From a virus, in the IMG/VR virus record IMGVR_UViG_3300030419_007131, positions 32,001 to 96,000 of that record: a stretch of 64,000 bases of DNA; one strand, 5' to 3'. Below are positions 1-64,000 of this stretch, one piece after another. Under the pieces are notes generated by a model, which saw only the letters and a program-made list of their open reading frames with translations, was not told the origin of the DNA and made no database searches. The position numbers and the translations under genes were made by a program. The number at the start of each line of letters is the position of its first letter. Position 1 is the first letter of the stretch.

Positions 1-2325
1 CAAAGCCGCAACAGAGGGGGGCAGCCACACGAAGGATCCGTTCAGGGTATCTCGTGCACGCACCCATGGGTAGAAGGCGCAACCATACGAGGAGTTAAGG
101 CCTCGGGAGCGCATTCCATTAACAGCTGCGCGAATGGTGGAAGCCCTGTTATTGCGTGCCTCGGCGAGGCCTTCGGCGCGAGGGGTGAAACCGCCCTCAA
201 GGTCGATAATAGCCAAAGCATCGGCCCTCTCTTCGCACATGCGAATAAGATTGGTCGTAAGACCGGCTTGCTTGAGGCCAGGAATCGTAGCCAAGTTCAT
301 TTCAGCCACCTCAGGGTCGGCGACCGAATCGATGGATCGACGAATGCTATTGAAAACATAGCTATTCTGGTCTGTTGCAGCTGAGCCCAAGTAACGAGCA
401 CTGCTGTTGAAGGGATCCATCTCGTCAATTTCAGTTCCATCAAAGCCGCCGTACAGAGGCACAGTGAACCGATCGTAACCGGCATCGAGAACACCACTCA
501 CCGCTCCACTAACTGCTGTAAGCGACGTTCCGGCGCGAGTTCCGCCGGAGCCGGCGTGTGATCCACTCACCCAGGCGCCAACCATGGAGCCTGAAATATC
601 GTCAAGAGTAAACTCAACAGATGTTTCAGTCTTAAGCGTATTGCTGGCTCCGCCGAACATACTTCCAACGATGCCGCCGCGAGGACGGAGCATATCAATG
701 GTAGAACTATCGAACACCGTGCTGCCAGCACCCTTGCTGGTCTGCAGTCCGAAGAATGCGTCAGTCTTATTGCTAAGATTGCCAGCGGAAGCGCTTGCGC
801 GTAGCTCCGGAGCCGGGTAAAGAACCAAGAACTCGTTAGCAGCCTGATTATTGGTAGAAGCCGAGATGACAAAAATCGACCCACTAGTAGCAAGGGGACT
901 GCCGGGGACTGCCATGCGCGTAGCATTACTGAGGGAACCGGAAATCCAGTTGCCCTGCCCGGTAGTGCCAAGCGTCTCTTCATCATCCCACTTGGTCATT
1001 CCACGGAAGCCAAAGGGCAGAAGAGCAGGGTTGGTAAGGCCCGCATTAACGTCCGAGTTCATCTCGACGCGAATGTAGGCAGAATTATTTGGCCAATCGC
1101 CTTCTTGAATATAGCGGCGCTCGGTCTCTTCCCACACGCGGCGCTGGTCGCCGACCTTGCGTGCAACATAGTTGGCCGAGTTGGGGTTAAGATCGCAGTT
1201 AGAAAACATTTCAACCACGCGAACCACATTATCGGAGTCGCTAAGGTGACGAACCACAAGAGTAAAAGTACCATAATCGCTGGAATCGGCAGAAGACCGC
1301 TGAATATCTTGGATAGATACCTTAAGGTTTCGGTTAGTCCAGTCGCCGGGCTCTTCGAGGGCTACAACCTTGAACAGATTTTGTGGAGCGTCTGCAGGGC
1401 CCAAGCGGCAGCTGATAATTTGAGGACTCTCCGCACCCTGAAGAGGGTCGGTGAAGTCACTCGCAGCAAGTGCGCTGGTACCGCCGGCCAACTTAACCAG
1501 GGCTCCATAAGTTGTACTAGACGTAATGTTCGACTTTAGATGACGATCAAAGGTCTCGCCGAGCCAGTAGTTAAGGGGGGTGGACGTCAAGCCAGAGTTA
1601 GTCAACTGAGGATTGGTGTTGAGAGACTTACGAATGTATCGTGAATCATTTTCATTAAAGTTAACAACCACAGTTGAATCCGAAGTGCCCTGATAATTGC
1701 TAAGATTAATCTTGAACTGATACTGGATGCCCGCATTGGAGCCCACCACGTAGTCAACACCCTGGACGGAGCTCGACGCGACGGTGCCTCCGCCCGTGCT
1801 GCCCGTGGTATCCACGTAAATGGCTCCGGACAACTGAGGCTCAAAGGAGCTATCGCCATATATAATAGCCGCGAGGGCGCCGGTAAGCTGTGTTCCGGTA
1901 ACGCCGGCAGGGCCACCGCCCTCAAACACGACCAGGCCCCATGCACTGGTGGAAGACCAGCCAGCAGGACCCTCTGTTCCGGTTGGACCACCGTCAGCAG
2001 TAGTCTCCGCGCCCAGGAGGCGAATATAAGTCAAAGGAGAACTGTTCTTAAGATAAGCTTGTGCGGCATACATGCCATAAGTGGGTGCCGACAAATCATT
2101 GCCAGTACGCCAGACATCATCGCCATCGCCACCAGCGGCAGGGGCGCCAAAGACGTTAACAAATTCTTCAAAAGAGTTAACAGTTATGGGCCGTAATGCT
2201 GGCCCTTTAGCGGCGCGGCCGATGACGACGGGGCCGATGCCCGCAGGGGAAGCGGGAAGTTGGGAGTTATCAATCTCATTGACAAAAACTCCGGGTGAGA
2301 CGAATCGATACTTTTTAGCTGACAT
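1..2325 (-). CDS. Tail sheath protein (T4 gp18-like), 3' end runs off the window
   Basis: Missing from the ORF track because there is no stop in the window. Manual translation from ATG 2325 gives MSAKKYRFVSPGVFVNEIDNS...GPVVIGRAAKGP, the typical sheath N-terminus. The frame is open in the segments checked and ends ...DTLNGSFVWLPPSVAAL, matching the sheath YYPW...PPS region. AGGAG SD upstream. Confidence 0.93.
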   Translation of the reverse strand, partial: MSAKKYRFVSPGVFVNEIDNSQLPASPAGIGPVVIGRAAKGPALRPITVNSFEEFVNVFGAPAAGGDGDDVWRTGNDLSAPTYGMYAAQAYLKNSSPLTYIRLLGAETTADGGPTGTEGPAGWSSTSAWGLVVFEGGGPAGVTGTQLTGALAAIIYGDSSFEPQLSGAIYVDTTGSTGGGTVASSSVQGVDYVVGSNAGIQYQFKINLSNYQGTSDSTVVVNFNENDSRYIRKSLNTNPQLTNSGLTSTPLNYWLGETFDRHLKSNITSSTTYGALVKLAGGTSALAASDFTDPLQGAESPQIISCRLGPADAPQNLFKVVALEEPGDWTNRNLKVSIQDIQRSSADSSDYGTFTLVVRHLSDSDNVVRVVEMFSNCDLNPNSANYVARKVGDQRRVWEETERRYIQEGDWPNNSAYIRVEMNSDVNAGLTNPALLPFGFRGMTKWDDEETLGTTGQGNWISGSLSNATRMAVPGSPLATSGSIFVISASTNNQAANEFLVLYPAPELRASASAGNLSNKTDAFFGLQTSKGAGSTVFDSSTIDMLRPRGGIVGSMFGGASNTLKTETSVEFTLDDISGSMVGAWVSGSHAGSGGTRAGTSLTAVSGAVSGVLDAGYDRFTVPLYGGFDGTEIDEMDPFNSSARYLGSAATDQNSYVFNSIRRSIDSVADPEVAEMNLATIPGLKQAGLTTNLIRMCEERADALAIIDLEGGFTPRAEGLAEARNNRASTIRAAVNGMRSRGLNSSYGCAFYPWVRARDTLNGSFVWLPPSVAAL

Positions 2326-2361
2326 TTGTTATGTTCTCCTACACATTTGAAATGTTCAAAG

Positions 2362-2368
2362 TAAATAG
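2362..2368 (-). promoter_or_regulatory. Putative late promoter motif CTATTTA upstream of the sheath gene
   Basis: Plus-strand taaatag in the intergenic gap; the same motif recurs upstream of many structural genes. Confidence 0.6.
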
Positions 2369-2389
2369 TGTTAAGTAGTCGCAATGGTA

Positions 2390-3331
2390 TTATTCTCTAT
2401 AAAAACCATCCTTAATGGTACGGGGGATATCTCCAAGTACCGCCCTTTCTCTTCCAAACTTAAACTCGACGGCATTTTCGCGTCGGACAATTTTAGGTTT
2501 TTCTTGATTTTCCCCTTCTCCGATTAAATAACCCATCACTTCGATATTGATAGTGGTTTCGTAATTGCGCTGTTCCATTCCCAGCGCGGCTTTGTTGGAC
2601 CCATTGCTAAAAGATCCGTCTATAAAAACCTCAAAGGCATGACCTTCGTTAGTAATTCTACGTGGCATGCGGGAATTACCAGGCACTGTTATAAACGGCC
2701 CAATAAGTTGATTAATCTGCTGTTGATACTCGGTTCTCAATGTTATCTCATATACTACTTTTATCCAGACTGGTAGCGGCATCGTGATTGTTTCATAAAC
2801 TGTCTTGGTTGTCATCTGCCGTTTATTAACATTAAGTTCTTTAGAAGAAACCGTGGCGGGGCTCCCAAATTTTCTATTTACTTTTGCATTTTGAAACTCA
2901 GCAGTCTTTTTCTGGTTAATCTGGCGGGCTACCGTGATGGTGCCCCCTTTGGCATCGTTAACCGGGTAAATATTGGCGTAGACTGTGCCCCGAAAGTTGG
3001 GTTCTTTCGTTACACTAGCACGGTTGACCGTAATCAACGGCAAGATCAACATTTCTTCTGAATCTCTAAGATCTTTGTTGTGCTTAAGCTGGTATGCTCT
3101 TTCTGCAGAGACCCATAAAACTGGAACCTTTTTAAATCCCTTGTTTGTTCCCAAAGAAAGGTTGAGATCTTCATCGATAAACTTCAGCATGGCGCCATCG
3201 ATCGTTTCTAGCGTCGAAGGCATAAATTCTATTTCGCCTAGCTTACTTTCAACTTCCTTATCGCCAACAGCATCATACTTCTGCGCTGCGGTATCTTGAA
3301 TCTGGTCTTGGGTCCGGCGGCTTCTAGACAT
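2390..3331 (-). CDS. Tail terminator / sheath stabiliser (T4 gp15-like)
   Basis: KVPVLW..AER, LPLITVNR and PVWIKVVYEITLRTEYQQQINQLI resemble gp15 motifs; lies between the neck and sheath genes. Confidence 0.7.
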   Translation of the reverse strand: MSRSRRTQDQIQDTAAQKYDAVGDKEVESKLGEIEFMPSTLETIDGAMLKFIDEDLNLSLGTNKGFKKVPVLWVSAERAYQLKHNKDLRDSEEMLILPLITVNRASVTKEPNFRGTVYANIYPVNDAKGGTITVARQINQKKTAEFQNAKVNRKFGSPATVSSKELNVNKRQMTTKTVYETITMPLPVWIKVVYEITLRTEYQQQINQLIGPFITVPGNSRMPRRITNEGHAFEVFIDGSFSNGSNKAALGMEQRNYETTINIEVMGYLIGEGENQEKPKIVRRENAVEFKFGRERAVLGDIPRTIKDGFYRE

Positions 3332-3335
3332 TTAT

Positions 3336-4604
3336 CTACCCCACAAAAATGCCAGCAGGTATATTCGACAAAACCTTCTCTGCTGAATCTTGCATAGAGG
3401 AGTCGATGACCGCCAACTTGTCGTAAGTAGTCTCTTCGAGAATAGTTTTCAGTTCCTCTCTCAAGGCTGTCATTTCGGAAGCAGCTTGGCCCAAAAGCTC
3501 AGCAGCATTTAGATTAACACTTTCGCCCGGAATAGGAACTGTCGCAAACTTACCACGGATCTGGCCCAGCATCTCTTTGCTCAAAGCCAAAGCGAAGCGG
3601 CGGATCCATTGTTTGCCAATAGAGTTGATGTTGGGATAGGGTATATTCTGGAATGGCAGCGTATTAAGGTTGTTAATTCCCTCCACGCCTGCTTTGCCAC
3701 GACCAGTTTCGTCCCATGGCTGATTTTCTCGATCAATAGTAAACTGCACCCAGATCTTAGCTGGGCTCGTGCTATCGGGCTGCGGGAAAAGACGTAACCA
3801 ATTGTCTTTAATCTCGTAGGAATAATGAGAAATGCGAGTCCACAACGCATCTTCATACGCCATGGCTTGAAGTTTGTTTTGCCACGTAGGAACGATTTCA
3901 AAAGTGGAATCATCTGCATACTGACCATAAGTACGCATGTTGCCTACTACTGAAAACCCTCCATAATAACCATAGAACCGCCACATAGCGCGGGGTGTCT
4001 TAAAAAACACCTTTCTGATTATCACACGCTTGTCCTGTATCTTGCCATAATACGGAACTGTCGTATCATTGGCAGATGATTGAGAAAGGAGCGTTTGCAA
4101 ATCGTAATCCTGTACAGAAGCTGTGCGTTGTATAGAAGCTGAATAAATGGGGGTCAATCCGCCTAGGCCCGTGTCGGTGGCGATGGCCTCCGAAACACGA
4201 CGAACATATCCATAATCAAAACGCGGATAACGTAATTCGATGGTAGAGCCCGACAGCGCGTCGCCTGAAACAATTTGGCCGTCTTGGTCAAAAGAGGCGG
4301 TTGCAGCGCCGAGATAACTTGATAATGAGTTCTTGCTTTGATGCAGATTCACGATATAGGAATATTCTAAGACCGCTTCTTCATATGCCGAATAAACATT
4401 ACCCTCGGTTAGCTCGATATCTAATACATCTCCACCCAGCTTTTTATATGTATAAGCCACCTGATCGGCGGCACCAGACAAGAAAGCTGCTGAGCCTGCA
4501 TAGATGCCAAAGGGTAGCGTCACGGCCACATTGGTGGTGCTTCCCGTAATAGGAAGAATGTTCGTGGTGGTGGTGGACGCAGGATTTAATTTTGGAATGG
4601 CCAT
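3336..4604 (-). CDS. Neck / head-tail adaptor protein (T4 gp13-like)
   Basis: C-terminal WIRRFALALSKEMLGQIRGKF..IPG..VNLNAAELL.QA..E...L.EEL is the gp13 signature; N-terminal KKLGGDVLDIELT. Confidence 0.8.
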   Translation of the reverse strand: MAIPKLNPASTTTTNILPITGSTTNVAVTLPFGIYAGSAAFLSGAADQVAYTYKKLGGDVLDIELTEGNVYSAYEEAVLEYSYIVNLHQSKNSLSSYLGAATASFDQDGQIVSGDALSGSTIELRYPRFDYGYVRRVSEAIATDTGLGGLTPIYSASIQRTASVQDYDLQTLLSQSSANDTTVPYYGKIQDKRVIIRKVFFKTPRAMWRFYGYYGGFSVVGNMRTYGQYADDSTFEIVPTWQNKLQAMAYEDALWTRISHYSYEIKDNWLRLFPQPDSTSPAKIWVQFTIDRENQPWDETGRGKAGVEGINNLNTLPFQNIPYPNINSIGKQWIRRFALALSKEMLGQIRGKFATVPIPGESVNLNAAELLGQAASEMTALREELKTILEETTYDKLAVIDSSMQDSAEKVLSNIPAGIFVG

Positions 4605-4631
4605 TTAATATTCCTCGGAGTGGTTCTTTAC

Positions 4632-4638
4632 TAAATAG
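4632..4638 (-). promoter_or_regulatory. Putative late promoter motif CTATTTA
   Basis: Directly follows the capsid-gene terminator; 27 nt upstream of the gp13 ATG. Confidence 0.6.
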
Positions 4639-4668
4639 AAAGCCCCGCCTCAAAAGAGACGGGGCTTT
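4639..4668 (-). terminator. Rho-independent terminator after the major capsid gene
   Basis: Minus strand AAAGCCCCGTCTC-TTTT-GAGGCGGGGCTTT followed by the T-rich CTATTT. Confidence 0.8.
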
Positions 4669-4696
4669 AACTATTTTGACCTTACGTCAGGTATGA

Positions 4697-6478
4697 CTAA
4701 ACTAGGCTCTTAATAACAACCAGTCCATACATATCAGGACGCACCATCTTCTTGGCATATCGGGTCATGACGCCCTTACGAGGTACGAAGTCCTCGACGC
4801 CGAAGATAGTAGGCGTGGTCTGCAGCGGCACATAAGGTGCGTACACATAGCCACTCTCAAGGAAGCTACTTCCACGTCGGCCAACAAGGACCAAGTTACG
4901 CGGGAAGTAAGGATCGACGATAACGTCGAACTTCTTCGAAAGCGAACCAACCTTAACAGCACCCGCGTCGCCGCGGTCGCTATCAGCAGTCACATTGGCA
5001 CGGAAGCCAGCGGTGAACTCAAGGATGTTGGCAACTTCAGGTCCGCAGACGACGAAGTTAGCAGCACCACGGAGAGTCTTCCGATGGATCTGTGCGGAGA
5101 CGTCATTGATAGTCTCAATGAGGGTCTCATACCACTCACTCACGTTACCGGTGAAGTCCGGAGGCGCAGTTCCAGTACCAATCACAACACCCGTCTCACG
5201 ATTCAAGAAATCGCCAGGGGAGCGCGACCAGTAGCGGACGCCTGCGGTAGCACCCACAACGAGATCCTCAAGGATCTCTTGATCAATTTCAAGAGCAACC
5301 TGCTCAGACAGAATCTGAGTAAGCTCGACTTCAGCGTCAAGGTTGTGGTAGGCGTTAAGATCTTGTCCTAACTCCGGGGTCCACTTGGCCTTGAGCTTCT
5401 TGGTGATCGCCGTGACGGCCACCGAGTCGACCTTGATGTCGATCTCAGGAATGTAGGCATTGCCTTCCAGTCCCCACTGCTGTGCGGGAAGAACAGCACC
5501 GATAGACGGTGACGTTCCACCAAAGTTATCAACGATCGGGAACGAAGCCGTGAGGCCTGAAGCCCACTCGGCATCAAGCTGAGCAACTGTAACAGTTCCA
5601 GTATCACCACCAACCAACACGAGCAGAACACGAGCAGAATCGGTCGGATCTTCGCGCTGGAGACGACGTGCCTGAATACCATTGGTAGGCTCGACACCGG
5701 CTGCGGTGCGCACCTTAATGGCAACAGCATCCTCTTGGTTCCATGCGCCGCCCGCGCTGTCGGCGAGGTCGGTCTTAAGAACGGAAACCACACTAAAGCT
5801 AGAACCAGATGCAAGATCCGGGTCAAACTCAAGCAGTCCGCGAAGCTGATAAGCAGCAGCGGTCTGGTTGCCGGGAGGCACGGAGAAGTCGCAAAGACCA
5901 CCCACGCCGATAGAACCCGAAGCAATTTGCTCTAAGGCAGCCGGGGAAGGACCAACACCGGCAGAACCCGTCGGAGACGAGTAACCGTTGTTGAGTGCAT
6001 ACGGACCACGCTCAGCGTTCTGCCCCGTGAGGAGAACACCGCCGGTGATCTGGCTACCAACTCGTCCACCACCATAGAGGGAGGAGCCACGAGGATAACC
6101 CAAGCGGAACGTATCCGCGGTCTGGCCATCAGCGATCTCGTTAGAGACAGTGAAGTCCAGGAAGAAGATGAGGCCCGAGGGCAAACTCATCGGCTGAACG
6201 CTAACGAGATCGTTGGCGATCAAAGAGCCGAATACACGGCGAACGAGGGGGAATGCGACAGCCGCAAAGCCCTCCACATCACCAGCAGCCATGCTACTGG
6301 ACTCACGGAGAAGCTCACGTGCCTGGTTCTCAAGCAGTCGGGCCATTCCATTCCGAAGATCATCGCTTCCAAGTCCTTCGAGAAGTCCGGTCTGTTCCCA
6401 CTTTCCAATGAGAGCAGTACCTTCCTTGCCGAGGTCACGGTTAACAATACCTTCAGTTAATTTCTGAACGATAGACAT
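4697..6478 (-). CDS. Major capsid protein (T4 gp23-like) with a large central insertion
   Basis: PLVRRVF..LIANDLVSVQPMSLPSGLIFFL, KLKAKWTPELGQDLNAYH.LDAEVELT, YAPYVPL and GVMTRY are gp23 motifs; strong AGGAGG SD. Confidence 0.96.
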   Translation of the reverse strand: MSIVQKLTEGIVNRDLGKEGTALIGKWEQTGLLEGLGSDDLRNGMARLLENQARELLRESSSMAAGDVEGFAAVAFPLVRRVFGSLIANDLVSVQPMSLPSGLIFFLDFTVSNEIADGQTADTFRLGYPRGSSLYGGGRVGSQITGGVLLTGQNAERGPYALNNGYSSPTGSAGVGPSPAALEQIASGSIGVGGLCDFSVPPGNQTAAAYQLRGLLEFDPDLASGSSFSVVSVLKTDLADSAGGAWNQEDAVAIKVRTAAGVEPTNGIQARRLQREDPTDSARVLLVLVGGDTGTVTVAQLDAEWASGLTASFPIVDNFGGTSPSIGAVLPAQQWGLEGNAYIPEIDIKVDSVAVTAITKKLKAKWTPELGQDLNAYHNLDAEVELTQILSEQVALEIDQEILEDLVVGATAGVRYWSRSPGDFLNRETGVVIGTGTAPPDFTGNVSEWYETLIETINDVSAQIHRKTLRGAANFVVCGPEVANILEFTAGFRANVTADSDRGDAGAVKVGSLSKKFDVIVDPYFPRNLVLVGRRGSSFLESGYVYAPYVPLQTTPTIFGVEDFVPRKGVMTRYAKKMVRPDMYGLVVIKSLV

Positions 6479-6511
6479 TTTAAAACCTCCTATAATTGTT
6501 GAATGTCATTT

Positions 6512-7606
6512 TTATTTATTCAAACCTGCTAAGCGCAGCATTCGATCCATATTTGGATCTTTCGTTGCCTTTTTGTTTTTCTTAGAATTGATCAAAAGCG
6601 ACGTAGGCCTCTGAACCGCTTCACGAAGTGTTTGTGGTCGTGTTCTCTGATCAGGAGTGGACCCCACTGCGTTTTGAATTGTTTCAAAGATCATGTTTGC
6701 TTCTTCAACAGAATTGGCAGATTGAACAGCTTCGACAATTTTATCTTTTTGTCGCTCATTCAAGGAGGCGCTGTTTAGTGCCTTGTTTTGATAAACAAGC
6801 TTGGCGTTGGCCAAGTTCAACTTCGTGAGTTGATTCTTGGCTTCCGTTAAAAGAGCACGGAGCTCTTTGTTGGATTCTGTAAGATTCGAGATTTTGCTCT
6901 CGAACAGTTCCGCATCCGATACAACATCAGGTGCGGTTGATACTTTTTCGATTTCCTCTTCTTCTTCAAGGTGGGCGGCTTGGGCCGCGGCCATGGCATC
7001 ATTGTTGGCCTGCTCTATGCTGCTGTCAGCAGAGTTAACAGATGACCACCCTTGGGGTCGAGGAACCATGTCGACTACTAATTCTTCAATAAGATCAGAA
7101 AGCATCTCTTCACTAAGAGTTATCTCTTCGTCATCAGACTCAGTCTGCACGTGCTCGTCGGGCTCCGCTTCGGCTTCGGCTTCGCCGGCACTGTCCTTCA
7201 TCATCTCGTCTTCTGTGTCGACAAGTTCATTCCCTTCTTCTAAAGCAATCTCGTCGGCTAGGGCGGTAGCATCAGTAAGATCATCGCCCTCAACAACTTC
7301 CTCTTCTTCATCAAGGCGCGTCTTCAAAGAATCAAAGTCAATCTCAATAATTTCGTCGACGGCTGGAGCATCGATCTCCTCGTTCTGAAATGCATAAGGA
7401 ACTTCGTCCACAAACTCCATAAGCTCGTCGTGGTCTGTCTCTTCGGTTTCCGAGAGATCCTCCCCTAAGTCCTGCTCCAGTAACGTATCTATAGCACTCT
7501 TCACTTCAGTCGAATACTTCTCTAACACTGCATTTTCGGCGTTTTTAAGGGCAGCTTCCTTCAGCGCTTTAGCATCTACAATAGCTTCTTCTAATAGGGA
7601 CGACAT
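6512..7606 (-). CDS. Prohead core / scaffold protein (gp22-like)
   Basis: Very acidic, coiled-coil, many L/I-x-E sites, C-terminal RMLRLAGL, directly upstream of the capsid gene. Confidence 0.75.
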   Translation of the reverse strand: MSSLLEEAIVDAKALKEAALKNAENAVLEKYSTEVKSAIDTLLEQDLGEDLSETEETDHDELMEFVDEVPYAFQNEEIDAPAVDEIIEIDFDSLKTRLDEEEEVVEGDDLTDATALADEIALEEGNELVDTEDEMMKDSAGEAEAEAEPDEHVQTESDDEEITLSEEMLSDLIEELVVDMVPRPQGWSSVNSADSSIEQANNDAMAAAQAAHLEEEEEIEKVSTAPDVVSDAELFESKISNLTESNKELRALLTEAKNQLTKLNLANAKLVYQNKALNSASLNERQKDKIVEAVQSANSVEEANMIFETIQNAVGSTPDQRTRPQTLREAVQRPTSLLINSKKNKKATKDPNMDRMLRLAGLNK

Positions 7607-7639
7607 AAAAATTACTCCAGTTCTGACATGTAATCAAAA

Positions 7640-7646
7640 TAAATAG
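7640..7646 (-). promoter_or_regulatory. Putative late promoter motif CTATTTA for the scaffold-capsid unit
   Basis: Intergenic taaatag 33 nt upstream of the scaffold ATG. Confidence 0.6.
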
Positions 7647-7704
7647 TGTCTAAGATGGGGAAATGACTCTCAGAACTCATTTTGGTTAACCCGAACTTAC
7701 CTCA

Positions 7705-10548
7705 CTAATATGTTCCGATGTTCTCCGGTAATGCAATTGCCTTCATTATTAGAGGCGGGTAGGCTCCCGACCATCGGAAGGTGGCTGAATCTCCCACATT
7801 GTAAATAGCAAGACCAAGATAAAAACTATAAGAGGTCCCGGGAGTTAAACCAGTGAGGGTCCACTCTACAACATGCTGCTGGATGTCTGATTCATCAGCG
7901 AGGCATATAATCTGCTTCGATTCATAAACACTAGTGCCATCGAGTGGATCTGAATAGGTGGACCAACTACTTCCATTTGTAGAAAGTGCCATAACTGCAT
8001 AATCGCCCGAGTTAACATCCACAACTATCTGTGCCGTGAGGAGCACGTTTCCACCCGGAGGTGCTGTAAAAGTAACAAACGATTTGCTGCTGCCACTGAC
8101 GGCATAAGTCGGTGTCTGGCTGGTTGTTGTTTGTTGGATCTGATCATTATTCCCGGAGGCTCCGACAAAATACCCCAGGACAGCGCCCGGAATGTCAGCT
8201 GTCGGTGCCGTAATTTTTACACTGGCCGAGACATTGTGGTCTTTGTCGATGGTGAGAGACGTTACGCCGGCATTATAGAATTCGAAAGAACCCGTAGTGG
8301 TTTCATTACGGAATGAATAAGCTTCATTGCCTGTAGATCCAAACCCAATCCATGCGGCACGAGTAAGAGCGCCGCCGGCATTAGTGTAATAGTAGTCTTG
8401 GTAGCTTACTACTCCCTGCCCATCACGAGTATCTGAATCATACCACCTGAGATTGGGTGCAGTACCAGTGACCATGAGGGTGCCGTCTACAACGCAGTTC
8501 CCGTCTATCTGAGTATTCCCCTTCACATGCAAGGATGCGGAAGGTTCGACGCCGTCGCTGAGACCAATGGAAAGTTTGCCCGTTGTGGGGATTATCAAGT
8601 TGCCGTTAGAGCATGTGACGTTTTGGTTGCCATCGAGGAGGAGCGCGGGCGTTCCGTTACCGCTTCTTAAGTAAAGAGAATGCCCTGCGACGCTGGTGCC
8701 AAATAGGGTATATCCAAGGTCGTATCCACTAATCCATTCTGCATGTTGCCCCACGGCAGGAGAAGATAGGTAAATTCGACTCGACCCGGCATTCGTACCC
8801 ATAAGGGTCATGCCGGGGTAGCCATCCGACCCCTGTTCGAGGACCAATGTTCTAGCCGTCCAGTCAGGCGACCTGTTAACCGACCCGGATTTAATGTGGA
8901 GAGAACCAGAGGGCTCCACTCCAGCTGCCAGACCGATACCGACGCGTGTTCCAGCAAACACGTGACCCTCCGTAACAAACGCCGAGCCACTTATGCCGCC
9001 GGATGCCGAAACGGCGCCGGCAACATCCAAGAGGTGAGTGGGCGACGAAGTTCCGATACCAAGTTTACCATCGCCCCTAAGCATCATGCGCTCAGTTAAA
9101 GTAGTAGAACCCGACGTCACAGTGTGAAACGATATTCTTCCCCCCTGTGAGGCTCCATCGGCCCACGATGCATCGTCTGCCTCGCCAAGGATCATAGCAG
9201 CATATCCAAAACTCGTATTATCCTCGGAACCTGCGAAACGAATCTCTCCTAAATTCTCCCCGTTAGGCAACGAAGCATCGCCATATTTGCGAAAGTCTAA
9301 CTGCGCGCCATCGTTGATGCTTGTGTCTTCAGACCAAATAATGAGTTGAGGTATATCGGTTCCAGAAGTTGATCTGATTACTGCGTCACCCCTTACATCC
9401 AGTTCGACGGTGGGGACCGTCGTTCCAATACCGACGCGTGTTCCAGCAAACACATGGCCATCCGTAACAAACGATGAACCACTCACCCCGGCAGAGGCTG
9501 ACATAATACCGTCGACAGTAACATTGCCTCCTGCGGGGTCTAAAGTAATGTTTCCATCAACAGTAAATGTAAGATTAGCCGCAGTACCGTCATCATCAAC
9601 TGTTGTGATGGTGGTTGCGCCGGCGGTGGTGGTTTGAATCTGGAAGTAATCGCCACTATCGGCTGAGCTTTGAATCCTAAGATCGACATTGTTAGCGCCG
9701 TCCTCAACGTCAAGTTGGAGTCCATAGTTGAAGTCGCCGCCTTGTGCTGAGATCCTTGTGCCGGTGATGAGACTGCTGCCGTTTGTGCTACCTTGTGCAT
9801 CAATACGCGCGCCGTATACATAGGCGGCGCCGGCGTCAGCAGCATGCGTAAGCGTCGGCGTGACAGTCAAACCATACATGGTGTTGGTGCCATTGGTGGC
9901 TGTGGTGTTATCCATGTCAACTTTGAGACCGTACATGGTGTTGTTTGATGTGGAAGCACCAGTTTTGTCAAAATCGATATCTACTCCGACTAGTGTGGTT
10001 GCAGTAGTATCTGAGTGGCTCTTGACCATTTTGAGAGAACCAGAACCATCGTATGTCATGCCACTGTTCCCAGCGAAAGAGCCATTCTGATTGAACTGTA
10101 TATTAGTATCAGAGCCCGCGGCGTCGCCGGTCGCGATTCCAGTAAGATTGCTGCCATCGCCATGGAAAGTGGATCCCGAAACTTGACCGTCTGTTACGAA
10201 GGATGAGCCACTCAGTCCAGACGAAGCCGAAAGTGGGCCTTGAATGGCAACAGAGCCAGTAAATTGATGCAGATCAGTAGCGTCGTCGCCAAACTTGGAG
10301 GCACCACTAGCAGAAAGATAAGAAACCGTATGGTTTATGACATCATAGTTGTCGGATATAACCGTACCCGAAACATAGATAGACCCAGTAAAGAAGAGAG
10401 AGTCGCTGCCCGTTACATATGTAAAATTAGAAGAGCCGGTTTGTGCGGTCCCGCTACCATATTTATATTGTACTGCGCCAATAGGACCATCGGCGCCCTC
10501 GTCGGCGCTGCCGCTAACATACGCCCATCCTAAATACTTTCTAGCCAT
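7705..10548 (-). CDS. Fibre protein (947 aa), putative receptor-binding or decoration fibre
   Basis: G/S/T-rich; ERMMLRGDGKLGIGTSSP..LDV.G fibre repeats; TNIQFNQNGSFAG module; beta-sandwich-like C-terminus. Confidence 0.7.
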   Translation of the reverse strand: MARKYLGWAYVSGSADEGADGPIGAVQYKYGSGTAQTGSSNFTYVTGSDSLFFTGSIYVSGTVISDNYDVINHTVSYLSASGASKFGDDATDLHQFTGSVAIQGPLSASSGLSGSSFVTDGQVSGSTFHGDGSNLTGIATGDAAGSDTNIQFNQNGSFAGNSGMTYDGSGSLKMVKSHSDTTATTLVGVDIDFDKTGASTSNNTMYGLKVDMDNTTATNGTNTMYGLTVTPTLTHAADAGAAYVYGARIDAQGSTNGSSLITGTRISAQGGDFNYGLQLDVEDGANNVDLRIQSSADSGDYFQIQTTTAGATTITTVDDDGTAANLTFTVDGNITLDPAGGNVTVDGIMSASAGVSGSSFVTDGHVFAGTRVGIGTTVPTVELDVRGDAVIRSTSGTDIPQLIIWSEDTSINDGAQLDFRKYGDASLPNGENLGEIRFAGSEDNTSFGYAAMILGEADDASWADGASQGGRISFHTVTSGSTTLTERMMLRGDGKLGIGTSSPTHLLDVAGAVSASGGISGSAFVTEGHVFAGTRVGIGLAAGVEPSGSLHIKSGSVNRSPDWTARTLVLEQGSDGYPGMTLMGTNAGSSRIYLSSPAVGQHAEWISGYDLGYTLFGTSVAGHSLYLRSGNGTPALLLDGNQNVTCSNGNLIIPTTGKLSIGLSDGVEPSASLHVKGNTQIDGNCVVDGTLMVTGTAPNLRWYDSDTRDGQGVVSYQDYYYTNAGGALTRAAWIGFGSTGNEAYSFRNETTTGSFEFYNAGVTSLTIDKDHNVSASVKITAPTADIPGAVLGYFVGASGNNDQIQQTTTSQTPTYAVSGSSKSFVTFTAPPGGNVLLTAQIVVDVNSGDYAVMALSTNGSSWSTYSDPLDGTSVYESKQIICLADESDIQQHVVEWTLTGLTPGTSYSFYLGLAIYNVGDSATFRWSGAYPPLIMKAIALPENIGTY

Positions 10549-10570
10549 TTTATAGTGTCTCCAACTCTAT

Positions 10571-10577
10571 TAAATAG
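10571..10577 (-). promoter_or_regulatory. Putative late promoter motif CTATTTA
   Basis: Intergenic, 22 nt upstream of ATG 10548. Confidence 0.6.
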
Positions 10578-10607
10578 TCCATCGTTGCTAGTACGGCTCA
10601 GGGATTA

Positions 10608-11837
10608 TCATTCCCCGTGCTCCGATCTGCCATCATGAAGAATGAACCAATGGGTTCCTGTACTAATTACGCTTAAACTTTGAGGAGTAGTGCCCTCAAT
10701 ATCCACCTTAGCTTGATCTGATTCCAAATTCGGGCCTTGGAACGTGGTCGAAGTCCCGGAACTAGTAACACTCAAAACATCGTTGGCCCCCTGAGCATGA
10801 CTCACAACATGATACATACGCCCTGTGACCCCGGATGGATTAGGGAGAGTAAACGCAGCATCGCCGTTGCCCGTATAATCAACCACATAATGAGTTTCGT
10901 CAACAGTAATACTTCCTGCTATTTGGGTATAGTTGCCGGCTTGAGATCCGCTTACTTCAAAAGTTGAGGCCGGAGTTGCACTGCCGATTCCCACCCTATC
11001 ATTGGCGGCGTCAGTACGAAAAAGGTTAGCCTGATTTTCTCCTTTTACCTGAAGGTCAATATCTAGCGCTCCGTAATTAATCATCAACTTATCAGTAGAA
11101 TCTTCTTGACATTTTAAGAATCCCCTCCCGCCAACATAAAGAACTATTTCATCCTCTGAGAATTGGATGTATGTATCGGCATCTCCGTTATGATAAATGT
11201 ATTCGTCGACGCCGATGTTGCCTGCAACGTCAAGAGTGTAGTCGGGGGAATCTGTGCCGATGCCCACCCTGCCGGATCCGGTGACCGCCAAAACCGGACT
11301 CTGTGCCGAATCATGACAAATGAATATCATACTATCATCAGAAGAGGAAAGATGCATGAGAGACGTTGGGGTCCAGGCGAGGCCCGCATCGGGCCCAATA
11401 CTAAAGAAACCATTGCTATCAATAGCAGCCTTTATTACGGCACCAATTCTGAAGTACATATCTTGACCAGCAACAGAGTTTAAACTGAGATCTCCCGCGG
11501 ATCCAATTAAAAGGTTGTATTTCGCATGTCTGCCGGTGCCGTGATGATCTTGATTACTGTGCCCCAGAAACCCATATGTGGTGGACTGAGGCCATGCGCC
11601 CAGCTCTAAACGCCCCATTCTTACAATAGATGCAGATACAGGAACATCGAGAGCAAACGTAGAATCGGGTTGGGCGCCGATTCCAACCGTTGACGAGGAT
11701 ACCACTAGGGTAGCAGAGCCCCCAGTTACAACGCCGAAGGCATCTTCGCTCCAATCTAAAAATGTATTTCCCTGAGCATCATCTTCGTTGTAGATGTCGC
11801 CCCGATTGACTTTGCCTTTTGTATATTTATAAGCCAT
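10608..11837 (-). CDS. Fibre / decoration protein (409 aa)
   Basis: GRVGIGT.SP..TLDVAG fibre repeats; C-terminal FTLP..GRMY..V..SLSVISTGTHWFI domain shared with neighbouring genes. Confidence 0.65.
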   Translation of the reverse strand: MAYKYTKGKVNRGDIYNEDDAQGNTFLDWSEDAFGVVTGGSATLVVSSSTVGIGAQPDSTFALDVPVSASIVRMGRLELGAWPQSTTYGFLGHSNQDHHGTGRHAKYNLLIGSAGDLSLNSVAGQDMYFRIGAVIKAAIDSNGFFSIGPDAGLAWTPTSLMHLSSSDDSMIFICHDSAQSPVLAVTGSGRVGIGTDSPDYTLDVAGNIGVDEYIYHNGDADTYIQFSEDEIVLYVGGRGFLKCQEDSTDKLMINYGALDIDLQVKGENQANLFRTDAANDRVGIGSATPASTFEVSGSQAGNYTQIAGSITVDETHYVVDYTGNGDAAFTLPNPSGVTGRMYHVVSHAQGANDVLSVTSSGTSTTFQGPNLESDQAKVDIEGTTPQSLSVISTGTHWFILHDGRSEHGE

Positions 11838-11844
11838 CTCACAC

Positions 11845-11851
11845 TAAATAG
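11845..11851 (-). promoter_or_regulatory. Putative late promoter motif CTATTTA (near-leaderless)
   Basis: Only 7 nt upstream of ATG 11837 and just downstream of a terminator. Confidence 0.55.
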
Positions 11852-11863
11852 AAACTACCAAAC

Positions 11864-11898
11864 AAAAAGGGTGGGTACCCCGAAAGATACCCACCCTT
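11864..11898 (-). terminator. Rho-independent terminator with a UUCG tetraloop
   Basis: Minus strand AAGGGTGGGTATCT-TTCG-GGGTACCCACCCTT followed by TTTGTTT. Confidence 0.85.
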
Positions 11899-11929
11899 AA
11901 AATTGTCTATTTCTAGAGCGACTCTAATA

Positions 11930-13324
11930 TTAGAGGACTCTGAAAGTATTATCTGCAACCTTATACAACATCACAGCTGCATACGGCGATTCGAGACGAA
12001 TCTCGGTTTCACCGTCAATATTATCAGCCGCGCCTACCGAGCAGGTAATCTTAGCGTAATTCGTATCAGACACACCACCGGCCATCTTCACGCGGACGAC
12101 GTCACCATCGTCCAACGACGAGGCTGCCGGCAACGTGTATGTGCGGGCCGCACTAAGCGACGCGCTAGCATAGTTCGTACCTTCAACAAGATCACGATCT
12201 TGGTTACCAATAGCAGTAATGGTTCCAGCAGCAGCGAGGCTGATCTTACCATTAGCAGCGCTGAGGCCCGAGCCTACAACACCGGTAACAAAAGTAGCCC
12301 AAGAAAGATAATCAAAGGCATTGTTAGAACTATTCCAGACCAAGAACGGCCTGTCGCCATTCGGATCGACAACGAGTTCACTCACGGAACTAACCACGAT
12401 CTTACCATTAATGCCAAGTTCGCCAGAACTGAGTTCAAGCAAGTCAGTGTCGCTAGCAATACCAATGTGTTGACCGTCGTCAATGATCAGCTCCTTACCA
12501 GCGAGCTGGCCAGAACCAGAGATGGTGCTCTCTGCAACAACAGCACCGGCAGTTGAAACGGTAAACTTCGAAGCATTAACATCGATGCCACCATCGAGGT
12601 CAGAAACACCAACGACAGTAAGCTTGCCACCGAGGTCAGCAGCACCATCAAGATCAAAAGTGGTTGCGCTTAACAGACCAGAACCAGAGATGTTTGTTGC
12701 ACCAGCAATTGCACCGGCAGCGCTAATACCACCAGACTGAAGCGCCAACGAAGTGCCAGCCAGAGTGTCAAAAGTAGCAGCAGCACCGGAGACGGTGCTC
12801 TCTGCAACAACAGCACCGGCAGTTGAAACGGTGAACTTGGAACCATTAACATCAATGCCGCCGTCAAGGTCAGAAACACCAACGACAGTAAGCTTGCCAC
12901 CGAGGTCAGCAGCACCATCAAGATCAAAAGTGGTTGCGCTTAACAGACCAGAACCAGAAATGCTAGTTGCACCAGCAATCGCATTAGCAGTTGTGATGCC
13001 GCCAGAGAAAACAGCACCAGCCTGAAAAGTAGGCACACCTTCAACATTTAAAGTACCATCGATGTCAGTGTCGCCGTCTGCAGCAACACTGAACTCAGCC
13101 ATCGTGATTGTGCCAACCGTTAAGTCACCAGACGCATCGATTGTGGTTGCGCCGGCGATTGAGCCTGCGTTGGTGATGCCACCAGCTTGAACGTTAAGGG
13201 CCGTAGCCGTAATAGCGTCGAAGCTTCCTGCGGCACCTGAAACCGCACCTTCTGCGGTTACTGTGTCTTCGTACGTTGTAGCTCCTTCGAGATACGCAGT
13301 ACCTAATTGGAATTTATAAGCCAT
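11930..13324 (-). CDS. Fibre / decoration protein (464 aa) with an internal 90-aa repeat
   Basis: A/G/S/T-rich stalk; C-terminal YTLPAA..GDVVRVK..IDGETEIRLESPYAAVMLY domain; AGGAGG SD and its own terminator. Confidence 0.7.
   Translation of the reverse strand: MAYKFQLGTAYLEGATTYEDTVTAEGAVSGAAGSFDAITATALNVQAGGITNAGSIAGATTIDASGDLTVGTITMAEFSVAADGDTDIDGTLNVEGVPTFQAGAVFSGGITTANAIAGATSISGSGLLSATTFDLDGAADLGGKLTVVGVSDLDGGIDVNGSKFTVSTAGAVVAESTVSGAAATFDTLAGTSLALQSGGISAAGAIAGATNISGSGLLSATTFDLDGAADLGGKLTVVGVSDLDGGIDVNASKFTVSTAGAVVAESTISGSGQLAGKELIIDDGQHIGIASDTDLLELSSGELGINGKIVVSSVSELVVDPNGDRPFLVWNSSNNAFDYLSWATFVTGVVGSGLSAANGKISLAAAGTITAIGNQDRDLVEGTNYASASLSAARTYTLPAASSLDDGDVVRVKMAGGVSDTNYAKITCSVGAADNIDGETEIRLESPYAAVMLYKVADNTFRVL
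12523..12980. repeat. Intragenic direct repeat with a 270 bp period
   Basis: 12597-12688 is identical to 12867-12958; the flanks are also near-identical at offset 270. Confidence 0.9.
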
Positions 13325-13479
13325 ATTTAAATCCTCCTATGTTATGGCAAAACGGGTGAAAAAATTATAAATCGGTTCGCGAACACTCATCGGAGGAGTA
13401 GTAAATTTTAATTATAGAAATCCACATCCGTTTCTACTACATATAGTATTCCTTTGACGAAATATCCCATATATTTTTA

Positions 13480-14751
13480 TTAATAAATAAACCAATTAGT
13501 GCCGTTCGAATAAAGCAAAATAGAACCATAAGGAGATTCGATAGTTACGTCACTCGCTCCGTCAATAGTCTGAGAAGCAGAAGCCGCAACCGATATAGTA
13601 TTGGAGACACTTGCAGCGCCCGACTCATCCTTAATAACCAACACTTGACCTTCGGAAAACGAGGTTGCATCCACTTCAATTTCTGTCGGAACAGCACTTA
13701 CTCCCAAAATATAATCAGTTACCGAAGCCGTATAGACGGTTGACACAGTCGTACGATGATGAACGACGCCTCCCGATAGATGAGAGCCCCCCTTTACCGT
13801 AACAGTAGAACCATCATAGGTTAGGTTAGCTGATGCCCCGAAAGATCCATTATTATTAAACTGTATCTGAGTGTTGGCGCCATCGGGTGACGTCGTTCCG
13901 CCACCCCCAGTTGTTAAAACAACATTATTATCTGTGTCTAAGGATAAAAAACTGCCCGGACCGGCGATTGTTCCTGAAACTGGTTCTATATTAACTAATG
14001 ACGCGGAAAGAGTTGTCATTTCCGCAACTGACCCAGTATAAGATCCGGTGAGAGTCGCCCCATTAAAAGTTAAATTAGCTGAGCCCCCAAACGAACCGGC
14101 ATTATTGAACTGAATCTGCGTGGTGGCGCCACCAGGGGTTCCACCCCCTCCCGAGCCAGTTAGGCGTGTAAGCGCATAGTCCCCAACATAAATGAATGCA
14201 TCCACATAAGCCGGATTTTCATCCGAATCAGTGGGAGGATCCTGTTGAAAAAAGATTCCGTTATAATAATCTAATACCCAGTCACGAGCATCAAGAGCGG
14301 GGATTTGAGTAATTCCGGAGGACGTATGATATACGAGAGCAGTATAGGCAGCACCAAAGGAAGGAGGGATAATCTGAAGGGTTCCGGTTGTTTCATTTAA
14401 AACCTGACCGTTAACATAGAAGCCGCTGCCAGCATTGGGATTGGATGATTTAGACTCATAGTCTGCTGGCAGGCTTAATGCAAATGCCTGATAGCGACCG
14501 TTCGAGTCTTTGGTGCCCGCCATTGGAGTAGCCACTAATGATACCATCTCAGCAACGCCCCCCAAAATAGTATAATATGAACTCGAAACAGGTGTAGGGG
14601 GCTCATACCCAAAGATAGTGCTCGCCCCCATACTGATGTTGGAACCAATACCCTCGTTCGAAACTCCCTTTGTATTAGAGGTTTGTGCCTTTCCTAAGAC
14701 CTTTTTGAACGAAAGATTAAGTTTTGAAGTATCTGTCAATGCAGTGGACAT
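13480..14751 (-). CDS. Virion structural / fibre protein (423 aa)
   Basis: Two G..TQIQFNN.GSFG.SANLT modules shared with the gp14 fusion; C-terminal IKDESG.A..N.I.V....QTIDG...IESPYGS..LYSNGTNWFIY domain. Confidence 0.7.
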   Translation of the reverse strand: MSTALTDTSKLNLSFKKVLGKAQTSNTKGVSNEGIGSNISMGASTIFGYEPPTPVSSSYYTILGGVAEMVSLVATPMAGTKDSNGRYQAFALSLPADYESKSSNPNAGSGFYVNGQVLNETTGTLQIIPPSFGAAYTALVYHTSSGITQIPALDARDWVLDYYNGIFFQQDPPTDSDENPAYVDAFIYVGDYALTRLTGSGGGGTPGGATTQIQFNNAGSFGGSANLTFNGATLTGSYTGSVAEMTTLSASLVNIEPVSGTIAGPGSFLSLDTDNNVVLTTGGGGTTSPDGANTQIQFNNNGSFGASANLTYDGSTVTVKGGSHLSGGVVHHRTTVSTVYTASVTDYILGVSAVPTEIEVDATSFSEGQVLVIKDESGAASVSNTISVAASASQTIDGASDVTIESPYGSILLYSNGTNWFIY

Positions 14752-17700
14752 TTAGCTACTCCCCCATGATATACTTAGGGCCGAGATATATCCAGTCCAC
14801 GCTGCGTCAGCGACTATTTTTATAACTATGTTCTCATTTTGCTCAACAGTTTGTGTAACAAAAGTGCCTTCATGAGTGTCACTATTGATCTCTAGACCGC
14901 CTGCCGGTGGCGTACCCACATATGCCCCATCAAAATCGCCCAGCTGTGCTGGGTCACTGGCAGTGGCAGAACCTAAATCAAGCCATCCAGTGGCCTTTCC
15001 AGTGGATGTGGTAGGCAATTTAACAAATACATGTATGTTAGTGCTAGACAATGCGGTTGTCGCCGGGACAATACGCGTTGAGGAGTCACCCGTAAACGTA
15101 AGTTCAAAGTTAGTCTGAGAAGCTGCACCAGTATTAGTAAAGTAACGGAAAAGTGTACGAACACCTGAGATTCCCGAATAATCAACATTTGAACTTGGAC
15201 CATTGGAGACGGCACTGAAGTCTCCGCTATTAGGTATATCACTATCAATTGGAGAATAGAGTCGCTGGTTGTAGTATAAAAGGCCATCATTAGTAAGCAA
15301 AGAGCTTGTCGAGTTCCATGCATTTGAAGAAGACGTTACGTCAGTTTGTGCAGCATAAGAAGACAGGCTTCCCGAGATCACACGATAATCTTCGCGCCTG
15401 AAGGTTTCACTAGTAGTGGTAGATGTGTTGGCTCTATTATATGCGAGAATACCACTGATCGACTGAGATCCTCCATTCGACAGATTAGACTTGAGAGGAT
15501 GAGCAACATTGACGCCAGCCGCAATAGAACTATCTAAGATCGAAGTGGTATCAATCGTAAGGCTGCCCGTCAATTGCAAAATCTTCGTTTCGTCTTCGCT
15601 CCCCACGCTAATGCTAGGCATCGCCTGTGACGGAATGGAACCATTTGTAACAGTATAGGAAATGTTCGTCGAAGTATAGACATTTCTATACGCGTTCGAC
15701 ACATCAGTTCTGTACTGAGCAGTGCCGGCAGTGTGATACTTGACTCCGGATATACGTGTATCACCGCTCATGGACAAGGTATCCAGCGCGCTGTTTGAGG
15801 CGGCCAGAGCATTACTATTAGAATCGTTAACCCAGGCAACAAAGTTAGTAGTGCGATCAAAGGTTGAAGAAGTATGAACCACACGCAAGTAGTTCCACCC
15901 TTCCCGCTGATCAGCTGCTACAACCTTGTATTTACCCGTACGATGTTGAAACAGATCCAATTCCGTTCCATCTGTAAACTCTGCTGACCCGGTTTGACTG
16001 AGATCATAAAAACCGGACCCATTGCCGTTTAGCTGAGTTCCAGTTCCAGAGCCGGGGACGCCGGTGCCGACTGCAGGGTCGGTCATGGAGGCAGTATGAA
16101 GCGTAGAACCGTTAACCTCTAATACTAAATTTCCAAGGTCAGCATCGCCAAATGAATTAGCTGGGTAGTTTACACCATCTGCAGAGACATCCTCGTTGAG
16201 GTCTCCGTTTATTACAGTACTACCATTGAAGGTGCCGCGTCGCAGGTTGTTGCTACTTGTAGAGGTGGAATACGTTCCGTTAATGTCAACGGCCGAGAAG
16301 CCGGCATCCGTGCCTACGTTGGTATAACCACTAATGGACTGTGAAGACCCAAAGGAAAGTTCCGCCGACGCGCCACTATCATTGCAATCAATGTCATCTA
16401 GATTAGGAGCGGGGCCTGGGGATAGAGCCTTTAAGATTTCATTGAATCGATCGACGGCTGTGCCGACTGGAGTGGTTACCGCAAAATCAGTAAAGAGACC
16501 ATCCGCATAAGAACTATCCTCGGCAGCTCCGATAGTTAAACCGGTCAATGCGTCGCCGCCGCCATGATAAGAGCTGGCTGACACTGTACTAGAAGCCGTG
16601 ATCCGGCCTGTTACGTTAAAGACAGATCCATCAAAAGCTAGGCCGGCGTTCGATATAACATCGTTGCTGTTCATGTATAAAATTTGATTATTGGAAAAAT
16701 CAGAACCCAGTAGTTCCATGCTATTAAAAGCCGCCGTATCGCCGTCAACCGCCGCGGAGCTTGATATAGCCCCACTGACTGTAAGCGTGCTCCCAAGAAT
16801 GGCTGCGCCGACGACCTCCAAAGTGCTAGAACCAGACATCGTTCCTACTACGCCGAAGTTGCTGCCATCAAAGGTGAGGCCCGCATTTGACGTAACGTCG
16901 TTGCTGGACATATATAAAATACGATTCGTTGCAAAGTCTCCCCCCATTAATTCCATGCTATCGAATGCCGCAGAACTCGCATCGACACTACTAGCACCGG
17001 ATATGGCCCCACTCACCGTTAAGGTGCTTCCTAACGTAGCGGCACCCACGACTTGCAACGTGCTAGAGCCCGACACTGTTCCCACCACAGCGAAGTTGCT
17101 GCCATCGAAAGTAAGGTTACTAGAGCCACCAAATGCGCCGGCGTTATTAAACTGTATCTGAGTGTTGGCGCCTCCGGGGCTTGTGGTTGCCCCGTCGCCT
17201 GGAGACAAGACAACGTTGTTGTTTACATCTAGTGACAAGTAGCTGCCCGGGCCCGCAAGAGTGCCACTAGCCACGCTTAGGTTTACTGCTGAAGCTGACA
17301 GGGTTGACACCTCTGCGAGAGAGCCAGTATAAGATCCCGTCAGCGTTGTGCCGTTAAAAGTTAAATTAGCAGAGCCGGCAAATGCACCCGCACTATTGTA
17401 CTGCAACTGAGTTGTAGCGCCGGCGGCTGATGTGGTGATGCCACTCAGATTAGAGCCGTCGCCATAAAATGCAGAAGCCGAGATATTAACCGAGGCCGAC
17501 ATAGAACCGCTTACTGAAACTTCGTGATCAGGTGCGGACGTACCTCCGATGGCCAGACTACTCGTTACATAAGCCTGACTTCCATTAATAGTGGTGAAGA
17601 TGCCTCCGACGCCACCCCCAGTCGAGGAGGTTACAATAAAGTTATTATTTGCATCCAAAGCTAGATAACTGCCGGGGCCTCCCATCGAGCCCGAAGTCGG

Positions 17701-19011
17701 TACCAGATTCATTAAAGATGCCGAAAGTGTTGTCAGTTCTCCAACCGACCCAGTATAGGACCCTGTGAGAGTGGTACCATTAAAAGTAAGATTAGAAGAT
17801 CCGGCAAAAGAGCCTGCGCTGTTAAACTGTATCTGCGTGGTGGCGCCGGCAGGCGAAGTTGTGATGCCGCTTAAATTTGATCCATCGCCGTAAAATGCAG
17901 AAGCCGATATATTCACCGATGCCGACACAGATCCGCTTACTGAAACCTGATGATCTGGGGCTGACGTACCTCCGATGGCTAAGCTGCTCGTTACATATGC
18001 TTGACTCCCATTAATGGTGGTGAAGATGCCATCGCCACCAACACTGGCTGCCGAGGAGGTGACAATAAAATTGTTGTTGGCATCAAGGGCTAGGTAGCTT
18101 GCGGGGCCACCCATGGAGCCCGAAGTTGGAACTAGGTTAAAAGCAGACGCCGACAAGATACCGGTTTGAACGCCCACAGAGGATGAAACAGTGCCCGAAA
18201 CATTCAGGGCGCTGCTTCCTGTTAAAAACACCACATTAGCACTGCCACTAAAACTACCGGCACCAACTTGAAACTGCAGCGAGCCAGTTGGGCCCACAGC
18301 ATTTTGCCCCGAAGCAGCGATTGTCAGGCTGCCACCAGCACCCCCATCGGTTAGGGTGATTCCCGTCCCGGCAGCGAGCTTTCGTTCATTAGGAAGCTGT
18401 GTATCGTTGGTAACAGTTATATAGGTCGCTGCCAGAGGCGGGTAAGGAGCAGCACGGGGAGCGGGGGCCGTGCCCTCTCCCGCCACAGTGGCGCGCTCCG
18501 TTGGTCGAGTAAGCGCAGGGGTCACCCTAAAGGCACCCTCTCTGGCACGAACGCACTCGGCACTTATCTGAAACTTATGTTCTACCTGGCCAAAATAGAA
18601 ACGCGTATCATTATAGGTTCGAACAATCTCATAAAACAAATCGCCGTACTGCACAAAATCGCCGACACGGACATACAAGTCCTGATCTTCTACTAGGCGC
18701 CGACGATTAAAATTAACTGTGAGTTTTGTTTGGTACTCATAACCATAACGATCGTTATTTTGTTCGTTTTCAACTTCAACAAATGCATATACGCGAATAG
18801 GGGGCAGAGAAACCTTTTCAACTGCCTCACCATATGTATCGTTAAAATTAGAATCTTTTATGCTTATGGGATAATAAGCAATAGGTTGCCCAATTACTCG
18901 TTCTGCAAGCTCATCATTGATTTGCTTAACAAGGTTGCGCTCTTTCTCTCCAAAGAACATTGGAGCCGGTGGCGCTGCGGGTCTTTCCCACTTATTTTTT
19001 GGGTTTGCCAT
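14752..19011 (-). CDS. Head-closure (gp14-like) domain fused to a ~1250-aa fibre-like extension
   Basis: First ~163 aa are ~78% identical (manual alignment) to 19026..19541, followed by a P/A linker and repeated fibre modules. Confidence 0.8.
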   Translation of the reverse strand: MANPKNKWERPAAPPAPMFFGEKERNLVKQINDELAERVIGQPIAYYPISIKDSNFNDTYGEAVEKVSLPPIRVYAFVEVENEQNNDRYGYEYQTKLTVNFNRRRLVEDQDLYVRVGDFVQYGDLFYEIVRTYNDTRFYFGQVEHKFQISAECVRAREGAFRVTPALTRPTERATVAGEGTAPAPRAAPYPPLAATYITVTNDTQLPNERKLAAGTGITLTDGGAGGSLTIAASGQNAVGPTGSLQFQVGAGSFSGSANVVFLTGSSALNVSGTVSSSVGVQTGILSASAFNLVPTSGSMGGPASYLALDANNNFIVTSSAASVGGDGIFTTINGSQAYVTSSLAIGGTSAPDHQVSVSGSVSASVNISASAFYGDGSNLSGITTSPAGATTQIQFNSAGSFAGSSNLTFNGTTLTGSYTGSVGELTTLSASLMNLVPTSGSMGGPGSYLALDANNNFIVTSSTGGGVGGIFTTINGSQAYVTSSLAIGGTSAPDHEVSVSGSMSASVNISASAFYGDGSNLSGITTSAAGATTQLQYNSAGAFAGSANLTFNGTTLTGSYTGSLAEVSTLSASAVNLSVASGTLAGPGSYLSLDVNNNVVLSPGDGATTSPGGANTQIQFNNAGAFGGSSNLTFDGSNFAVVGTVSGSSTLQVVGAATLGSTLTVSGAISGASSVDASSAAFDSMELMGGDFATNRILYMSSNDVTSNAGLTFDGSNFGVVGTMSGSSTLEVVGAAILGSTLTVSGAISSSAAVDGDTAAFNSMELLGSDFSNNQILYMNSNDVISNAGLAFDGSVFNVTGRITASSTVSASSYHGGGDALTGLTIGAAEDSSYADGLFTDFAVTTPVGTAVDRFNEILKALSPGPAPNLDDIDCNDSGASAELSFGSSQSISGYTNVGTDAGFSAVDINGTYSTSTSSNNLRRGTFNGSTVINGDLNEDVSADGVNYPANSFGDADLGNLVLEVNGSTLHTASMTDPAVGTGVPGSGTGTQLNGNGSGFYDLSQTGSAEFTDGTELDLFQHRTGKYKVVAADQREGWNYLRVVHTSSTFDRTTNFVAWVNDSNSNALAASNSALDTLSMSGDTRISGVKYHTAGTAQYRTDVSNAYRNVYTSTNISYTVTNGSIPSQAMPSISVGSEDETKILQLTGSLTIDTTSILDSSIAAGVNVAHPLKSNLSNGGSQSISGILAYNRANTSTTTSETFRREDYRVISGSLSSYAAQTDVTSSSNAWNSTSSLLTNDGLLYYNQRLYSPIDSDIPNSGDFSAVSNGPSSNVDYSGISGVRTLFRYFTNTGAASQTNFELTFTGDSSTRIVPATTALSSTNIHVFVKLPTTSTGKATGWLDLGSATASDPAQLGDFDGAYVGTPPAGGLEINSDTHEGTFVTQTVEQNENIVIKIVADAAWTGYISALSISWGSS
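17280..18130. repeat. Intragenic tandem duplication with a ~426 bp (142 aa) period
   Basis: GIFTTINGSQAYVTSSLAIGGTSAPDH.VSVSGS.SASVNISASAFYGDGSNLSGITTS occurs twice (for example 17461 vs 17887). Confidence 0.85.
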
Positions 19012-19025
19012 TCATTCGATCTCCG

Positions 19026-19541
19026 TCATTCATCCCGAGTAAGCTGACGCTTAACTCGAAATGATCCTTGGCGTGCACGAATGCATTCAGCACTCACCTG
19101 AAACTTGTGTTCCACTTGACCAAAATAGAACCTAGTATCATTATAGGTTTTAACTATTTCGTAAAAAAGATCACCATATTGAATAAAGTCCCCCACGCGT
19201 ACATAAAGGTCTTGATCATCAACAAGCCTTTTGCGATTAAAATTTACTGTGAGCTTTGATTGATACTCATAGCCATATCGCTCATTAGTTTGTTCACTGT
19301 CGACAATGACATATGCAAAAACGCGAATCGGTGGTAATGTAACCTTATCAATGGCCTCACCATATGTGGTGTTGAATTGTGTGTCTTTGACACTGATCGA
19401 ATAATATGCAACAGGCTGTCCCACCACCCTCTCGGATAGTTCATCATTAACTTGTTTTACCAAGTCGCGCTCTTTTTTACCAAAGAAAAGAGGAGGCGGA
19501 GGTGCATCTGGCTGGTCCCATTTATTTTTTGGATTTGCCAC
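19026..19541 (-). CDS. Neck / head-closure protein (T4 gp14-like)
   Basis: GQPVAYY..YGEA..K....P.RV.A; DLYVRVGDFIQYGD.FYEIV; position in the head-neck module. Confidence 0.75.
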   Translation of the reverse strand: MANPKNKWDQPDAPPPPLFFGKKERDLVKQVNDELSERVVGQPVAYYSISVKDTQFNTTYGEAIDKVTLPPIRVFAYVIVDSEQTNERYGYEYQSKLTVNFNRKRLVDDQDLYVRVGDFIQYGDLFYEIVKTYNDTRFYFGQVEHKFQVSAECIRARQGSFRVKRQLTRDE

Positions 19542-19579
19542 TCACGTACCCTCCGATAAAAGGATTTAGTATATCCTCC

Positions 19580-19978
19580 TTAGCCTACCACTGCGTGTAT
19601 AGACCCTGACCAATTAGATCCGGATGGTGATAAAGACGGATTATTAATGTAAGTCATGTCAATACCGGTCAGCCCCGCCATCACATCGACCAAGGTGCCG
19701 CCAGAAAGATATAGCTCGGTTACTTTAACCTTATAAATCTGACTTTCATCGGCGTCAAGAAGGATATAGTTATTCCCAACTACACCATTGGACGAAAAGC
19801 CAACCCTACAGTCAGCGGTACTGCCTATGTTGCTCACTATAACCCACTGAGTCACAGAGGGAAAACTTATTTTTATCGGTCCATGAACCGCGTTGATACC
19901 GCCGCTGACAAAAGGAATGCCAGACGATTGATACGCCGCCACACTTCCTAGTCCTGGTTTATAATTATAAGTCGCCAT
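19580..19978 (-). CDS. Small virion structural protein (132 aa)
   Basis: Beta-strand-rich, GGAG SD, CTATTTA motif at 19997-20003 upstream. Confidence 0.6.
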   Translation of the reverse strand: MATYNYKPGLGSVAAYQSSGIPFVSGGINAVHGPIKISFPSVTQWVIVSNIGSTADCRVGFSSNGVVGNNYILLDADESQIYKVKVTELYLSGGTLVDVMAGLTGIDMTYINNPSLSPSGSNWSGSIHAVVG

Positions 19979-19996
19979 AGTTTTATCTCCGTCTAA

Positions 19997-20003
19997 TAAA
20001 TAG
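19997..20003 (-). promoter_or_regulatory. Putative late promoter motif CTATTTA
   Basis: Intergenic, 18 nt upstream of ATG 19978. Confidence 0.6.
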
Positions 20004-20019
20004 CACAGTATAAACTGTT

Positions 20020-20241
20020 TTATCTAAACAATTTGTTATCCTTTTTTCTTTGAAGCTTTTGCGCTTCGCGTTTTGCTTTCTCTCTTTTCATTTTCCTGCG
20101 CACCGAGGGCTTAATAAAATGATCCGTGCGCGCTCTATAAGTTTCAATAACTTTAGCTTTTTTGCACTTTTTAATGAATCGCCTTATCAGTCTTTCTGAC
20201 GTTTCGCCTCGTCGCAAATCTACTCTGATGTTTGTGGCCAC
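20020..20241 (-). CDS. rpsU: Phage-encoded 30S ribosomal protein bS21
   Basis: 73 aa and very basic; V.LRRGETSERLIRRFIKKCKKAKVIETYRAR.DHFIKPSVRRK matches the bS21 pattern (E..E.ALRRFK.K.....I..E.R.R..(Y/F).KPS..RK). Confidence 0.88.
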   Translation of the reverse strand: MATNIRVDLRRGETSERLIRRFIKKCKKAKVIETYRARTDHFIKPSVRRKMKREKAKREAQKLQRKKDNKLFR

Positions 20242-20248
20242 ACTGCAC

Positions 20249-20692
20249 CTACTTTCCTTCTTTTACGTCGCTCATGTGAGCATTCCAGTTTCTACCAACT
20301 GACCCAAATAGCTTGCCTATATCAACGCCCGGATCAGTGGGTGCTTGACCCGCAAGGGGAGCTGCCATTTGTTGTGGTGATGTTTCGGATGCCGCGGGCA
20401 TCGTTCCCTCAAAAAGGTCGACACCATTATAGGCGCTGGTTCCGATTGCTGACATAAGCTTGTTTTTGTGCTCTTGTAATTTCGTTTTTTGTTGGTTGTT
20501 AAACGCATTCTCAGTCATACGCGTGGCCACTGGGTCCGTCGCGACCGGGGCGGCGGTTTCGGTAACCGGATCAGCTATTCCACGCGCCACCTCTCTAACT
20601 ATCCCCGACAAAACCCCATCTTCAAGAATGGCCTCTTTGACACACTCTTTTATAAGGGGCTTCAGGATATTCTTTAGTTCTGCTTTTTTCAT
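20249..20692 (-). CDS. Hypothetical prohead-associated protein with an amphipathic leader
   Basis: MKKAELKNILKPLIKECVKEAILE leader with I/L-x-E sites; follows the protease gene. Confidence 0.6.
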   Translation of the reverse strand: MKKAELKNILKPLIKECVKEAILEDGVLSGIVREVARGIADPVTETAAPVATDPVATRMTENAFNNQQKTKLQEHKNKLMSAIGTSAYNGVDLFEGTMPAASETSPQQMAAPLAGQAPTDPGVDIGKLFGSVGRNWNAHMSDVKEGK

Positions 20693-20704
20693 TTAAACCT
20701 CGTA

Positions 20705-21301
20705 TTATTCTAAAATACTATCGATCAAAGATATGATTCGATTATTTTTAAGTACTTCCTTATCTCTCAGCTTGCCTTCCTGCAGGGCCATAAATGCATT
20801 TGGCGTCGAAGGTTCTGACACAATGTCAAAACAAATTAACTGAAAATCATCTTCAACGATTGTCTTACCCATTTGCTCACGAACCGACCCCATTCCTCGC
20901 GACGAGATGCCAGTCTTAACTCCACACTCCACCAAAGATCGTAGAATCTGTCCCGAAGGGGTATTAAGAACCTTAATCTTTCCCATCACTGCGGGGCCTT
21001 CCATCCATACCTCGGTAACCATATGTGACACATTGGCAAGATTGATAATCGAAGAGTCCGGGTGGTCTAGTTCTCCCAAAGCACGGTTGTCTTCAACCAT
21101 TGCTGCGTACTTCGTAACTTCGCGTTCCATAATAGCATGCGGATAGATACGACCATTGCCGTTCTGAACGTCCGACTCTTGTAACTTGCCCGTAAGCATC
21201 ATGCCGCCCTCTTTTACAAATTTCTTTTCGGCTTCCGTCAGCAGGTCCTGACAGACACCACCTTCGCATAGTTCATAAAATTCTCGTAGTAGCTGTGCCA
21301 T
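20705..21301 (-). CDS. Prohead core protease (T4 gp21-like)
   Basis: NGNGRIYP, ALGELDHP, VSH, TPSG.IL, GISSRGMGS, FDIVSEPSTPNAF. Confidence 0.95.
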   Translation of the reverse strand: MAQLLREFYELCEGGVCQDLLTEAEKKFVKEGGMMLTGKLQESDVQNGNGRIYPHAIMEREVTKYAAMVEDNRALGELDHPDSSIINLANVSHMVTEVWMEGPAVMGKIKVLNTPSGQILRSLVECGVKTGISSRGMGSVREQMGKTIVEDDFQLICFDIVSEPSTPNAFMALQEGKLRDKEVLKNNRIISLIDSILE

Positions 21302-21304
21302 TGT

Positions 21305-21910
21305 TTATTCCTCGAAGCGGCTTACAGGAACCATCTCTGCCAGATCATTTAGCGTGGTCTGTATATTCTCGACCGAATTATTTATCTTGCGAAGTTCGGT
21401 CCAGATATCCACCCCCGCATCGATGTTGCTCGGTATAGCTCGGACAGGCTTTGAGGCACGGGCGAGGCTCTCGTTTATTGCGTCCACGGATGACTGGATC
21501 AATTCTATAGAGTCCGTCATGCCGCGTACCAAGTGTGGAGATGCTGCATCAAGTTTATGATCCAAATACGGAGTATCTAAATAGGGTGTGTGCCTCATCG
21601 GATGGTCGGGGTGCCCTTTCAGCGGTTTGCCGCGGCGGGCCTCTTCCAACGGGACTTCGTCTTCCGGGTCGGGGCCCATGGCCTGGTCAATAGCATCGCG
21701 TGCGGCAGCCATACCTGCGCCAAAAGCTTCTTCAGGTGAAAGTTGGCTGATGTCGTCAACGTGCACTTCCATACCGGGAGCACTAATATCAATTGCTTCG
21801 TCCCCTTCTTCGGCGTGAGGGCAGCCCTCCTCCAGCTCTTCGTCGTGATCTACTGTCTCGTGCAAGAAGTACCTGGGGTCTATTCTTTTTACATTTTTTC
21901 TGCGTGCCAT
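21305..21910 (-). CDS. Hypothetical acidic head-associated protein (likely start ATG 21910; frame open up to 21955)
   Basis: MARRKNVKRIDPRYFLHE..., acidic, several L/I-x-E sites, C-terminal coiled coil. Confidence 0.6.
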   Translation of the reverse strand: MARRKNVKRIDPRYFLHETVDHDEELEEGCPHAEEGDEAIDISAPGMEVHVDDISQLSPEEAFGAGMAAARDAIDQAMGPDPEDEVPLEEARRGKPLKGHPDHPMRHTPYLDTPYLDHKLDAASPHLVRGMTDSIELIQSSVDAINESLARASKPVRAIPSNIDAGVDIWTELRKINNSVENIQTTLNDLAEMVPVSRFEE

Positions 21911-21935
21911 TGTTTTAATTCCCTTAAAGTTTAAC

Positions 21936-21955
21936 GTGGGGCCTTTCGGCCCCAC
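21936..21955 (-). promoter_or_regulatory. GC-rich hairpin GTGGGGCC-GAAA-GGCCCCAC directly after a UAG stop
   Basis: Perfect 8-bp stem with a GNRA loop and no adjacent U-tract. Confidence 0.7.
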
Positions 21956-22012
21956 CTAAAGTATGCTACCTGAGCAGCACCTACGAACTGGTTGGATCAT
22001 CCATTTTGTCAT
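21956..22012 (-). CDS. Small ORF, 18 aa: MTKWMIQPVRRCCSGSIL
   Basis: Near-perfect SD AGGAGGTG 6 nt before the ATG; overlaps the 3' end of the upstream membrane-protein gene; below the ORF track size cutoff. Confidence 0.65.
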   Translation of the reverse strand: MTKWMIQPVRRCCSGSIL

Positions 22013-22328
22013 GATTCTCACCTCCTTTATGGACCACTCGGATCCCGTAATCCTCTACCAACATACTCAAAAAGTATGAGGTTCCAGCACTAATGCAACC
22101 GCACATAAACGCCGTCATGGGCTGATTGCTAAAACTAAATAGTTCTGTATAGGGACTTATGCCCCACAGAAACACGCCAACCCAAAATCCCATGCACAAA
22201 TGGCAGTGGAATAAACGGCCAAAGCCGCCCATTGATTTACAGGGTGGCCGGATCTTATTAAAAATGTGTCCGTGTATAATAATAAATGTCATGCCGTATG
22301 CGGCAAGTATAAAATGTAGTAATTCCAT
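21981..22328 (-). CDS. Small membrane protein with CxxC (DUF1360-like)
   Basis: Three hydrophobic segments; LFHCHLCMGFWVG resembles the DUF1360 L..C.WC.G.W motif. Confidence 0.6.
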   Translation of the reverse strand: MELLHFILAAYGMTFIIIHGHIFNKIRPPCKSMGGFGRLFHCHLCMGFWVGVFLWGISPYTELFSFSNQPMTAFMCGCISAGTSYFLSMLVEDYGIRVVHKGGENHDKMDDPTSS

Positions 22329-22341
22329 TAATCCTTCTTTC

Positions 22342-22896
22342 TTATTTAAAGTAACCGGTGCTTCCGAGGATCATGTGGTAATTTAGATCGACTGCGGTTG
22401 GGCTCGCAGGCTCCAAGTTTTTTGGCACCTCGGCATCTGCGGGATAAGCTGTTACGTACCCGGTATCGGGAAAAACAAAAAATACATAATCTGTTTTCCA
22501 AGATTTGGAAGAATCCGTGCCTTCTTTTTTATCCTTTTTTTGAATCCTAGACCCAAGGATGCCCCAGTTAGAAACCCCATTGGCATCCGTGAGACTTTCA
22601 CTTTCTTTGGCTTGATCAACTTGCACCGGAGTATTGTCTACCGGCGCATCTGATGCGTGAGCCGGCGGTGCCATGGCGCCCGTCGCAACACTTAAAGCAA
22701 CAGCAAGGGGAAGTGCTTTTTGTGTGACTTGCTTGCGAACCCAGGCCGCCTTTTTTGGCCCAACGAAGTTAACAATTCGATCCCACAGCTCGCCTTCGGT
22801 AATCTGTCCGGACTCATAAAGCAGACAAATATCCTGTGCTTCGGTTAAAAGTTGGTACTTTCTCCAGCCTTCCATCATCAGCTTCATCTCGGACAC
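22342..22896 (-). CDS. Hypothetical protein with a capsid-leader-like N-terminus and an internal signal peptide
   Basis: MKLMMEGWRKYQLLTEA leader, then basic, hydrophobic and AHA segments at aa ~48-81. Confidence 0.6.
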   Translation of the reverse strand: MSEMKLMMEGWRKYQLLTEAQDICLLYESGQITEGELWDRIVNFVGPKKAAWVRKQVTQKALPLAVALSVATGAMAPPAHASDAPVDNTPVQVDQAKESESLTDANGVSNWGILGSRIQKKDKKEGTDSSKSWKTDYVFFVFPDTGYVTAYPADAEVPKNLEPASPTAVDLNYHMILGSTGYFK

Positions 22897-23402
22897 TAGT
22901 ATCGGTTCCTCAGTGGGTAGTAGTAGTAACCCGGTCGCATCGAGCCCTTCTCAGCAGACTGTGGAACTTCGCCGTACTCGGTGGAGTTGCGGTCGGATGG
23001 GTGGGTGTACATGTCTTCGAGTTCTTTCTCGTACTGATCGGCAATACGCTCATGCTGTGCTTCAGTAGTAATAAATTCTGATATAACATATACAGCAGCC
23101 TGGAGCGGATTAACTTGAGAGTTCTCATAAACCTCGCCCTCTAGAGAACGAAAAATATGACCTCCTTGGATACTCTGGCGATCCACAACTCCCCGATCGG
23201 ATAAAAGCTCCAGTAATCTATTTTGATATTCATAGACATCTTCGGTGGTAGTACTCTTGGGAAACGTACTAATTTTCATCTTTTCAGGACGCACCACAAT
23301 GTCAATTTTTTGGTGGTCCATGATCAACAAAGAGCCATCCAGCGCTTTGCGCGCATGCAGCTCAACAGTTGCCTGTGGACCGCCGATCTTAATCTTAATC
23401 AT
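22896..23402 (-). CDS. Hypothetical head-module protein
   Basis: MIKIKIGG start overlaps the upstream stop; tightly packed with neighbours. Confidence 0.6.
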   Translation of the reverse strand: MIKIKIGGPQATVELHARKALDGSLLIMDHQKIDIVVRPEKMKISTFPKSTTTEDVYEYQNRLLELLSDRGVVDRQSIQGGHIFRSLEGEVYENSQVNPLQAAVYVISEFITTEAQHERIADQYEKELEDMYTHPSDRNSTEYGEVPQSAEKGSMRPGYYYYPLRNRY

Positions 23403-24207
23403 TGATCGCAACCTCTTGGGCCAACTCTTGAGTCTTCAGTACCTTGTTGAGATCTTCGTCAGAAAAATCCCTTTTCCGAAATTCTTCCAAGTATTCCAGG
23501 ACACTATTCAGCTTTTCTTCTAAAAGCGGGGCGTCGGATGTCTCTGCGGCGGCGCCAATCTTTCCCTTTAGGCGCGCCAATTCCTCATTAAGATAAGCGC
23601 GCAGTTCAAGACCCTCGTCAGCAAAGCTTGTAATATAACGATTGAGAAGGTCCTTTTGTTCCTGCAAAAGCGCTTCATACTTATTATTAAACTTCTTGAT
23701 AAACGAGTTATAAGTGATATTGTCTATGGGCGCCATGTGGAGTGTTTCGTTTATTGATTGTTTTGAACTCATGCCATCGACAATAGATTGTTCGAATAAA
23801 ACCTTTTTCTTTACTGGGGTGTTCTTGCTGAAGATAGCATTCACCGAGGCAAGACTCTTAAAGTTGGGAACAAAATTAGCCCAGACCGTCTTGCCTAAGT
23901 TCTTATTAATAACTGCGATGGCCTCAGATTGTGCCGCAAAAATATTGTCATGGTCTAGCCGTTGATGGCTAGCTTTCGTCTCTTGTAGTAGTCTTTCTGC
24001 CACCGGCGCATGCAAACGCTTTGTTTCTAGCAACACGCGATAAAGTTGTAGCTCTTCAGCCAACACACTTCCTTTATTAAAAAACTGTTTGATAATGGCT
24101 ACAACTTTTTGTTTCCGAGATGAATCCTTTTTGATGATAGCTTGTGTCAGCTCGTGGGTAAGGGTTTCATAAATAAAAGCTGTGTTTCTTTTTTTGTTAT
24201 GCTTCAT
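23395..24207 (-). CDS. Hypothetical prohead core-like helical protein
   Basis: Likely start MKHNKKRNT at 24207; helical with L-x-E sites; directly downstream of portal; CTATTTA at 24294-24300. Confidence 0.6.
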   Translation of the reverse strand: MKHNKKRNTAFIYETLTHELTQAIIKKDSSRKQKVVAIIKQFFNKGSVLAEELQLYRVLLETKRLHAPVAERLLQETKASHQRLDHDNIFAAQSEAIAVINKNLGKTVWANFVPNFKSLASVNAIFSKNTPVKKKVLFEQSIVDGMSSKQSINETLHMAPIDNITYNSFIKKFNNKYEALLQEQKDLLNRYITSFADEGLELRAYLNEELARLKGKIGAAAETSDAPLLEEKLNSVLEYLEEFRKRDFSDEDLNKVLKTQELAQEVAIND

Positions 24208-26140
24208 CTTTGTCTGCCTCTTTTTTCTCCATTTGTTCAACTAAGCGTCGCACTTTTGTAGTGTTTTCAAACAAATTGGCCTCGTCTTTATTATAAATAG
24301 ATTCCTTATATTGTTTCGTGCCAAACGTTACATCCAAAATCTTGCCGGGCGGAGTGGTAGCGCGGCCGCGACCACGAGGTATCTCTGGGAGAGCCGTGCT
24401 GGTAATATGACGACGCGTTCCGCCTAGGTCTCGATTGTCGACGGCCACCGGCGTATAAGTGCCATGATCATAAACATGCTCTCCTTCTTCACTTAAGTGA
24501 CCATCCTCCCGTCGTCCCGGAGTGGTGAGTAAAGGAGACTCTTCGCCGCCGAGGTCTTCGCCTCCAAGATCTTCACCGCCGAGGTCTCCCCCAAGGCCGC
24601 CAAGTTCTTCGGCACCAAGGTCGCCCCCAAGGTCGCCCCCAAGGTCGTCGCCCAAGCCGCCACCAAGTTCTTCAGCAGCTGCGTCTTCAGCAAGGGCTTC
24701 AAGTTCTTGTTGGTATTTACGATCATAAAACGTTTCGCGTTGGTTGCGCAAGAACTCAGAATCAGAAAGGCCCAAGATATTGGAGGCCACCCAACGCTTG
24801 CTGAATGTCCCCTCCGGAACAGCTGTTGCCGTATCAAACTTGGTACGCATGTATTCTAGCTGCTGCAACTCCGCCAAACGAGAGGGATTGTTGAGTGTAA
24901 TCTTAAACGACAAAAGATCCTCACCGCGATACCCCAAGGTATACAAATGAACAATCGCCATCTTCTCTAGCTCTGAAACTACCGACCTTTGCAGGCGGTG
25001 GATGGTGCGCGCAAAGCGAATATCTTTCTGGGCTAACGTTGTCTTATCTTCGTCGCCACCCTCCAAATTGGTAAGATAAGCTTGCGGAATCTTAATTGCA
25101 GCGAAGAGTTTGTCGCGCAGATATTTAACATCGTCAATATCATTAAGACTGCTAGCGCCCTGGAGGGAGCTAATGTCAGAACCAACGCCGCCACGAATAG
25201 GAATAAAGTAGTCCTCTTCCAGCGAAAGAGGGTTATATCGCAGGTCGACTCGACCAGTTGTGGCATCAACCAACTGATTACGCTTCATCTCGGTTTTGAC
25301 CTTTTCCATATACTGAGGAATTTCTTGAGGCGGGATATTCCCCACATCGATCTTAAAGATCCTGCGCTCGGGTGCACGAACGACACGGTAGGCAATCATC
25401 GCATCCTCTAAAAGAACCAGCTGGCGCCAAATGCGACGCGCTGGATCAAGAACCGAAGTGCCGTATGGGCTATACCTGTCATTACCAAGAATGCGGAAGT
25501 GGGCAACCTGCCAGTTTTCAAAGGTCATGCCGGCACCGTTCCACTGATACTGAACGTAGTTGGGATTGGTAGCGTCTTGACCCTCCAGCCTTTCAACTTC
25601 GTTATTAGGCATTCCGATCACTGACGTAATACCAAGATGCTCGTCGATGTCGAGATATAAAAAGAAGTCTCCATACTTGCACATGGAACGAGCCCAGCCA
25701 AAAGCGTTAAACTCAATATTCAAAGCATCGTAAAAGAGCGCTTCGAGAATTGACTTGATCTCGTGATTCATGCAGTCAATATTTAGAAGACGATCATACT
25801 CATTCGAGGTCGTCATTTCGTCGGCATAAATATCCAATGCTGAGGCAATCTCTGGCATGTATTCCATTTGCTCAAAATCGGTATACCGCTCGGCGCGGTT
25901 CTGGTTTCGAAACGCAGCAGAAGTATACAAGTTATAGTTCTGCGACATATTGTTGTCGGCGCGCTTAAACTCCTGGCCGCTTAGGGACCTGAATCTGTAT
26001 CGATATTTATCTAAATTGCCGCGGCGCTCTTGACGTGCGACTTGCGTCCGATAGTTTACAATCGGACCTGACAGCATTCGAGTTAATCGTTTGAATAACG
26101 GTGAAGCTGGGTTTCTTGTGTTTCTCTCGTTCTTGGCCAT
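24197..26140 (-). CDS. Portal protein (T4 gp20-like)
   Basis: PEIASALDIYADE, QLVLLEDAMIAYRVVRAPERRIFKIDVGNIP, EDYFIP.RG, DDVKY...KLFAAIKIP. Confidence 0.96.
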   Translation of the reverse strand: MAKNERNTRNPASPLFKRLTRMLSGPIVNYRTQVARQERRGNLDKYRYRFRSLSGQEFKRADNNMSQNYNLYTSAAFRNQNRAERYTDFEQMEYMPEIASALDIYADEMTTSNEYDRLLNIDCMNHEIKSILEALFYDALNIEFNAFGWARSMCKYGDFFLYLDIDEHLGITSVIGMPNNEVERLEGQDATNPNYVQYQWNGAGMTFENWQVAHFRILGNDRYSPYGTSVLDPARRIWRQLVLLEDAMIAYRVVRAPERRIFKIDVGNIPPQEIPQYMEKVKTEMKRNQLVDATTGRVDLRYNPLSLEEDYFIPIRGGVGSDISSLQGASSLNDIDDVKYLRDKLFAAIKIPQAYLTNLEGGDEDKTTLAQKDIRFARTIHRLQRSVVSELEKMAIVHLYTLGYRGEDLLSFKITLNNPSRLAELQQLEYMRTKFDTATAVPEGTFSKRWVASNILGLSDSEFLRNQRETFYDRKYQQELEALAEDAAAEELGGGLGDDLGGDLGGDLGAEELGGLGGDLGGEDLGGEDLGGEESPLLTTPGRREDGHLSEEGEHVYDHGTYTPVAVDNRDLGGTRRHITSTALPEIPRGRGRATTPPGKILDVTFGTKQYKESIYNKDEANLFENTTKVRRLVEQMEKKEADKDEA

Positions 26141-26143
26141 TTT

Positions 26144-27730
26144 TTATCCTTTTATCAAAGCAATATACTGCTCGTTAAATACTGCCGCTTCTTGGGAGCG
26201 CTGATTCTCTTTTGTTATTTTGTGTCCTTGCATGCCGGGAATGGTTGTTGAGATGTTTGTTTTTGATGTACTTATAGACGACAAGAACTGCTTGCTATAT
26301 TCAACGCTTTGCTGACTTTCCACGATTACAGTATCCCTCACCCAACACCCGATAGCAAATGACATCACTAAATCATCATTATAACTGCGCATCGCCTGCG
26401 GTCTTCCTGCTTGCCAAATAAATGTTTTCATTTCAGAAAGCAAACGATTCGAGTTAATCTTAATTAGTTTGTTTCTCATAAACTCTTCCATCTTAGCTAC
26501 AATCAAAGGTCTCGTTTTTGAAGATGTAGTAAACCCTGGTATCACATTCGATTGCCACTGAGCCGAAACTGGGTCCACATAACTATGATCTCCCTTTGCA
26601 GAGTGATATATATTAGGATACCCTTTATCTAATAACTTTTTAAGCACTGCATAGCCTATGTTGTTGTTTTCTATAACCAACATTGGGTTGCCATATTCGC
26701 CAGCAACATTAAATAAAACATCTGCGAAGTCGTCCGGGGTGGGCTTTCCAACATATTCGGCAACCACCTCCAGGCTCGCTAGCTCAAAAACATGAAAGGC
26801 GCTGTTGTCCTTTCCGTCTCCTCGGGCAACATCAGCAACAATCAAATAGGGCTTTCCTTCTTCATGTCTTTTCCATATCCAATAATTTCTATCGAAACCG
26901 GTCCTATACTCCGGTGCTACGATCCTATCCAAATACCACTGAATGTCGTCGGGATGCACGACCGTTTCACCCGACACATTGAAGTTGCACTCAAGCTCCT
27001 GTGCAATTTGTCGCTTTGACATGTTCTTGGTTTCTTTTTCAAACCAAGCCTTGTCGCGGTCAGGATGAGCATCCCACATCAACGTGGTCATATGAAACGC
27101 ATTTGTGCCAGCCTCAGCCTCTACACAATTTTGATGGAACCAGTTGCCTACGCCGTTGGGAGTAGAGAGAGCGATGCAGCGACCACCAGTAGAAAGTGTG
27201 GGATAAAGCGCAGTCCACAGATCAGCAAGCTTTTCAACGTGTGCGGCCTCGTCGACCACTAAAAGTGAAAGTGCCTCAGAACGACCAGCATCGCCAGAAG
27301 TCGATGAGCCCTTAATTTGAGATCCGTTTGAGAGTTCAAATGAGGTCCTATTGTCAACAACAATCTCAGATATCCGCATCCATTCAGGCAGATGCTTAAT
27401 AATAGCTTTAACTTTTTTTACAAGATTGGTTGCGGTTTGAAGTTTCGTCGCAACAACTAAAATGTTTTTGTCGCGGTGGAACAGCATGAGCCACGCAATA
27501 TAAGCTGCCGTAATCGTAGAGATACCCAACTGACGAGCCTTCAAAATAATATTGAAACGATAGTCGCTGAAATCTTTTAATAGTTCTTTTTGATAGTCGT
27601 ATGCACTAAACGGTATTAGTCCACGTTGTGGGTGCGAAATTCGACAATAACTTGTCGTGAAATAAACTGGGTCCTTGCCCGCTTTGACGATCTCTTTTAA
27701 TATCTCTTCTTTAGTGAGGGCATTCCCCAT
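26144..27730 (-). CDS. Terminase large subunit (T4 gp17-like)
   Basis: YQKELL, KARQLGIST (Walker A), LLVVDEAAH (Walker B), STPNG, ADVARGDGKD nuclease motif, DDLVMS. No intein seen. Confidence 0.96.
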   Translation of the reverse strand: MGNALTKEEILKEIVKAGKDPVYFTTSYCRISHPQRGLIPFSAYDYQKELLKDFSDYRFNIILKARQLGISTITAAYIAWLMLFHRDKNILVVATKLQTATNLVKKVKAIIKHLPEWMRISEIVVDNRTSFELSNGSQIKGSSTSGDAGRSEALSLLVVDEAAHVEKLADLWTALYPTLSTGGRCIALSTPNGVGNWFHQNCVEAEAGTNAFHMTTLMWDAHPDRDKAWFEKETKNMSKRQIAQELECNFNVSGETVVHPDDIQWYLDRIVAPEYRTGFDRNYWIWKRHEEGKPYLIVADVARGDGKDNSAFHVFELASLEVVAEYVGKPTPDDFADVLFNVAGEYGNPMLVIENNNIGYAVLKKLLDKGYPNIYHSAKGDHSYVDPVSAQWQSNVIPGFTTSSKTRPLIVAKMEEFMRNKLIKINSNRLLSEMKTFIWQAGRPQAMRSYNDDLVMSFAIGCWVRDTVIVESQQSVEYSKQFLSSISTSKTNISTTIPGMQGHKITKENQRSQEAAVFNEQYIALIKG

Positions 27731-27738
27731 GACATTTT

Positions 27739-28287
27739 TTACTTGCCTTTACGGGTATCGTTCGAAGGCCTCTTGTTCTTGGGTCCAAGCTCTAGCCATG
27801 CACGAACAGCCTTATTAAGCTTAACCTCGGCAGAACCGGCCTCGACCTCTCCCACGTCTTTAAGGCCACCAATGCGATAATCGCAATGAGCCTGGCAATC
27901 CGTCCGGTAGTTAGAGATTCTTTGAACCAAAATATGATGGTCGCCTTCTTTCGTCAACGTGAGGGTATCACCCGTGATGTTCTTATATTCGGCTTTCAAA
28001 AATTTAACGATATCAGCCAAGCGTTTTCCGATGTCATCCTCAAAGCCTGGGTCCTTGACATCTTTAATTCTAACCTCGGCCTGATACTTCACACGCAGAA
28101 TGGGCCCGTGAAAATGAACCTTAAACCCATCCATAACCCGTCGGTCATTAATATAATGGCCGTCTTCACGTGCCAGTCCTACTTTCCGAGCTAATCCGTC
28201 GGCCTGCAGGGTCTCTTCGTGAGCGCCATCATACGCGTTTGCCGCCGCCTGGCTTATTCCTTTGATGATTTCATATACAGTTGCCAT
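27739..28287 (-). CDS. Hypothetical protein (likely start MATVYEII at 28287)
   Basis: AGGGA SD; tightly packed upstream of the terminase gene. Confidence 0.6.
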   Translation of the reverse strand: MATVYEIIKGISQAAANAYDGAHEETLQADGLARKVGLAREDGHYINDRRVMDGFKVHFHGPILRVKYQAEVRIKDVKDPGFEDDIGKRLADIVKFLKAEYKNITGDTLTLTKEGDHHILVQRISNYRTDCQAHCDYRIGGLKDVGEVEAGSAEVKLNKAVRAWLELGPKNKRPSNDTRKGK

Positions 28288-28288
28288 A

Positions 28289-28675
28289 TTATTGTTCCCT
28301 TGTTGGTCTCCACCCAGTCGCCCATCTTTCTTCGCGGTCCTCGATATATTGTATATAGCATTTGAAGCAGGCTTCAAACTTATTCATATACAAATCGTCT
28401 TCCGATCGAAAAGAATATTTTTCACAAACAGGACACGTCCTCTTGTGATCTCTATTAAGTAGTTTTTTGTTTATTAAAAATCCGTCTTGTTCTACTTTGT
28501 CTTGGGTTTCGGCTAGTTTTGCAAATTTCTTCTGCTCTGCCTGAGATTGCTGGATATACTGTTTTTCTTTTGTCTCGTCCCAAAACCGCTTCGGATTATC
28601 GATCGCCTCTCGTCCATACTTCTGAGTGATGGCGCGTTCTAGTTGAGCTATGTAATCTTGCTTTTCTTTATTCAT
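28289..28675 (-). CDS. Small zinc-finger protein (CPVC...CFKC)
   Basis: Two CxxC pairs near the C-terminus. Confidence 0.65.
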   Translation of the reverse strand: MNKEKQDYIAQLERAITQKYGREAIDNPKRFWDETKEKQYIQQSQAEQKKFAKLAETQDKVEQDGFLINKKLLNRDHKRTCPVCEKYSFRSEDDLYMNKFEACFKCYIQYIEDREERWATGWRPTREQ

Positions 28676-29133
28676 TTAACTATTTCAGTCGACAGCGCAA
28701 ATATCCCCAAAGAGGTGAGGGTTCCAATTCCAAAACCCAAAGCCACCAGGAAGGGGTCTTTACCAGGCTTTTGTTGTACGATGAGATCCATCAGTCGATC
28801 ATTCTCTGCAGCTTTAAGGATCATCATGGATTCATACTTGTCCTTCCACGAACCAATCTCAATATCTTTATAGTCTAGCTGCAATTGGAACCTCTCTCCT
28901 TGGAGGTGAAGTTCATAACTGATTCGAAGGTCACACTCGGCGTCTTCAAACTTCTTTTCAGTTGCAATCTTGGCGGCCGCATCAAGAGATAAAAGAACAC
29001 CATCAAACGGCACTACGTCGCCCGCTTTAACGGGTAGGACCACATAGTCTGAGGTTGTTTCTTCCTCGGCCAAAACTATTGCAGGACAGGCTAAGAAGGC
29101 TACTAAGTAAAGGGATAATATCTTTTTAAGCAT
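28672..29133 (-). CDS. Envelope protein with signal peptide, coiled coil and C-terminal TM helix (spanin-like)
   Basis: MLKKILSLYLVAFLAC...; C-terminal FLVALGFGIGTLTSLGIFAL; overlaps the upstream TM coiled-coil gene. Confidence 0.45.
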   Translation of the reverse strand: MLKKILSLYLVAFLACPAIVLAEEETTSDYVVLPVKAGDVVPFDGVLLSLDAAAKIATEKKFEDAECDLRISYELHLQGERFQLQLDYKDIEIGSWKDKYESMMILKAAENDRLMDLIVQQKPGKDPFLVALGFGIGTLTSLGIFALSTEIVK

Positions 29134-29542
29134 TGTTTAATCCGAAAGCTTCGGCCAATTCTTTCGCTAGCTTCTCTGGATCATTATAGCTTTTGTCGAC
29201 TAATCTTTTAAGTTCTGCTTCTTTTTTTCTATCAAGGGTCTCGCCTCGTTTTTCAAATTCTTTCTCGATTTCTTCCCGTCTCTTTAGATGTTCTGCCAAC
29301 CTGGCGTTTTTCTCTGCGGTCTCGGTATTATGGATGTGCGCCAGGGTTTCCATCTCTTGGTCATGAGCATCTTGTTTGGATTCCATTAGATCCAACACGG
29401 TAGCAAGAAATGCTCCGTTGCGCGTTAAAGCTCCAATCAATGCTGCGCATATAAAAAGTAGCGCTATGACGATAACCCACCAAAACTTTTTGGCCCAAAG
29501 CCAAGATTTTTTAGCTATCAATTTCAGCTTAAGTAAATTCAT
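29126..29542 (-). CDS. N-terminally anchored coiled-coil protein (i-spanin-like)
   Basis: Basic N-terminus, one TM helix (FWWVIVIALLFICAALIGAL), then a charged coiled coil. Confidence 0.55.
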   Translation of the reverse strand: MNLLKLKLIAKKSWLWAKKFWWVIVIALLFICAALIGALTRNGAFLATVLDLMESKQDAHDQEMETLAHIHNTETAEKNARLAEHLKRREEIEKEFEKRGETLDRKKEAELKRLVDKSYNDPEKLAKELAEAFGLNNA

Positions 29543-29727
29543 TATTTAACACCTTTAAGTCGTGCAACCGTATCTACCACGGTCTGACTTCCAATGTAAA
29601 CGCAAGTAATAATTACCCAATCGCTCGATGCAAGATCTGCGAAGGCCAAGAGGCCTGTAGCTGTAACCCAGGCCATCAGCTTACGCGAGACCATCTTATC
29701 CAATCCTTTATCAATAATGTGTCGCAT
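29542..29727 (-). CDS. Small two-TM holin-like protein (61 aa, start 29727)
   Basis: SRKLMAWVTATGLL...WVIITCVYIGSQTVVD resembles holins with the SRKF...Y..GQ...D pattern; GAGGAG SD. Confidence 0.6.
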   Translation of the reverse strand: MRHIIDKGLDKMVSRKLMAWVTATGLLAFADLASSDWVIITCVYIGSQTVVDTVARLKGVK

Positions 29728-29746
29728 GCTATTCAACTCCTCTCCT

Positions 29747-29754
29747 CTAATTAG
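29747..29754. promoter_or_regulatory. Palindromic CTAATTAG late-motif variant between divergent genes
   Basis: Self-complementary; 19 nt from the holin ATG (minus strand) and 15 nt from the J-domain ATG (plus strand). Confidence 0.55.
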
Positions 29755-29769
29755 GAGCGGGGAAAAAGG

Positions 29770-30444
29770 ATGTCTAAACAACTTAGCTTGAAATTCAAAA
29801 AAATGCTGAAACAAGCTGATTTTACGCATGCTGATTTAGAGTACCACAAAGAGCTGCTCCCCGAAGCCAAAACCACCTTTGGTGAGGCCATCGCACAAAT
29901 CATTAGCGAAATGGCCGAAGAAGACCAAGAAGCCATTAAAAGAGCAGATATTAAGCGCCAAGAAGAATTCGAAAAAAAGATGGATGCCAAGCGGGATGCA
30001 GAAAACATTAACCCCGAAGAATGGGAACCCATGCCAACTAGTAAAAAAGAGATCCCGCCTGAAAAGGAATCGGAGCTTAAAAGCATCTACCGTCGCATAG
30101 CTGCCAAAACTCATCCAGACAAAGCGATAGCCAGCGGGACTTCGCAAGAGAAAAAAGCGCAGCTAGAGAAAACTTTCATACAAGCCAAAAAAGCATATGA
30201 TGAGCATAACTGGTATGCGCTTTATCGTATTGCGGTAGCTCTCGATCTTCCTTTCGGAGAGCCGAGTCAAAATAAAATCGACTGGATCGAGGAAGATATC
30301 GAGGCAGCAATGGCTGAGATATCCAGGATCGCTGGTACCGTCGCGTGGGTATGGTATAACGGCGACGACACAGCCAAGCTGCATGCGTTAAAAAGCTATT
30401 TTCAACAAAATTATGGACTAGAGCTAGTACACACTAATGATTAA
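29770..30444 (+). CDS. J-domain (DnaJ-like) co-chaperone protein
   Basis: ELKSIYRRIAAKTHPDK...F.QAKKAYD corresponds to J-domain helix II, HPD and helix III; the only credible plus-strand gene. Confidence 0.8.
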   Translation: MSKQLSLKFKKMLKQADFTHADLEYHKELLPEAKTTFGEAIAQIISEMAEEDQEAIKRADIKRQEEFEKKMDAKRDAENINPEEWEPMPTSKKEIPPEKESELKSIYRRIAAKTHPDKAIASGTSQEKKAQLEKTFIQAKKAYDEHNWYALYRIAVALDLPFGEPSQNKIDWIEEDIEAAMAEISRIAGTVAWVWYNGDDTAKLHALKSYFQQNYGLELVHTND

Positions 30445-33400
30445 CTTTGGCATATCCGCCTGTTTTGTCAATCGTGACCTCTACATCCACGATATCTTTA
30501 AGAGAATCTAGATGGGAAATAAGAATAACAGTTTTAAAATACATCTTTATAAGCTGTAGAATCCTAATAAAGCCTTCCATATTCTCCGCATCTAAAGCAG
30601 TGCCTGGCTCGTCGAGAATAAAAATGTTTCCCTTGGGGAGGGATGATACAGACAGGAGCGCCAGGCGGATTGCCATAGCGGCCACAGTCTTCTCAGCGCC
30701 CGATCCCATCTCGATGGGGCGCGGATCGTGTTTGGGGTGCTTAATCAGAATATCAAGCTTGCGACCATCCTCCTGAAAGAAGACTTCAAACTCAGCAATG
30801 TTGGAAAGCACCTTGGCTATCTCACCATTAATCACTGGGAGGCGCTTTTTAATGATGTCATAAGCGATTCCGTTAGAGTGGGTGCATCGCATAAACAAAT
30901 CGTAGGATGCATACTCTTCACGAATATTGCGTAGATCTTCTTTCTTTTCTTGAAGAGTTTCGATCTTTTGCTCTAGCGAGCCGATTTGTCGGTGGTGATC
31001 ATTTATTAATTCTTCTAGCGAAATGATCGATTCTTGAGTAGTCTCGATTGTTTTTTGAACTTGATTTCTCGAAGATAAAAGATTTTCAATATTTTTTATT
31101 AAATCTTTCTTTTCTTCATACAAATCAATCTTAGTATTTACTTCGTTAAGGGTCGTTCTGTGGGCCTTTATCTTGGCATACAACCTCTCGATCGAAACCT
31201 TGTTGTCCCTCTTTTCGATCTCAATGTTGTTCTTGTTAATAATAATGTTATTATAGTTGTCAATCATTTCAATCATTTCGGCAGAATTAACCAAAGCTAT
31301 TTTAGTCTTATAAGATTTAGCATTTTCAATCTGATCAATGATGTCTACTTCTAAAGAGGGCAGTTCCACGGACGCCAAGTGCGCATCCTTAATGAATTGG
31401 CACATAGGAAAACTACTTCCACACGGCACTTCATCCAACAACTCTACTTTCTTACTCATCGCCTTATATTCATTATCAAGCAATCGAGCGTGACTCACGG
31501 TTTTATCATACTTCTTTTTAAAGTCATCGTATTCTTTCTTTTTTTCTAAAATATCTTCAATATCAATCGTCGTAAGAAAATCATCATACTCACTTAGTTT
31601 ACTATCATATTGTGCATTTTCGTCCTTAAGCTCAACAATATTAATATTAGTATCTTCAATTTTCTCTTGAAGAGATGTCTTAGTTTCTAAAAGCGCCTTA
31701 ATATCCAGTCTCTCAGCTGGGATTGATTCGATTTGTTCCGTTAAATCAGCAAACCGTTGCCGGGCGGTGGCAAGGTCTTCTCTCGCCTGCGTGTGGTTGG
31801 CGGTTTCCTCATCTAGTTCCTGTTGGGCTTCTTGCCATTGAACCTCTGCTAGCGCAATATCATTATCGTAACTAACGTCTCCCACTCGTCGCATGACCGC
31901 CTTAAGCTCTGAGCTATCTTCGTGGGCCATTTTAAACTTTCTCTCGAAAATATCCAAATCCAAGAACTTTGCTAAAATCTCCTTTCGTCGCGTTGACCCC
32001 TCCTTAATAAAGGATAGGTTATCCAGCTGACTCGACATAGAGGTTAACAAGAAATCCTCTACGGTTCCAAATCGTTTGCGTATATGTGCATCAGTTTCGT
32101 TGCGTGTTGTTCCATTGAGACTGATTTCGTCGCCTACAGCTGGATCCACACCACTAAAATCTAGAAAGGTTCGAGCCTCATTCGTGACCTCACCCTTCAG
32201 CTTCTTTACATATTTTTCTGACTGACGTTCGATAGTATAGGTTTTGTCGCCCACTTGAAGCTCAACAACGCCGCGGCAGTCTTTCTTGTTCTGGTTAATA
32301 ATGTTGTAATTTTTTCTTTCATTTTTCGAAGTAGTATTAAACATGGTATAGAGCAAACCGTCGATGATACTAGATTTACCAGAATAGTTCTTACCAAAAA
32401 TACCCACTATACCATTGAGGTTGGCGAAGTCGACGCTGTTGCCCTCACCATAATTGAACAGATTGTCCCACTCAAACCTATTGATGTTCCAGTTAATGTT
32501 GCGCGCGACTTCTTCCGTCTCTTCGATCTGTGAGTTATATCTTCGGTTTAGGTCGAAGACTCGTTGCAACATCTCTTCACTTGGTGCATAGTCAGCTAAG
32601 TACTCTCGAATGAGATTCTCCTGGACGCCCTTGTCTCGCAGGTTTTCTACCTTAAAGCTCCCGCCAATATTCACTGTTCCTCGCTCCCCAGCGGCGCGAT
32701 TTAGAAACGTAATACTCTCCGGCTTAAATCGATGTTTGGCCACATCAACTGCCTTGCGCATAACATCAAGCGGAAGGTTATTGTTACTCACGAGACGCAA
32801 GCGCGAGGTCGGAGGAATCTTCGTACCCTTGGGCATTCGTCCTTTTGGCGTGAGTTCGATTGTTACGAATGGTTTTGGATTAAGCAAAACATGGTGACTC
32901 ACGCGAAATTCGTTTTTGTCTTCAATTTCCCAAATGAGAAATCCCTTGTCATTTGTCTCGCCGTGATTCTGCTGAACAGTTGAACCACAATACCTCACGC
33001 GGCCTTCAGTGTCGAGAATCTGATTTGTCTTGTGGATATCGCCAAGCATTGCATAGTCGTGACCGGCGAAGACGCCGACGTCATGATCGCCGTGATCCAT
33101 TACCCACCCCGTGTCGGTTTTAACTCCAGACACAGAACCATGATAAAGTGCGATGTTAATGCGCGAGTTGTCGCTTGGAGCAACCCAATGATTTTCATCA
33201 AAAACCGACAACACATTGAGGGCGAGATTCGACTCCAGAACAGTTTCTCCGGAGTTCTTAAGCAAATGTAGGTTCGGTAGATCCAAAGCCTTCACAATGG
33301 GCGACAGCGCGTCCTGGCGGCTGCTGTTCTTTAGGTTGCCGTCGTGGTTCCCCAGAATGATGTAGGTTGGTGCGATTTTCGCTAGATTTGAAAAGAAATC

Positions 33401-33586
33401 GGAGCAAAGCTCAACGAACTCTGGTGAAATCTGTGTCTTGGTGTGGGCGATGTCGCCGCAATGAACGATGTAGTCTACGTTCTCTTTGCGAAGGATATCG
33501 TAAAGTTGTTCGAATACCTTCTTGTATTCATAATGAAATTTTAAGTTTTTTATATGCGTGTCCGCAAGGTGTGCTATTTTATACAC
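30434..33586 (-). CDS. Fused Mre11/SbcD nuclease and Rad50/SbcC ATPase (gp47-gp46 fusion)
   Basis: DTH, GDIAH, GNHD, HG and GDIH phosphoesterase motifs; then GKNYSGKS Walker A, a long coiled coil, GSGAE signature, ILDEP Walker B and ISH H-loop, all in one ORF. Confidence 0.93.
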   Translation of the reverse strand: MYKIAHLADTHIKNLKFHYEYKKVFEQLYDILRKENVDYIVHCGDIAHTKTQISPEFVELCSDFFSNLAKIAPTYIILGNHDGNLKNSSRQDALSPIVKALDLPNLHLLKNSGETVLESNLALNVLSVFDENHWVAPSDNSRINIALYHGSVSGVKTDTGWVMDHGDHDVGVFAGHDYAMLGDIHKTNQILDTEGRVRYCGSTVQQNHGETNDKGFLIWEIEDKNEFRVSHHVLLNPKPFVTIELTPKGRMPKGTKIPPTSRLRLVSNNNLPLDVMRKAVDVAKHRFKPESITFLNRAAGERGTVNIGGSFKVENLRDKGVQENLIREYLADYAPSEEMLQRVFDLNRRYNSQIEETEEVARNINWNINRFEWDNLFNYGEGNSVDFANLNGIVGIFGKNYSGKSSIIDGLLYTMFNTTSKNERKNYNIINQNKKDCRGVVELQVGDKTYTIERQSEKYVKKLKGEVTNEARTFLDFSGVDPAVGDEISLNGTTRNETDAHIRKRFGTVEDFLLTSMSSQLDNLSFIKEGSTRRKEILAKFLDLDIFERKFKMAHEDSSELKAVMRRVGDVSYDNDIALAEVQWQEAQQELDEETANHTQAREDLATARQRFADLTEQIESIPAERLDIKALLETKTSLQEKIEDTNINIVELKDENAQYDSKLSEYDDFLTTIDIEDILEKKKEYDDFKKKYDKTVSHARLLDNEYKAMSKKVELLDEVPCGSSFPMCQFIKDAHLASVELPSLEVDIIDQIENAKSYKTKIALVNSAEMIEMIDNYNNIIINKNNIEIEKRDNKVSIERLYAKIKAHRTTLNEVNTKIDLYEEKKDLIKNIENLLSSRNQVQKTIETTQESIISLEELINDHHRQIGSLEQKIETLQEKKEDLRNIREEYASYDLFMRCTHSNGIAYDIIKKRLPVINGEIAKVLSNIAEFEVFFQEDGRKLDILIKHPKHDPRPIEMGSGAEKTVAAMAIRLALLSVSSLPKGNIFILDEPGTALDAENMEGFIRILQLIKMYFKTVILISHLDSLKDIVDVEVTIDKTGGYAKVNH

Positions 33587-33612
33587 GTAGTTATCCCCTA
33601 GGCTATGATACT

Positions 33613-33642
33613 AGTATACAAGATACGCAGAGGGTATGTCAA
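33613..33642 (-). promoter_or_regulatory. Sigma70-type promoter TTGACA-N18-TATACT for the nuclease gene
   Basis: Consensus -35 and near-consensus -10 in the intergenic gap, followed by AGGGG SD and GTG start. Confidence 0.75.
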
Positions 33643-33651
33643 GGATTATTT

Positions 33652-33960
33652 TTATAATTCTAGCTCGTCGTCGGGGACACCAGCATGGAAGTCGGCGGAG
33701 GCAGCGCGGTCCTGGGCAGCATACAGCTCCTTTTTCAGCAGGTCCTCCAGATAGGCTTCGACCTCTTTATCTCCGGCCAAACCAAACAATTCGGCAGCGT
33801 CGCGGCCAGATTTTGCTCCTTTGGATGCGGCAACAATCGTCAACTTATTAATAAACTTCTCTTCGGGTGTGCCGCCTTCATGGCGGGGTTCCGTCTGAAG
33901 ATCTCCTAGTCCGATTTCTTCTCTAATAATTTCTTTTAGTCTTTGTTTGGTGATTTTCAT
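33652..33960 (-). CDS. Small protein with MKITKQRLKEIIREE leader (putative internal head protein)
   Basis: Shared leader; GGAGG SD. Confidence 0.7.
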   Translation of the reverse strand: MKITKQRLKEIIREEIGLGDLQTEPRHEGGTPEEKFINKLTIVAASKGAKSGRDAAELFGLAGDKEVEAYLEDLLKKELYAAQDRAASADFHAGVPDDELEL

Positions 33961-33995
33961 TGTTAATCTTCCTCCGGAGGATCATCGCGATCCGG

Positions 33996-34376
33996 TCATT
34001 TCTCTCCCTCTTCCAGATCGTGCCAGCGACCTGTTTTAAGCCCTCGGCGAAGCCTGCCCACCGTTTTATCCGTGGGGGCGCTCACCTTTACGGCTTCTAC
34101 GGGCTCAACCTCAGCAAGACCAGCGCCATCGCGGTTGAGTGCGCTCTGGCGACTCATTGCTTTCTCGATACTACTGTATTCATAAGCGCCGTCGCGACCC
34201 CCAAACTTCGGTCGGCCACTTGAGTCGAGACCATGGAAGTGGGATTCTTTGGCTCCCTTTCCGGACATCCTTAAAACAAAAGGTGCATCCGCGTCATCAA
34301 GTTTGAGAGCGTCCCACTCATACTTCGTAAGCTCTTCTTTAATGATTTCTTCTAATCGGCGGCGAGTAATTTGCAC
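33996..34376 (-). CDS. Small protein with MQITRRRLEEIIKEE leader (putative internal head protein)
   Basis: Shared leader; start overlaps the upstream stop. Confidence 0.7.
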   Translation of the reverse strand: MQITRRRLEEIIKEELTKYEWDALKLDDADAPFVLRMSGKGAKESHFHGLDSSGRPKFGGRDGAYEYSSIEKAMSRQSALNRDGAGLAEVEPVEAVKVSAPTDKTVGRLRRGLKTGRWHDLEEGEK

Positions 34377-34873
34377 TATTTAATGCTCTCCAACAAAATC
34401 TTCGTTTCCTCTAGTGACCTAATCGCCTCTCGAACTTGAGGGTGCTGTTCCAAATTACGAAATGCAGCTTTCTGTATCCTGGAACGAAGGCCGTCGGCCA
34501 AATCAGCAAGCGCCGTTATATCGTTCAGCAAAGCGCCCGGGCTGAGGTCATCCGCTTTTGACGCGGAAGCCTTAGAAGCCTCACCGGCACGGAGAATCGC
34601 AGAAACTTCATCTTTTGTATATTCCTCAGTGATAGCATTAGCGGCATCAGCGAGCGCTTGTATGTGTTGTCTGATTTTTTCTTTCTTTTTTGGATCTTTT
34701 TCAGTCTTCCAAAGGTTAAATAATTCTTGAGTGACCTTTTTGGCGTTCTGTAAAGATGCAAGCTTCTCTTGGGCTGCGGCGTGGCGCGCCCGAGTTAGTC
34801 CAAAAGTTCCTTCCTCGACTGCTCCAACTTCTTCCCTAATAATCTCTTTTAGTCTTTGTTTGGTGATTTTCAT
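34376..34873 (-). CDS. Small helical protein with MKITKQRLKEIIREE leader (putative internal head protein)
   Basis: Leader DNA is 43/45 nt identical to that of 33652..33960. Confidence 0.7.
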   Translation of the reverse strand: MKITKQRLKEIIREEVGAVEEGTFGLTRARHAAAQEKLASLQNAKKVTQELFNLWKTEKDPKKKEKIRQHIQALADAANAITEEYTKDEVSAILRAGEASKASASKADDLSPGALLNDITALADLADGLRSRIQKAAFRNLEQHPQVREAIRSLEETKILLESIK

Positions 34874-35085
34874 TCTAATTCTCCACGCTCTTCCATTGAG
34901 TGAGCAATTGCTGTCGCTTGTTTCGGATCTTTACCTTCCTTGTCAACCAAATAGGCGATCTTTCGAGAGATGCGCTCGTCCTTGGCTTTCTTGGCTTCTT
35001 CTAATTCCTGGGTTCCCCGATGAAACTCCCGATAAAAGAGTTCTTCGTGGATGATTTGCTTTAAGCGCGATGTTGAGATTTTCAT
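34870..35085 (-). CDS. Small protein with MKISTSRLKQIIHEE leader and QATAIA motif
   Basis: Likely start ATG 35085 with AGGAG SD; CTATTTA motif at 35120-35126. Confidence 0.7.
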   Translation of the reverse strand: MKISTSRLKQIIHEELFYREFHRGTQELEEAKKAKDERISRKIAYLVDKEGKDPKQATAIAHSMEERGELE

Positions 35086-35092
35086 TGGACTC

Positions 35093-36028
35093 CTAGACGG
35101 ACATTGCAAGCGTCAACAATAAATAGTTGTCTGGAGTGATAAGGGTCGCATTTTCCAAGCATTTCTGGAATTGCTCTTTGTTCATCGAGCCAACATCTTC
35201 ATTGTCGCGAATATCAACCTTCCAAACCTCGATATCGAAATCCAACAAAGTCTTAATGATCTCAAGCTCTTTCTTCTTTGCGTCAGGATCCAGAGCCACG
35301 TAAACTCCCGCATCTTCTTTCACGATCTTGCGAAGCAAAACAGAGTTCTGATTTAGCGTAGATCCCAAGATGGGCACAGCATTTCTGCCTGCCGTAATCG
35401 CATCGAATACGCCCTCTACCAGAATGATATCGGAACTCCAATCCACAAACAAATCATTGAAGACAATGTTCTTGCTCACTGGTGGGTTCTTGTACTTAGG
35501 ATAGAACTTCTTGTCGTAGGAGCGTGACACAAAATAGGTCAAATCACCCTCGTCGTCAAACGACGGAATGATAATGCGGCCTTCGTATTCGCCACTGGCG
35601 CAATACCCCATCTTCCACCACACGATATCTTCTCGGTTGATACCTCGCTTACGAAGATAGTTGCGGGCCGCGAAGCCTGTCGGCGGCACATCCCGGGTGG
35701 TCAAGGACACAAACCCTTCAGGCATTTCTAAAATTTGTTTTTCTTCGACTTTTTCTTCGAATATATCTTCAAGCTTGTCATATTCAACAGCGTCTGTAAA
35801 CTCTCGCCACTGCGCTTTGTCGTGGTTTGTGCCGAACCGACGAATAACTCGGTAAATGTTTTTGCCACGCGTATCGCAGACCCAACACTTGTAATAACCT
35901 TTGTCAATGTTGACAGAAAACTTGCGCTTATGATGATCGCAGTAAGGGCACTTAAATAAAAACTCATTGTTGGACCTATAAAAAGGCCCCAGTACATTAG
36001 TTAGAATCTTGAGTTTCTTGGTTTTCAC
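35093..36028 (-). CDS. DNA primase (DnaG-type; zinc finger plus TOPRIM)
   Basis: CPYCDH...YKCWVC zinc ribbon; RIIIP, KYKNP, LVEGVFDA and ALDPDA TOPRIM motifs. Start is probably GTG 36028. Confidence 0.92.
   Translation of the reverse strand: MKTKKLKILTNVLGPFYRSNNEFLFKCPYCDHHKRKFSVNIDKGYYKCWVCDTRGKNIYRVIRRFGTNHDKAQWREFTDAVEYDKLEDIFEEKVEEKQILEMPEGFVSLTTRDVPPTGFAARNYLRKRGINREDIVWWKMGYCASGEYEGRIIIPSFDDEGDLTYFVSRSYDKKFYPKYKNPPVSKNIVFNDLFVDWSSDIILVEGVFDAITAGRNAVPILGSTLNQNSVLLRKIVKEDAGVYVALDPDAKKKELEIIKTLLDFDIEVWKVDIRDNEDVGSMNKEQFQKCLENATLITPDNYLLLTLAMSV
35120..35126 (-). promoter_or_regulatory. Putative late promoter motif CTATTTA for the leader-protein cluster
   Basis: Inside the primase 3' end, 34 nt upstream of ATG 35085. 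Confidence 0.55.
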
Positions 36029-36530
36029 GAACCCACCCTGCCCGAGCAATTACATAACTATCCGACCGGTCAGCATAACCAGCCTTTGGATTTCCATGCC
36101 TAGTGTATTCTATCTCAAAACCAGGCACATTGTCAAGAACAAATTGCAACGAAACAGCCTTTGCTTTTTGTCCCTTGGGGACCTTTATACCACAAAGCTT
36201 ACGAGCGGAGGTGGCAGCAAGGTATTTAGGTTCACCATAAAACATATTATAACATAACCATGACACAATGCCATTAATTTTGGACAAAAGAGATAAGGTC
36301 TGCGCTGACGAAAACCCGGAGCGGAAGGATTGAAGCGACTGTTCGATATACACCCGCTCTATGGGATATTCCCCCTCTAACGCTTCTAGGCGCTTTCTCA
36401 CAAGCTGCACTTTTTTGAAGAAGTTTTTTTCCTTGCGCAAGTCAATGTGGTCGCACACCAAAATATTGCCACCATAATCTAATACGGTATAGCCAGTAAT
36501 GCTGGTCGATATATCTAAACCCAAAATCAT
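35997..36530 (-). CDS. RuvC-like Holliday junction resolvase
   Basis: MILGLDISTSITGY, VYIEQ, DRSDSYVIA acidic catalytic pattern. Confidence 0.85.
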   Translation of the reverse strand: MILGLDISTSITGYTVLDYGGNILVCDHIDLRKEKNFFKKVQLVRKRLEALEGEYPIERVYIEQSLQSFRSGFSSAQTLSLLSKINGIVSWLCYNMFYGEPKYLAATSARKLCGIKVPKGQKAKAVSLQFVLDNVPGFEIEYTRHGNPKAGYADRSDSYVIARAGWVRENQETQDSN

Positions 36531-36543
36531 ACAGTTTATAATA

Positions 36544-37782
36544 TCAGATGTCTAGCTTGATCTTAAATGTAAAGTCGCGATTGGCAGTCTTTCGAACAGG
36601 AGTGGCCATTTTGGCAATACCGATGAGATTCTTTTTCGAATCATAAATGCCAACCTTAGAAATATAGGTTGTCTTGTCAAAGGATGCGGTGGGATCTCCG
36701 TATGCTGAGCTGACAATGTTTTTAATAGCAATTTCGTCATTCTCGATATAAGCACGAGAACCGGAGGCTATAGAGTTGCCTGCGGAATAGGTCACAAAAG
36801 TGGGATTGTTAGACTGGTTGATTTGTCCTTTGGGACACGTGGCAAACATCGTAAGGGTTTGTGTATAAGTGGTACCGCTGAACTCCATAATAAAGGACGA
36901 ACTAGGTGCGATGACGCTTCCAGAAATTGATTGGCCAAAAAATACCCACGCGGGGTTGTCGCCAGCTGGGGTGTCGACGGAGCTTGTATAGGCATCAGTT
37001 ACGGTCGTAGAAAGGGCGTCGGATGCAGTTAACACTATGAACCCTTCATTATACAGAGCGAACCCTATGACGCTACCCGAGCCCACTCCATAGGTGGAGT
37101 ACAGAGCACCATCGCGATTTTTATCGGTAGCCTGCCCAACGAGAGTTCCGGTGATATAATATTTTAAATCAATAGTCCCTTTCTTAATCTCTGAGCCATA
37201 AAAAATACCGGGAATGTTGATCAATCCGACGGGTACTGAGCCCAGGTCTCTCGTTACAGGGCCGCTAGATGCGCTGAAAACCACATTGGGGTTTAAGTAA
37301 CGATAATGATTTATGGTGTTCTTTAAAGCATATAAATGAGAAACATATGCTGAAGATGTACGAGTGGTAGTTGCACTATAATACTCCTTGGCAATACTGG
37401 ATGTGTATGGATACGAACTGATCATCACGTCTCCATAATTGGAGGTGTTGAAGGATGCAGCGGCTTGGGTGCGATATCCAATACGCGAGCCAGTTTTCAC
37501 AACAAATGAATAAATGAGGCCTGAATCGGGGGTCTCTTGTGCAGGGTCCGGGCTAGAAGGGCCTATCAGGCGCCCAGTAGAGGAGGAAACTCTATCAACA
37601 TTTAACTCATAAAGAGAAACAAACCCAGCATCGGTAAGCCTAATGGGGTCTGCAAACGCACCTGAAAGATTGGGGGTATTATTATAAAAAGCGGAGCCGC
37701 TATAAACTAAAAATTTAACGCTTGGATGTGTCTTTAATGTGTTTGAATAAACATCATTTTTGTTAAACTTATAATAAGGCAT
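36544..37782 (-). CDS. Baseplate / tail structural protein
   Basis: C-terminal YISKVGIYD...NLIGIAKMATPVRK...FTFKIKLDI resembles the tail-collar-fibre domain; paralog of the next gene. Confidence 0.65.
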   Translation of the reverse strand: MPYYKFNKNDVYSNTLKTHPSVKFLVYSGSAFYNNTPNLSGAFADPIRLTDAGFVSLYELNVDRVSSSTGRLIGPSSPDPAQETPDSGLIYSFVVKTGSRIGYRTQAAASFNTSNYGDVMISSYPYTSSIAKEYYSATTTRTSSAYVSHLYALKNTINHYRYLNPNVVFSASSGPVTRDLGSVPVGLINIPGIFYGSEIKKGTIDLKYYITGTLVGQATDKNRDGALYSTYGVGSGSVIGFALYNEGFIVLTASDALSTTVTDAYTSSVDTPAGDNPAWVFFGQSISGSVIAPSSSFIMEFSGTTYTQTLTMFATCPKGQINQSNNPTFVTYSAGNSIASGSRAYIENDEIAIKNIVSSAYGDPTASFDKTTYISKVGIYDSKKNLIGIAKMATPVRKTANRDFTFKIKLDI

Positions 37783-37802
37783 GCCATAACCGCGTCTGCA
37801 CT

Positions 37803-38942
37803 CTAATAATCTAATCGCACTCTGACGGTAAACTCAGTAGTGGGATCCTTCTTCAGAGGCTCCGACAGCTTGGCGACCGCCAAAAGTTCGTTATCTGGCG
37901 AATATAATCCGACTGTTGTCACATATGAAACTGGGAGATCTTGTGAGTTATTTTTCACAACCATCTTACTAGCACTAACATAGGTGGTATTAGAGGAATA
38001 ATTAAAGTCTGTATTATTTGCGCGGCAGAAATAGACCGTTGAATTAAGTTCGGTTGTATTGTTGAATGATATATTAGATATCCGTCGACGGAGATTATCC
38101 GCATTCGTGTCAATAGTGGTGCCGCTCAAGGCCGTATTAAAAAACGAAGCACCATTAGTCGGAGTTACTTGAGTATTAGGCTCGCCGCCGCGTGAAGGTG
38201 AAGCAGCCGGATTACTAGTTGCGAGGAGGCCCGTAGTGGGGCTGCTACCAGTAAAGCTTCTAAAAAGAGAACACGTGAGGACCATGACCGCAGCCTGATA
38301 ATATAGCAAGCCTACCTTGGCATATCCATTCTCATCAACGGCTCCCGCAGCAAGATTGGATCCAGTTGCATAAAGAATACCATATTCGCCGGCCGGAGAA
38401 TTGATTTTATATCCATTCGAGCCGCTCTTGTCTGTTATCGTAACCGATTGCGATAATGGAGTTGTTGAGCCCACACCTTTTGACGTGAAGATCGAAAACT
38501 GAAAGCTTCCCTTCTTGATCTCATCTTTGGCCAGCAGTCTCGTAAAGTTAAAGAAAAAGGCTTCCTTGTTCTTGTTGCCGCCGGTCAAATCGCCGTCTTC
38601 GTCGAACTCACGAATGGCGCCAGTTTCATCATATCCCACCAAAACCTGTGCCATTTCATTATAGATGTTAATTTTCTTGGCATTTTGGACACGATCAGAT
38701 GAACCAGACAGTCCCGAGTTCGCCGAATAACCGCAGGTTATATCTAAAAGATGATTAGCTGAGGAGCTTAAGTATGGGTAATCATAAACTGATTGGAACA
38801 TCCCGTGTCCATAGTTTTTAATATTAGCATCCGCGTATGTTCCTGAAATAATGGTTCCCGTGATTGGAATCGCCTCGTGTAATAGGTTTCTTGTTACAAC
38901 CGAATCTTTGCCGGGTTCAAAAGTTTTAAATGAAGTAGCCAT
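37803..38942 (-). CDS. Baseplate / tail structural protein
   Basis: EIKKGS..., FNYSSN.T, YVTTVGLY...NELLAVAKLSEPLKK...VRLDY. Confidence 0.65.
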   Translation of the reverse strand: MATSFKTFEPGKDSVVTRNLLHEAIPITGTIISGTYADANIKNYGHGMFQSVYDYPYLSSSANHLLDITCGYSANSGLSGSSDRVQNAKKINIYNEMAQVLVGYDETGAIREFDEDGDLTGGNKNKEAFFFNFTRLLAKDEIKKGSFQFSIFTSKGVGSTTPLSQSVTITDKSGSNGYKINSPAGEYGILYATGSNLAAGAVDENGYAKVGLLYYQAAVMVLTCSLFRSFTGSSPTTGLLATSNPAASPSRGGEPNTQVTPTNGASFFNTALSGTTIDTNADNLRRRISNISFNNTTELNSTVYFCRANNTDFNYSSNTTYVSASKMVVKNNSQDLPVSYVTTVGLYSPDNELLAVAKLSEPLKKDPTTEFTVRVRLDY

Positions 38943-38957
38943 CTGTGTATCCTTATC

Positions 38958-39905
38958 TTAAGTAGTTTTCTTAACAAAACGCAACGGAATATCTAAGGTA
39001 TAGCCCGTTGACACTCCTGAGATTCTCAGAACCGTGTCGATAAACTGATAGTCTGCCGCGGCCAGTGTTTTAGTCCCGCTTACAATATCAACAGTTCCTC
39101 CGGATCCGAGCTGGCCAAATAGATAGGTACTTGTCTTAAGATCCAAACTAGAAGCCACCTTGAGAGACAGACGAGTGCCACGGGGCCCGGCGATTGCAGA
39201 AGAATCTCCGGGAGAGAGCCGCGTTACAGTTCCTGAATCATCAGTATCAGTAAAAATATAAGTAGCAATATCGTCGTCGTCGATAGACGTGGGAGTGAAC
39301 CCCTCGTCGCCCTCACCTACATCAGGTGCTGTCAAAAACCCGAGACGATTATCAATCTGCACAAAATACTGCGTTTCTAAGAGCACCGGATTTATAAAGT
39401 CTTCCGCCGAAAGCTCCGTAGTATTCAGTCCCTGATCACTAGTCACCCTCTTGCTGCCTTGATCGGGGCGGAAACCGTTCATAATTCCATCGTCCAAGCT
39501 GTTGTTATCTGTAGTCAAGGCATTAACCGTGGTTTGGTCGACCAAAACTATATAACTAGATAACGCTGGGGATTGAGTTGAAGCAAACTTAGAATCGCCA
39601 GAATTCCTATGCTGTATTACAGGTAAATATAATAAATCATTTTCTGTATAAGACAAAAGTCGAGATTTCATGCTCGACATATTGTTGGTAAAAGCCTCAA
39701 AGACCGGAGTCTGGAGGATCGCGACGTCATAATAAGCTGACCCACTAGGATTGTTCTTTTCGTACAATCCATAATCTATCTCGTCGTCGCCAAAGGCAAA
39801 CTTAGCCACCCTAAATTTACCATTGCCCTCAGACAGTCTTTTTCTACCCAAATCGGTTAAAACGGCATCTAATATAATATCGCCGGAGTTATCTAAAAAT
39901 CCCAT
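38958..39905 (-). CDS. Baseplate / tail structural protein
   Basis: N-terminal IILDAVLTDLGRKRL...KFAFGDDEIDY; CTATTTA motif at 39924-39930. Confidence 0.65.
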   Translation of the reverse strand: MGFLDNSGDIILDAVLTDLGRKRLSEGNGKFRVAKFAFGDDEIDYGLYEKNNPSGSAYYDVAILQTPVFEAFTNNMSSMKSRLLSYTENDLLYLPVIQHRNSGDSKFASTQSPALSSYIVLVDQTTVNALTTDNNSLDDGIMNGFRPDQGSKRVTSDQGLNTTELSAEDFINPVLLETQYFVQIDNRLGFLTAPDVGEGDEGFTPTSIDDDDIATYIFTDTDDSGTVTRLSPGDSSAIAGPRGTRLSLKVASSLDLKTSTYLFGQLGSGGTVDIVSGTKTLAAADYQFIDTVLRISGVSTGYTLDIPLRFVKKTT

Positions 39906-39923
39906 GTTTATGTCCTCTTCATA

Positions 39924-39930
39924 TAAATAG
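39924..39930 (-). promoter_or_regulatory. Putative late promoter motif CTATTTA
   Basis: Intergenic, 18 nt upstream of ATG 39905. Confidence 0.6.
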
Positions 39931-39942
39931 TGCTAAATATCA

Positions 39943-42591
39943 TTATTCGCTAGGTTTTACTAACCCACTGTTCTTGAAAGTGATATTAAGATCTATTTTT
40001 CTTCCTGTTTTTTTGCTTGTCACGCGCAATCTAAACTTTTTGCCCCATACTCTATCAATATCGGGGGCGCCCAACAAGGTATTGGTGGGCGGCGCCACAT
40101 TCAACGCCGGAGCGCCCGGATTTGCTATCTCTGGGTCATAAATTACCTGACGCATTGCCGGCTCTACATATAAAAAGCGGCGCCCAGATTTATGAAAAGT
40201 TTGAGGTGTGCTCGGAAAATCGAAGATTTCTTGTGTGAAGAAAATCTTACCATTATTGTTGATCATTTCTATCTCATATATGTGCGTCGGATTAGATTTG
40301 TTTCCATGCATGTCGATAGAGCGCGCGCAATAGTAGTACTTTTGATTAGGCTTTATCTTGTCAATGTGCTCACCCGGAATACCATAAGTGGGATTTATGG
40401 TAGTCATTCGCCCCCCTAAAAAGTCCGTATATTTTTCTGGCGCCACGTCAAGTCTGAAAATCTCATACCAATCTACTGGGTCATCGCTCTTAAACGTCAG
40501 TTTCTCGGCGTCCGGTGATGTCATGATCTCCCCGTATGTAAGCGGCATGCCAGTTTGAGCCAGGTATTCTTCTTCAATGTAGGTCCTATCTTCGTCCAAA
40601 ATTGCCACTGGCTTGGAGCTAAGTTCGCCCGTGCTTGAGTTAAGCAGTATCCTAATCTGGTTGTCCACCCCCCGGGCGGCGTAAAACGATACTTCAGGCG
40701 GTACCGGGGGCTTATCCATAATTGTTGTTGCCATTCCGCCCACCACGTAGGGCACGATCATGGCCTTAACGCTGGCATAATTGGATATCGAAACCGTTGC
40801 CGTATTCTTGCCCCACGTACCGGTCCGCTTTACGTTATCATATTCATATTCGTTTCCAAATACTAACATAACTCTATCAATATCATAAACGTATTTTTGA
40901 TTATATTTAACCTGTGAATCAAATAAAGTAGTAGGCATAAGTTGGGGAAACTGTTCAGAAATATAATAAGTCTGGATTGCTTCTTGAAGCAACCCGTTCA
41001 CCACAGGGCGTTTGCGCACAATATACATCAACGTCTCTGTATGACAACGCACACCTTCCAATATTTGATTGAACGTCTTTATAACCTGCGCGATATCTGC
41101 ACCGCCGCCTGGATCTTCCAATAGGTCCTTTTTAGCATTTAATACGTGTGAAGGGTTCACGATCATATCTTCTTCCGAACGCCTATAGTCTCGAAGGAGT
41201 CTAAATGGAGTCTCGGTAGCCGGAGGTGCCTGAGTGCTGGTAAAATCATTGAGCGACGCTGCCAAGTTGGCGGCAGAACTTGGCGAATTAGAGTCCAACA
41301 TGTCTTCGATTACCTGTTCTAAATCATAAATAACAGGATATTCCTGCAAGCCGGTCTGCAACGTATTCTTTCCTCTATTGTCATTGAACTTTTTCTTCCA
41401 GAACGTACGCTCGCAGGGAAGATTGTCTGCCACGCCTTCAGAAATCTTCATAATAGTATAATACTGAAGTATATCAATAAAGTCTTTGGTATCCGCGGAC
41501 CGGGCTAGCTTCCTTAACAGGTTAACATCCTTATTTAAGCCTGTTCGCGAGTCGGCATCGTATCCCATAACAAGTTTGGTATAAAACGGCATTGTCAGTG
41601 TTTGGATTTCCTGTTCTTGAAGAACTCCTAGATCTGAATACAGCACAGCAAAATTTCTATTTGTCTCATTTAGTGCTGTGTCTATAGCATTATATTCGGG
41701 TGTATTAAGAGTCATTTGAGATAGCTGCTGAGAATAAAGTTGATAATATTCTCCAACATTTGTTTCTGTCGCCGTCTGTGCATTCGACACCACAAACCAA
41801 TCTATTGTTTGATCTAATGTTAGGGCCGGGAGATGATAGGCCGCCAACAAGGTGCTGCTGGTATTGATTAATTCTGACTGAAGGTAATAAACATTGGGCA
41901 GGTGATACTCTTTGATCTTTGGGGGCGCGATCGTTGTTTCGTAAACCGGTACCGAAGCATCATAATAATTATAAACAGGCTCAATATACAAATTCATGCC
42001 CGATTCTGCGCGCATCTTTGCATCAGCAGAGGGAAGCCAAAACTGTGCGGTGTGGTCGCTGAGCGGTATGTCCATAAGATGGGTCAATACTCCATCAAAA
42101 GTGGTATCAATCCCAGAAAAAGAATACTCTCCCGAAATAAAATCATAAAACCGATTTGTCCAGCCACTGCCAACAAGAAAACCATTAGCGGCCGAGGACT
42201 TCTCTTTATACCTATTCCAATTATCCCACTCGCGGCCCAGGACTAAGGTTTCTTTGGTTCCTGTGTCTATATATGTATAATTTAAAACAGGCTTGCTGAT
42301 TTGAGTTCTCATGCGCCCGCCCTTGCGGGTATTGTAACGGCGGCCGTTCCATGCTTTTGATTTCATCGCCGTGGGAGATCCATAGTTATACAGTTTATCT
42401 CCTTTAGAACTATAATATGTGGTATAGTACTTTCCTAGTACGCCGCGTAGAGCATCAATGGTGCCCCAATCATTCCTTACCATTGGATGAGGGGACCCCG
42501 GGGGGAGGTCTAGTCTTCGATTTGGCCCTATTTGATCTGCGTCGACGATGAGAAGAAAGTCTTTATTTTCTGTTGGTTGTAATATGGCCAT
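39943..42591 (-). CDS. Large baseplate-region protein with a C-terminal fibronectin-III-like domain
   Basis: PPVPP...YEIFR...D.IKPNQKYYYCARSID..GN.S is an FN3 pattern. Confidence 0.55.
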   Translation of the reverse strand: MAILQPTENKDFLLIVDADQIGPNRRLDLPPGSPHPMVRNDWGTIDALRGVLGKYYTTYYSSKGDKLYNYGSPTAMKSKAWNGRRYNTRKGGRMRTQISKPVLNYTYIDTGTKETLVLGREWDNWNRYKEKSSAANGFLVGSGWTNRFYDFISGEYSFSGIDTTFDGVLTHLMDIPLSDHTAQFWLPSADAKMRAESGMNLYIEPVYNYYDASVPVYETTIAPPKIKEYHLPNVYYLQSELINTSSTLLAAYHLPALTLDQTIDWFVVSNAQTATETNVGEYYQLYSQQLSQMTLNTPEYNAIDTALNETNRNFAVLYSDLGVLQEQEIQTLTMPFYTKLVMGYDADSRTGLNKDVNLLRKLARSADTKDFIDILQYYTIMKISEGVADNLPCERTFWKKKFNDNRGKNTLQTGLQEYPVIYDLEQVIEDMLDSNSPSSAANLAASLNDFTSTQAPPATETPFRLLRDYRRSEEDMIVNPSHVLNAKKDLLEDPGGGADIAQVIKTFNQILEGVRCHTETLMYIVRKRPVVNGLLQEAIQTYYISEQFPQLMPTTLFDSQVKYNQKYVYDIDRVMLVFGNEYEYDNVKRTGTWGKNTATVSISNYASVKAMIVPYVVGGMATTIMDKPPVPPEVSFYAARGVDNQIRILLNSSTGELSSKPVAILDEDRTYIEEEYLAQTGMPLTYGEIMTSPDAEKLTFKSDDPVDWYEIFRLDVAPEKYTDFLGGRMTTINPTYGIPGEHIDKIKPNQKYYYCARSIDMHGNKSNPTHIYEIEMINNNGKIFFTQEIFDFPSTPQTFHKSGRRFLYVEPAMRQVIYDPEIANPGAPALNVAPPTNTLLGAPDIDRVWGKKFRLRVTSKKTGRKIDLNITFKNSGLVKPSE

Positions 42592-45500
42592 TAGAATTTC
42601 CTACTCTTTTTGTTCTTCTTGTTGGAAGAGCCGTAACTCTGCTTATTGCTCTGCTTGTTGCTGGAGCCGCCGCTCTTTTGATCCTTCAAACTCTGATTCT
42701 GCCAGGAGCCCTGCTTATTGCTCTGCTTGTTGCTGGAGCCGCCGCTCTTTTGATCCTTCAAGCTCTGATTCTGCCAGGAGTTGTCTTGCTTTTCTTGATA
42801 TTTTTGCTGTCTTTGTTGCTGACCTAACTGATTTTGTTTATTTTTGTCATTTTGCTTTTGTTTGTTGTCCCGGTCGCGCTGTTGCTGGCGAGCGAGGTCT
42901 TCGGCCTCCTGGGCTGCGGCCTCTTCTTTGACCCTGGCTTCTTCTTTTTGTTGAGCGGCTATACGATCTCGTTCTCGTTTCGCAGCAAGGCGCCTTTGTC
43001 TGGCTTCCTCTTGCCTGGCGCGCTCTTTGCGCTCTGCCTCGGCTTTTCGTTCTGCTTCTTGCCGGGCCTTCTCTTTTCGCTCGCGGAGGATCCTCAGGGC
43101 CTCTGCTTTAGCTGCCGCGGCTGCAGCGGCCTTGCGGGCGCGTTCTTCTCGTATAAGACAATCCTTATATTCTTTCTGAAGCCACTCAAGATCCGCTATC
43201 AGATTGGCACGCTCTATTTGCAAATCCTCAAGTTCGTCGAGAGATGCCTTATACATTGAATAGGGTATTGGACCAGAAACCTTAGCATTCGGTCGCTGCT
43301 TCAGAGGCACTTCAGACCAATAGCGTGGTGGGGGCTCCAGGGCATCGATCCTCCTGCTCAAAGTTCTAATTTGATCGTTTACGCTGTTCATGTGCTTTTC
43401 TTGATCTTTGCAAGCTTCTTTTATCTTTCTCTGTTTGTCGGCCTTTGAAAATCGGGTTTTTCCCTTAGAAGGCGGAGGGAGTACTTCTTCTGGCATCGGA
43501 TACAGGGGGGCTTTCACTGCATACAAAGAAAGCGGACCTTGCTGCTCTAAAAGATTAGAGCCCGGGACCATTCCTCTCACGTCATACTCGCTCTCTTTAA
43601 GTTTCCTATTATAATCTCCCCCGCCGCTATAACCTTCGCGGATAGGACCCAAAGCAAATAAAGTGGCCAAAGGACGCAATCCCAAATCGCCGCGGACATT
43701 GACCGTGTTGGTTATTTGAACCAGTCGACATACTAAAGTGTCTTCGTTAGCTTCCGCAGCTTTGTGGGCCTCTTCGGTCATCGGAACCCAATTGGGAGCA
43801 GAAATGCCATAGAGATGATCGAAGCCCTCTAGATATTCTACTCTTACTAAAGATCCAAAGTTAATAACATTAGATAATGAATTAATCTGTGTGGTGATTT
43901 CTTCATTATCTTGAAGTTTGGCGCCGGCCAAAGAGCCTGCGATAGAACCCAAATTTTGAGGTCTCACTTCCTTAAACCCCGCCGCTTGCTTGTTGACAAT
44001 GGTATTAACAAGGGGCGAGTTGGCAAGTGTCGCACTAGTAAAAATTCCTTTAATATTAGACTGAATGGATCCTGTTTGTGCTGTTTTCGAAGTATTGGCT
44101 TCAGTAAATTTGGAGTCATTTGATAGCATATGTCGAGAGTCAGCTTCTTTGCTCTTTGTCAATCCTTTTGCGGCCACCAATTTACCTAAACTAATAGGGT
44201 ATGGTGTCGCCACAACTCCTATAGAATTTAAAATTGTCATTTTGTTCTTCTCGGAACTTAGAGACTTCTGAGGGTTCATAACTGATGTATTGGTATTGGT
44301 CTTGTTTCTCTGCAGTGAAGAAAGACTATCTGTACTAGCTTCAATACAGGTAGTCGGCACGCGTGCGAAGTTGTTAGATAGACTAACAGCCGCCGGGCTT
44401 AGGAACCCAAAAGCATTAATGCCCACGGCGTTGGGGTTGCTGACGGAGTACTTCTGTTTCTCTTCTTCAACACGGTCGACCATAACCCCGTAAGCCAAAG
44501 TAGGCATAACACCGAATGTATTTGTGAGCTTGCTATCCAAATAATCAAGGCCAACATTCCTGTTCCCTTGAATTTGAAACTTTGTTTTAAACTCCTTTTC
44601 CATCATAAGATATGGGGACCTTTTAACAGCTCGGACGCGGGACTTCTTCGCTCCTGAACGGTTTGTCTTGGGGCCGGTTTTGGACACCAATAAATCTGCT
44701 ATTTGGCCGACAACGTTTCGAATATGTTGAACTAGCAACCCATATCCATCGCCGCCGACAAGTGATTGATTAAACTTTGATGTCAGCGCAAGCAAATTTC
44801 GCTTCCAGTAGGGAACAGTAAATCCTAAAATCTCTTCTTTTCCAAATATAAACATTAAAGCCGCCATATATTGACTTACAAGCTTATTCCACGGGCCCTT
44901 ATGTTCCTTTTCGCGAGGCAGACCCTCGCATTGCTTGAGCGTAGTGTTCAGTTTTTCCAAAATGCCTTGCAGCGCATTCCGCGTTTCATCAATAACCAGC
45001 ACCTCTATTCTGTATTGCATGTGCCCTTCAGTATGGTTGATAGCGCTCCTATCCATGAAAGCAATATTTAAAACCTCTCCATCATTAGAGGTGCTAATAA
45101 TATCTAAATTATCTCCCAAAGACGCTACTTTTTTATACTGGTCGGTCTTTCCGGTCCCGCAAGGAGATTCTCCTTGATTTCCGGGCGTGAGAGAGTTCCC
45201 CTTCATAGTTTGGCCGGCCAGTTTAGAATAGACTACAATATCTTTTATTCGACAAGTGGAACTCAAAGACTCTCCAACTCTAAGAAACCGCCCGAACTCG
45301 GTATTGTCGCGAGCATATTCAAACAAATCGAAAGAAAAGAAACCATGAATGAGGCCATCGCCATTTCTGGATAAAGTGGGCTCCGATACATACGCAGAAA
45401 CAGCGTCTCTCAGGCTAACCGGAGGAAGAAAATCAAGCCTCAAACGATTGCTTGCATCAAGAATCCGCAGATCTATATTTTTGAAATTTGTAACATTCTG

Positions 45501-46196
45501 TGCCGTAACCATGGGATGCTTGGCTATTGTATGAACTGGGCCGGCCATAATTTTGTTATTCCCCAGGTACATATGGACTGCAGTAGGCCACAGAGAACCC
45601 CGAACCCCGAAGCCTTCCATTGTTTCTGCTAAACGAAACAGCTGGGTTCTCGGCGGAACAAGACCATTTTGTAAGATAGTATCCTGAAGCATGCTCATTT
45701 TTTTAACATCGATAGACCCTTTGTACTCCGCATAAGAAACAACCAACACATACACATTGGGGTTGTAGTTAATGACAAACTCCGCATCATAGGTCCAGTT
45801 CCATGTTGTTTGACCCGGGCGCGTGCCCAGGGGTGCTTTTTCTTTCCATTCTTTTTGCGGCAAACTCTTAGAGATAGTTGTTTTGAAGGATGCACTGGAT
45901 CTATAGATCTTGCCCGGGGACCATGGGCGGCGGCTTGGGGCGCCCTTTATAAATCTCACCAAATAGTCCTTATCATAACACAGCCTATTTAACATTTCAA
46001 TATCAGGACTAACCATTACAAAGTTCTTAAAATTTCCTACTCGCTGATTTCCTAGCGCCTTCTCGTTGGATATTTCCATGCGGATGTGCATGCGCCTAGG
46101 CACGCCGGCTGAGTAGCCAATGTCGCTAGAGATCGCCTGAATAGTGACAACCGGCGCAAACAAGCACGTTGAGTAGGGACCAAGTGAAACAGCCAT
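42591..46196 (-). CDS. Large baseplate-region protein (1201 aa) with a charged helix and a basic Q/K/S tail
   Basis: Long ORF; E/R/K/A-rich helix followed by a repeated low-complexity tail. Confidence 0.6.
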   Translation of the reverse strand: MAVSLGPYSTCLFAPVVTIQAISSDIGYSAGVPRRMHIRMEISNEKALGNQRVGNFKNFVMVSPDIEMLNRLCYDKDYLVRFIKGAPSRRPWSPGKIYRSSASFKTTISKSLPQKEWKEKAPLGTRPGQTTWNWTYDAEFVINYNPNVYVLVVSYAEYKGSIDVKKMSMLQDTILQNGLVPPRTQLFRLAETMEGFGVRGSLWPTAVHMYLGNNKIMAGPVHTIAKHPMVTAQNVTNFKNIDLRILDASNRLRLDFLPPVSLRDAVSAYVSEPTLSRNGDGLIHGFFSFDLFEYARDNTEFGRFLRVGESLSSTCRIKDIVVYSKLAGQTMKGNSLTPGNQGESPCGTGKTDQYKKVASLGDNLDIISTSNDGEVLNIAFMDRSAINHTEGHMQYRIEVLVIDETRNALQGILEKLNTTLKQCEGLPREKEHKGPWNKLVSQYMAALMFIFGKEEILGFTVPYWKRNLLALTSKFNQSLVGGDGYGLLVQHIRNVVGQIADLLVSKTGPKTNRSGAKKSRVRAVKRSPYLMMEKEFKTKFQIQGNRNVGLDYLDSKLTNTFGVMPTLAYGVMVDRVEEEKQKYSVSNPNAVGINAFGFLSPAAVSLSNNFARVPTTCIEASTDSLSSLQRNKTNTNTSVMNPQKSLSSEKNKMTILNSIGVVATPYPISLGKLVAAKGLTKSKEADSRHMLSNDSKFTEANTSKTAQTGSIQSNIKGIFTSATLANSPLVNTIVNKQAAGFKEVRPQNLGSIAGSLAGAKLQDNEEITTQINSLSNVINFGSLVRVEYLEGFDHLYGISAPNWVPMTEEAHKAAEANEDTLVCRLVQITNTVNVRGDLGLRPLATLFALGPIREGYSGGGDYNRKLKESEYDVRGMVPGSNLLEQQGPLSLYAVKAPLYPMPEEVLPPPSKGKTRFSKADKQRKIKEACKDQEKHMNSVNDQIRTLSRRIDALEPPPRYWSEVPLKQRPNAKVSGPIPYSMYKASLDELEDLQIERANLIADLEWLQKEYKDCLIREERARKAAAAAAAKAEALRILRERKEKARQEAERKAEAERKERARQEEARQRRLAAKRERDRIAAQQKEEARVKEEAAAQEAEDLARQQQRDRDNKQKQNDKNKQNQLGQQQRQQKYQEKQDNSWQNQSLKDQKSGGSSNKQSNKQGSWQNQSLKDQKSGGSSNKQSNKQSYGSSNKKNKKSRKF
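42639..42780. repeat. 72-bp tandem repeat encoding SWQNQSLKDQKSGGSSNKQSNKQ twice
   Basis: 42639-42708 vs 42711-42780, one mismatch. Confidence 0.92.
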
Positions 46197-46198
46197 TG

Positions 46199-47125
46199 TT
46201 AGCAGGGCTCCTCATTTTCATCGCCGGGCGCGCCTGTGCCCGCGGAATAAAGATCTCGATTAAGCTTCAATCTAGAGGCCGAAGTGGACAGGGCCTTCTC
46301 GCTTATATTTAGTTCCTCGATGACTTCTGGCGGAATTTCCTTATCTACTAAAACATTCATATAATACTCTACATTATCAGTAGTAGAAGCAGCAAAAGTC
46401 TGCACATCTTCAGGAGTATAAGCTTTCTGGATATACCCGGTCGAAGAAGAGTGAAAAACTTGAATATCGAAGTTCTCTTTAAGGAAATCAGTATTATTCT
46501 CATTTATTTCCATCATTAAATACTTCTCATTGAGGGCCAAAAAGATATCCGTATTGCCTATTCTCTCGCTAATGGAGATCGGTGAAAGTTGGGGATCCCC
46601 AGCTTTAAAATAAACCTCATAATCTACGGTGATATTCAACTGCGGGATGTTATTAATATACCCATCTTCATCCAAGTATGATACTGAAGATGAGATCTCA
46701 GGCTGAGACAGTAGTTGAAGCTGCCATGCGGCACTATATTGCGACAATAATGAAGCATTCCCTAAGGGATATGCATCTATTTTGCCAGTTTCTGCGAATA
46801 CAGGCTGTTTAAACGCCTCCACGTTTTCAGCGGGATCTGAATTAGTATTGCCGATTGCAGTCTGAAGATTGTTCAGGAACTTCGTTACACGCGTTTCGGC
46901 GCCAGTACGAGTAGGAATTATCTTAAGTTTGGGAGTCTCCTCTTGAATGCGCCCTTCTGACTGGTTTTGGTTTTCCACGTATCCAGACGCGGCCACATCA
47001 TACAGGATGTCGTCGTCAAAAAACGCATAATAGGCAGGGTCTAGTTTTCCTATTGCTAATGAATACTTGCCATATTCGGTAAGCACAAAATCTAGCACCT
47101 CTTCTTTTTTATTAAAAAATCCCAT
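46199..47125 (-). CDS. Baseplate-region structural protein
   Basis: N-terminal VLDFVLTEYGKYSL...YYAFFDDDILYD is homologous to the N-terminus of 38958..39905. Confidence 0.6.
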   Translation of the reverse strand: MGFFNKKEEVLDFVLTEYGKYSLAIGKLDPAYYAFFDDDILYDVAASGYVENQNQSEGRIQEETPKLKIIPTRTGAETRVTKFLNNLQTAIGNTNSDPAENVEAFKQPVFAETGKIDAYPLGNASLLSQYSAAWQLQLLSQPEISSSVSYLDEDGYINNIPQLNITVDYEVYFKAGDPQLSPISISERIGNTDIFLALNEKYLMMEINENNTDFLKENFDIQVFHSSSTGYIQKAYTPEDVQTFAASTTDNVEYYMNVLVDKEIPPEVIEELNISEKALSTSASRLKLNRDLYSAGTGAPGDENEEPC

Positions 47126-50100
47126 TACTTCCTACTCTTCTTGTTACTTGAATAACTACCACCAGATTTATTTCGTGACTTATTTTGTGTATAAGTGCCA
47201 GAACGCCGCTTACTTTGTTGGCTTTTCTTGTTACTCTTTTGTAACTGGCCGCGGCTCTGCTTCTTGTTGCTCTTCTTTGACTGTGATTTATCTTGTTTTT
47301 GATTCTTTCTAGATTTCCACGACTCGGTTGTTCGATCGACCTTATCTTGCTTCTGTTTCTGCTCTCTGTTCTGCGTTTTGGCGCCGGTCTTACTGCCAGA
47401 CTTCGAAGATCTCTTATTTTGATATCTGCTGCCGCTCTTGCCACCTGACTTCGAAGGCCCCTTGTCTTGGTATTTGCCGCCGCTCTTTCCGCCGGTTCGA
47501 CTCTTCCCGGTACCCTTATCATCAGTCCCACAATCAGCATCTGCCGTGCCCGGGGGTTGGTTGGGAGCTACACGACCAACAGGATCTGGCCTACGAATCG
47601 TAAGTTGTTCGCCCTCGCTAAGATCGAGGCCAATCTTCATATCTGCCGACACATACTGCACCTCTTCTTCAATCTTGGCAAGCTCAACTAAGGAGAAGTA
47701 ATCATACGGCCAATTGTAACTATAAGGCGTCGTAATTCGAGGTGTCAGAGCACTCACATTATCCGTGACCAAAGAGCGCCGATAGACTTCGAAATCTTTC
47801 TTGGCCTTCCGCTTGACCTTAAATACCAGCCACTGAATGTCATCCCCCTTATCCAAAATAAGGTCAACAAGTTCTTTTTCTTCCACTTCAGTCTCGGCGT
47901 GCTCAAATCTGTCGTCCAAATCGGGGGGGAGATTCTGCCAGATATCGGTGATATCTTTCTCGGTAAGTTTTGTGGAGAATTCAAATACATACATCAGAAT
48001 TGCATCTACTGTATCAAAGTCGACGAAGTTAAATCTTGGTGGGAATACATATTTGTCCATTGCGGCGACCAAGTTTTTATAAGTCTGTGAACGAGGGTCT
48101 GGCTGAGTAAATGATTCTAGAAGCTTTCCGTCTTTCGAGACTGTGCGCACCTCTTGTTCGGGGAACTTAATAAATTCTCGTCGATTCTTGATAGACTTGA
48201 ATGGAATGGCAACAATCGCTTCTTCAAGCTTGTACTCTTTCTTGGGTTTTCCAACGCGCTGGGGGGTTCCCACCTTGAATCCAACAACATCAGCCAGGGA
48301 CTCCCCGCTGCCATCTTCAAGCGTCACCCAGACGCCATCGCCGCCCGTACAGCGATTGCCATATTGGTGCCACATTCCGCGGGTTATCATCTGAGTAGCG
48401 CTTGCGGTGGCGTCGGTCTGAACATAACTTTCCGCAGGCACCGATCCAGTAGAAACCCCAGCAAAGTTCAGAATAGGAGTCTCAAACTTAGACTGGATTA
48501 ACCATCTGTCTTTCTGGGTGACGGTCTGATCCGGGACCTGTTGTAATCGTTCCAAAAGATTGAAAGAGTTATCTATTTGCATGCGGATGTCAGCGTTTGG
48601 ATCGCCAGCGCCGATGCTAGCATTCGCTGCATTAAGGTTGGGAGTGTATTCTTCTCTAAAAAATTCCGTAGTGGTATTAGAAATAATATCATTCAATGTA
48701 GGATAGCCACTTGAAGATGCACTATAAACAAACTTAACCGTCGCCGAACCATCATAGTAGGGAGGAGTAACGTGGGAAAAGCTTAAACTCCAGGGCCCGC
48801 CTTGCTTGTGGGGCAGACTGTTAACGGACGCGGCGCGGACTGACGCGCCTACAGGAGGACCAAAAGCACTACGTCGGGAATACATGTCAAATTTAACTTC
48901 GGCCGAAGAGCTTCGAGCGCACAAGGGATTTACATCGGAGCGATAGAGACGCATTACCATCGTATAGGTGGTTCCGTCTACAACCTTGCGGAAATTCTCT
49001 TCACGTGCAGACTGAAAATTTGTCAGCTCGCTCACAAACATATTGGTTGTTTCACATAAGAAATTATCAATAGCATGCTCATATAATGGACCATGCAGGG
49101 CGCAGGCGGGGGCGGAAAAAATATTGCGTTCTGGGGCAGAGCTGGATGCCACGCTTCCGGTAAACAAGAGGCCAAAGGCAAAGGCACCAGTGCTGGAGAC
49201 GCCCGGCGGGGTGCGCTCTTTTCTTAGCGATGCGGGGCCCCAGCTATAACTACTAGACGGGTGCCTATCAAGCAAGACGTTGAGGCGCCCATTTGGATAA
49301 TTAGAGAGGGCCGTCACATCTACAGAGGCGTCACGAGCGCCCCACTTGGTAATCCTAGTCTTAAGCCACTCATTTGAAAAATATTGTGTTGGATTGTATA
49401 AAGCTTCAAAAGGAAGCTGGGTCATCATGGCGGCCCCCAGTGACATGCCAAACGAGCTCAAGTCCTCAGTTTGAGGGCCCGAGCCCGAGCTTTGCCACAG
49501 AACATTGGCATCTTGGCCGTACGCCTCGAACCAGTTGCCGGGGTTTCCGCGATGAGTGCCGTAATAATTTCCATCTTTATCAACCGCTCTCTGGTCGCCA
49601 GCGCAAGCGAACTCGGGGACGAGGTCAGGGATGGCGTTACCAATTTGGGTGCCCATGAGTATGAAGTCGCTGGTAGCTAGGCCGGACTTAATTGTATTAA
49701 ATAAGATGCCCGGGGACATAAGAGGTTCCATAATTGGACGCAAAGGAAGACCTGGGGCAACCCGGGCAGTATGTGTAATATCAGCCGGGTCAGTAAATGT
49801 TCCTGTCATATAACATAATTGCGGCCCGTAGGACTGTGAGAAGATGCGAGCCAACTCCACCGTTCGTTCTGCTGGGTAAAACCCCCTATAAGGCACAAAC
49901 TTCAAAAGAGCGTCGCACTTTAAGGACACCTTGTCTCGCACAATCATGAGATCTCCAGATCGTTTTTCGTTTAAATCATCATCGACAACTTTAAAATATT
50001 TCAAGAAATCAGAATTTGTATAGGTCCTATAGAACCCCTCTTCCAAGCTGCTGCTGACGGCCGCACCCGAAAGTTCAAAAATATTATCTACCGGAGAAAG

Positions 50101-53100
50101 AAAGTCGCCTCCTTGATCTTCAAGAAGATACTTCATATGAGAGCTTATGCGGAATTCGGGCAAAATAGAATAATCTTTACCAACCGCGCGAATTCTGTCA
50201 GAGATCAATGTATAGTTTTTGTAAGGATCTTTTCCGGCTTGAGAAGGAGCCATCCATACGGTATCGCCCCCAAACGCTACTTCGCTCGCTGAAACGATTC
50301 GATTCGCAGCGCCTTCTGCAGCGCTGCCATCGCCCTGTGTATTTCCGGCAGGCACCCTAAGCGCATACGTTGGCGCGGCATGAGGAGAAGGATGCTCCCG
50401 TTCGTTCCAGGATGTGCCATACACACGGGGGAGGCCGTTCTTTTGCGTCCAGGTTCCATAAAGGTTCATAAGGAGTCCCGAACCGTCTGAGGACGTGGCA
50501 GATTGGGTGACACTATAGTTGAGGTGCGCGTCTAGAGGCCAAGTGCTCTGAGAGGCAATCATGTTGGCGGGCTGGCCCAGGGTTCCGGTGATTGCTGTCG
50601 AGGCGCCTCCATAACGAAGACTGCGGAACTGACGATTAGAGTTCCAGATATTGTCAACATTATAGGCAGTGCGGCCGCGAACAGTCGCCCTAAAGGCATT
50701 CTCGGCCGCTGGATAAATTCTCTGACTATAGTCCATCATCAGACTAAGATCGCTGTTTAGAGCGAACTCGACAATCGAATCGTAGACCTTCGGCTGAGTC
50801 AGGTCGATCTTTAGACCAAGCCTGTTATCCAGGGCTGTGTGTGAAAAATAATCAAATTGATTTGAAAAGGATGGTGCCTTCATCATAATGTTATTTATGG
50901 GGTCGGCGTCTTCGGTATTGTCTTCGAAATAAAAGTAGAAGGGCGAAGCTTCTTGTGCTATCGGCGCTTCAATGAAATCCCTAAACTCATTGGGGCGAGA
51001 GGGATGAGTATACCCTGTCACCTTTTCACCGACCCGATTGGGTATAGCGCGAGGATAAACAGTGGTGCCTATAAGGTTGTTCTTGCGCAGGAGTCGGGCA
51101 ACTTTTGTTTCACCTCCGCGAATTTGTTTCCAGGTTGGCCAGCCGTAAGGGCCATTGCGGTTATTAAGAGTGATGTTTAAAGTGCTGCCGGCTGTCCAAA
51201 CGCTTTCGCGCGAAAGGTTTACGTTGGTGGCTATCCCGGTAGATCCAGAGAGTGCAAAGGCGGAGCGGTTGTAAATGGTCGTAGTAGGAGTGCCATCGGT
51301 AGCGATACTCAAATGATCACCAAGCTGCTTAGTTGCCTCATAGTTAATGTTGTTATAATCGGGGAGAGTTTTCGAGGCAGGCTTGACATATGCTGCTGGC
51401 TTGCCGCCGGCGAAAGGATCAAAGCGCCACCATGCAACCATCGCACTGCCAGTGTTCCAATCTATACGACTAGGATCTAGGGGTGCTCCGACGCCATATA
51501 ACGAACACCAATTCCACGACAAACCATAACAGTCCGTACCAATCGCCACACTTCGAGAAAGAATCAGAATATCAGCGATATTTCCATCCCAGCCGCGGGT
51601 TCCATCGCCCGAGTTACCAATTGTACATCTGTCTGTGGAAGTGGGCAGTTCTATTACATCATCGTTAACAAGAGACCCGGACACAAATCCATTAAAGCCT
51701 CGATACCTCGCGCCGGTATAAGCGAGGGGGTCGCCGCCGTCCATCCATACATAAAAGTAATTGGGGCGCATCGCGGGGAATCCCGGAGTAGCGGTATTGG
51801 AGCCTCCGCCATATGTCATAACAAAATGATGCCATTCCCCTGTGCTACCAGAGCGTCCAAAATAGTTCGTGGGAGTTACAATCTGATGGCGCCCCGTTGC
51901 TGTTTGAAGCTCAAAAGTTAAGCCGGAGCCGTTCCAAAAAATACGCCTTGCACCGTCGAAATCAATTACTCGACCGTATCCACCTCCTCCAGCGGCGCGA
52001 GGCTTAACCCAGCCGGCAATAGTGAACATATTAGCATTGGCTCCGGCGCCCCCGACGATTGGTTTCCAGATACTAGCGGGGCCAATGTCTACTTTGGAAT
52101 CTACTCCGTTAAAATCGCCTGAGTAGGCGCCGGCGATGGGTCCTTCTTCTGACGGGCTTTTGTAGCTGCCAGATCCTATTATGTGAGCATTTACTGAAAT
52201 CGGGTCGATCAACGACGTACCCAATGATCCAACAAAGTTATTTGGTTGTTCCCAATGATAGAACATATGATCGGATCCAGTTATAACTTGGGCTAATGTA
52301 GAAGCACTAGCACAGGCGGGTGAATCATATCCATAAATGCGGCCGGCTGAAGAGGATACCACCTGGGCCACCGTGGCCAACGTCGATGGTGTTTTGACAA
52401 CCAAAGAATCCGCAATCCATTTATACTGCTGCTTGGATTGTGGAATAGCGTGTTGCACAAAAAGATTATCATAAATTTTAAACTCTGATACGGGAGGCCA
52501 CTGTGTCGGCGCCGTAGTCGCTGTTGTATAAGGAGGCTGTAATGCGCCGCCCCAGCTAGGAATAATCTCTACACTTCCAACACCAGTATAATTTGTTGAG
52601 GCAAAAGGAGTTGGGGCGCGGTTCAGGCCGGAAGCTTTTGTGTCGCCGGCCGCAGCATCAAATGTGTAAAGCGCGCCGAGGCCATTAATAAAGGTATCTT
52701 TCTTGAAGATAGCATCCCCATCGCCATGATAACCATCATACAGGTCCGATACTTCTCGGGCTGTGAGATCCCGATTCCAAACAGCCACGTTCGCTATTTG
52801 CATCGTCGCTGCCCCCAATGCCGCATAGCCCGAAACAAAGTTCGTAGGCGCGGTGCCACCCGAGGCGGTAAAGTTCAAGGGATACCGCACCTGTCGATTC
52901 CAGAGAGAGTGAAAACCCCAGTTAGAAACCTCATAGGGCAGGTAGTCCTGGAAGCGTACGCGCTCTGCATCCATTTGTAACTCACCATTCAAATACATAT
53001 AGCAATTCAGGACCGGGACGGCTTCGTCGAAAACAGAAGACCCAGACTGCGCAACGATTGTTAAGTGATGCCACTGGCCCCGTTTGAGTCTGCGGCTGCG

Positions 53101-56100
53101 AAGCGCTATTGAACCATTGAAGTAGCCGGAAGCACCGGCAATCTTACAATATAAACGATCTACATTGCCGTTGTTTCCAAGGGTGTCGGGATCTCCCAGC
53201 CACACGATCTCTAAACCAGAATAACGTCCGGAGTTATAGGGCCCATCGCCCACTCCGAAAATTCTCCGCAGGCCCGTCGTACCGTCGTCATCGCGATTAA
53301 TCCACATCGAAATGGTATAAGACTGTGCTTGATCGGCCGAGGACGTACTTAACGTTCCGATTGCATCTTGCCAAGCTGCAGTAGTTCCGAGGTTCACCCG
53401 TTGTGTCGTCATCGATCCCGCTGGGCCGGCCAAATAGCTTTTAAAGCCTGCTTCTCCAAGAGCCCATTTCGCATTCCTATTGGTTTTTGTCCACGAAGGT
53501 ACGGTAACGTAACTGCCGGAAGTCACTGAGCCATAGGCTGCATCAGAACCAAATGGACCACAGTGCAGACTGGCGCGTTGATTGAGGCCACGATTCTTGC
53601 CAATCTGATCGACAACACGGATAGAATTTTGTATAGAAGGATCAACAGAAGCACTTCCCTGGATTCCATAATCGATAACCTGGCGGTTACGATACGGGGA
53701 AGCATTGTATACGGAAAGTTCTTCGTGGGCCGGGTCTAGGTATCCACGAGATAGCGTTCTATAGTCGCCCGGTGCACTAAAGCGGTTAACGATAATAGAT
53801 TGGTTTGAATTAGCGCCTTGTCGATCAGGAAGCGCATAATCTAGTTGTATGCCGTCTGATGATTCGAGAGAGCCCCAGCCGGCTGCAGAGCCTGTAAGGG
53901 TCGGAGCAAAGGTGGCTGGCTGGCCCAATCGTCCATTATTATTTCCCTTCTGGTCATATATATATTCACCGGAAATCCCCGAATCACGCGCGTCATCGCC
54001 CATTCTCCACCACGAAATGCACGAAGGGGCATAAGACAACAAGAAAGCCAGATTAAATGGTTTGCCATTATTATATAAAGTCTCCACCTCAGCCGCGCTA
54101 AACTCCTTGTTCCATATGCTAACCTCGTCCATATAGCCGTTGAAGGCCTTGTTTGTACCACCATTGGCACCAAGGGCGCCTATATTTGTTTCTATCGCAA
54201 CCGGACTGTCGGTATTGGTGCTTCCGTCGTCATTAACGCCGTTAAGATAAATGTGGAGTGCGCCGGCAGCGCCGCCGGCATAAGTCACAACAACGTGATA
54301 CCATGTATCCGCAGCAATCGTTGTACTACTTTGTCTCCAAGCAGAAGGGGCGTTGGTCCATTGTAAAATATTAGAAGCGTCCGTACGTATATATAGGTAT
54401 CTATCCGAGGTGCCGAACTTCATCAAATAAGGCAGAGTATCTGTTATCGAGGTAAGATTAATCCACAGTGAAATAGTAAAGGGTTTTGCGTCTGCACCAG
54501 CGCCGCCAATGGCCGCATCCCAGGTGGCGGCCGTTCCAATATTGATATAATCTCGATATCCATCGCTGCCGCCATCAAAATACATTGACTTTGTATTAGA
54601 ATCCCCCTGATGATTGGCCAACGGAGAAAGCGTGCGAAGCGCCGCAGCCATCGGATTCAGCGCGAAACTAAAGGACTGATCGTTAAAGAACGGATCATTA
54701 ACCGTCCGGGCATTACTATTGATAACCTGATAATTCTTCTGATAGTTGCCGATCGGATTATGAAGAATGGTGCCGCTCAAGCGCGTTCCCACCGAAGCCG
54801 TTGTCATCAAGATGTTCTTGATATTAACTGGGCGCTTGGATGTCTCGTCCCGGAACCGATAAGCCATAGGCAGATCCGGCAGGTAACCATACTCAGCACT
54901 GCCCGAAGGAGTATCTGCAAAGGGGTAGTTTGCCGGGACAATGCCTAGGGCGCCCGAGTAGCCGCTTGCAGCCATGCTGCCGGCATCTGCACCCAAAGCG
55001 AGGCGGAAGCCCTCAGCGCGGTTCTCACGCGTATCTGAGCCCTGATTCAACTCCGTGTGGCGATACTTGCGACCACCAACAAATTTCTCCGTGAAGGGCC
55101 CTTGCGCAGGAACATCATGATCATTCACAAAATCATTATGTAGATTGGTTATCATTGTTCCCGACTTCCACTGCTCTACTTGAATATTGTAGCCAGTTCT
55201 AACTGAGGAACTGTAAAGACTAAAGGGTGCAAAGATGTTTCCGTTTGCTTTCTTATCCGGGTCTGCGCCCCCATCAGCACCGAAAGTATTAATGCTCGGA
55301 TCTAAGGAGAAGCCCAATCGTTGTTTGAATGTGGGATGATATACGTCAACAGTTTCAATCAAGTCCTCGACATCTGTATCAAAGGACAGCATGATATTGA
55401 TCGGAACGTTAGAAGCCGAAACTGTAGGTCCAAAGGGCTGAATTGCTGGGAACAAAGCATTTGGCCGGTTAATAGGAGGCCTGCCTACGCCGCCGAAAGT
55501 GACAGCTCCCTCTGCATCGAACCTAAAGGGGGCACCAATGCGCCGGTCATAAGATTGGCGGATTGCATTCAAAAGATCAGCGCGTACGGGATTGAGGCTA
55601 CTCGAAAGCGGAAGATCGTCTCTCTCGGCAACATAACGCCACCAGTAAACATTCTTATTCTCCTGATAATTAGCGACAGTAGTATAAGTTCCGCCGCCGA
55701 CCACTGCTGTATCTGCAGCGCTCATTGTTTCTATGGTAGCTCGGCTATTATTTAATATTTGCCAGCTTCCGGAAGCGTTATTCACTCCCTTTTGATCTTT
55801 GATTTCTGCGACTGCATCGTTGGCGGCCGAACCAAATCTCCACCAAGAAACTAAGTCCGAATAAGCCGAATGGGTTGTGAGATTCTGGGGGCCCGGATTA
55901 AAACCAGTTGCAGGAGCAAAACCAGTAGTCTTGTTATATATCTCTGCTACTTCGGAGGCACTCAGCTTCTTCCCCCACAAACTCATAGTAGCTATCTCGC
56001 CGGCCCGGAAAGTCTCATTTGCATTGCCCGCTGAAAATGCAGCATCAAGCATCGATCCTATGCGCGCACTGTTGTTAACTGTAGGCACCGTTCCTATAGG

Positions 56101-59100
56101 CTGATAGGTGACACTAATAGTTTGAGCCACCCCGTTAACATAAATGACCGGAACGTTTGCTGTGTCAGAGGCATCATATGCAACTGCAATATGGCGCCAA
56201 GAATCACCAGAAATTCCAGCGCCGGATGTAATCCATTCACCATTCCTGCCGGTAAAATTGATACTAAAATACACTTCGCCACTGGAACGCAAAGATACTC
56301 GTCGGAATCCATTTTCGCCAAACATAAACCATTCACGGTGGCCATCCGAAGGATTATATTTAACCCAGCCGGCAAAAGTAGATGCCGAAGAACTCAAGCT
56401 TGTCCACGATGAGTCGAGGGCGATATCATATCCTACAGCAACCGCGGGGGCCGGTGCATCAGGCTGTGTCAGCGCAACATACCTGGTATTATAGTAATCA
56501 TAAGTGGTGGTGTATATTGGGTGCGCCGGAGCATGCACATGCTTCCAGTTACTTATCTGAGTGGGGTTGGATGATCCAATCTGTCTCTTTGTCGGGGAAG
56601 TATTTGAGAACAAGAGGGTACCAGCAGGAAGGTCATCCGGTGATCCTCCCGCAGTGCTGTCAATCACGTTCACACCGTTAAACGACGCTGTGATATCCAG
56701 GGCGCCGACTCGCTCCAAAAACGGGAATATTCTTCGATACTTGGGGCGCTCTAAAAGATGGTTCTCAATAATCGTGCGCACATTTGCAGAAAAGTCGGCG
56801 GAGGCCGGAACCAATTGTCCCAACATAAAGGACAGCGAGGAATCAAACCACTTATAAAACTCATAAAAGCGATCAAAATCCATAGTATCGTTAGACACTT
56901 TTTCGAAAAACTTTCTCCTCATGAATTGCAGCTGCTTATAATGCGGGCGATGCTTTTCGACAGAATCACCGATTAAGTTATGTAAATCCTTAAGATTTGC
57001 AAAAGAATTGATCATCTCTTCGGAAATAACCTGATACATGCTCTTTTCAAAAGCAAAATAGAAGTCGGTTGGCCTAGTTTCCGAAGTAAAAAGTTCTTGA
57101 TCCTGGGTGCCGAGGACCTTAACCATGTCTTGAGAAACAATATTTTCTGGGAGATTAAGTTTCGATGAAACAACAAAGTCCTTGTCTATAGCCTTAACTG
57201 AAGATGCCAAGAAGTTATTTCCGAGACCAGTGTACTGTCGATTAAGAAGGGGGCCCAAAACACCAAACGTGGTTGCAGTAGCGGAACCAGATGCCAAATC
57301 GTCCACCACAAACTGCTGACTTGCGTTCGAACCTGTGTTAGTTAAGAACTCCCAGTTAAAAGCCAGAGTATCGATCTTCGCGACGTCGCCATTGGAACCG
57401 CTTGTATCAAATTGGAATGCATAAAGGTGCGGCTGCAGCGCTCCATGATTCTCGGTATCTAAGATATGGCTATTAAGGGTTTCATCATTCAAATAATCGA
57501 GCCAGAAACGGCATGCGTTTACCTTAACATCGCTAGTTTGAAGGACGTTTCCGGTGAAATCTTCACGGTGGGCGCCGATATAGACACGTCGCGAACCAGT
57601 TATGAAGCCAGCTGGGGGCGCACTAACCGTTCCCGAAACAGTGAATTCCTGCATAATATCGCCAGCTTCGGCCTGAACACCATGAAGCTCCACGACATAG
57701 TTACCGTCGAGACCGCCATAGGCAGCCCCAGCGCTGTTTGAAAGCCCCGCAATTGGATATTTCGCGGGTCGAACTCGGACCGCCAGATTCCATCGTGTGT
57801 TGTCGTATACTCCTTCATAAAGTGGAGAGGTAAGATAGGGAACAAAACCGCCGGCGGTGCCAGTGAGGACAAACCTCGCATTATTTGAAGTCCTTTCATC
57901 CCTAACTGCATATACTTGGAAGTTAACCCTATCAGGCGACGGCCATGTGGTTGCGGCTGTCTCTGTAGTCCCATGCACACCAAACAAAGAAGAAGACACA
58001 ACATTCGTGTCATAATATACAATGGACTCCGGATCCAGCTTTTTGGGCATGAGCACTTCTGTTTCAAGCGTATAGGAATACCCTCCTGTTAAAGAAGTAA
58101 CCGAGGGAAGATATCCAACGGAGTTGGCATTCGAGGAGTCGGCATAGTTATAAACATTCGCATATTGATTTTCGGCAGTATTGAAATTAACAAATCGATC
58201 CGTGACGATAACGTTTCTGCGACTATTTCGCATCTCATACTGAACGTTATCGGCATACATGTTGATCTTGACAAGCTCGTCGTCAATGCCAAAACATCGA
58301 ATAAGGTTTCTAAAAGCTTTTTCAGTACCCTTAGACTTATAGATATAACTTAAGTTGTTATATATGTTCTGATAGATGGTATTTTTAATGTCATGTAAGG
58401 ACTTGTCGAAAATCTTATTTTCGCTACGATCAGCAAGCTTTTCTAAAACGTCCGCATCAACAAATAAATCTGGTGCCACAAAGCCATACGTACCCAAGAA
58501 CCTTTCAGAAAAAGGAATGGGCTTGTTGCTGCCGCTGGGATAGCTGATGTCTTTAATCTTATTGAGGCTACCGATCTGCAAGTGCAAAGTGTCAAAGTAG
58601 CTAGACAAGATTTGTGTTAGTTTCTTGAGGTCACCGCTTCCCTCGTCGTCCTCTTCGGTTATCCAAGACGGCACCGAACTGTACATGGAGGCATTGTTGT
58701 TAACATCGTGTTCGGAGCCACTAAGTTCCAGTTCAGTATTGAGCGCAACCACCTTAGGGTGGAAAGCATAAATAATCGGATCTTCAAACTCTTTCGTAGC
58801 AGCCGAAGAAGAAATTATAGCAGAGCCAGTATTCCGGGAAGATGAGTTATATCCTGTCCACGCTCCGTTTGAAAATCGACCTGAGTAATCCAGCACCGTA
58901 CTATCGGTGGCTGACTGACCTGTAATCCCTTCGTTGAACTTAAAGTAAACGCCCAAATCAACATTGGCGGTCTCACTTGTATCTATAAAGGGTGTAGGAT
59001 CACTGTTAACACCGCCGCCCACTTGGGTAAACCAAAAGCGCCCAATATCTTGCGAAGTTCGTTGAGTCTTCCAATACCTAAATTCGTCCAAGGAGCCAGA

Positions 59101-60102
59101 TAATTTACCAGAGGCGGCGGCTGCAGTCGAACCAGATGGGCTGCCGATGAGAGCGCCGATATAAGCCTGTAAGCTAGTATTTTCAGCGTCGTTTAATCCT
59201 GCGGTACCGAGGGTCGTCTCGTTGCTGATGCGCCCATCAACATAAAAGCGCGTAGTTACGCCGGCAGCTGCAGAGAGCATGGTGACCGCATAATGGTGCC
59301 AGCTTCCATCGGCTATCGACGCCGTTGTAACAGAAGCCGGGCAGATGTTTTGACTAAAGAACCCGGTAGAACCAGAGTATGCGGTCAGGCGAAATGGCCC
59401 CACTCCATCAGTAGCTCCCGTTAACTCAAGGCGCAGGCGTGTGTAGTCGGCAGATGAAGACACCACACCATTCCACATATCAAAAATAACTTCTTTTTCT
59501 GTAGAGCCGGTAATGAACTCATCTTTTTTCAACCAAAATTCGATTGTTGAGCCACTGGAGGCTAAATCAAACTCAAGGTTAGAACCCCTATTCTTGGTTG
59601 GTTCATAGTAATTGGAGCCTGTAAAGGTTAGCGCAAGAGGAGACATGCCGTCAGGATTGACGTTTGGTCCGCCCTTGACATGAATGTATTCGTTATTGGC
59701 AGCTGCATTAGGAGCACCGTAGCCATCGGTCAAGGTCGAAGCGCCATAACCGTCTGCTGTTAATATGACATAACCTGTTGTACGCGGATAGCGCTTATCA
59801 AAAATATAGAGATCCAAGTAAGTGGACTCATTCATCCACTCCAGCTTTTCTCTAAGGGACCCATCATAGGGATAAGTATTATAAATGCGCTCTAAAGATT
59901 GCTTGTAGTAAGAAACCGCAGAACCATATCGAGCGAAATTTCCGGGCTTGGAAAAATCGACGTGAGGTATAAACCGTTCTTCCTCAATAATATCCTGTTC
60001 CTGATATCCAACAGATTCAACTTGATCTGCGATTTCGGCAGCAGTCTTATTAGAGAGAGACTGAATGTTTTCTGCAATCTCAAAATACTTCTTGATGCTC
60101 AT
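47125..60102 (-). CDS. Giant baseplate protein (4325 aa): wedge-like segment, several LamG/ConA-like domains and a basic tail
   Basis: YIYKSKGTEKAFRNLIRCFG resembles the P2 gpI / T4 gp7 wedge motif; at least five TI..W..WHH....Y.NG...G..DE...W LamG patterns. Confidence 0.8.
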   Translation of the reverse strand: MSIKKYFEIAENIQSLSNKTAAEIADQVESVGYQEQDIIEEERFIPHVDFSKPGNFARYGSAVSYYKQSLERIYNTYPYDGSLREKLEWMNESTYLDLYIFDKRYPRTTGYVILTADGYGASTLTDGYGAPNAAANNEYIHVKGGPNVNPDGMSPLALTFTGSNYYEPTKNRGSNLEFDLASSGSTIEFWLKKDEFITGSTEKEVIFDMWNGVVSSSADYTRLRLELTGATDGVGPFRLTAYSGSTGFFSQNICPASVTTASIADGSWHHYAVTMLSAAAGVTTRFYVDGRISNETTLGTAGLNDAENTSLQAYIGALIGSPSGSTAAAASGKLSGSLDEFRYWKTQRTSQDIGRFWFTQVGGGVNSDPTPFIDTSETANVDLGVYFKFNEGITGQSATDSTVLDYSGRFSNGAWTGYNSSSRNTGSAIISSSAATKEFEDPIIYAFHPKVVALNTELELSGSEHDVNNNASMYSSVPSWITEEDDEGSGDLKKLTQILSSYFDTLHLQIGSLNKIKDISYPSGSNKPIPFSERFLGTYGFVAPDLFVDADVLEKLADRSENKIFDKSLHDIKNTIYQNIYNNLSYIYKSKGTEKAFRNLIRCFGIDDELVKINMYADNVQYEMRNSRRNVIVTDRFVNFNTAENQYANVYNYADSSNANSVGYLPSVTSLTGGYSYTLETEVLMPKKLDPESIVYYDTNVVSSSLFGVHGTTETAATTWPSPDRVNFQVYAVRDERTSNNARFVLTGTAGGFVPYLTSPLYEGVYDNTRWNLAVRVRPAKYPIAGLSNSAGAAYGGLDGNYVVELHGVQAEAGDIMQEFTVSGTVSAPPAGFITGSRRVYIGAHREDFTGNVLQTSDVKVNACRFWLDYLNDETLNSHILDTENHGALQPHLYAFQFDTSGSNGDVAKIDTLAFNWEFLTNTGSNASQQFVVDDLASGSATATTFGVLGPLLNRQYTGLGNNFLASSVKAIDKDFVVSSKLNLPENIVSQDMVKVLGTQDQELFTSETRPTDFYFAFEKSMYQVISEEMINSFANLKDLHNLIGDSVEKHRPHYKQLQFMRRKFFEKVSNDTMDFDRFYEFYKWFDSSLSFMLGQLVPASADFSANVRTIIENHLLERPKYRRIFPFLERVGALDITASFNGVNVIDSTAGGSPDDLPAGTLLFSNTSPTKRQIGSSNPTQISNWKHVHAPAHPIYTTTYDYYNTRYVALTQPDAPAPAVAVGYDIALDSSWTSLSSSASTFAGWVKYNPSDGHREWFMFGENGFRRVSLRSSGEVYFSINFTGRNGEWITSGAGISGDSWRHIAVAYDASDTANVPVIYVNGVAQTISVTYQPIGTVPTVNNSARIGSMLDAAFSAGNANETFRAGEIATMSLWGKKLSASEVAEIYNKTTGFAPATGFNPGPQNLTTHSAYSDLVSWWRFGSAANDAVAEIKDQKGVNNASGSWQILNNSRATIETMSAADTAVVGGGTYTTVANYQENKNVYWWRYVAERDDLPLSSSLNPVRADLLNAIRQSYDRRIGAPFRFDAEGAVTFGGVGRPPINRPNALFPAIQPFGPTVSASNVPINIMLSFDTDVEDLIETVDVYHPTFKQRLGFSLDPSINTFGADGGADPDKKANGNIFAPFSLYSSSVRTGYNIQVEQWKSGTMITNLHNDFVNDHDVPAQGPFTEKFVGGRKYRHTELNQGSDTRENRAEGFRLALGADAGSMAASGYSGALGIVPANYPFADTPSGSAEYGYLPDLPMAYRFRDETSKRPVNIKNILMTTASVGTRLSGTILHNPIGNYQKNYQVINSNARTVNDPFFNDQSFSFALNPMAAALRTLSPLANHQGDSNTKSMYFDGGSDGYRDYINIGTAATWDAAIGGAGADAKPFTISLWINLTSITDTLPYLMKFGTSDRYLYIRTDASNILQWTNAPSAWRQSSTTIAADTWYHVVVTYAGGAAGALHIYLNGVNDDGSTNTDSPVAIETNIGALGANGGTNKAFNGYMDEVSIWNKEFSAAEVETLYNNGKPFNLAFLLSYAPSCISWWRMGDDARDSGISGEYIYDQKGNNNGRLGQPATFAPTLTGSAAGWGSLESSDGIQLDYALPDRQGANSNQSIIVNRFSAPGDYRTLSRGYLDPAHEELSVYNASPYRNRQVIDYGIQGSASVDPSIQNSIRVVDQIGKNRGLNQRASLHCGPFGSDAAYGSVTSGSYVTVPSWTKTNRNAKWALGEAGFKSYLAGPAGSMTTQRVNLGTTAAWQDAIGTLSTSSADQAQSYTISMWINRDDDGTTGLRRIFGVGDGPYNSGRYSGLEIVWLGDPDTLGNNGNVDRLYCKIAGASGYFNGSIALRSRRLKRGQWHHLTIVAQSGSSVFDEAVPVLNCYMYLNGELQMDAERVRFQDYLPYEVSNWGFHSLWNRQVRYPLNFTASGGTAPTNFVSGYAALGAATMQIANVAVWNRDLTAREVSDLYDGYHGDGDAIFKKDTFINGLGALYTFDAAAGDTKASGLNRAPTPFASTNYTGVGSVEIIPSWGGALQPPYTTATTAPTQWPPVSEFKIYDNLFVQHAIPQSKQQYKWIADSLVVKTPSTLATVAQVVSSSAGRIYGYDSPACASASTLAQVITGSDHMFYHWEQPNNFVGSLGTSLIDPISVNAHIIGSGSYKSPSEEGPIAGAYSGDFNGVDSKVDIGPASIWKPIVGGAGANANMFTIAGWVKPRAAGGGGYGRVIDFDGARRIFWNGSGLTFELQTATGRHQIVTPTNYFGRSGSTGEWHHFVMTYGGGSNTATPGFPAMRPNYFYVWMDGGDPLAYTGARYRGFNGFVSGSLVNDDVIELPTSTDRCTIGNSGDGTRGWDGNIADILILSRSVAIGTDCYGLSWNWCSLYGVGAPLDPSRIDWNTGSAMVAWWRFDPFAGGKPAAYVKPASKTLPDYNNINYEATKQLGDHLSIATDGTPTTTIYNRSAFALSGSTGIATNVNLSRESVWTAGSTLNITLNNRNGPYGWPTWKQIRGGETKVARLLRKNNLIGTTVYPRAIPNRVGEKVTGYTHPSRPNEFRDFIEAPIAQEASPFYFYFEDNTEDADPINNIMMKAPSFSNQFDYFSHTALDNRLGLKIDLTQPKVYDSIVEFALNSDLSLMMDYSQRIYPAAENAFRATVRGRTAYNVDNIWNSNRQFRSLRYGGASTAITGTLGQPANMIASQSTWPLDAHLNYSVTQSATSSDGSGLLMNLYGTWTQKNGLPRVYGTSWNEREHPSPHAAPTYALRVPAGNTQGDGSAAEGAANRIVSASEVAFGGDTVWMAPSQAGKDPYKNYTLISDRIRAVGKDYSILPEFRISSHMKYLLEDQGGDFLSPVDNIFELSGAAVSSSLEEGFYRTYTNSDFLKYFKVVDDDLNEKRSGDLMIVRDKVSLKCDALLKFVPYRGFYPAERTVELARIFSQSYGPQLCYMTGTFTDPADITHTARVAPGLPLRPIMEPLMSPGILFNTIKSGLATSDFILMGTQIGNAIPDLVPEFACAGDQRAVDKDGNYYGTHRGNPGNWFEAYGQDANVLWQSSGSGPQTEDLSSFGMSLGAAMMTQLPFEALYNPTQYFSNEWLKTRITKWGARDASVDVTALSNYPNGRLNVLLDRHPSSSYSWGPASLRKERTPPGVSSTGAFAFGLLFTGSVASSSAPERNIFSAPACALHGPLYEHAIDNFLCETTNMFVSELTNFQSAREENFRKVVDGTTYTMVMRLYRSDVNPLCARSSSAEVKFDMYSRRSAFGPPVGASVRAASVNSLPHKQGGPWSLSFSHVTPPYYDGSATVKFVYSASSSGYPTLNDIISNTTTEFFREEYTPNLNAANASIGAGDPNADIRMQIDNSFNLLERLQQVPDQTVTQKDRWLIQSKFETPILNFAGVSTGSVPAESYVQTDATASATQMITRGMWHQYGNRCTGGDGVWVTLEDGSGESLADVVGFKVGTPQRVGKPKKEYKLEEAIVAIPFKSIKNRREFIKFPEQEVRTVSKDGKLLESFTQPDPRSQTYKNLVAAMDKYVFPPRFNFVDFDTVDAILMYVFEFSTKLTEKDITDIWQNLPPDLDDRFEHAETEVEEKELVDLILDKGDDIQWLVFKVKRKAKKDFEVYRRSLVTDNVSALTPRITTPYSYNWPYDYFSLVELAKIEEEVQYVSADMKIGLDLSEGEQLTIRRPDPVGRVAPNQPPGTADADCGTDDKGTGKSRTGGKSGGKYQDKGPSKSGGKSGSRYQNKRSSKSGSKTGAKTQNREQKQKQDKVDRTTESWKSRKNQKQDKSQSKKSNKKQSRGQLQKSNKKSQQSKRRSGTYTQNKSRNKSGGSYSSNKKSRK

Positions 60103-60109
60103 ATTCTAA

Positions 60110-61654
60110 TTATTCTTCAACCCTAAATTTAAACGTCTGAGGTTGTTCCTCCCACGACCCTATACTGTCATTATAATAAGCGAGCTTTATTTCATACATA
60201 TAATCCGGCGCTAACATTGAAATATCAAGATCAAAATAGTTGCCCGCGTCGTCATATGAAAGATATGTACTAAGATCAGATCCTGTCCCAAATGGAATAG
60301 CTACATAGTTGTCCGTTACGCGTGTAACAGAAAAGGAGGCGCTTTCCATAATGTCAGTTGGATTATTGGCGGTCGATACAGTATAAACGGTAGGACTCCA
60401 ATCCTTGTCTCTAATGAAAAACCTAAACCTAGATGTATCTGTTTGAGAATATTTTTTCTTCAAGTTAGTGCAAGAGGTGATTTTGTTAAAAGTGGGCGCC
60501 GAAGCATACGTGGGAAAAAGCTCCGGGTAGAAAGAGCCTGTGCGGAACTCTACGCCGCCGGAGTGCCAAACGTCATGCATGGCCAGCACACGCGTCGAGG
60601 CGGCCGTCAGGGCCACCTCACACTTATATATGCCCGGGCTTACATAGCTAGCCGTCGCATTAAGGTCGCCCGACGCTGCAACGCCACCGCCGACAGGGAG
60701 AACGAGTTTAGAAGCAGTGGGCGCACTGTTTGAGCTAGAATAAAAAGAAACCAGTAAGTTATTGGTGCCGACTGCTGGAATGTTCACGAGGCGCCCTCGA
60801 ACATAATTGTACAAATATAAGGTATTAAGATTGTCCGCAGCGGGGGCGGCGGAGCTTGAATAATAAATGTTCTCCCTGTTATCCATTATGCGGGAGTCCC
60901 ACCGAGCTTCAATCAGCGGCCGCTTAAAAAAGAACTCAGTAGAACGAGCAAAAAACTTCTTAGTATAATAGGATTCTTGGGCCCCCTGGATGTTGTTAAT
61001 AAGAACTGACGTGTCTTGACCTGTAGAGCTTGAGAAATATGCCTCTTGGCTGGCAGTAAGTCGTACGCCAAACCCATAGTTGTTAATGACCCCAATCGCA
61101 GGAGTGACTCCCTCAAACTTTAGCCACTCTTCGATTATGTGACTCACATCAAGCTCTATATCCTCATAGCCTTGCGGAAACGAAACATTATAGTTAGATG
61201 CTGTTAGATAATCTCCACCAATGGAGGTCCAAAATGTAGAATTATCCGACTTACTCCAGTTGGCTGAACCAAAGTCTTGATAGTTGTCCATATCTAAGCC
61301 GGTGCCTTCGGCCCAAGACCGTGAGACCGGGGCGATTACAAGATTAAATCCTTGTGGTAACGTCCAGGGATGGCGGGCGTTAAACATCCTTAAGTAAAAT
61401 GAAACGCTTCCTGATGCAGGAATACTACCAGCCGTCCTCTGGGCTGCTATGGTTGAAACAGGAAACTGAATTAGGACCCGGGACAACTCTTGGGATTGTC
61501 CAGTTGTTGAGCCGGAACTCTGCCCATAAATAGAAAAGATTTCTAATGAATCGGCATAGCCCATATTAGAGCCGGTGCCCCTCAGGCGCAAGTTGTCTTC
61601 AAACGCATTCGTTATTGTTGTATCTGCGCTAGCTGTATATCTTACAATGGCCAT
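60110..61654 (-). CDS. Baseplate-associated structural protein with a DNRLRE-like N-terminal domain
   Basis: ADTTI..., SRVLIQF, FYLRMF, PVSRSWAEGTG pattern. Confidence 0.55.
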   Translation of the reverse strand: MAIVRYTASADTTITNAFEDNLRLRGTGSNMGYADSLEIFSIYGQSSGSTTGQSQELSRVLIQFPVSTIAAQRTAGSIPASGSVSFYLRMFNARHPWTLPQGFNLVIAPVSRSWAEGTGLDMDNYQDFGSANWSKSDNSTFWTSIGGDYLTASNYNVSFPQGYEDIELDVSHIIEEWLKFEGVTPAIGVINNYGFGVRLTASQEAYFSSSTGQDTSVLINNIQGAQESYYTKKFFARSTEFFFKRPLIEARWDSRIMDNRENIYYSSSAAPAADNLNTLYLYNYVRGRLVNIPAVGTNNLLVSFYSSSNSAPTASKLVLPVGGGVAASGDLNATASYVSPGIYKCEVALTAASTRVLAMHDVWHSGGVEFRTGSFYPELFPTYASAPTFNKITSCTNLKKKYSQTDTSRFRFFIRDKDWSPTVYTVSTANNPTDIMESASFSVTRVTDNYVAIPFGTGSDLSTYLSYDDAGNYFDLDISMLAPDYMYEIKLAYYNDSIGSWEEQPQTFKFRVEE

Positions 61655-63453
61655 TATTGGACGGAGCCCCTAATGTCTATGTTTGGAAACTTCATTTCAA
61701 AAACACTATTGATATCTGCTTCTATGCGGCGCCCATCTGCTGTAAGGGCCCCATTAAAATCGAACGAGGAGTTGGCATAGGCGCCGCCTTCCTTGCCCTC
61801 TATCTCTAAATCTATTACATCAATAATTCCCGGAACCTTCTGTAACACTTTATAGAACTCAGTTATCAAGATGGACTCTCCGATCTCGTACTGGTTATTG
61901 GCCAGCCATGCACGGAGTGCAGCATTGGCCTTATTAAGCACCGTGAATCGATCGGCATTGAGGTCCAAAGCCACGACGTATTTGATTCCAAAGTTAACGA
62001 TGACTGCATTTAGTATGTCTACGGTATCGTTGATCATTTTATATTGCAGAAGCCACGTTTTTAAATTATTTTTTAGTGTCTCATTAGGGATAGTTAGCTT
62101 TCCGCTAGAATCTTCTGAGATTGTGTAGACATTAATATTCCTCTTCATGGCGCTGAAGTCTCTTTCTATTGCCACTCGCTTAAGGGAACCAAATTTGCCA
62201 GGCATCCCATAACAGATGGCCTGATAGTCCTCTATCGTAACGGCCCTGTTTTGAGTTGCATAATAGCCGTACACGCGTTGCCTGATCTCGTCCGAGGATG
62301 GAAGAGAAATATCTCCTACGAACTGCTCTTCGTTTGTAACCTCTAGAGAGTTACGAATACTGGCACGAGTAGCAGCCGCCAAAGTTGATTGTGCAACAAA
62401 CTTAAATCTTGTTGATTCTACAGTGTTAATGGTACCAACCCCTGCATTAACATCATCTGTAGTATTAACTCGGAATCCCACTCGCACCGTCGTGTTAGCT
62501 GGCGCAATACCGAACTTATCGCTATTGATAAGGTTTGTGGGGTCAAAGTCTTCATCAGTAGTGTAGTCGCGCCCATTCATGTTTAACACTAAACTAGACG
62601 GATCAACCACCGAATTGGATAAAAGCTCCGAATCCGAACCGTATCCGAACTGTAAATAAGTTGTAGTATCGGAGGGCTCTACCACAAACCGACGAGCGAC
62701 GGGAATAGCTTTCATAACATTTCTTACTGTGCCATTGGTAGCGGTGTTGGTATTGCGAATACCTTTGTATATAACGTTTTGAGACAAATGATTTACTTGA
62801 ATATACTCATGCCCTTCTGAATCAAAGCAGTCGATCACCTCGGCGACGTTCGTCAGCCCTAAATCTAGTCGACGGAAGCGCTCAAAGGCACCTATAGTAA
62901 ACTCTTTATAAGATGCGCGGCCGGAAACGGCGCGCCCTTGCGCTCTGATGACAAAATTAGTAGGATTGCCAGTAGTGGTGTCAACGGTACCAACCACTAT
63001 CTGATTGCCGGACTGGCCAAAGTCTACATCTTCTAATAAAGTATAAGAACCGCCGCCGGTGGATCCGAAGATTGCGCCAGCCTGTAAAACCGGTGCGTAG
63101 TTAAGATCGGGGCCGGCGGCATTAGAATTGGCAGGGATTTGGATATAAAAGGTAAGCACCCCATAAGAAGAGGGGCTCCTATTGAGCTTGAAGCCCATTT
63201 GGCGGGCAAGGCGAATGACATTATTATACTCAACTGCAGTTTCTAGAAAGCTCTCGTTGGCCTGGTAATCTACATAGAAAGAGAGAATATCCCCGATGTA
63301 TGCTACCGTATCAAGCATGAGGGAGCCAAAAGAGGCTTTATTAAAGTCTTTATAGGTATTTGGATAATACCTTTTGGCATAATTTTCAAGATCTTGTCGA
63401 ATCGAATCAAAATCTCTACTTGTATAATCTATGGGGAGTAATTTCTTAGACAT
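61654..63453 (-). CDS. Baseplate wedge subunit (T4 gp6 / baseplate J-like)
   Basis: IDYTSRDFDSIRQDL, LDTVAYIGDILSFY.D.QANE.FL.TA, QNRAVTIEDY. Confidence 0.92.
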   Translation of the reverse strand: MSKKLLPIDYTSRDFDSIRQDLENYAKRYYPNTYKDFNKASFGSLMLDTVAYIGDILSFYVDYQANESFLETAVEYNNVIRLARQMGFKLNRSPSSYGVLTFYIQIPANSNAAGPDLNYAPVLQAGAIFGSTGGGSYTLLEDVDFGQSGNQIVVGTVDTTTGNPTNFVIRAQGRAVSGRASYKEFTIGAFERFRRLDLGLTNVAEVIDCFDSEGHEYIQVNHLSQNVIYKGIRNTNTATNGTVRNVMKAIPVARRFVVEPSDTTTYLQFGYGSDSELLSNSVVDPSSLVLNMNGRDYTTDEDFDPTNLINSDKFGIAPANTTVRVGFRVNTTDDVNAGVGTINTVESTRFKFVAQSTLAAATRASIRNSLEVTNEEQFVGDISLPSSDEIRQRVYGYYATQNRAVTIEDYQAICYGMPGKFGSLKRVAIERDFSAMKRNINVYTISEDSSGKLTIPNETLKNNLKTWLLQYKMINDTVDILNAVIVNFGIKYVVALDLNADRFTVLNKANAALRAWLANNQYEIGESILITEFYKVLQKVPGIIDVIDLEIEGKEGGAYANSSFDFNGALTADGRRIEADINSVFEMKFPNIDIRGSVQ

Positions 63454-63466
63454 AATGGTATCTCGT

Positions 63467-63473
63467 TAATTAG
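63467..63473 (-). promoter_or_regulatory. Late-motif variant CTAATTA upstream of the gp6 gene
   Basis: 13 nt upstream of ATG 63453. Confidence 0.45.
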
Positions 63474-63862
63474 TTATTTACCTTAATTTCTAATACCGTA
63501 TTTTGCTGCAAAGGCACAATAGTAAAAGATATAGCTAGGTTTATGGTGTAGGGATGTAAGTTAGGATTTGATTCGGGTGTTTGGAAATCAATATTGTCAA
63601 TTCTTATATAGGGCAGATGAATGGCCACCTGTTCCCGGATGCGTCCGGCGACATCAGAGTAGGTTACAACCGTATTTGGTTCAAACAAATATTGTTTAAG
63701 ACCCACTCCAAAAGTCGGATACATAATGCGTTCGCCTGGTACCGTAAGAATCAGCATCTTAAGGTTTTGTTTGGCCAAAGACTCAAAAGTCCTATTAAGG
63801 TCGTAGGGGCCAAAAACGTCATTGGTGCTTAGCGGTAACTTAACTGATAATCCTGCAGCCAT
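63470..63862 (-). CDS. Baseplate wedge protein (gp25 / GPW-like)
   Basis: KQNLKMLILTVPGERIMYPTFGVGL..YLFE...I.EQ...HLPYI. Confidence 0.92.
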   Translation of the reverse strand: MAAGLSVKLPLSTNDVFGPYDLNRTFESLAKQNLKMLILTVPGERIMYPTFGVGLKQYLFEPNTVVTYSDVAGRIREQVAIHLPYIRIDNIDFQTPESNPNLHPYTINLAISFTIVPLQQNTVLEIKVNN

Positions 63863-63864
63863 TT

Positions 63865-64000
63865 TTATTCTTCATCCTCCTCACAACGCGTAGCTTCGCC
63901 GCGGCCTGTAAGATCTGCATTTGCGTTTCCGCCAAAACCAAAGTCAGCAGCCACATTAGCATCTGGGCCTGGAAGCTCGATATTAATTAGTGAGAGTAGC
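63865..64000 (-). CDS. 3' end of an upstream gene (...GEATRCEEDEE*), truncated by the window edge
   Basis: Open frame ending at TAA 63865-63867, just before the gp25 start. Confidence 0.55.
   Translation of the reverse strand, partial: LLSLINIELPGPDANVAADFGFGGNANADLTGRGEATRCEEDEE

Follow-up and report, generated by a model that had tools for sequence, protein, structure and literature searches.

A three-residue motif, [ST]-[GA]-S, occurs at about three times its expected frequency in the outer virion proteins of an aquatic T4-like myovirus. The best reading of this excess is that exposed serines within the motif are putative O-glycosylation acceptors for a phage-made sugar coat, a proposal whose chances we place slightly below even. 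The sequence is the 165-kb genome IMGVR_UViG_3300030419_007131, and the window is the 64,000-nucleotide stretch at positions 32,001-96,000 of that record. Core virion proteins are closer to RM378 than to T4 as judged by E-values (capsid protein, 5e-44 against 3e-25; terminase, 2e-63 against 6e-46), which probably makes the phage a member of the Far-T4, or RM378-like, group. Hosts of this lineage range from Bacteroidota to Cyanobacteria. It is a reasonable but tentative possibility that the Far-T4-like lineage, aquatic and abundant, uses a three-residue O-glycosylation code on exposed stretches of its capsid, neck, sheath, baseplate and fibres; soluble GT4 enzymes in an obligate, conserved pair would read the code, and each phage would make the sugars itself, from a variable biosynthesis island.

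A directional tripeptide is enriched in virion proteins

A preliminary description of the window had reported, from manual counts, that [ST]-[GAS]-S recurs in outward-facing virion proteins. The observation is real, and all of the counts are reproduced. Genome-wide, 15 virion proteins contain 150 copies of [ST][GA]S where 48.5 are expected, while the remaining 161 ORFs are at chance (34 observed, 40.7 expected); outside the virion proteins the motif is thus not avoided (P = 0.17). The main carriers, together with motif-poor proteins of the window, are listed in Table 1; the fibre block at 7705-19011 contributes, over its five ORFs, 78 copies of [ST][GAS]S.

Table 1. Motif carriers and motif-poor proteins in the window (sites observed, with shuffle expectation where available)
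Feature	Position	Strand	Sites	Remarks
Tail sheath	1..2325	(-)		C-terminal 775 aa of 959-aa protein, start past window edge; PHROG tail sheath; carrier
gp13-like neck / head-tail adaptor	3336..4604	(-)	5	PHROG Ad2 at residues 177-394; carrier
gp23-like major capsid protein, enlarged insertion	4697..6478	(-)	5 [ST][GAS]S	Pfam Gp23
947-aa fibre-like protein	7705..10548	(-)	22 vs 8.3 expected	z = 5.1; block shuffles z = 4.7-5.3
409-aa tail fibre protein	10608..11837	(-)	6 vs 2.3 expected	PHROG tail fibre; weak carrier
423-aa baseplate/fibre protein	13480..14751	(-)	8 vs 4.3 expected	Repeats in common with 1419-aa protein
1419-aa fibre protein	14752..19011	(-)	38 vs 17.3 expected	z = 5.3; about one third internal repeat
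Portal, terminase, SbcCD-fusion nuclease block	24197..33586	(-)	0, 1 and 0, respectively	PHROG
412-aa baseplate-region protein	36544..37782	(-)	13 vs 3.4 expected	z = 5.5; densest motif (3.2 per 100 aa)
379-aa paralogue of 412-aa protein	37803..38942	(-)	6 vs 2.4 expected	Common C-terminal domain; paralogy by BLASTP
4325-aa giant baseplate-associated protein	47125..60102	(-)	56 vs 18.6 expected	z = 8.9; at least 5 Laminin_G_3 domains (Pfam)
514-aa protein adjoining gp6-like wedge	60110..61654	(-)	14 vs 3.3 expected	z = 6.2
gp6-like inner baseplate wedge	61654..63453	(-)	0	PHROG baseplate wedge

Among all tripeptides in the carrier proteins, SGS ranks first (56 observed against 13.6 expected, 4.1x), followed by TGS (36/10.4, 3.5x) and then SAS (32/11.4, 2.8x). 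The rearranged tripeptides GGS, SSG and STS do not exceed 1x (GGS, 0.8x), and SGT and TGT reach only 1.3-1.5x (SGT, 1.3x). The motif is directional, TGS being favored over SGT, and its third position calls for serine rather than threonine. Of the motif as originally drawn, the [ST]-[GA]-S core stands, whereas SSS (2.1x) and TSS (1.4x) are marginal members. The hydrophobic residue said to precede it is borne out by a 2.1- to 2.4-fold preference for L/I/V at position -1, and the same residues are favored at -3, +1 and +3. Codons and 9-mers at the sites are varied, so that the signal lies at the protein level and a cause at the DNA level is rejected.

Ser/Thr/Gly-rich composition, patches of low complexity or domain duplication could produce an excess of this kind as an artefact, given that S, T and G are more frequent in the carriers than in the enzymes and that the fibre proteins have repeated segments in common. 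Against this, the main carriers stand at z = 5-9 in whole-protein shuffles and at z = 4-8 when residues are shuffled within blocks of 10, 20 or 40, so the enrichment outlasts the composition control that the preliminary description had called for; permuted motifs, moreover, gain no comparable enrichment. Removal of paralogous regions detected by BLASTP leaves 107 sites where 37.2 are expected (z = 12), in keeping with the earlier view that the motif is not one repeat family. A single repeated decoration domain is likewise rejected: paralogous regions hold 36 of 144 sites, and in the giant protein Pfam reports only Laminin_G_3. No internal repeats were detected by BLASTP in this protein, and the sites in general are isolated tripeptides with varied flanks. 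The giant 4749-aa protein of cyanophage S-T4, matched in S/T/G content, shows no excess at all (13/12.4, 1.0x). The compositional explanation has thus been tested and rejected, and we consider it extremely improbable.

Sites are peripheral in capsid, sheath and neck, and many are conserved

Outward position was gauged by homology, for the capsid, sheath and neck proteins only. In these three proteins of known fold, 18 sites fall in peripheral regions, where 6.9 would be expected (P = 0.0002), and 3 in conserved cores, where 1.6 would be; to this extent the sites are outward-facing, as had been proposed for the carriers in general. In the sheath, T4 gp18 aligns to residues 743-959 only, and 9 of the 11 sites fall at 174-587, in the variable outer region. 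In the neck protein, residues 20-161 hold all five sites, none of which is in the conserved part. Capsid sites span residues 60-310 of 593; those at 170, 187 and 224 are within an insertion (127-286) that stands in for approximately 47 residues of T4 gp23*, and the one at 310 is in a stretch aligned with the insertion domain. AlphaFold2 models of the 412-aa and 514-aa proteins were too poor for site mapping (mean pLDDT 32.8 and 40.3, respectively).

Some proteins are free, or nearly free, of the motif. The tail tube (genome 30,753-31,436) contains no sites, the orthologues of the gp6-like wedge in Mel-JY01 and immuto have no [ST][GA]S, and [ST][GAS]S is found neither in the 1050-aa SbcCD nuclease nor in the primase, and once in the scaffold.

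Within the carriers the motif is well maintained. The excess in the 412-aa protein is kept in 20 homologues of 38-82% identity, and at fixed alignment columns its sites swap within the motif class; 11-17 sites are kept in eight homologues of the 514-aa protein, where motif serines are more conserved than other serines (0.81 against 0.54). At conserved columns the exchanges stay within a class (SGS/SAS/SSS or TGS/TAS/TSS), with the middle residue in [GAS] at 0.84-0.94. Because glycine exchanges freely with alanine or serine, a positive-phi turn fits these columns poorly.

The motif persists in one lineage across proteins with no detectable relationship

In T4, 17 structural proteins contain SGS and TGS at or below expectation (5/4.9 and 2/5.2, respectively), which, together with the S-T4 result, indicates that the excess is not a general property of fibres. 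By contrast, SGS is in excess in Mel-JY01 (30/4.2), immuto (28/6.7) and RM378 (24/8.9), and a motif excess is also present in IMG/VR relatives; seven RM378 proteins reach z = 3-6.7, and six proteins are enriched in the complete genome G001. Three carriers are available in culture: the immuto phages, Mel-JY01 and RM378. Further long carrier contigs were left out of the comparison, their capsids being 63-68% identical to ours and offering no independent contrast.

The enriched proteins of these phages often have no detectable kinship to ours. Twelve proteins are detectably common to our genome and RM378, and none of the RM378 motif carriers is among them. For the excess to persist in proteins that are not detectably related, a heritable trans-acting factor is required. 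Conversely, RM378 p128, orthologous to our densest carrier, shows no enrichment, in contrast to RM378 proteins that are not detectably related to ours, and so the motif is not tied to a fold. The preliminary description had proposed testing whether relatives swap the motif for another; no such swap is seen, as [ST]-G-S is constant across the lineage and only the tolerance for alanine in the middle position varies.

Conceivably, the tripeptide is a lineage-specific element of structure or assembly, such as a favored tight turn linking two beta-strands, or a tag recognized by a chaperone of fibre or baseplate assembly, with nothing attached to it and the glycosyltransferase (GT) cassette unrelated. 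The L/I/V preferences at -3, -1, +1 and +3 are those of a strand-turn-strand, many sites are fixed in position, and the carriers are mostly beta-rich proteins with no known family or with Laminin_G_3 domains. This explanation is nevertheless unlikely, since T4 and S-T4 proteins that match the carriers in architecture and composition are not enriched in the motif, and since its directionality, its requirement for serine over threonine at position 3, the free exchange of glycine at single columns and the behavior of p128 are not what such an element would predict.

A conserved GT4 pair lies in a sugar island

The window was said to encode no modifying enzyme, one being predicted elsewhere. Candidate enzymes do exist outside the window: two adjacent GT4 genes, of 417 and 421 aa, at genome positions 122,411-123,664 and 121,144-122,409, approximately 25-28 kb past the window end, although sugar attachment by them is a supposition. 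The 417-aa GT exceeds the curated cut-off of PF00534 (Glycos_transf_1; 46.6 bits against 26.4) and thus belongs to the retaining GT4 enzymes. Its 421-aa partner scores only 17.9 bits, and PF00534 hits to its orthologues are below threshold, but it matches the PHROG 2170 glycosyltransferase family at E = 6e-12. An E-x7-E motif in the C-terminal Rossmann domain is conserved across the orthologues of both, reading AEGFGLSTLE for the 417 family and GEGWGLPLFE for the 421 family. Among solved structures, 3OY2, the chlorovirus NY-2A glycosyltransferase B736L, is the best match to the 417-aa GT (E = 5e-8), and Pfam reports no non-GT domain family on this protein.

The two types lie side by side on one strand in 80 of 80 IMG/VR loci of related contigs, and conservation of the pair matches that of the portal or sheath. 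Of 50,697 phage records, just 7 contain the 417-aa GT; all are of this group and none is a mycobacteriophage. This GT (E = 3e-34) is also the one sugar-handling enzyme among the 12 proteins that our phage has in common with RM378. GTs and sugars go unmentioned in the Far-T4 paper. The pair sits inside an approximately 20-kb island of nucleotide-sugar synthesis, which also contains PfkB and cytidylyltransferase-like genes, possibly for heptose activation. The genome encodes further GTs (GT2-type, Glyco_trans_1_2 and GT-D-like), a methyltransferase and a GNAT. No multi-pass membrane protein is encoded in the island, hence no flippase, polymerase or ligase, and an exported polysaccharide is disfavored on this account. 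Outside the island, a 1099-aa hydrophobic protein without a family match sits where the tape measure would. A late-promoter-like CTATTTA stands at the head of the co-directional PhoH-nuclease-GT run.

Motif and GT genes go together across the phages compared, as the preliminary description had proposed to check. LR756508, which has the 417-type GT but not its 421-type partner, contains no strongly enriched protein, which favors the glycosylation reading, although this single-GT contrast is one genome. The strong positives, moreover, are all in one clade, so that the association rests on few independent contrasts and the co-occurrence may be due to shared ancestry.

It could also be that something else reads the motif (another modification such as phosphorylation or acylation, an enzyme from the host, or a decoration protein or other partner), while the GT cassette acts on nucleic acid, a small molecule or host glycans. 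A PD-(D/E)XK exonuclease is a syntenic neighbor of the pair in our phage, immuto and Mel-JY01, replication genes adjoin the pair in RM378, and the 417-aa GT exceeds the cut-off for Pfam GT4-conflict, features that are also compatible with a nucleic-acid or conflict role. The retention of a 417-type GT by LR756508 without a strong motif points the same way. GT4-like enzymes are known to glycosylate DNA, and the DNA arabinosyltransferases are GT4-like (PMC13326640). However, LC-UV-MS/MS of bulk DNA from immuto_2-6A found dA, dC, dT and fdPreQ1 and no glycosylated nucleoside (doi 10.1101/2023.04.13.536721), which weakens DNA glycosylation as the task of these GTs in that carrier phage. With no membrane export genes in the island, no other enzyme-like candidate among the 12 RM378-shared proteins, and host serotype conversion being atypical of lytic T4-like phages, this alternative appears improbable.

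Comparison with known glycosylation systems

Similar systems can be found elsewhere. In mycobacteriophages, phage-encoded GTs are reported to place O-linked glycans on the phage's own virion proteins, shielding the particle (Freeman et al., 2023, as related in PMC12619734). Our phage resembles them in encoding its own GTs, which are proposed to decorate its own virion. According to the same account, the glycans of these siphoviruses are demonstrated and reside at the C-termini of capsid and tail-tube subunits, whereas in this myovirus glycosylation is predicted from sequence, at tripeptides dispersed through the outer domains of many proteins. The capsid sites do not approach the C-terminus, and the tail tube has none.

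Chloroviruses and mimiviruses, which are giant viruses of eukaryotes, possess autonomous glycosylation machinery, best studied for the N-linked glycans of PBCV-1 Vp54. Soluble virus-encoded GTs, genes for nucleotide-sugar synthesis and sugar methylation, and non-canonical sites on the virus's own surface proteins are points of likeness, while common descent of the systems is supported no further than the GT4 fold.

In Gram-positive bacteria, the GtfA/GtfB system adds O-GlcNAc to serine-rich repeat adhesins, and its GtfB is non-catalytic. The phage pair is likewise adjacent and GT4-like, and is proposed to act in the cytoplasm on serines in S-[small]-S contexts. Membership is rejected, however, because both phage GTs keep E-x7-E, the 417-aa GT matches 4PQG, the GtfA structure, at only E = 0.52, and the GtfA/GtfB acceptors are long low-complexity serine-rich repeats as opposed to tripeptides in folded domains.

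The autotransporter heptosyltransferases of bacteria (BAHT; Aah/AIDA-I, TibC/TibA) O-glycosylate many serines of a surface protein in the cytoplasm, at short loops between beta-strands. The many-serine cytoplasmic scheme proposed here is similar, and the PfkB and cytidylyltransferase-like genes of the island would be compatible with it, although a strand-loop-strand setting is only suggested here, by the L/I/V flanks. No GT9-type heptosyltransferase (PF01075) matches in the genome at E <= 0.1, and membership in this group is rejected.

A proposed model for motif-directed virion glycosylation

In the glycosylation reading, [ST]-[GA]-S, usually preceded by L/I/V, would serve as a tag on exposed parts of outer virion proteins, with its third-position serine as the acceptor. 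We infer that the soluble phage-encoded GT4 pair acts on this serine, one member presumably initiating the glycan. The further GTs, the methyltransferase and the GNAT would extend and trim it, with sugars drawn from the phage's own nucleotide-sugar genes. Modification would take place in the cytoplasm during late gene expression and yield a particle with a glycan coat, which may protect against proteases or defences or reduce non-productive sticking. A cytoplasmic enzyme reading a bare tripeptide might be expected to impose avoidance of the motif in non-virion proteins, and none was found. The earlier suggestion of a selected recognition site for a modifying enzyme is therefore supported in part: composition control, peripheral position in the three proteins of known fold and co-occurrence with the GTs favor it, and the constancy of the motif among relatives does not.

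To our knowledge, some mycobacteriophages are the only phages whose particles are established to be glycosylated, on C-terminal tails and with no defined sequon. If the proposed reading is correct, virion glycosylation in phages would for the first time have a defined sequon, [ST]-[GA]-S, together with a whole-particle glycan coat that the phage itself encodes. Sequence alone would then suffice to predict virion glycan sites in a lineage that abounds in both marine and fresh waters, the strongly conserved GT pair would gain a function, and the large sugar-synthesis islands in lytic phage genomes would be accounted for. Adsorption, stability and grazing would all be affected by such a coat, as would the way in which host defences recognize the particle.

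An ordered tripeptide in the outer virion proteins

The preliminary description had proposed that the tripeptide [ST][GAS]S is in excess in outer virion proteins, and this is borne out both by a recount, which reproduced all of its manual counts, and by shuffle tests. In the carriers, as virion proteins with an excess of the motif are called here, the excess persists in the composition control suggested there, the shuffling of whole proteins (z = 5-9), and also when residues are shuffled within blocks of 10, 20 or 40 (z = 4-8), so that the signal lies in residue order and not in composition or in local patches rich in Ser, Thr or Gly. Of all tripeptides in these proteins, SGS is the most over-represented, with 56 copies where 13.6 are expected; TGS (36 and 10.4) and SAS (32 and 11.4) come next. 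There is no enrichment in the carriers of SGT (1.3-fold), TGT (1.5-fold), GGS (0.8-fold), SSG (0.7-fold) or STS (0.8-fold), and the motif is directional, with a requirement for Ser at position 3. Because SSS (2.1-fold) and TSS (1.4-fold) are only marginal, the core of the motif is [ST]-[GA]-S. Its codons are varied, and the signal thus acts at the protein level. A 111-aa ORF was excluded from these statistics; it has 27.9% Ser and no Thr, overlaps the adjacent ORFs and is possibly not a genuine gene.

Leu, Ile and Val are enriched 2.1- to 2.4-fold at position -1 and are favored also at -3, +1 and +3. Beyond this preference, the sequences flanking the sites are dissimilar, and removal of all regions with a paralogous BLASTP match leaves 107 sites against 37.2 expected (z = 12), in agreement with the earlier view that the motif does not represent one repeat family. 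The hydrophobic flanks fit a strand-turn-strand element, and the motif could be purely structural or serve assembly, an explanation that we consider unlikely.

When [ST][GA]S was counted over 176 ORFs of the genome, 15 virion proteins were found to hold 150 sites against 48.5 expected, and the remaining 161 ORFs held 34 against 40.7, showing neither enrichment nor significant avoidance. As cytoplasmic proteins do not avoid the motif, any genuine recognition would have to depend on further features besides the tripeptide. Counts are 0-1 in each of the portal, terminase, protease, tail tube, gp6-like wedge, nuclease and primase. Three carriers, the capsid, sheath and neck proteins, have folds recognizable by homology. 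In the capsid protein, three sites lie inside residues 127-286, a lineage-specific expansion in place of ~47 residues of T4 gp23*, and a fourth occupies an adjoining stretch that aligns to the gp23 insertion region. The conserved gp18 core of the sheath protein aligns only at residues 743-959, and 9 of its 11 sites are at 174-587; the five sites of the neck protein all precede the gp13-like part. Pooling the peripheral regions of the three proteins, with shuffles that keep the composition of each region, gives 18 sites where 6.9 are expected (P = 0.0002); the conserved cores give 3 where 1.6 are expected. The peripheral regions of these folds are oriented outward in T4. AlphaFold2 models of the 412- and 514-aa carriers (pLDDT 33 and 40) were unusable for site exposure.

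The 4325-aa protein contains five or more Laminin_G_3 domains, of the concanavalin-like lectin type, and BLASTP detects no repeats within it. A C-terminal domain is common to the 412-aa protein and its 379-aa paralogue; both match p128 of the Rhodothermus phage RM378, and few other virion proteins outside the core can be followed across the lineage.

Locations of the features discussed
Feature	Location	Strand	Description
CTATTTA sites	window 2362, 4632, 7640, 10571, 11845, 19997, 24294, 35120, 39924	minus	
111-aa ORF	window 29751-30086		
1050-aa protein	window 30434-33586		SbcD-SbcC fusion
412- and 379-aa proteins	window 36544-38942		
4325-aa protein	window 47125-60102		
1099-aa protein	genome 25,982-29,281		
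Sugar island	genome ~105.3-127.2 kb		four SDR epimerase/dehydratases, two DegT-type aminotransferases, RmlC-like epimerase, lone ThDP E1 component, WecB, cupin, methyltransferase, GNAT acetyltransferase, PfkB kinase, two cytidylyltransferase-like proteins, several glycosyltransferases with the adjacent 417- and 421-aa pair as core
RM378 p128	RM378 116,276-117,526		
immuto 'tail spike'	immuto 35287-38448		1053 aa
417-type glycosyltransferase	LR756508.1 305,432-306,748		

The phage and its relatives

The source is a single contig of 165,065 bp (46% GC; CheckV completeness 91%) with nearly all genes on the minus strand; the window covers its bases 32,001-96,000. The PHROG and Pfam matches make up a T4-like structural module with wedges (gp6- and gp25/53-like), sheath, neck (gp13-like), capsid (gp23-like), prohead protease, portal, large terminase, primase and a nuclease in which SbcD and SbcC are fused. 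In the wedge protein, identity is only ~30% to the nearest characterized phages, which are an uncultured 484-kb phage, Mel-JY01 of Microcystis and the immuto phages of Flavobacterium. By its capsid and terminase, the phage is nearer to RM378 than to T4 and is accordingly assigned to the 'Far-T4' group of RM378-like phages (PMC4360716). Just ahead of the window, a 1099-aa protein follows the sheath, the tube and a 287-aa gene, the position expected for the tape measure protein; it has about ten hydrophobic segments within residues 491-956 and no match in Pfam or PHROG. SbcD and SbcC are as a rule encoded by two genes; here, a single protein unites an SbcD-like part (residues 1-265) with an SbcC-like one (351-1049).

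The motif excess is not generic. In 17 T4 structural proteins (gp6-13, wac, gp18, gp23, gp24, Hoc, gp34-37), SGS occurs 5 times against 4.9 expected and TGS twice against 5.2. Cyanophage S-T4 encodes, directly after its gp6 homologue, a 4749-aa protein that shares its position with the 4325-aa protein and is nearly equal to it in Ser/Thr/Gly content, yet this has 13 sites against 12.4 expected and thus no excess. Among the relatives, Mel-JY01 has 30 SGS (4.2 expected) and 17 TGS (2.9); immuto has 28 SGS (6.7), 25 TGS (6.1), 19 SAS (6.0) and 16 TAS (4.9); RM378 has 24 SGS genome-wide (8.9), with seven proteins at z = 3-6.7; and six proteins are strongly enriched in G001, a complete IMG/VR genome. 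The immuto 'tail spike' holds 53 copies of [ST][GA]S where 12.2 are expected, and also a separate, strong signature of HAE, SHA, YSH and ASY, indicating a distinct repeat family besides the motif.

For the 412- and 514-aa proteins, each of 28 homologues from IMG/VR, at 38-85% identity, keeps the excess. Many sites in these alignments are positionally fixed yet swap within class (SGS/SAS/SSS and TGS/TAS/TSS), and lineage-specific insertions gain new ones. Conservation of the motif Ser is 0.81 against 0.54 for other Ser in the 514-aa family (P = 0.013) and 0.64 against 0.49 in the 412-aa family (P = 0.10), and the middle residue remains Gly, Ala or Ser in 84-94% of cases despite changing identity.

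A glycosyltransferase pair within a sugar island

The modifying enzyme had been expected outside the window, and candidate glycosyltransferases (GTs) are indeed located in the same genome, at ~105-127 kb. The gene mix of this island points to an amino or branched sugar of an unusual kind, and possibly to a heptose too. The 417-aa GT matches PF00534 (46.6 bits), the 421-aa GT is its divergent paralogue (PHROG 2170), and both retain the GT4 E-x7-E motif. Every relative tested retains them as a pair. Identity is 45-75% for the IMG/VR contigs and 31-33% for immuto and Mel-JY01, where the pair is part of a syntenic cassette of nuclease, GT4, GT4, GT-A-type GT, methyltransferase and a further GT; the RM378 counterparts are p013 and p014. 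In 80 of 80 IMG/VR loci, found via the 421-type protein, the 417-type gene is its same-strand neighbor, and only 7 of 50,697 phage records have the 417-type (four immuto phages, Mel-JY01, LR756508 and RM378). Membership in the GtfA/GtfB family was rejected, as the two proteins both look catalytically competent and 4PQG, the GtfA structure, is matched only at E = 0.5; the BAHT system was likewise rejected, there being no GT9 enzyme in the genome.

Genome-wide, the coding strand carries 35 copies of CTATTTA and the opposite strand 6. Twenty-one copies precede an ORF start by no more than 60 nt, with sheath, neck, scaffold and fiber genes among these ORFs, and the element behaves like a late promoter distinct from TATAAATA of T4. 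One copy heads a co-directional run of PhoH, nuclease and GT genes, weak evidence that these may be co-expressed late with virion genes.

It is conceivable, if improbable, that the motif is a tag read by something else and that the GTs serve another substrate. The conserved neighbor of the pair is a PD-(D/E)XK exonuclease, the 417-aa GT is above the Pfam GT4-conflict cut-off, and GT4-like enzymes glycosylate DNA in other phages (PMC13326640). DNA as the target is made less probable by LC-UV-MS/MS of immuto_2-6A DNA, in which dA, dC, dT and fdPreQ1 replacing dG were found and no glycosylated nucleoside (doi 10.1101/2023.04.13.536721). An exported glycan is similarly disfavored: the island encodes no multi-pass membrane protein, and hence no flippase, polymerase, ligase or polyprenyl-phosphate transferase.

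Linking the motif to the glycosyltransferases

Only 12 proteins of this phage have tblastn-detectable homologues in RM378, and the 417-aa GT (E = 3e-34, comparable to portal and sheath) is the sole one besides replication proteins and the head/tail core. None of the enriched RM378 proteins is among the 12 matched genes, and p128, the orthologue of the 412-aa protein, the densest carrier, is not enriched. The excess is therefore maintained, over deep divergence, in proteins that are not detectably related. To account for this, a heritable trans-acting factor is needed, for which no enzyme-like candidate other than the GT pair emerged. In LR756508 (484 kb), which has a 417-type GT, the 421-type partner was looked for and not found, and across all its proteins none is strongly enriched, with a diffuse genome excess of only 1.36-fold. 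It could be a natural "half system". The contrast set is narrow: every strong positive falls in a single clade, and LR756508 alone represents the single-GT class. The searchable literature yielded no account of the motif, nor of the GT pair as a hallmark of the lineage.

The proposal that the tripeptide is recognized by a modifying enzyme is thus strengthened insofar as the excess is not compositional and a GT pair and sugar island exist, whereas the sugar on the motif Ser is something we infer. The reading we favor, tentatively, is that this Ser would be an acceptor for O-glycosylation by the GT pair that the phage itself encodes, together with its sugar island. Chloroviruses and mimiviruses are known to encode glycosylation of their virions, and the best solved match to the 417-aa GT is chlorovirus B736L. 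A further case is that of mycobacteriophages, as summarized in PMC12619734. By analogy, it is such virus-encoded virion glycosylation that the mode of action would most resemble.
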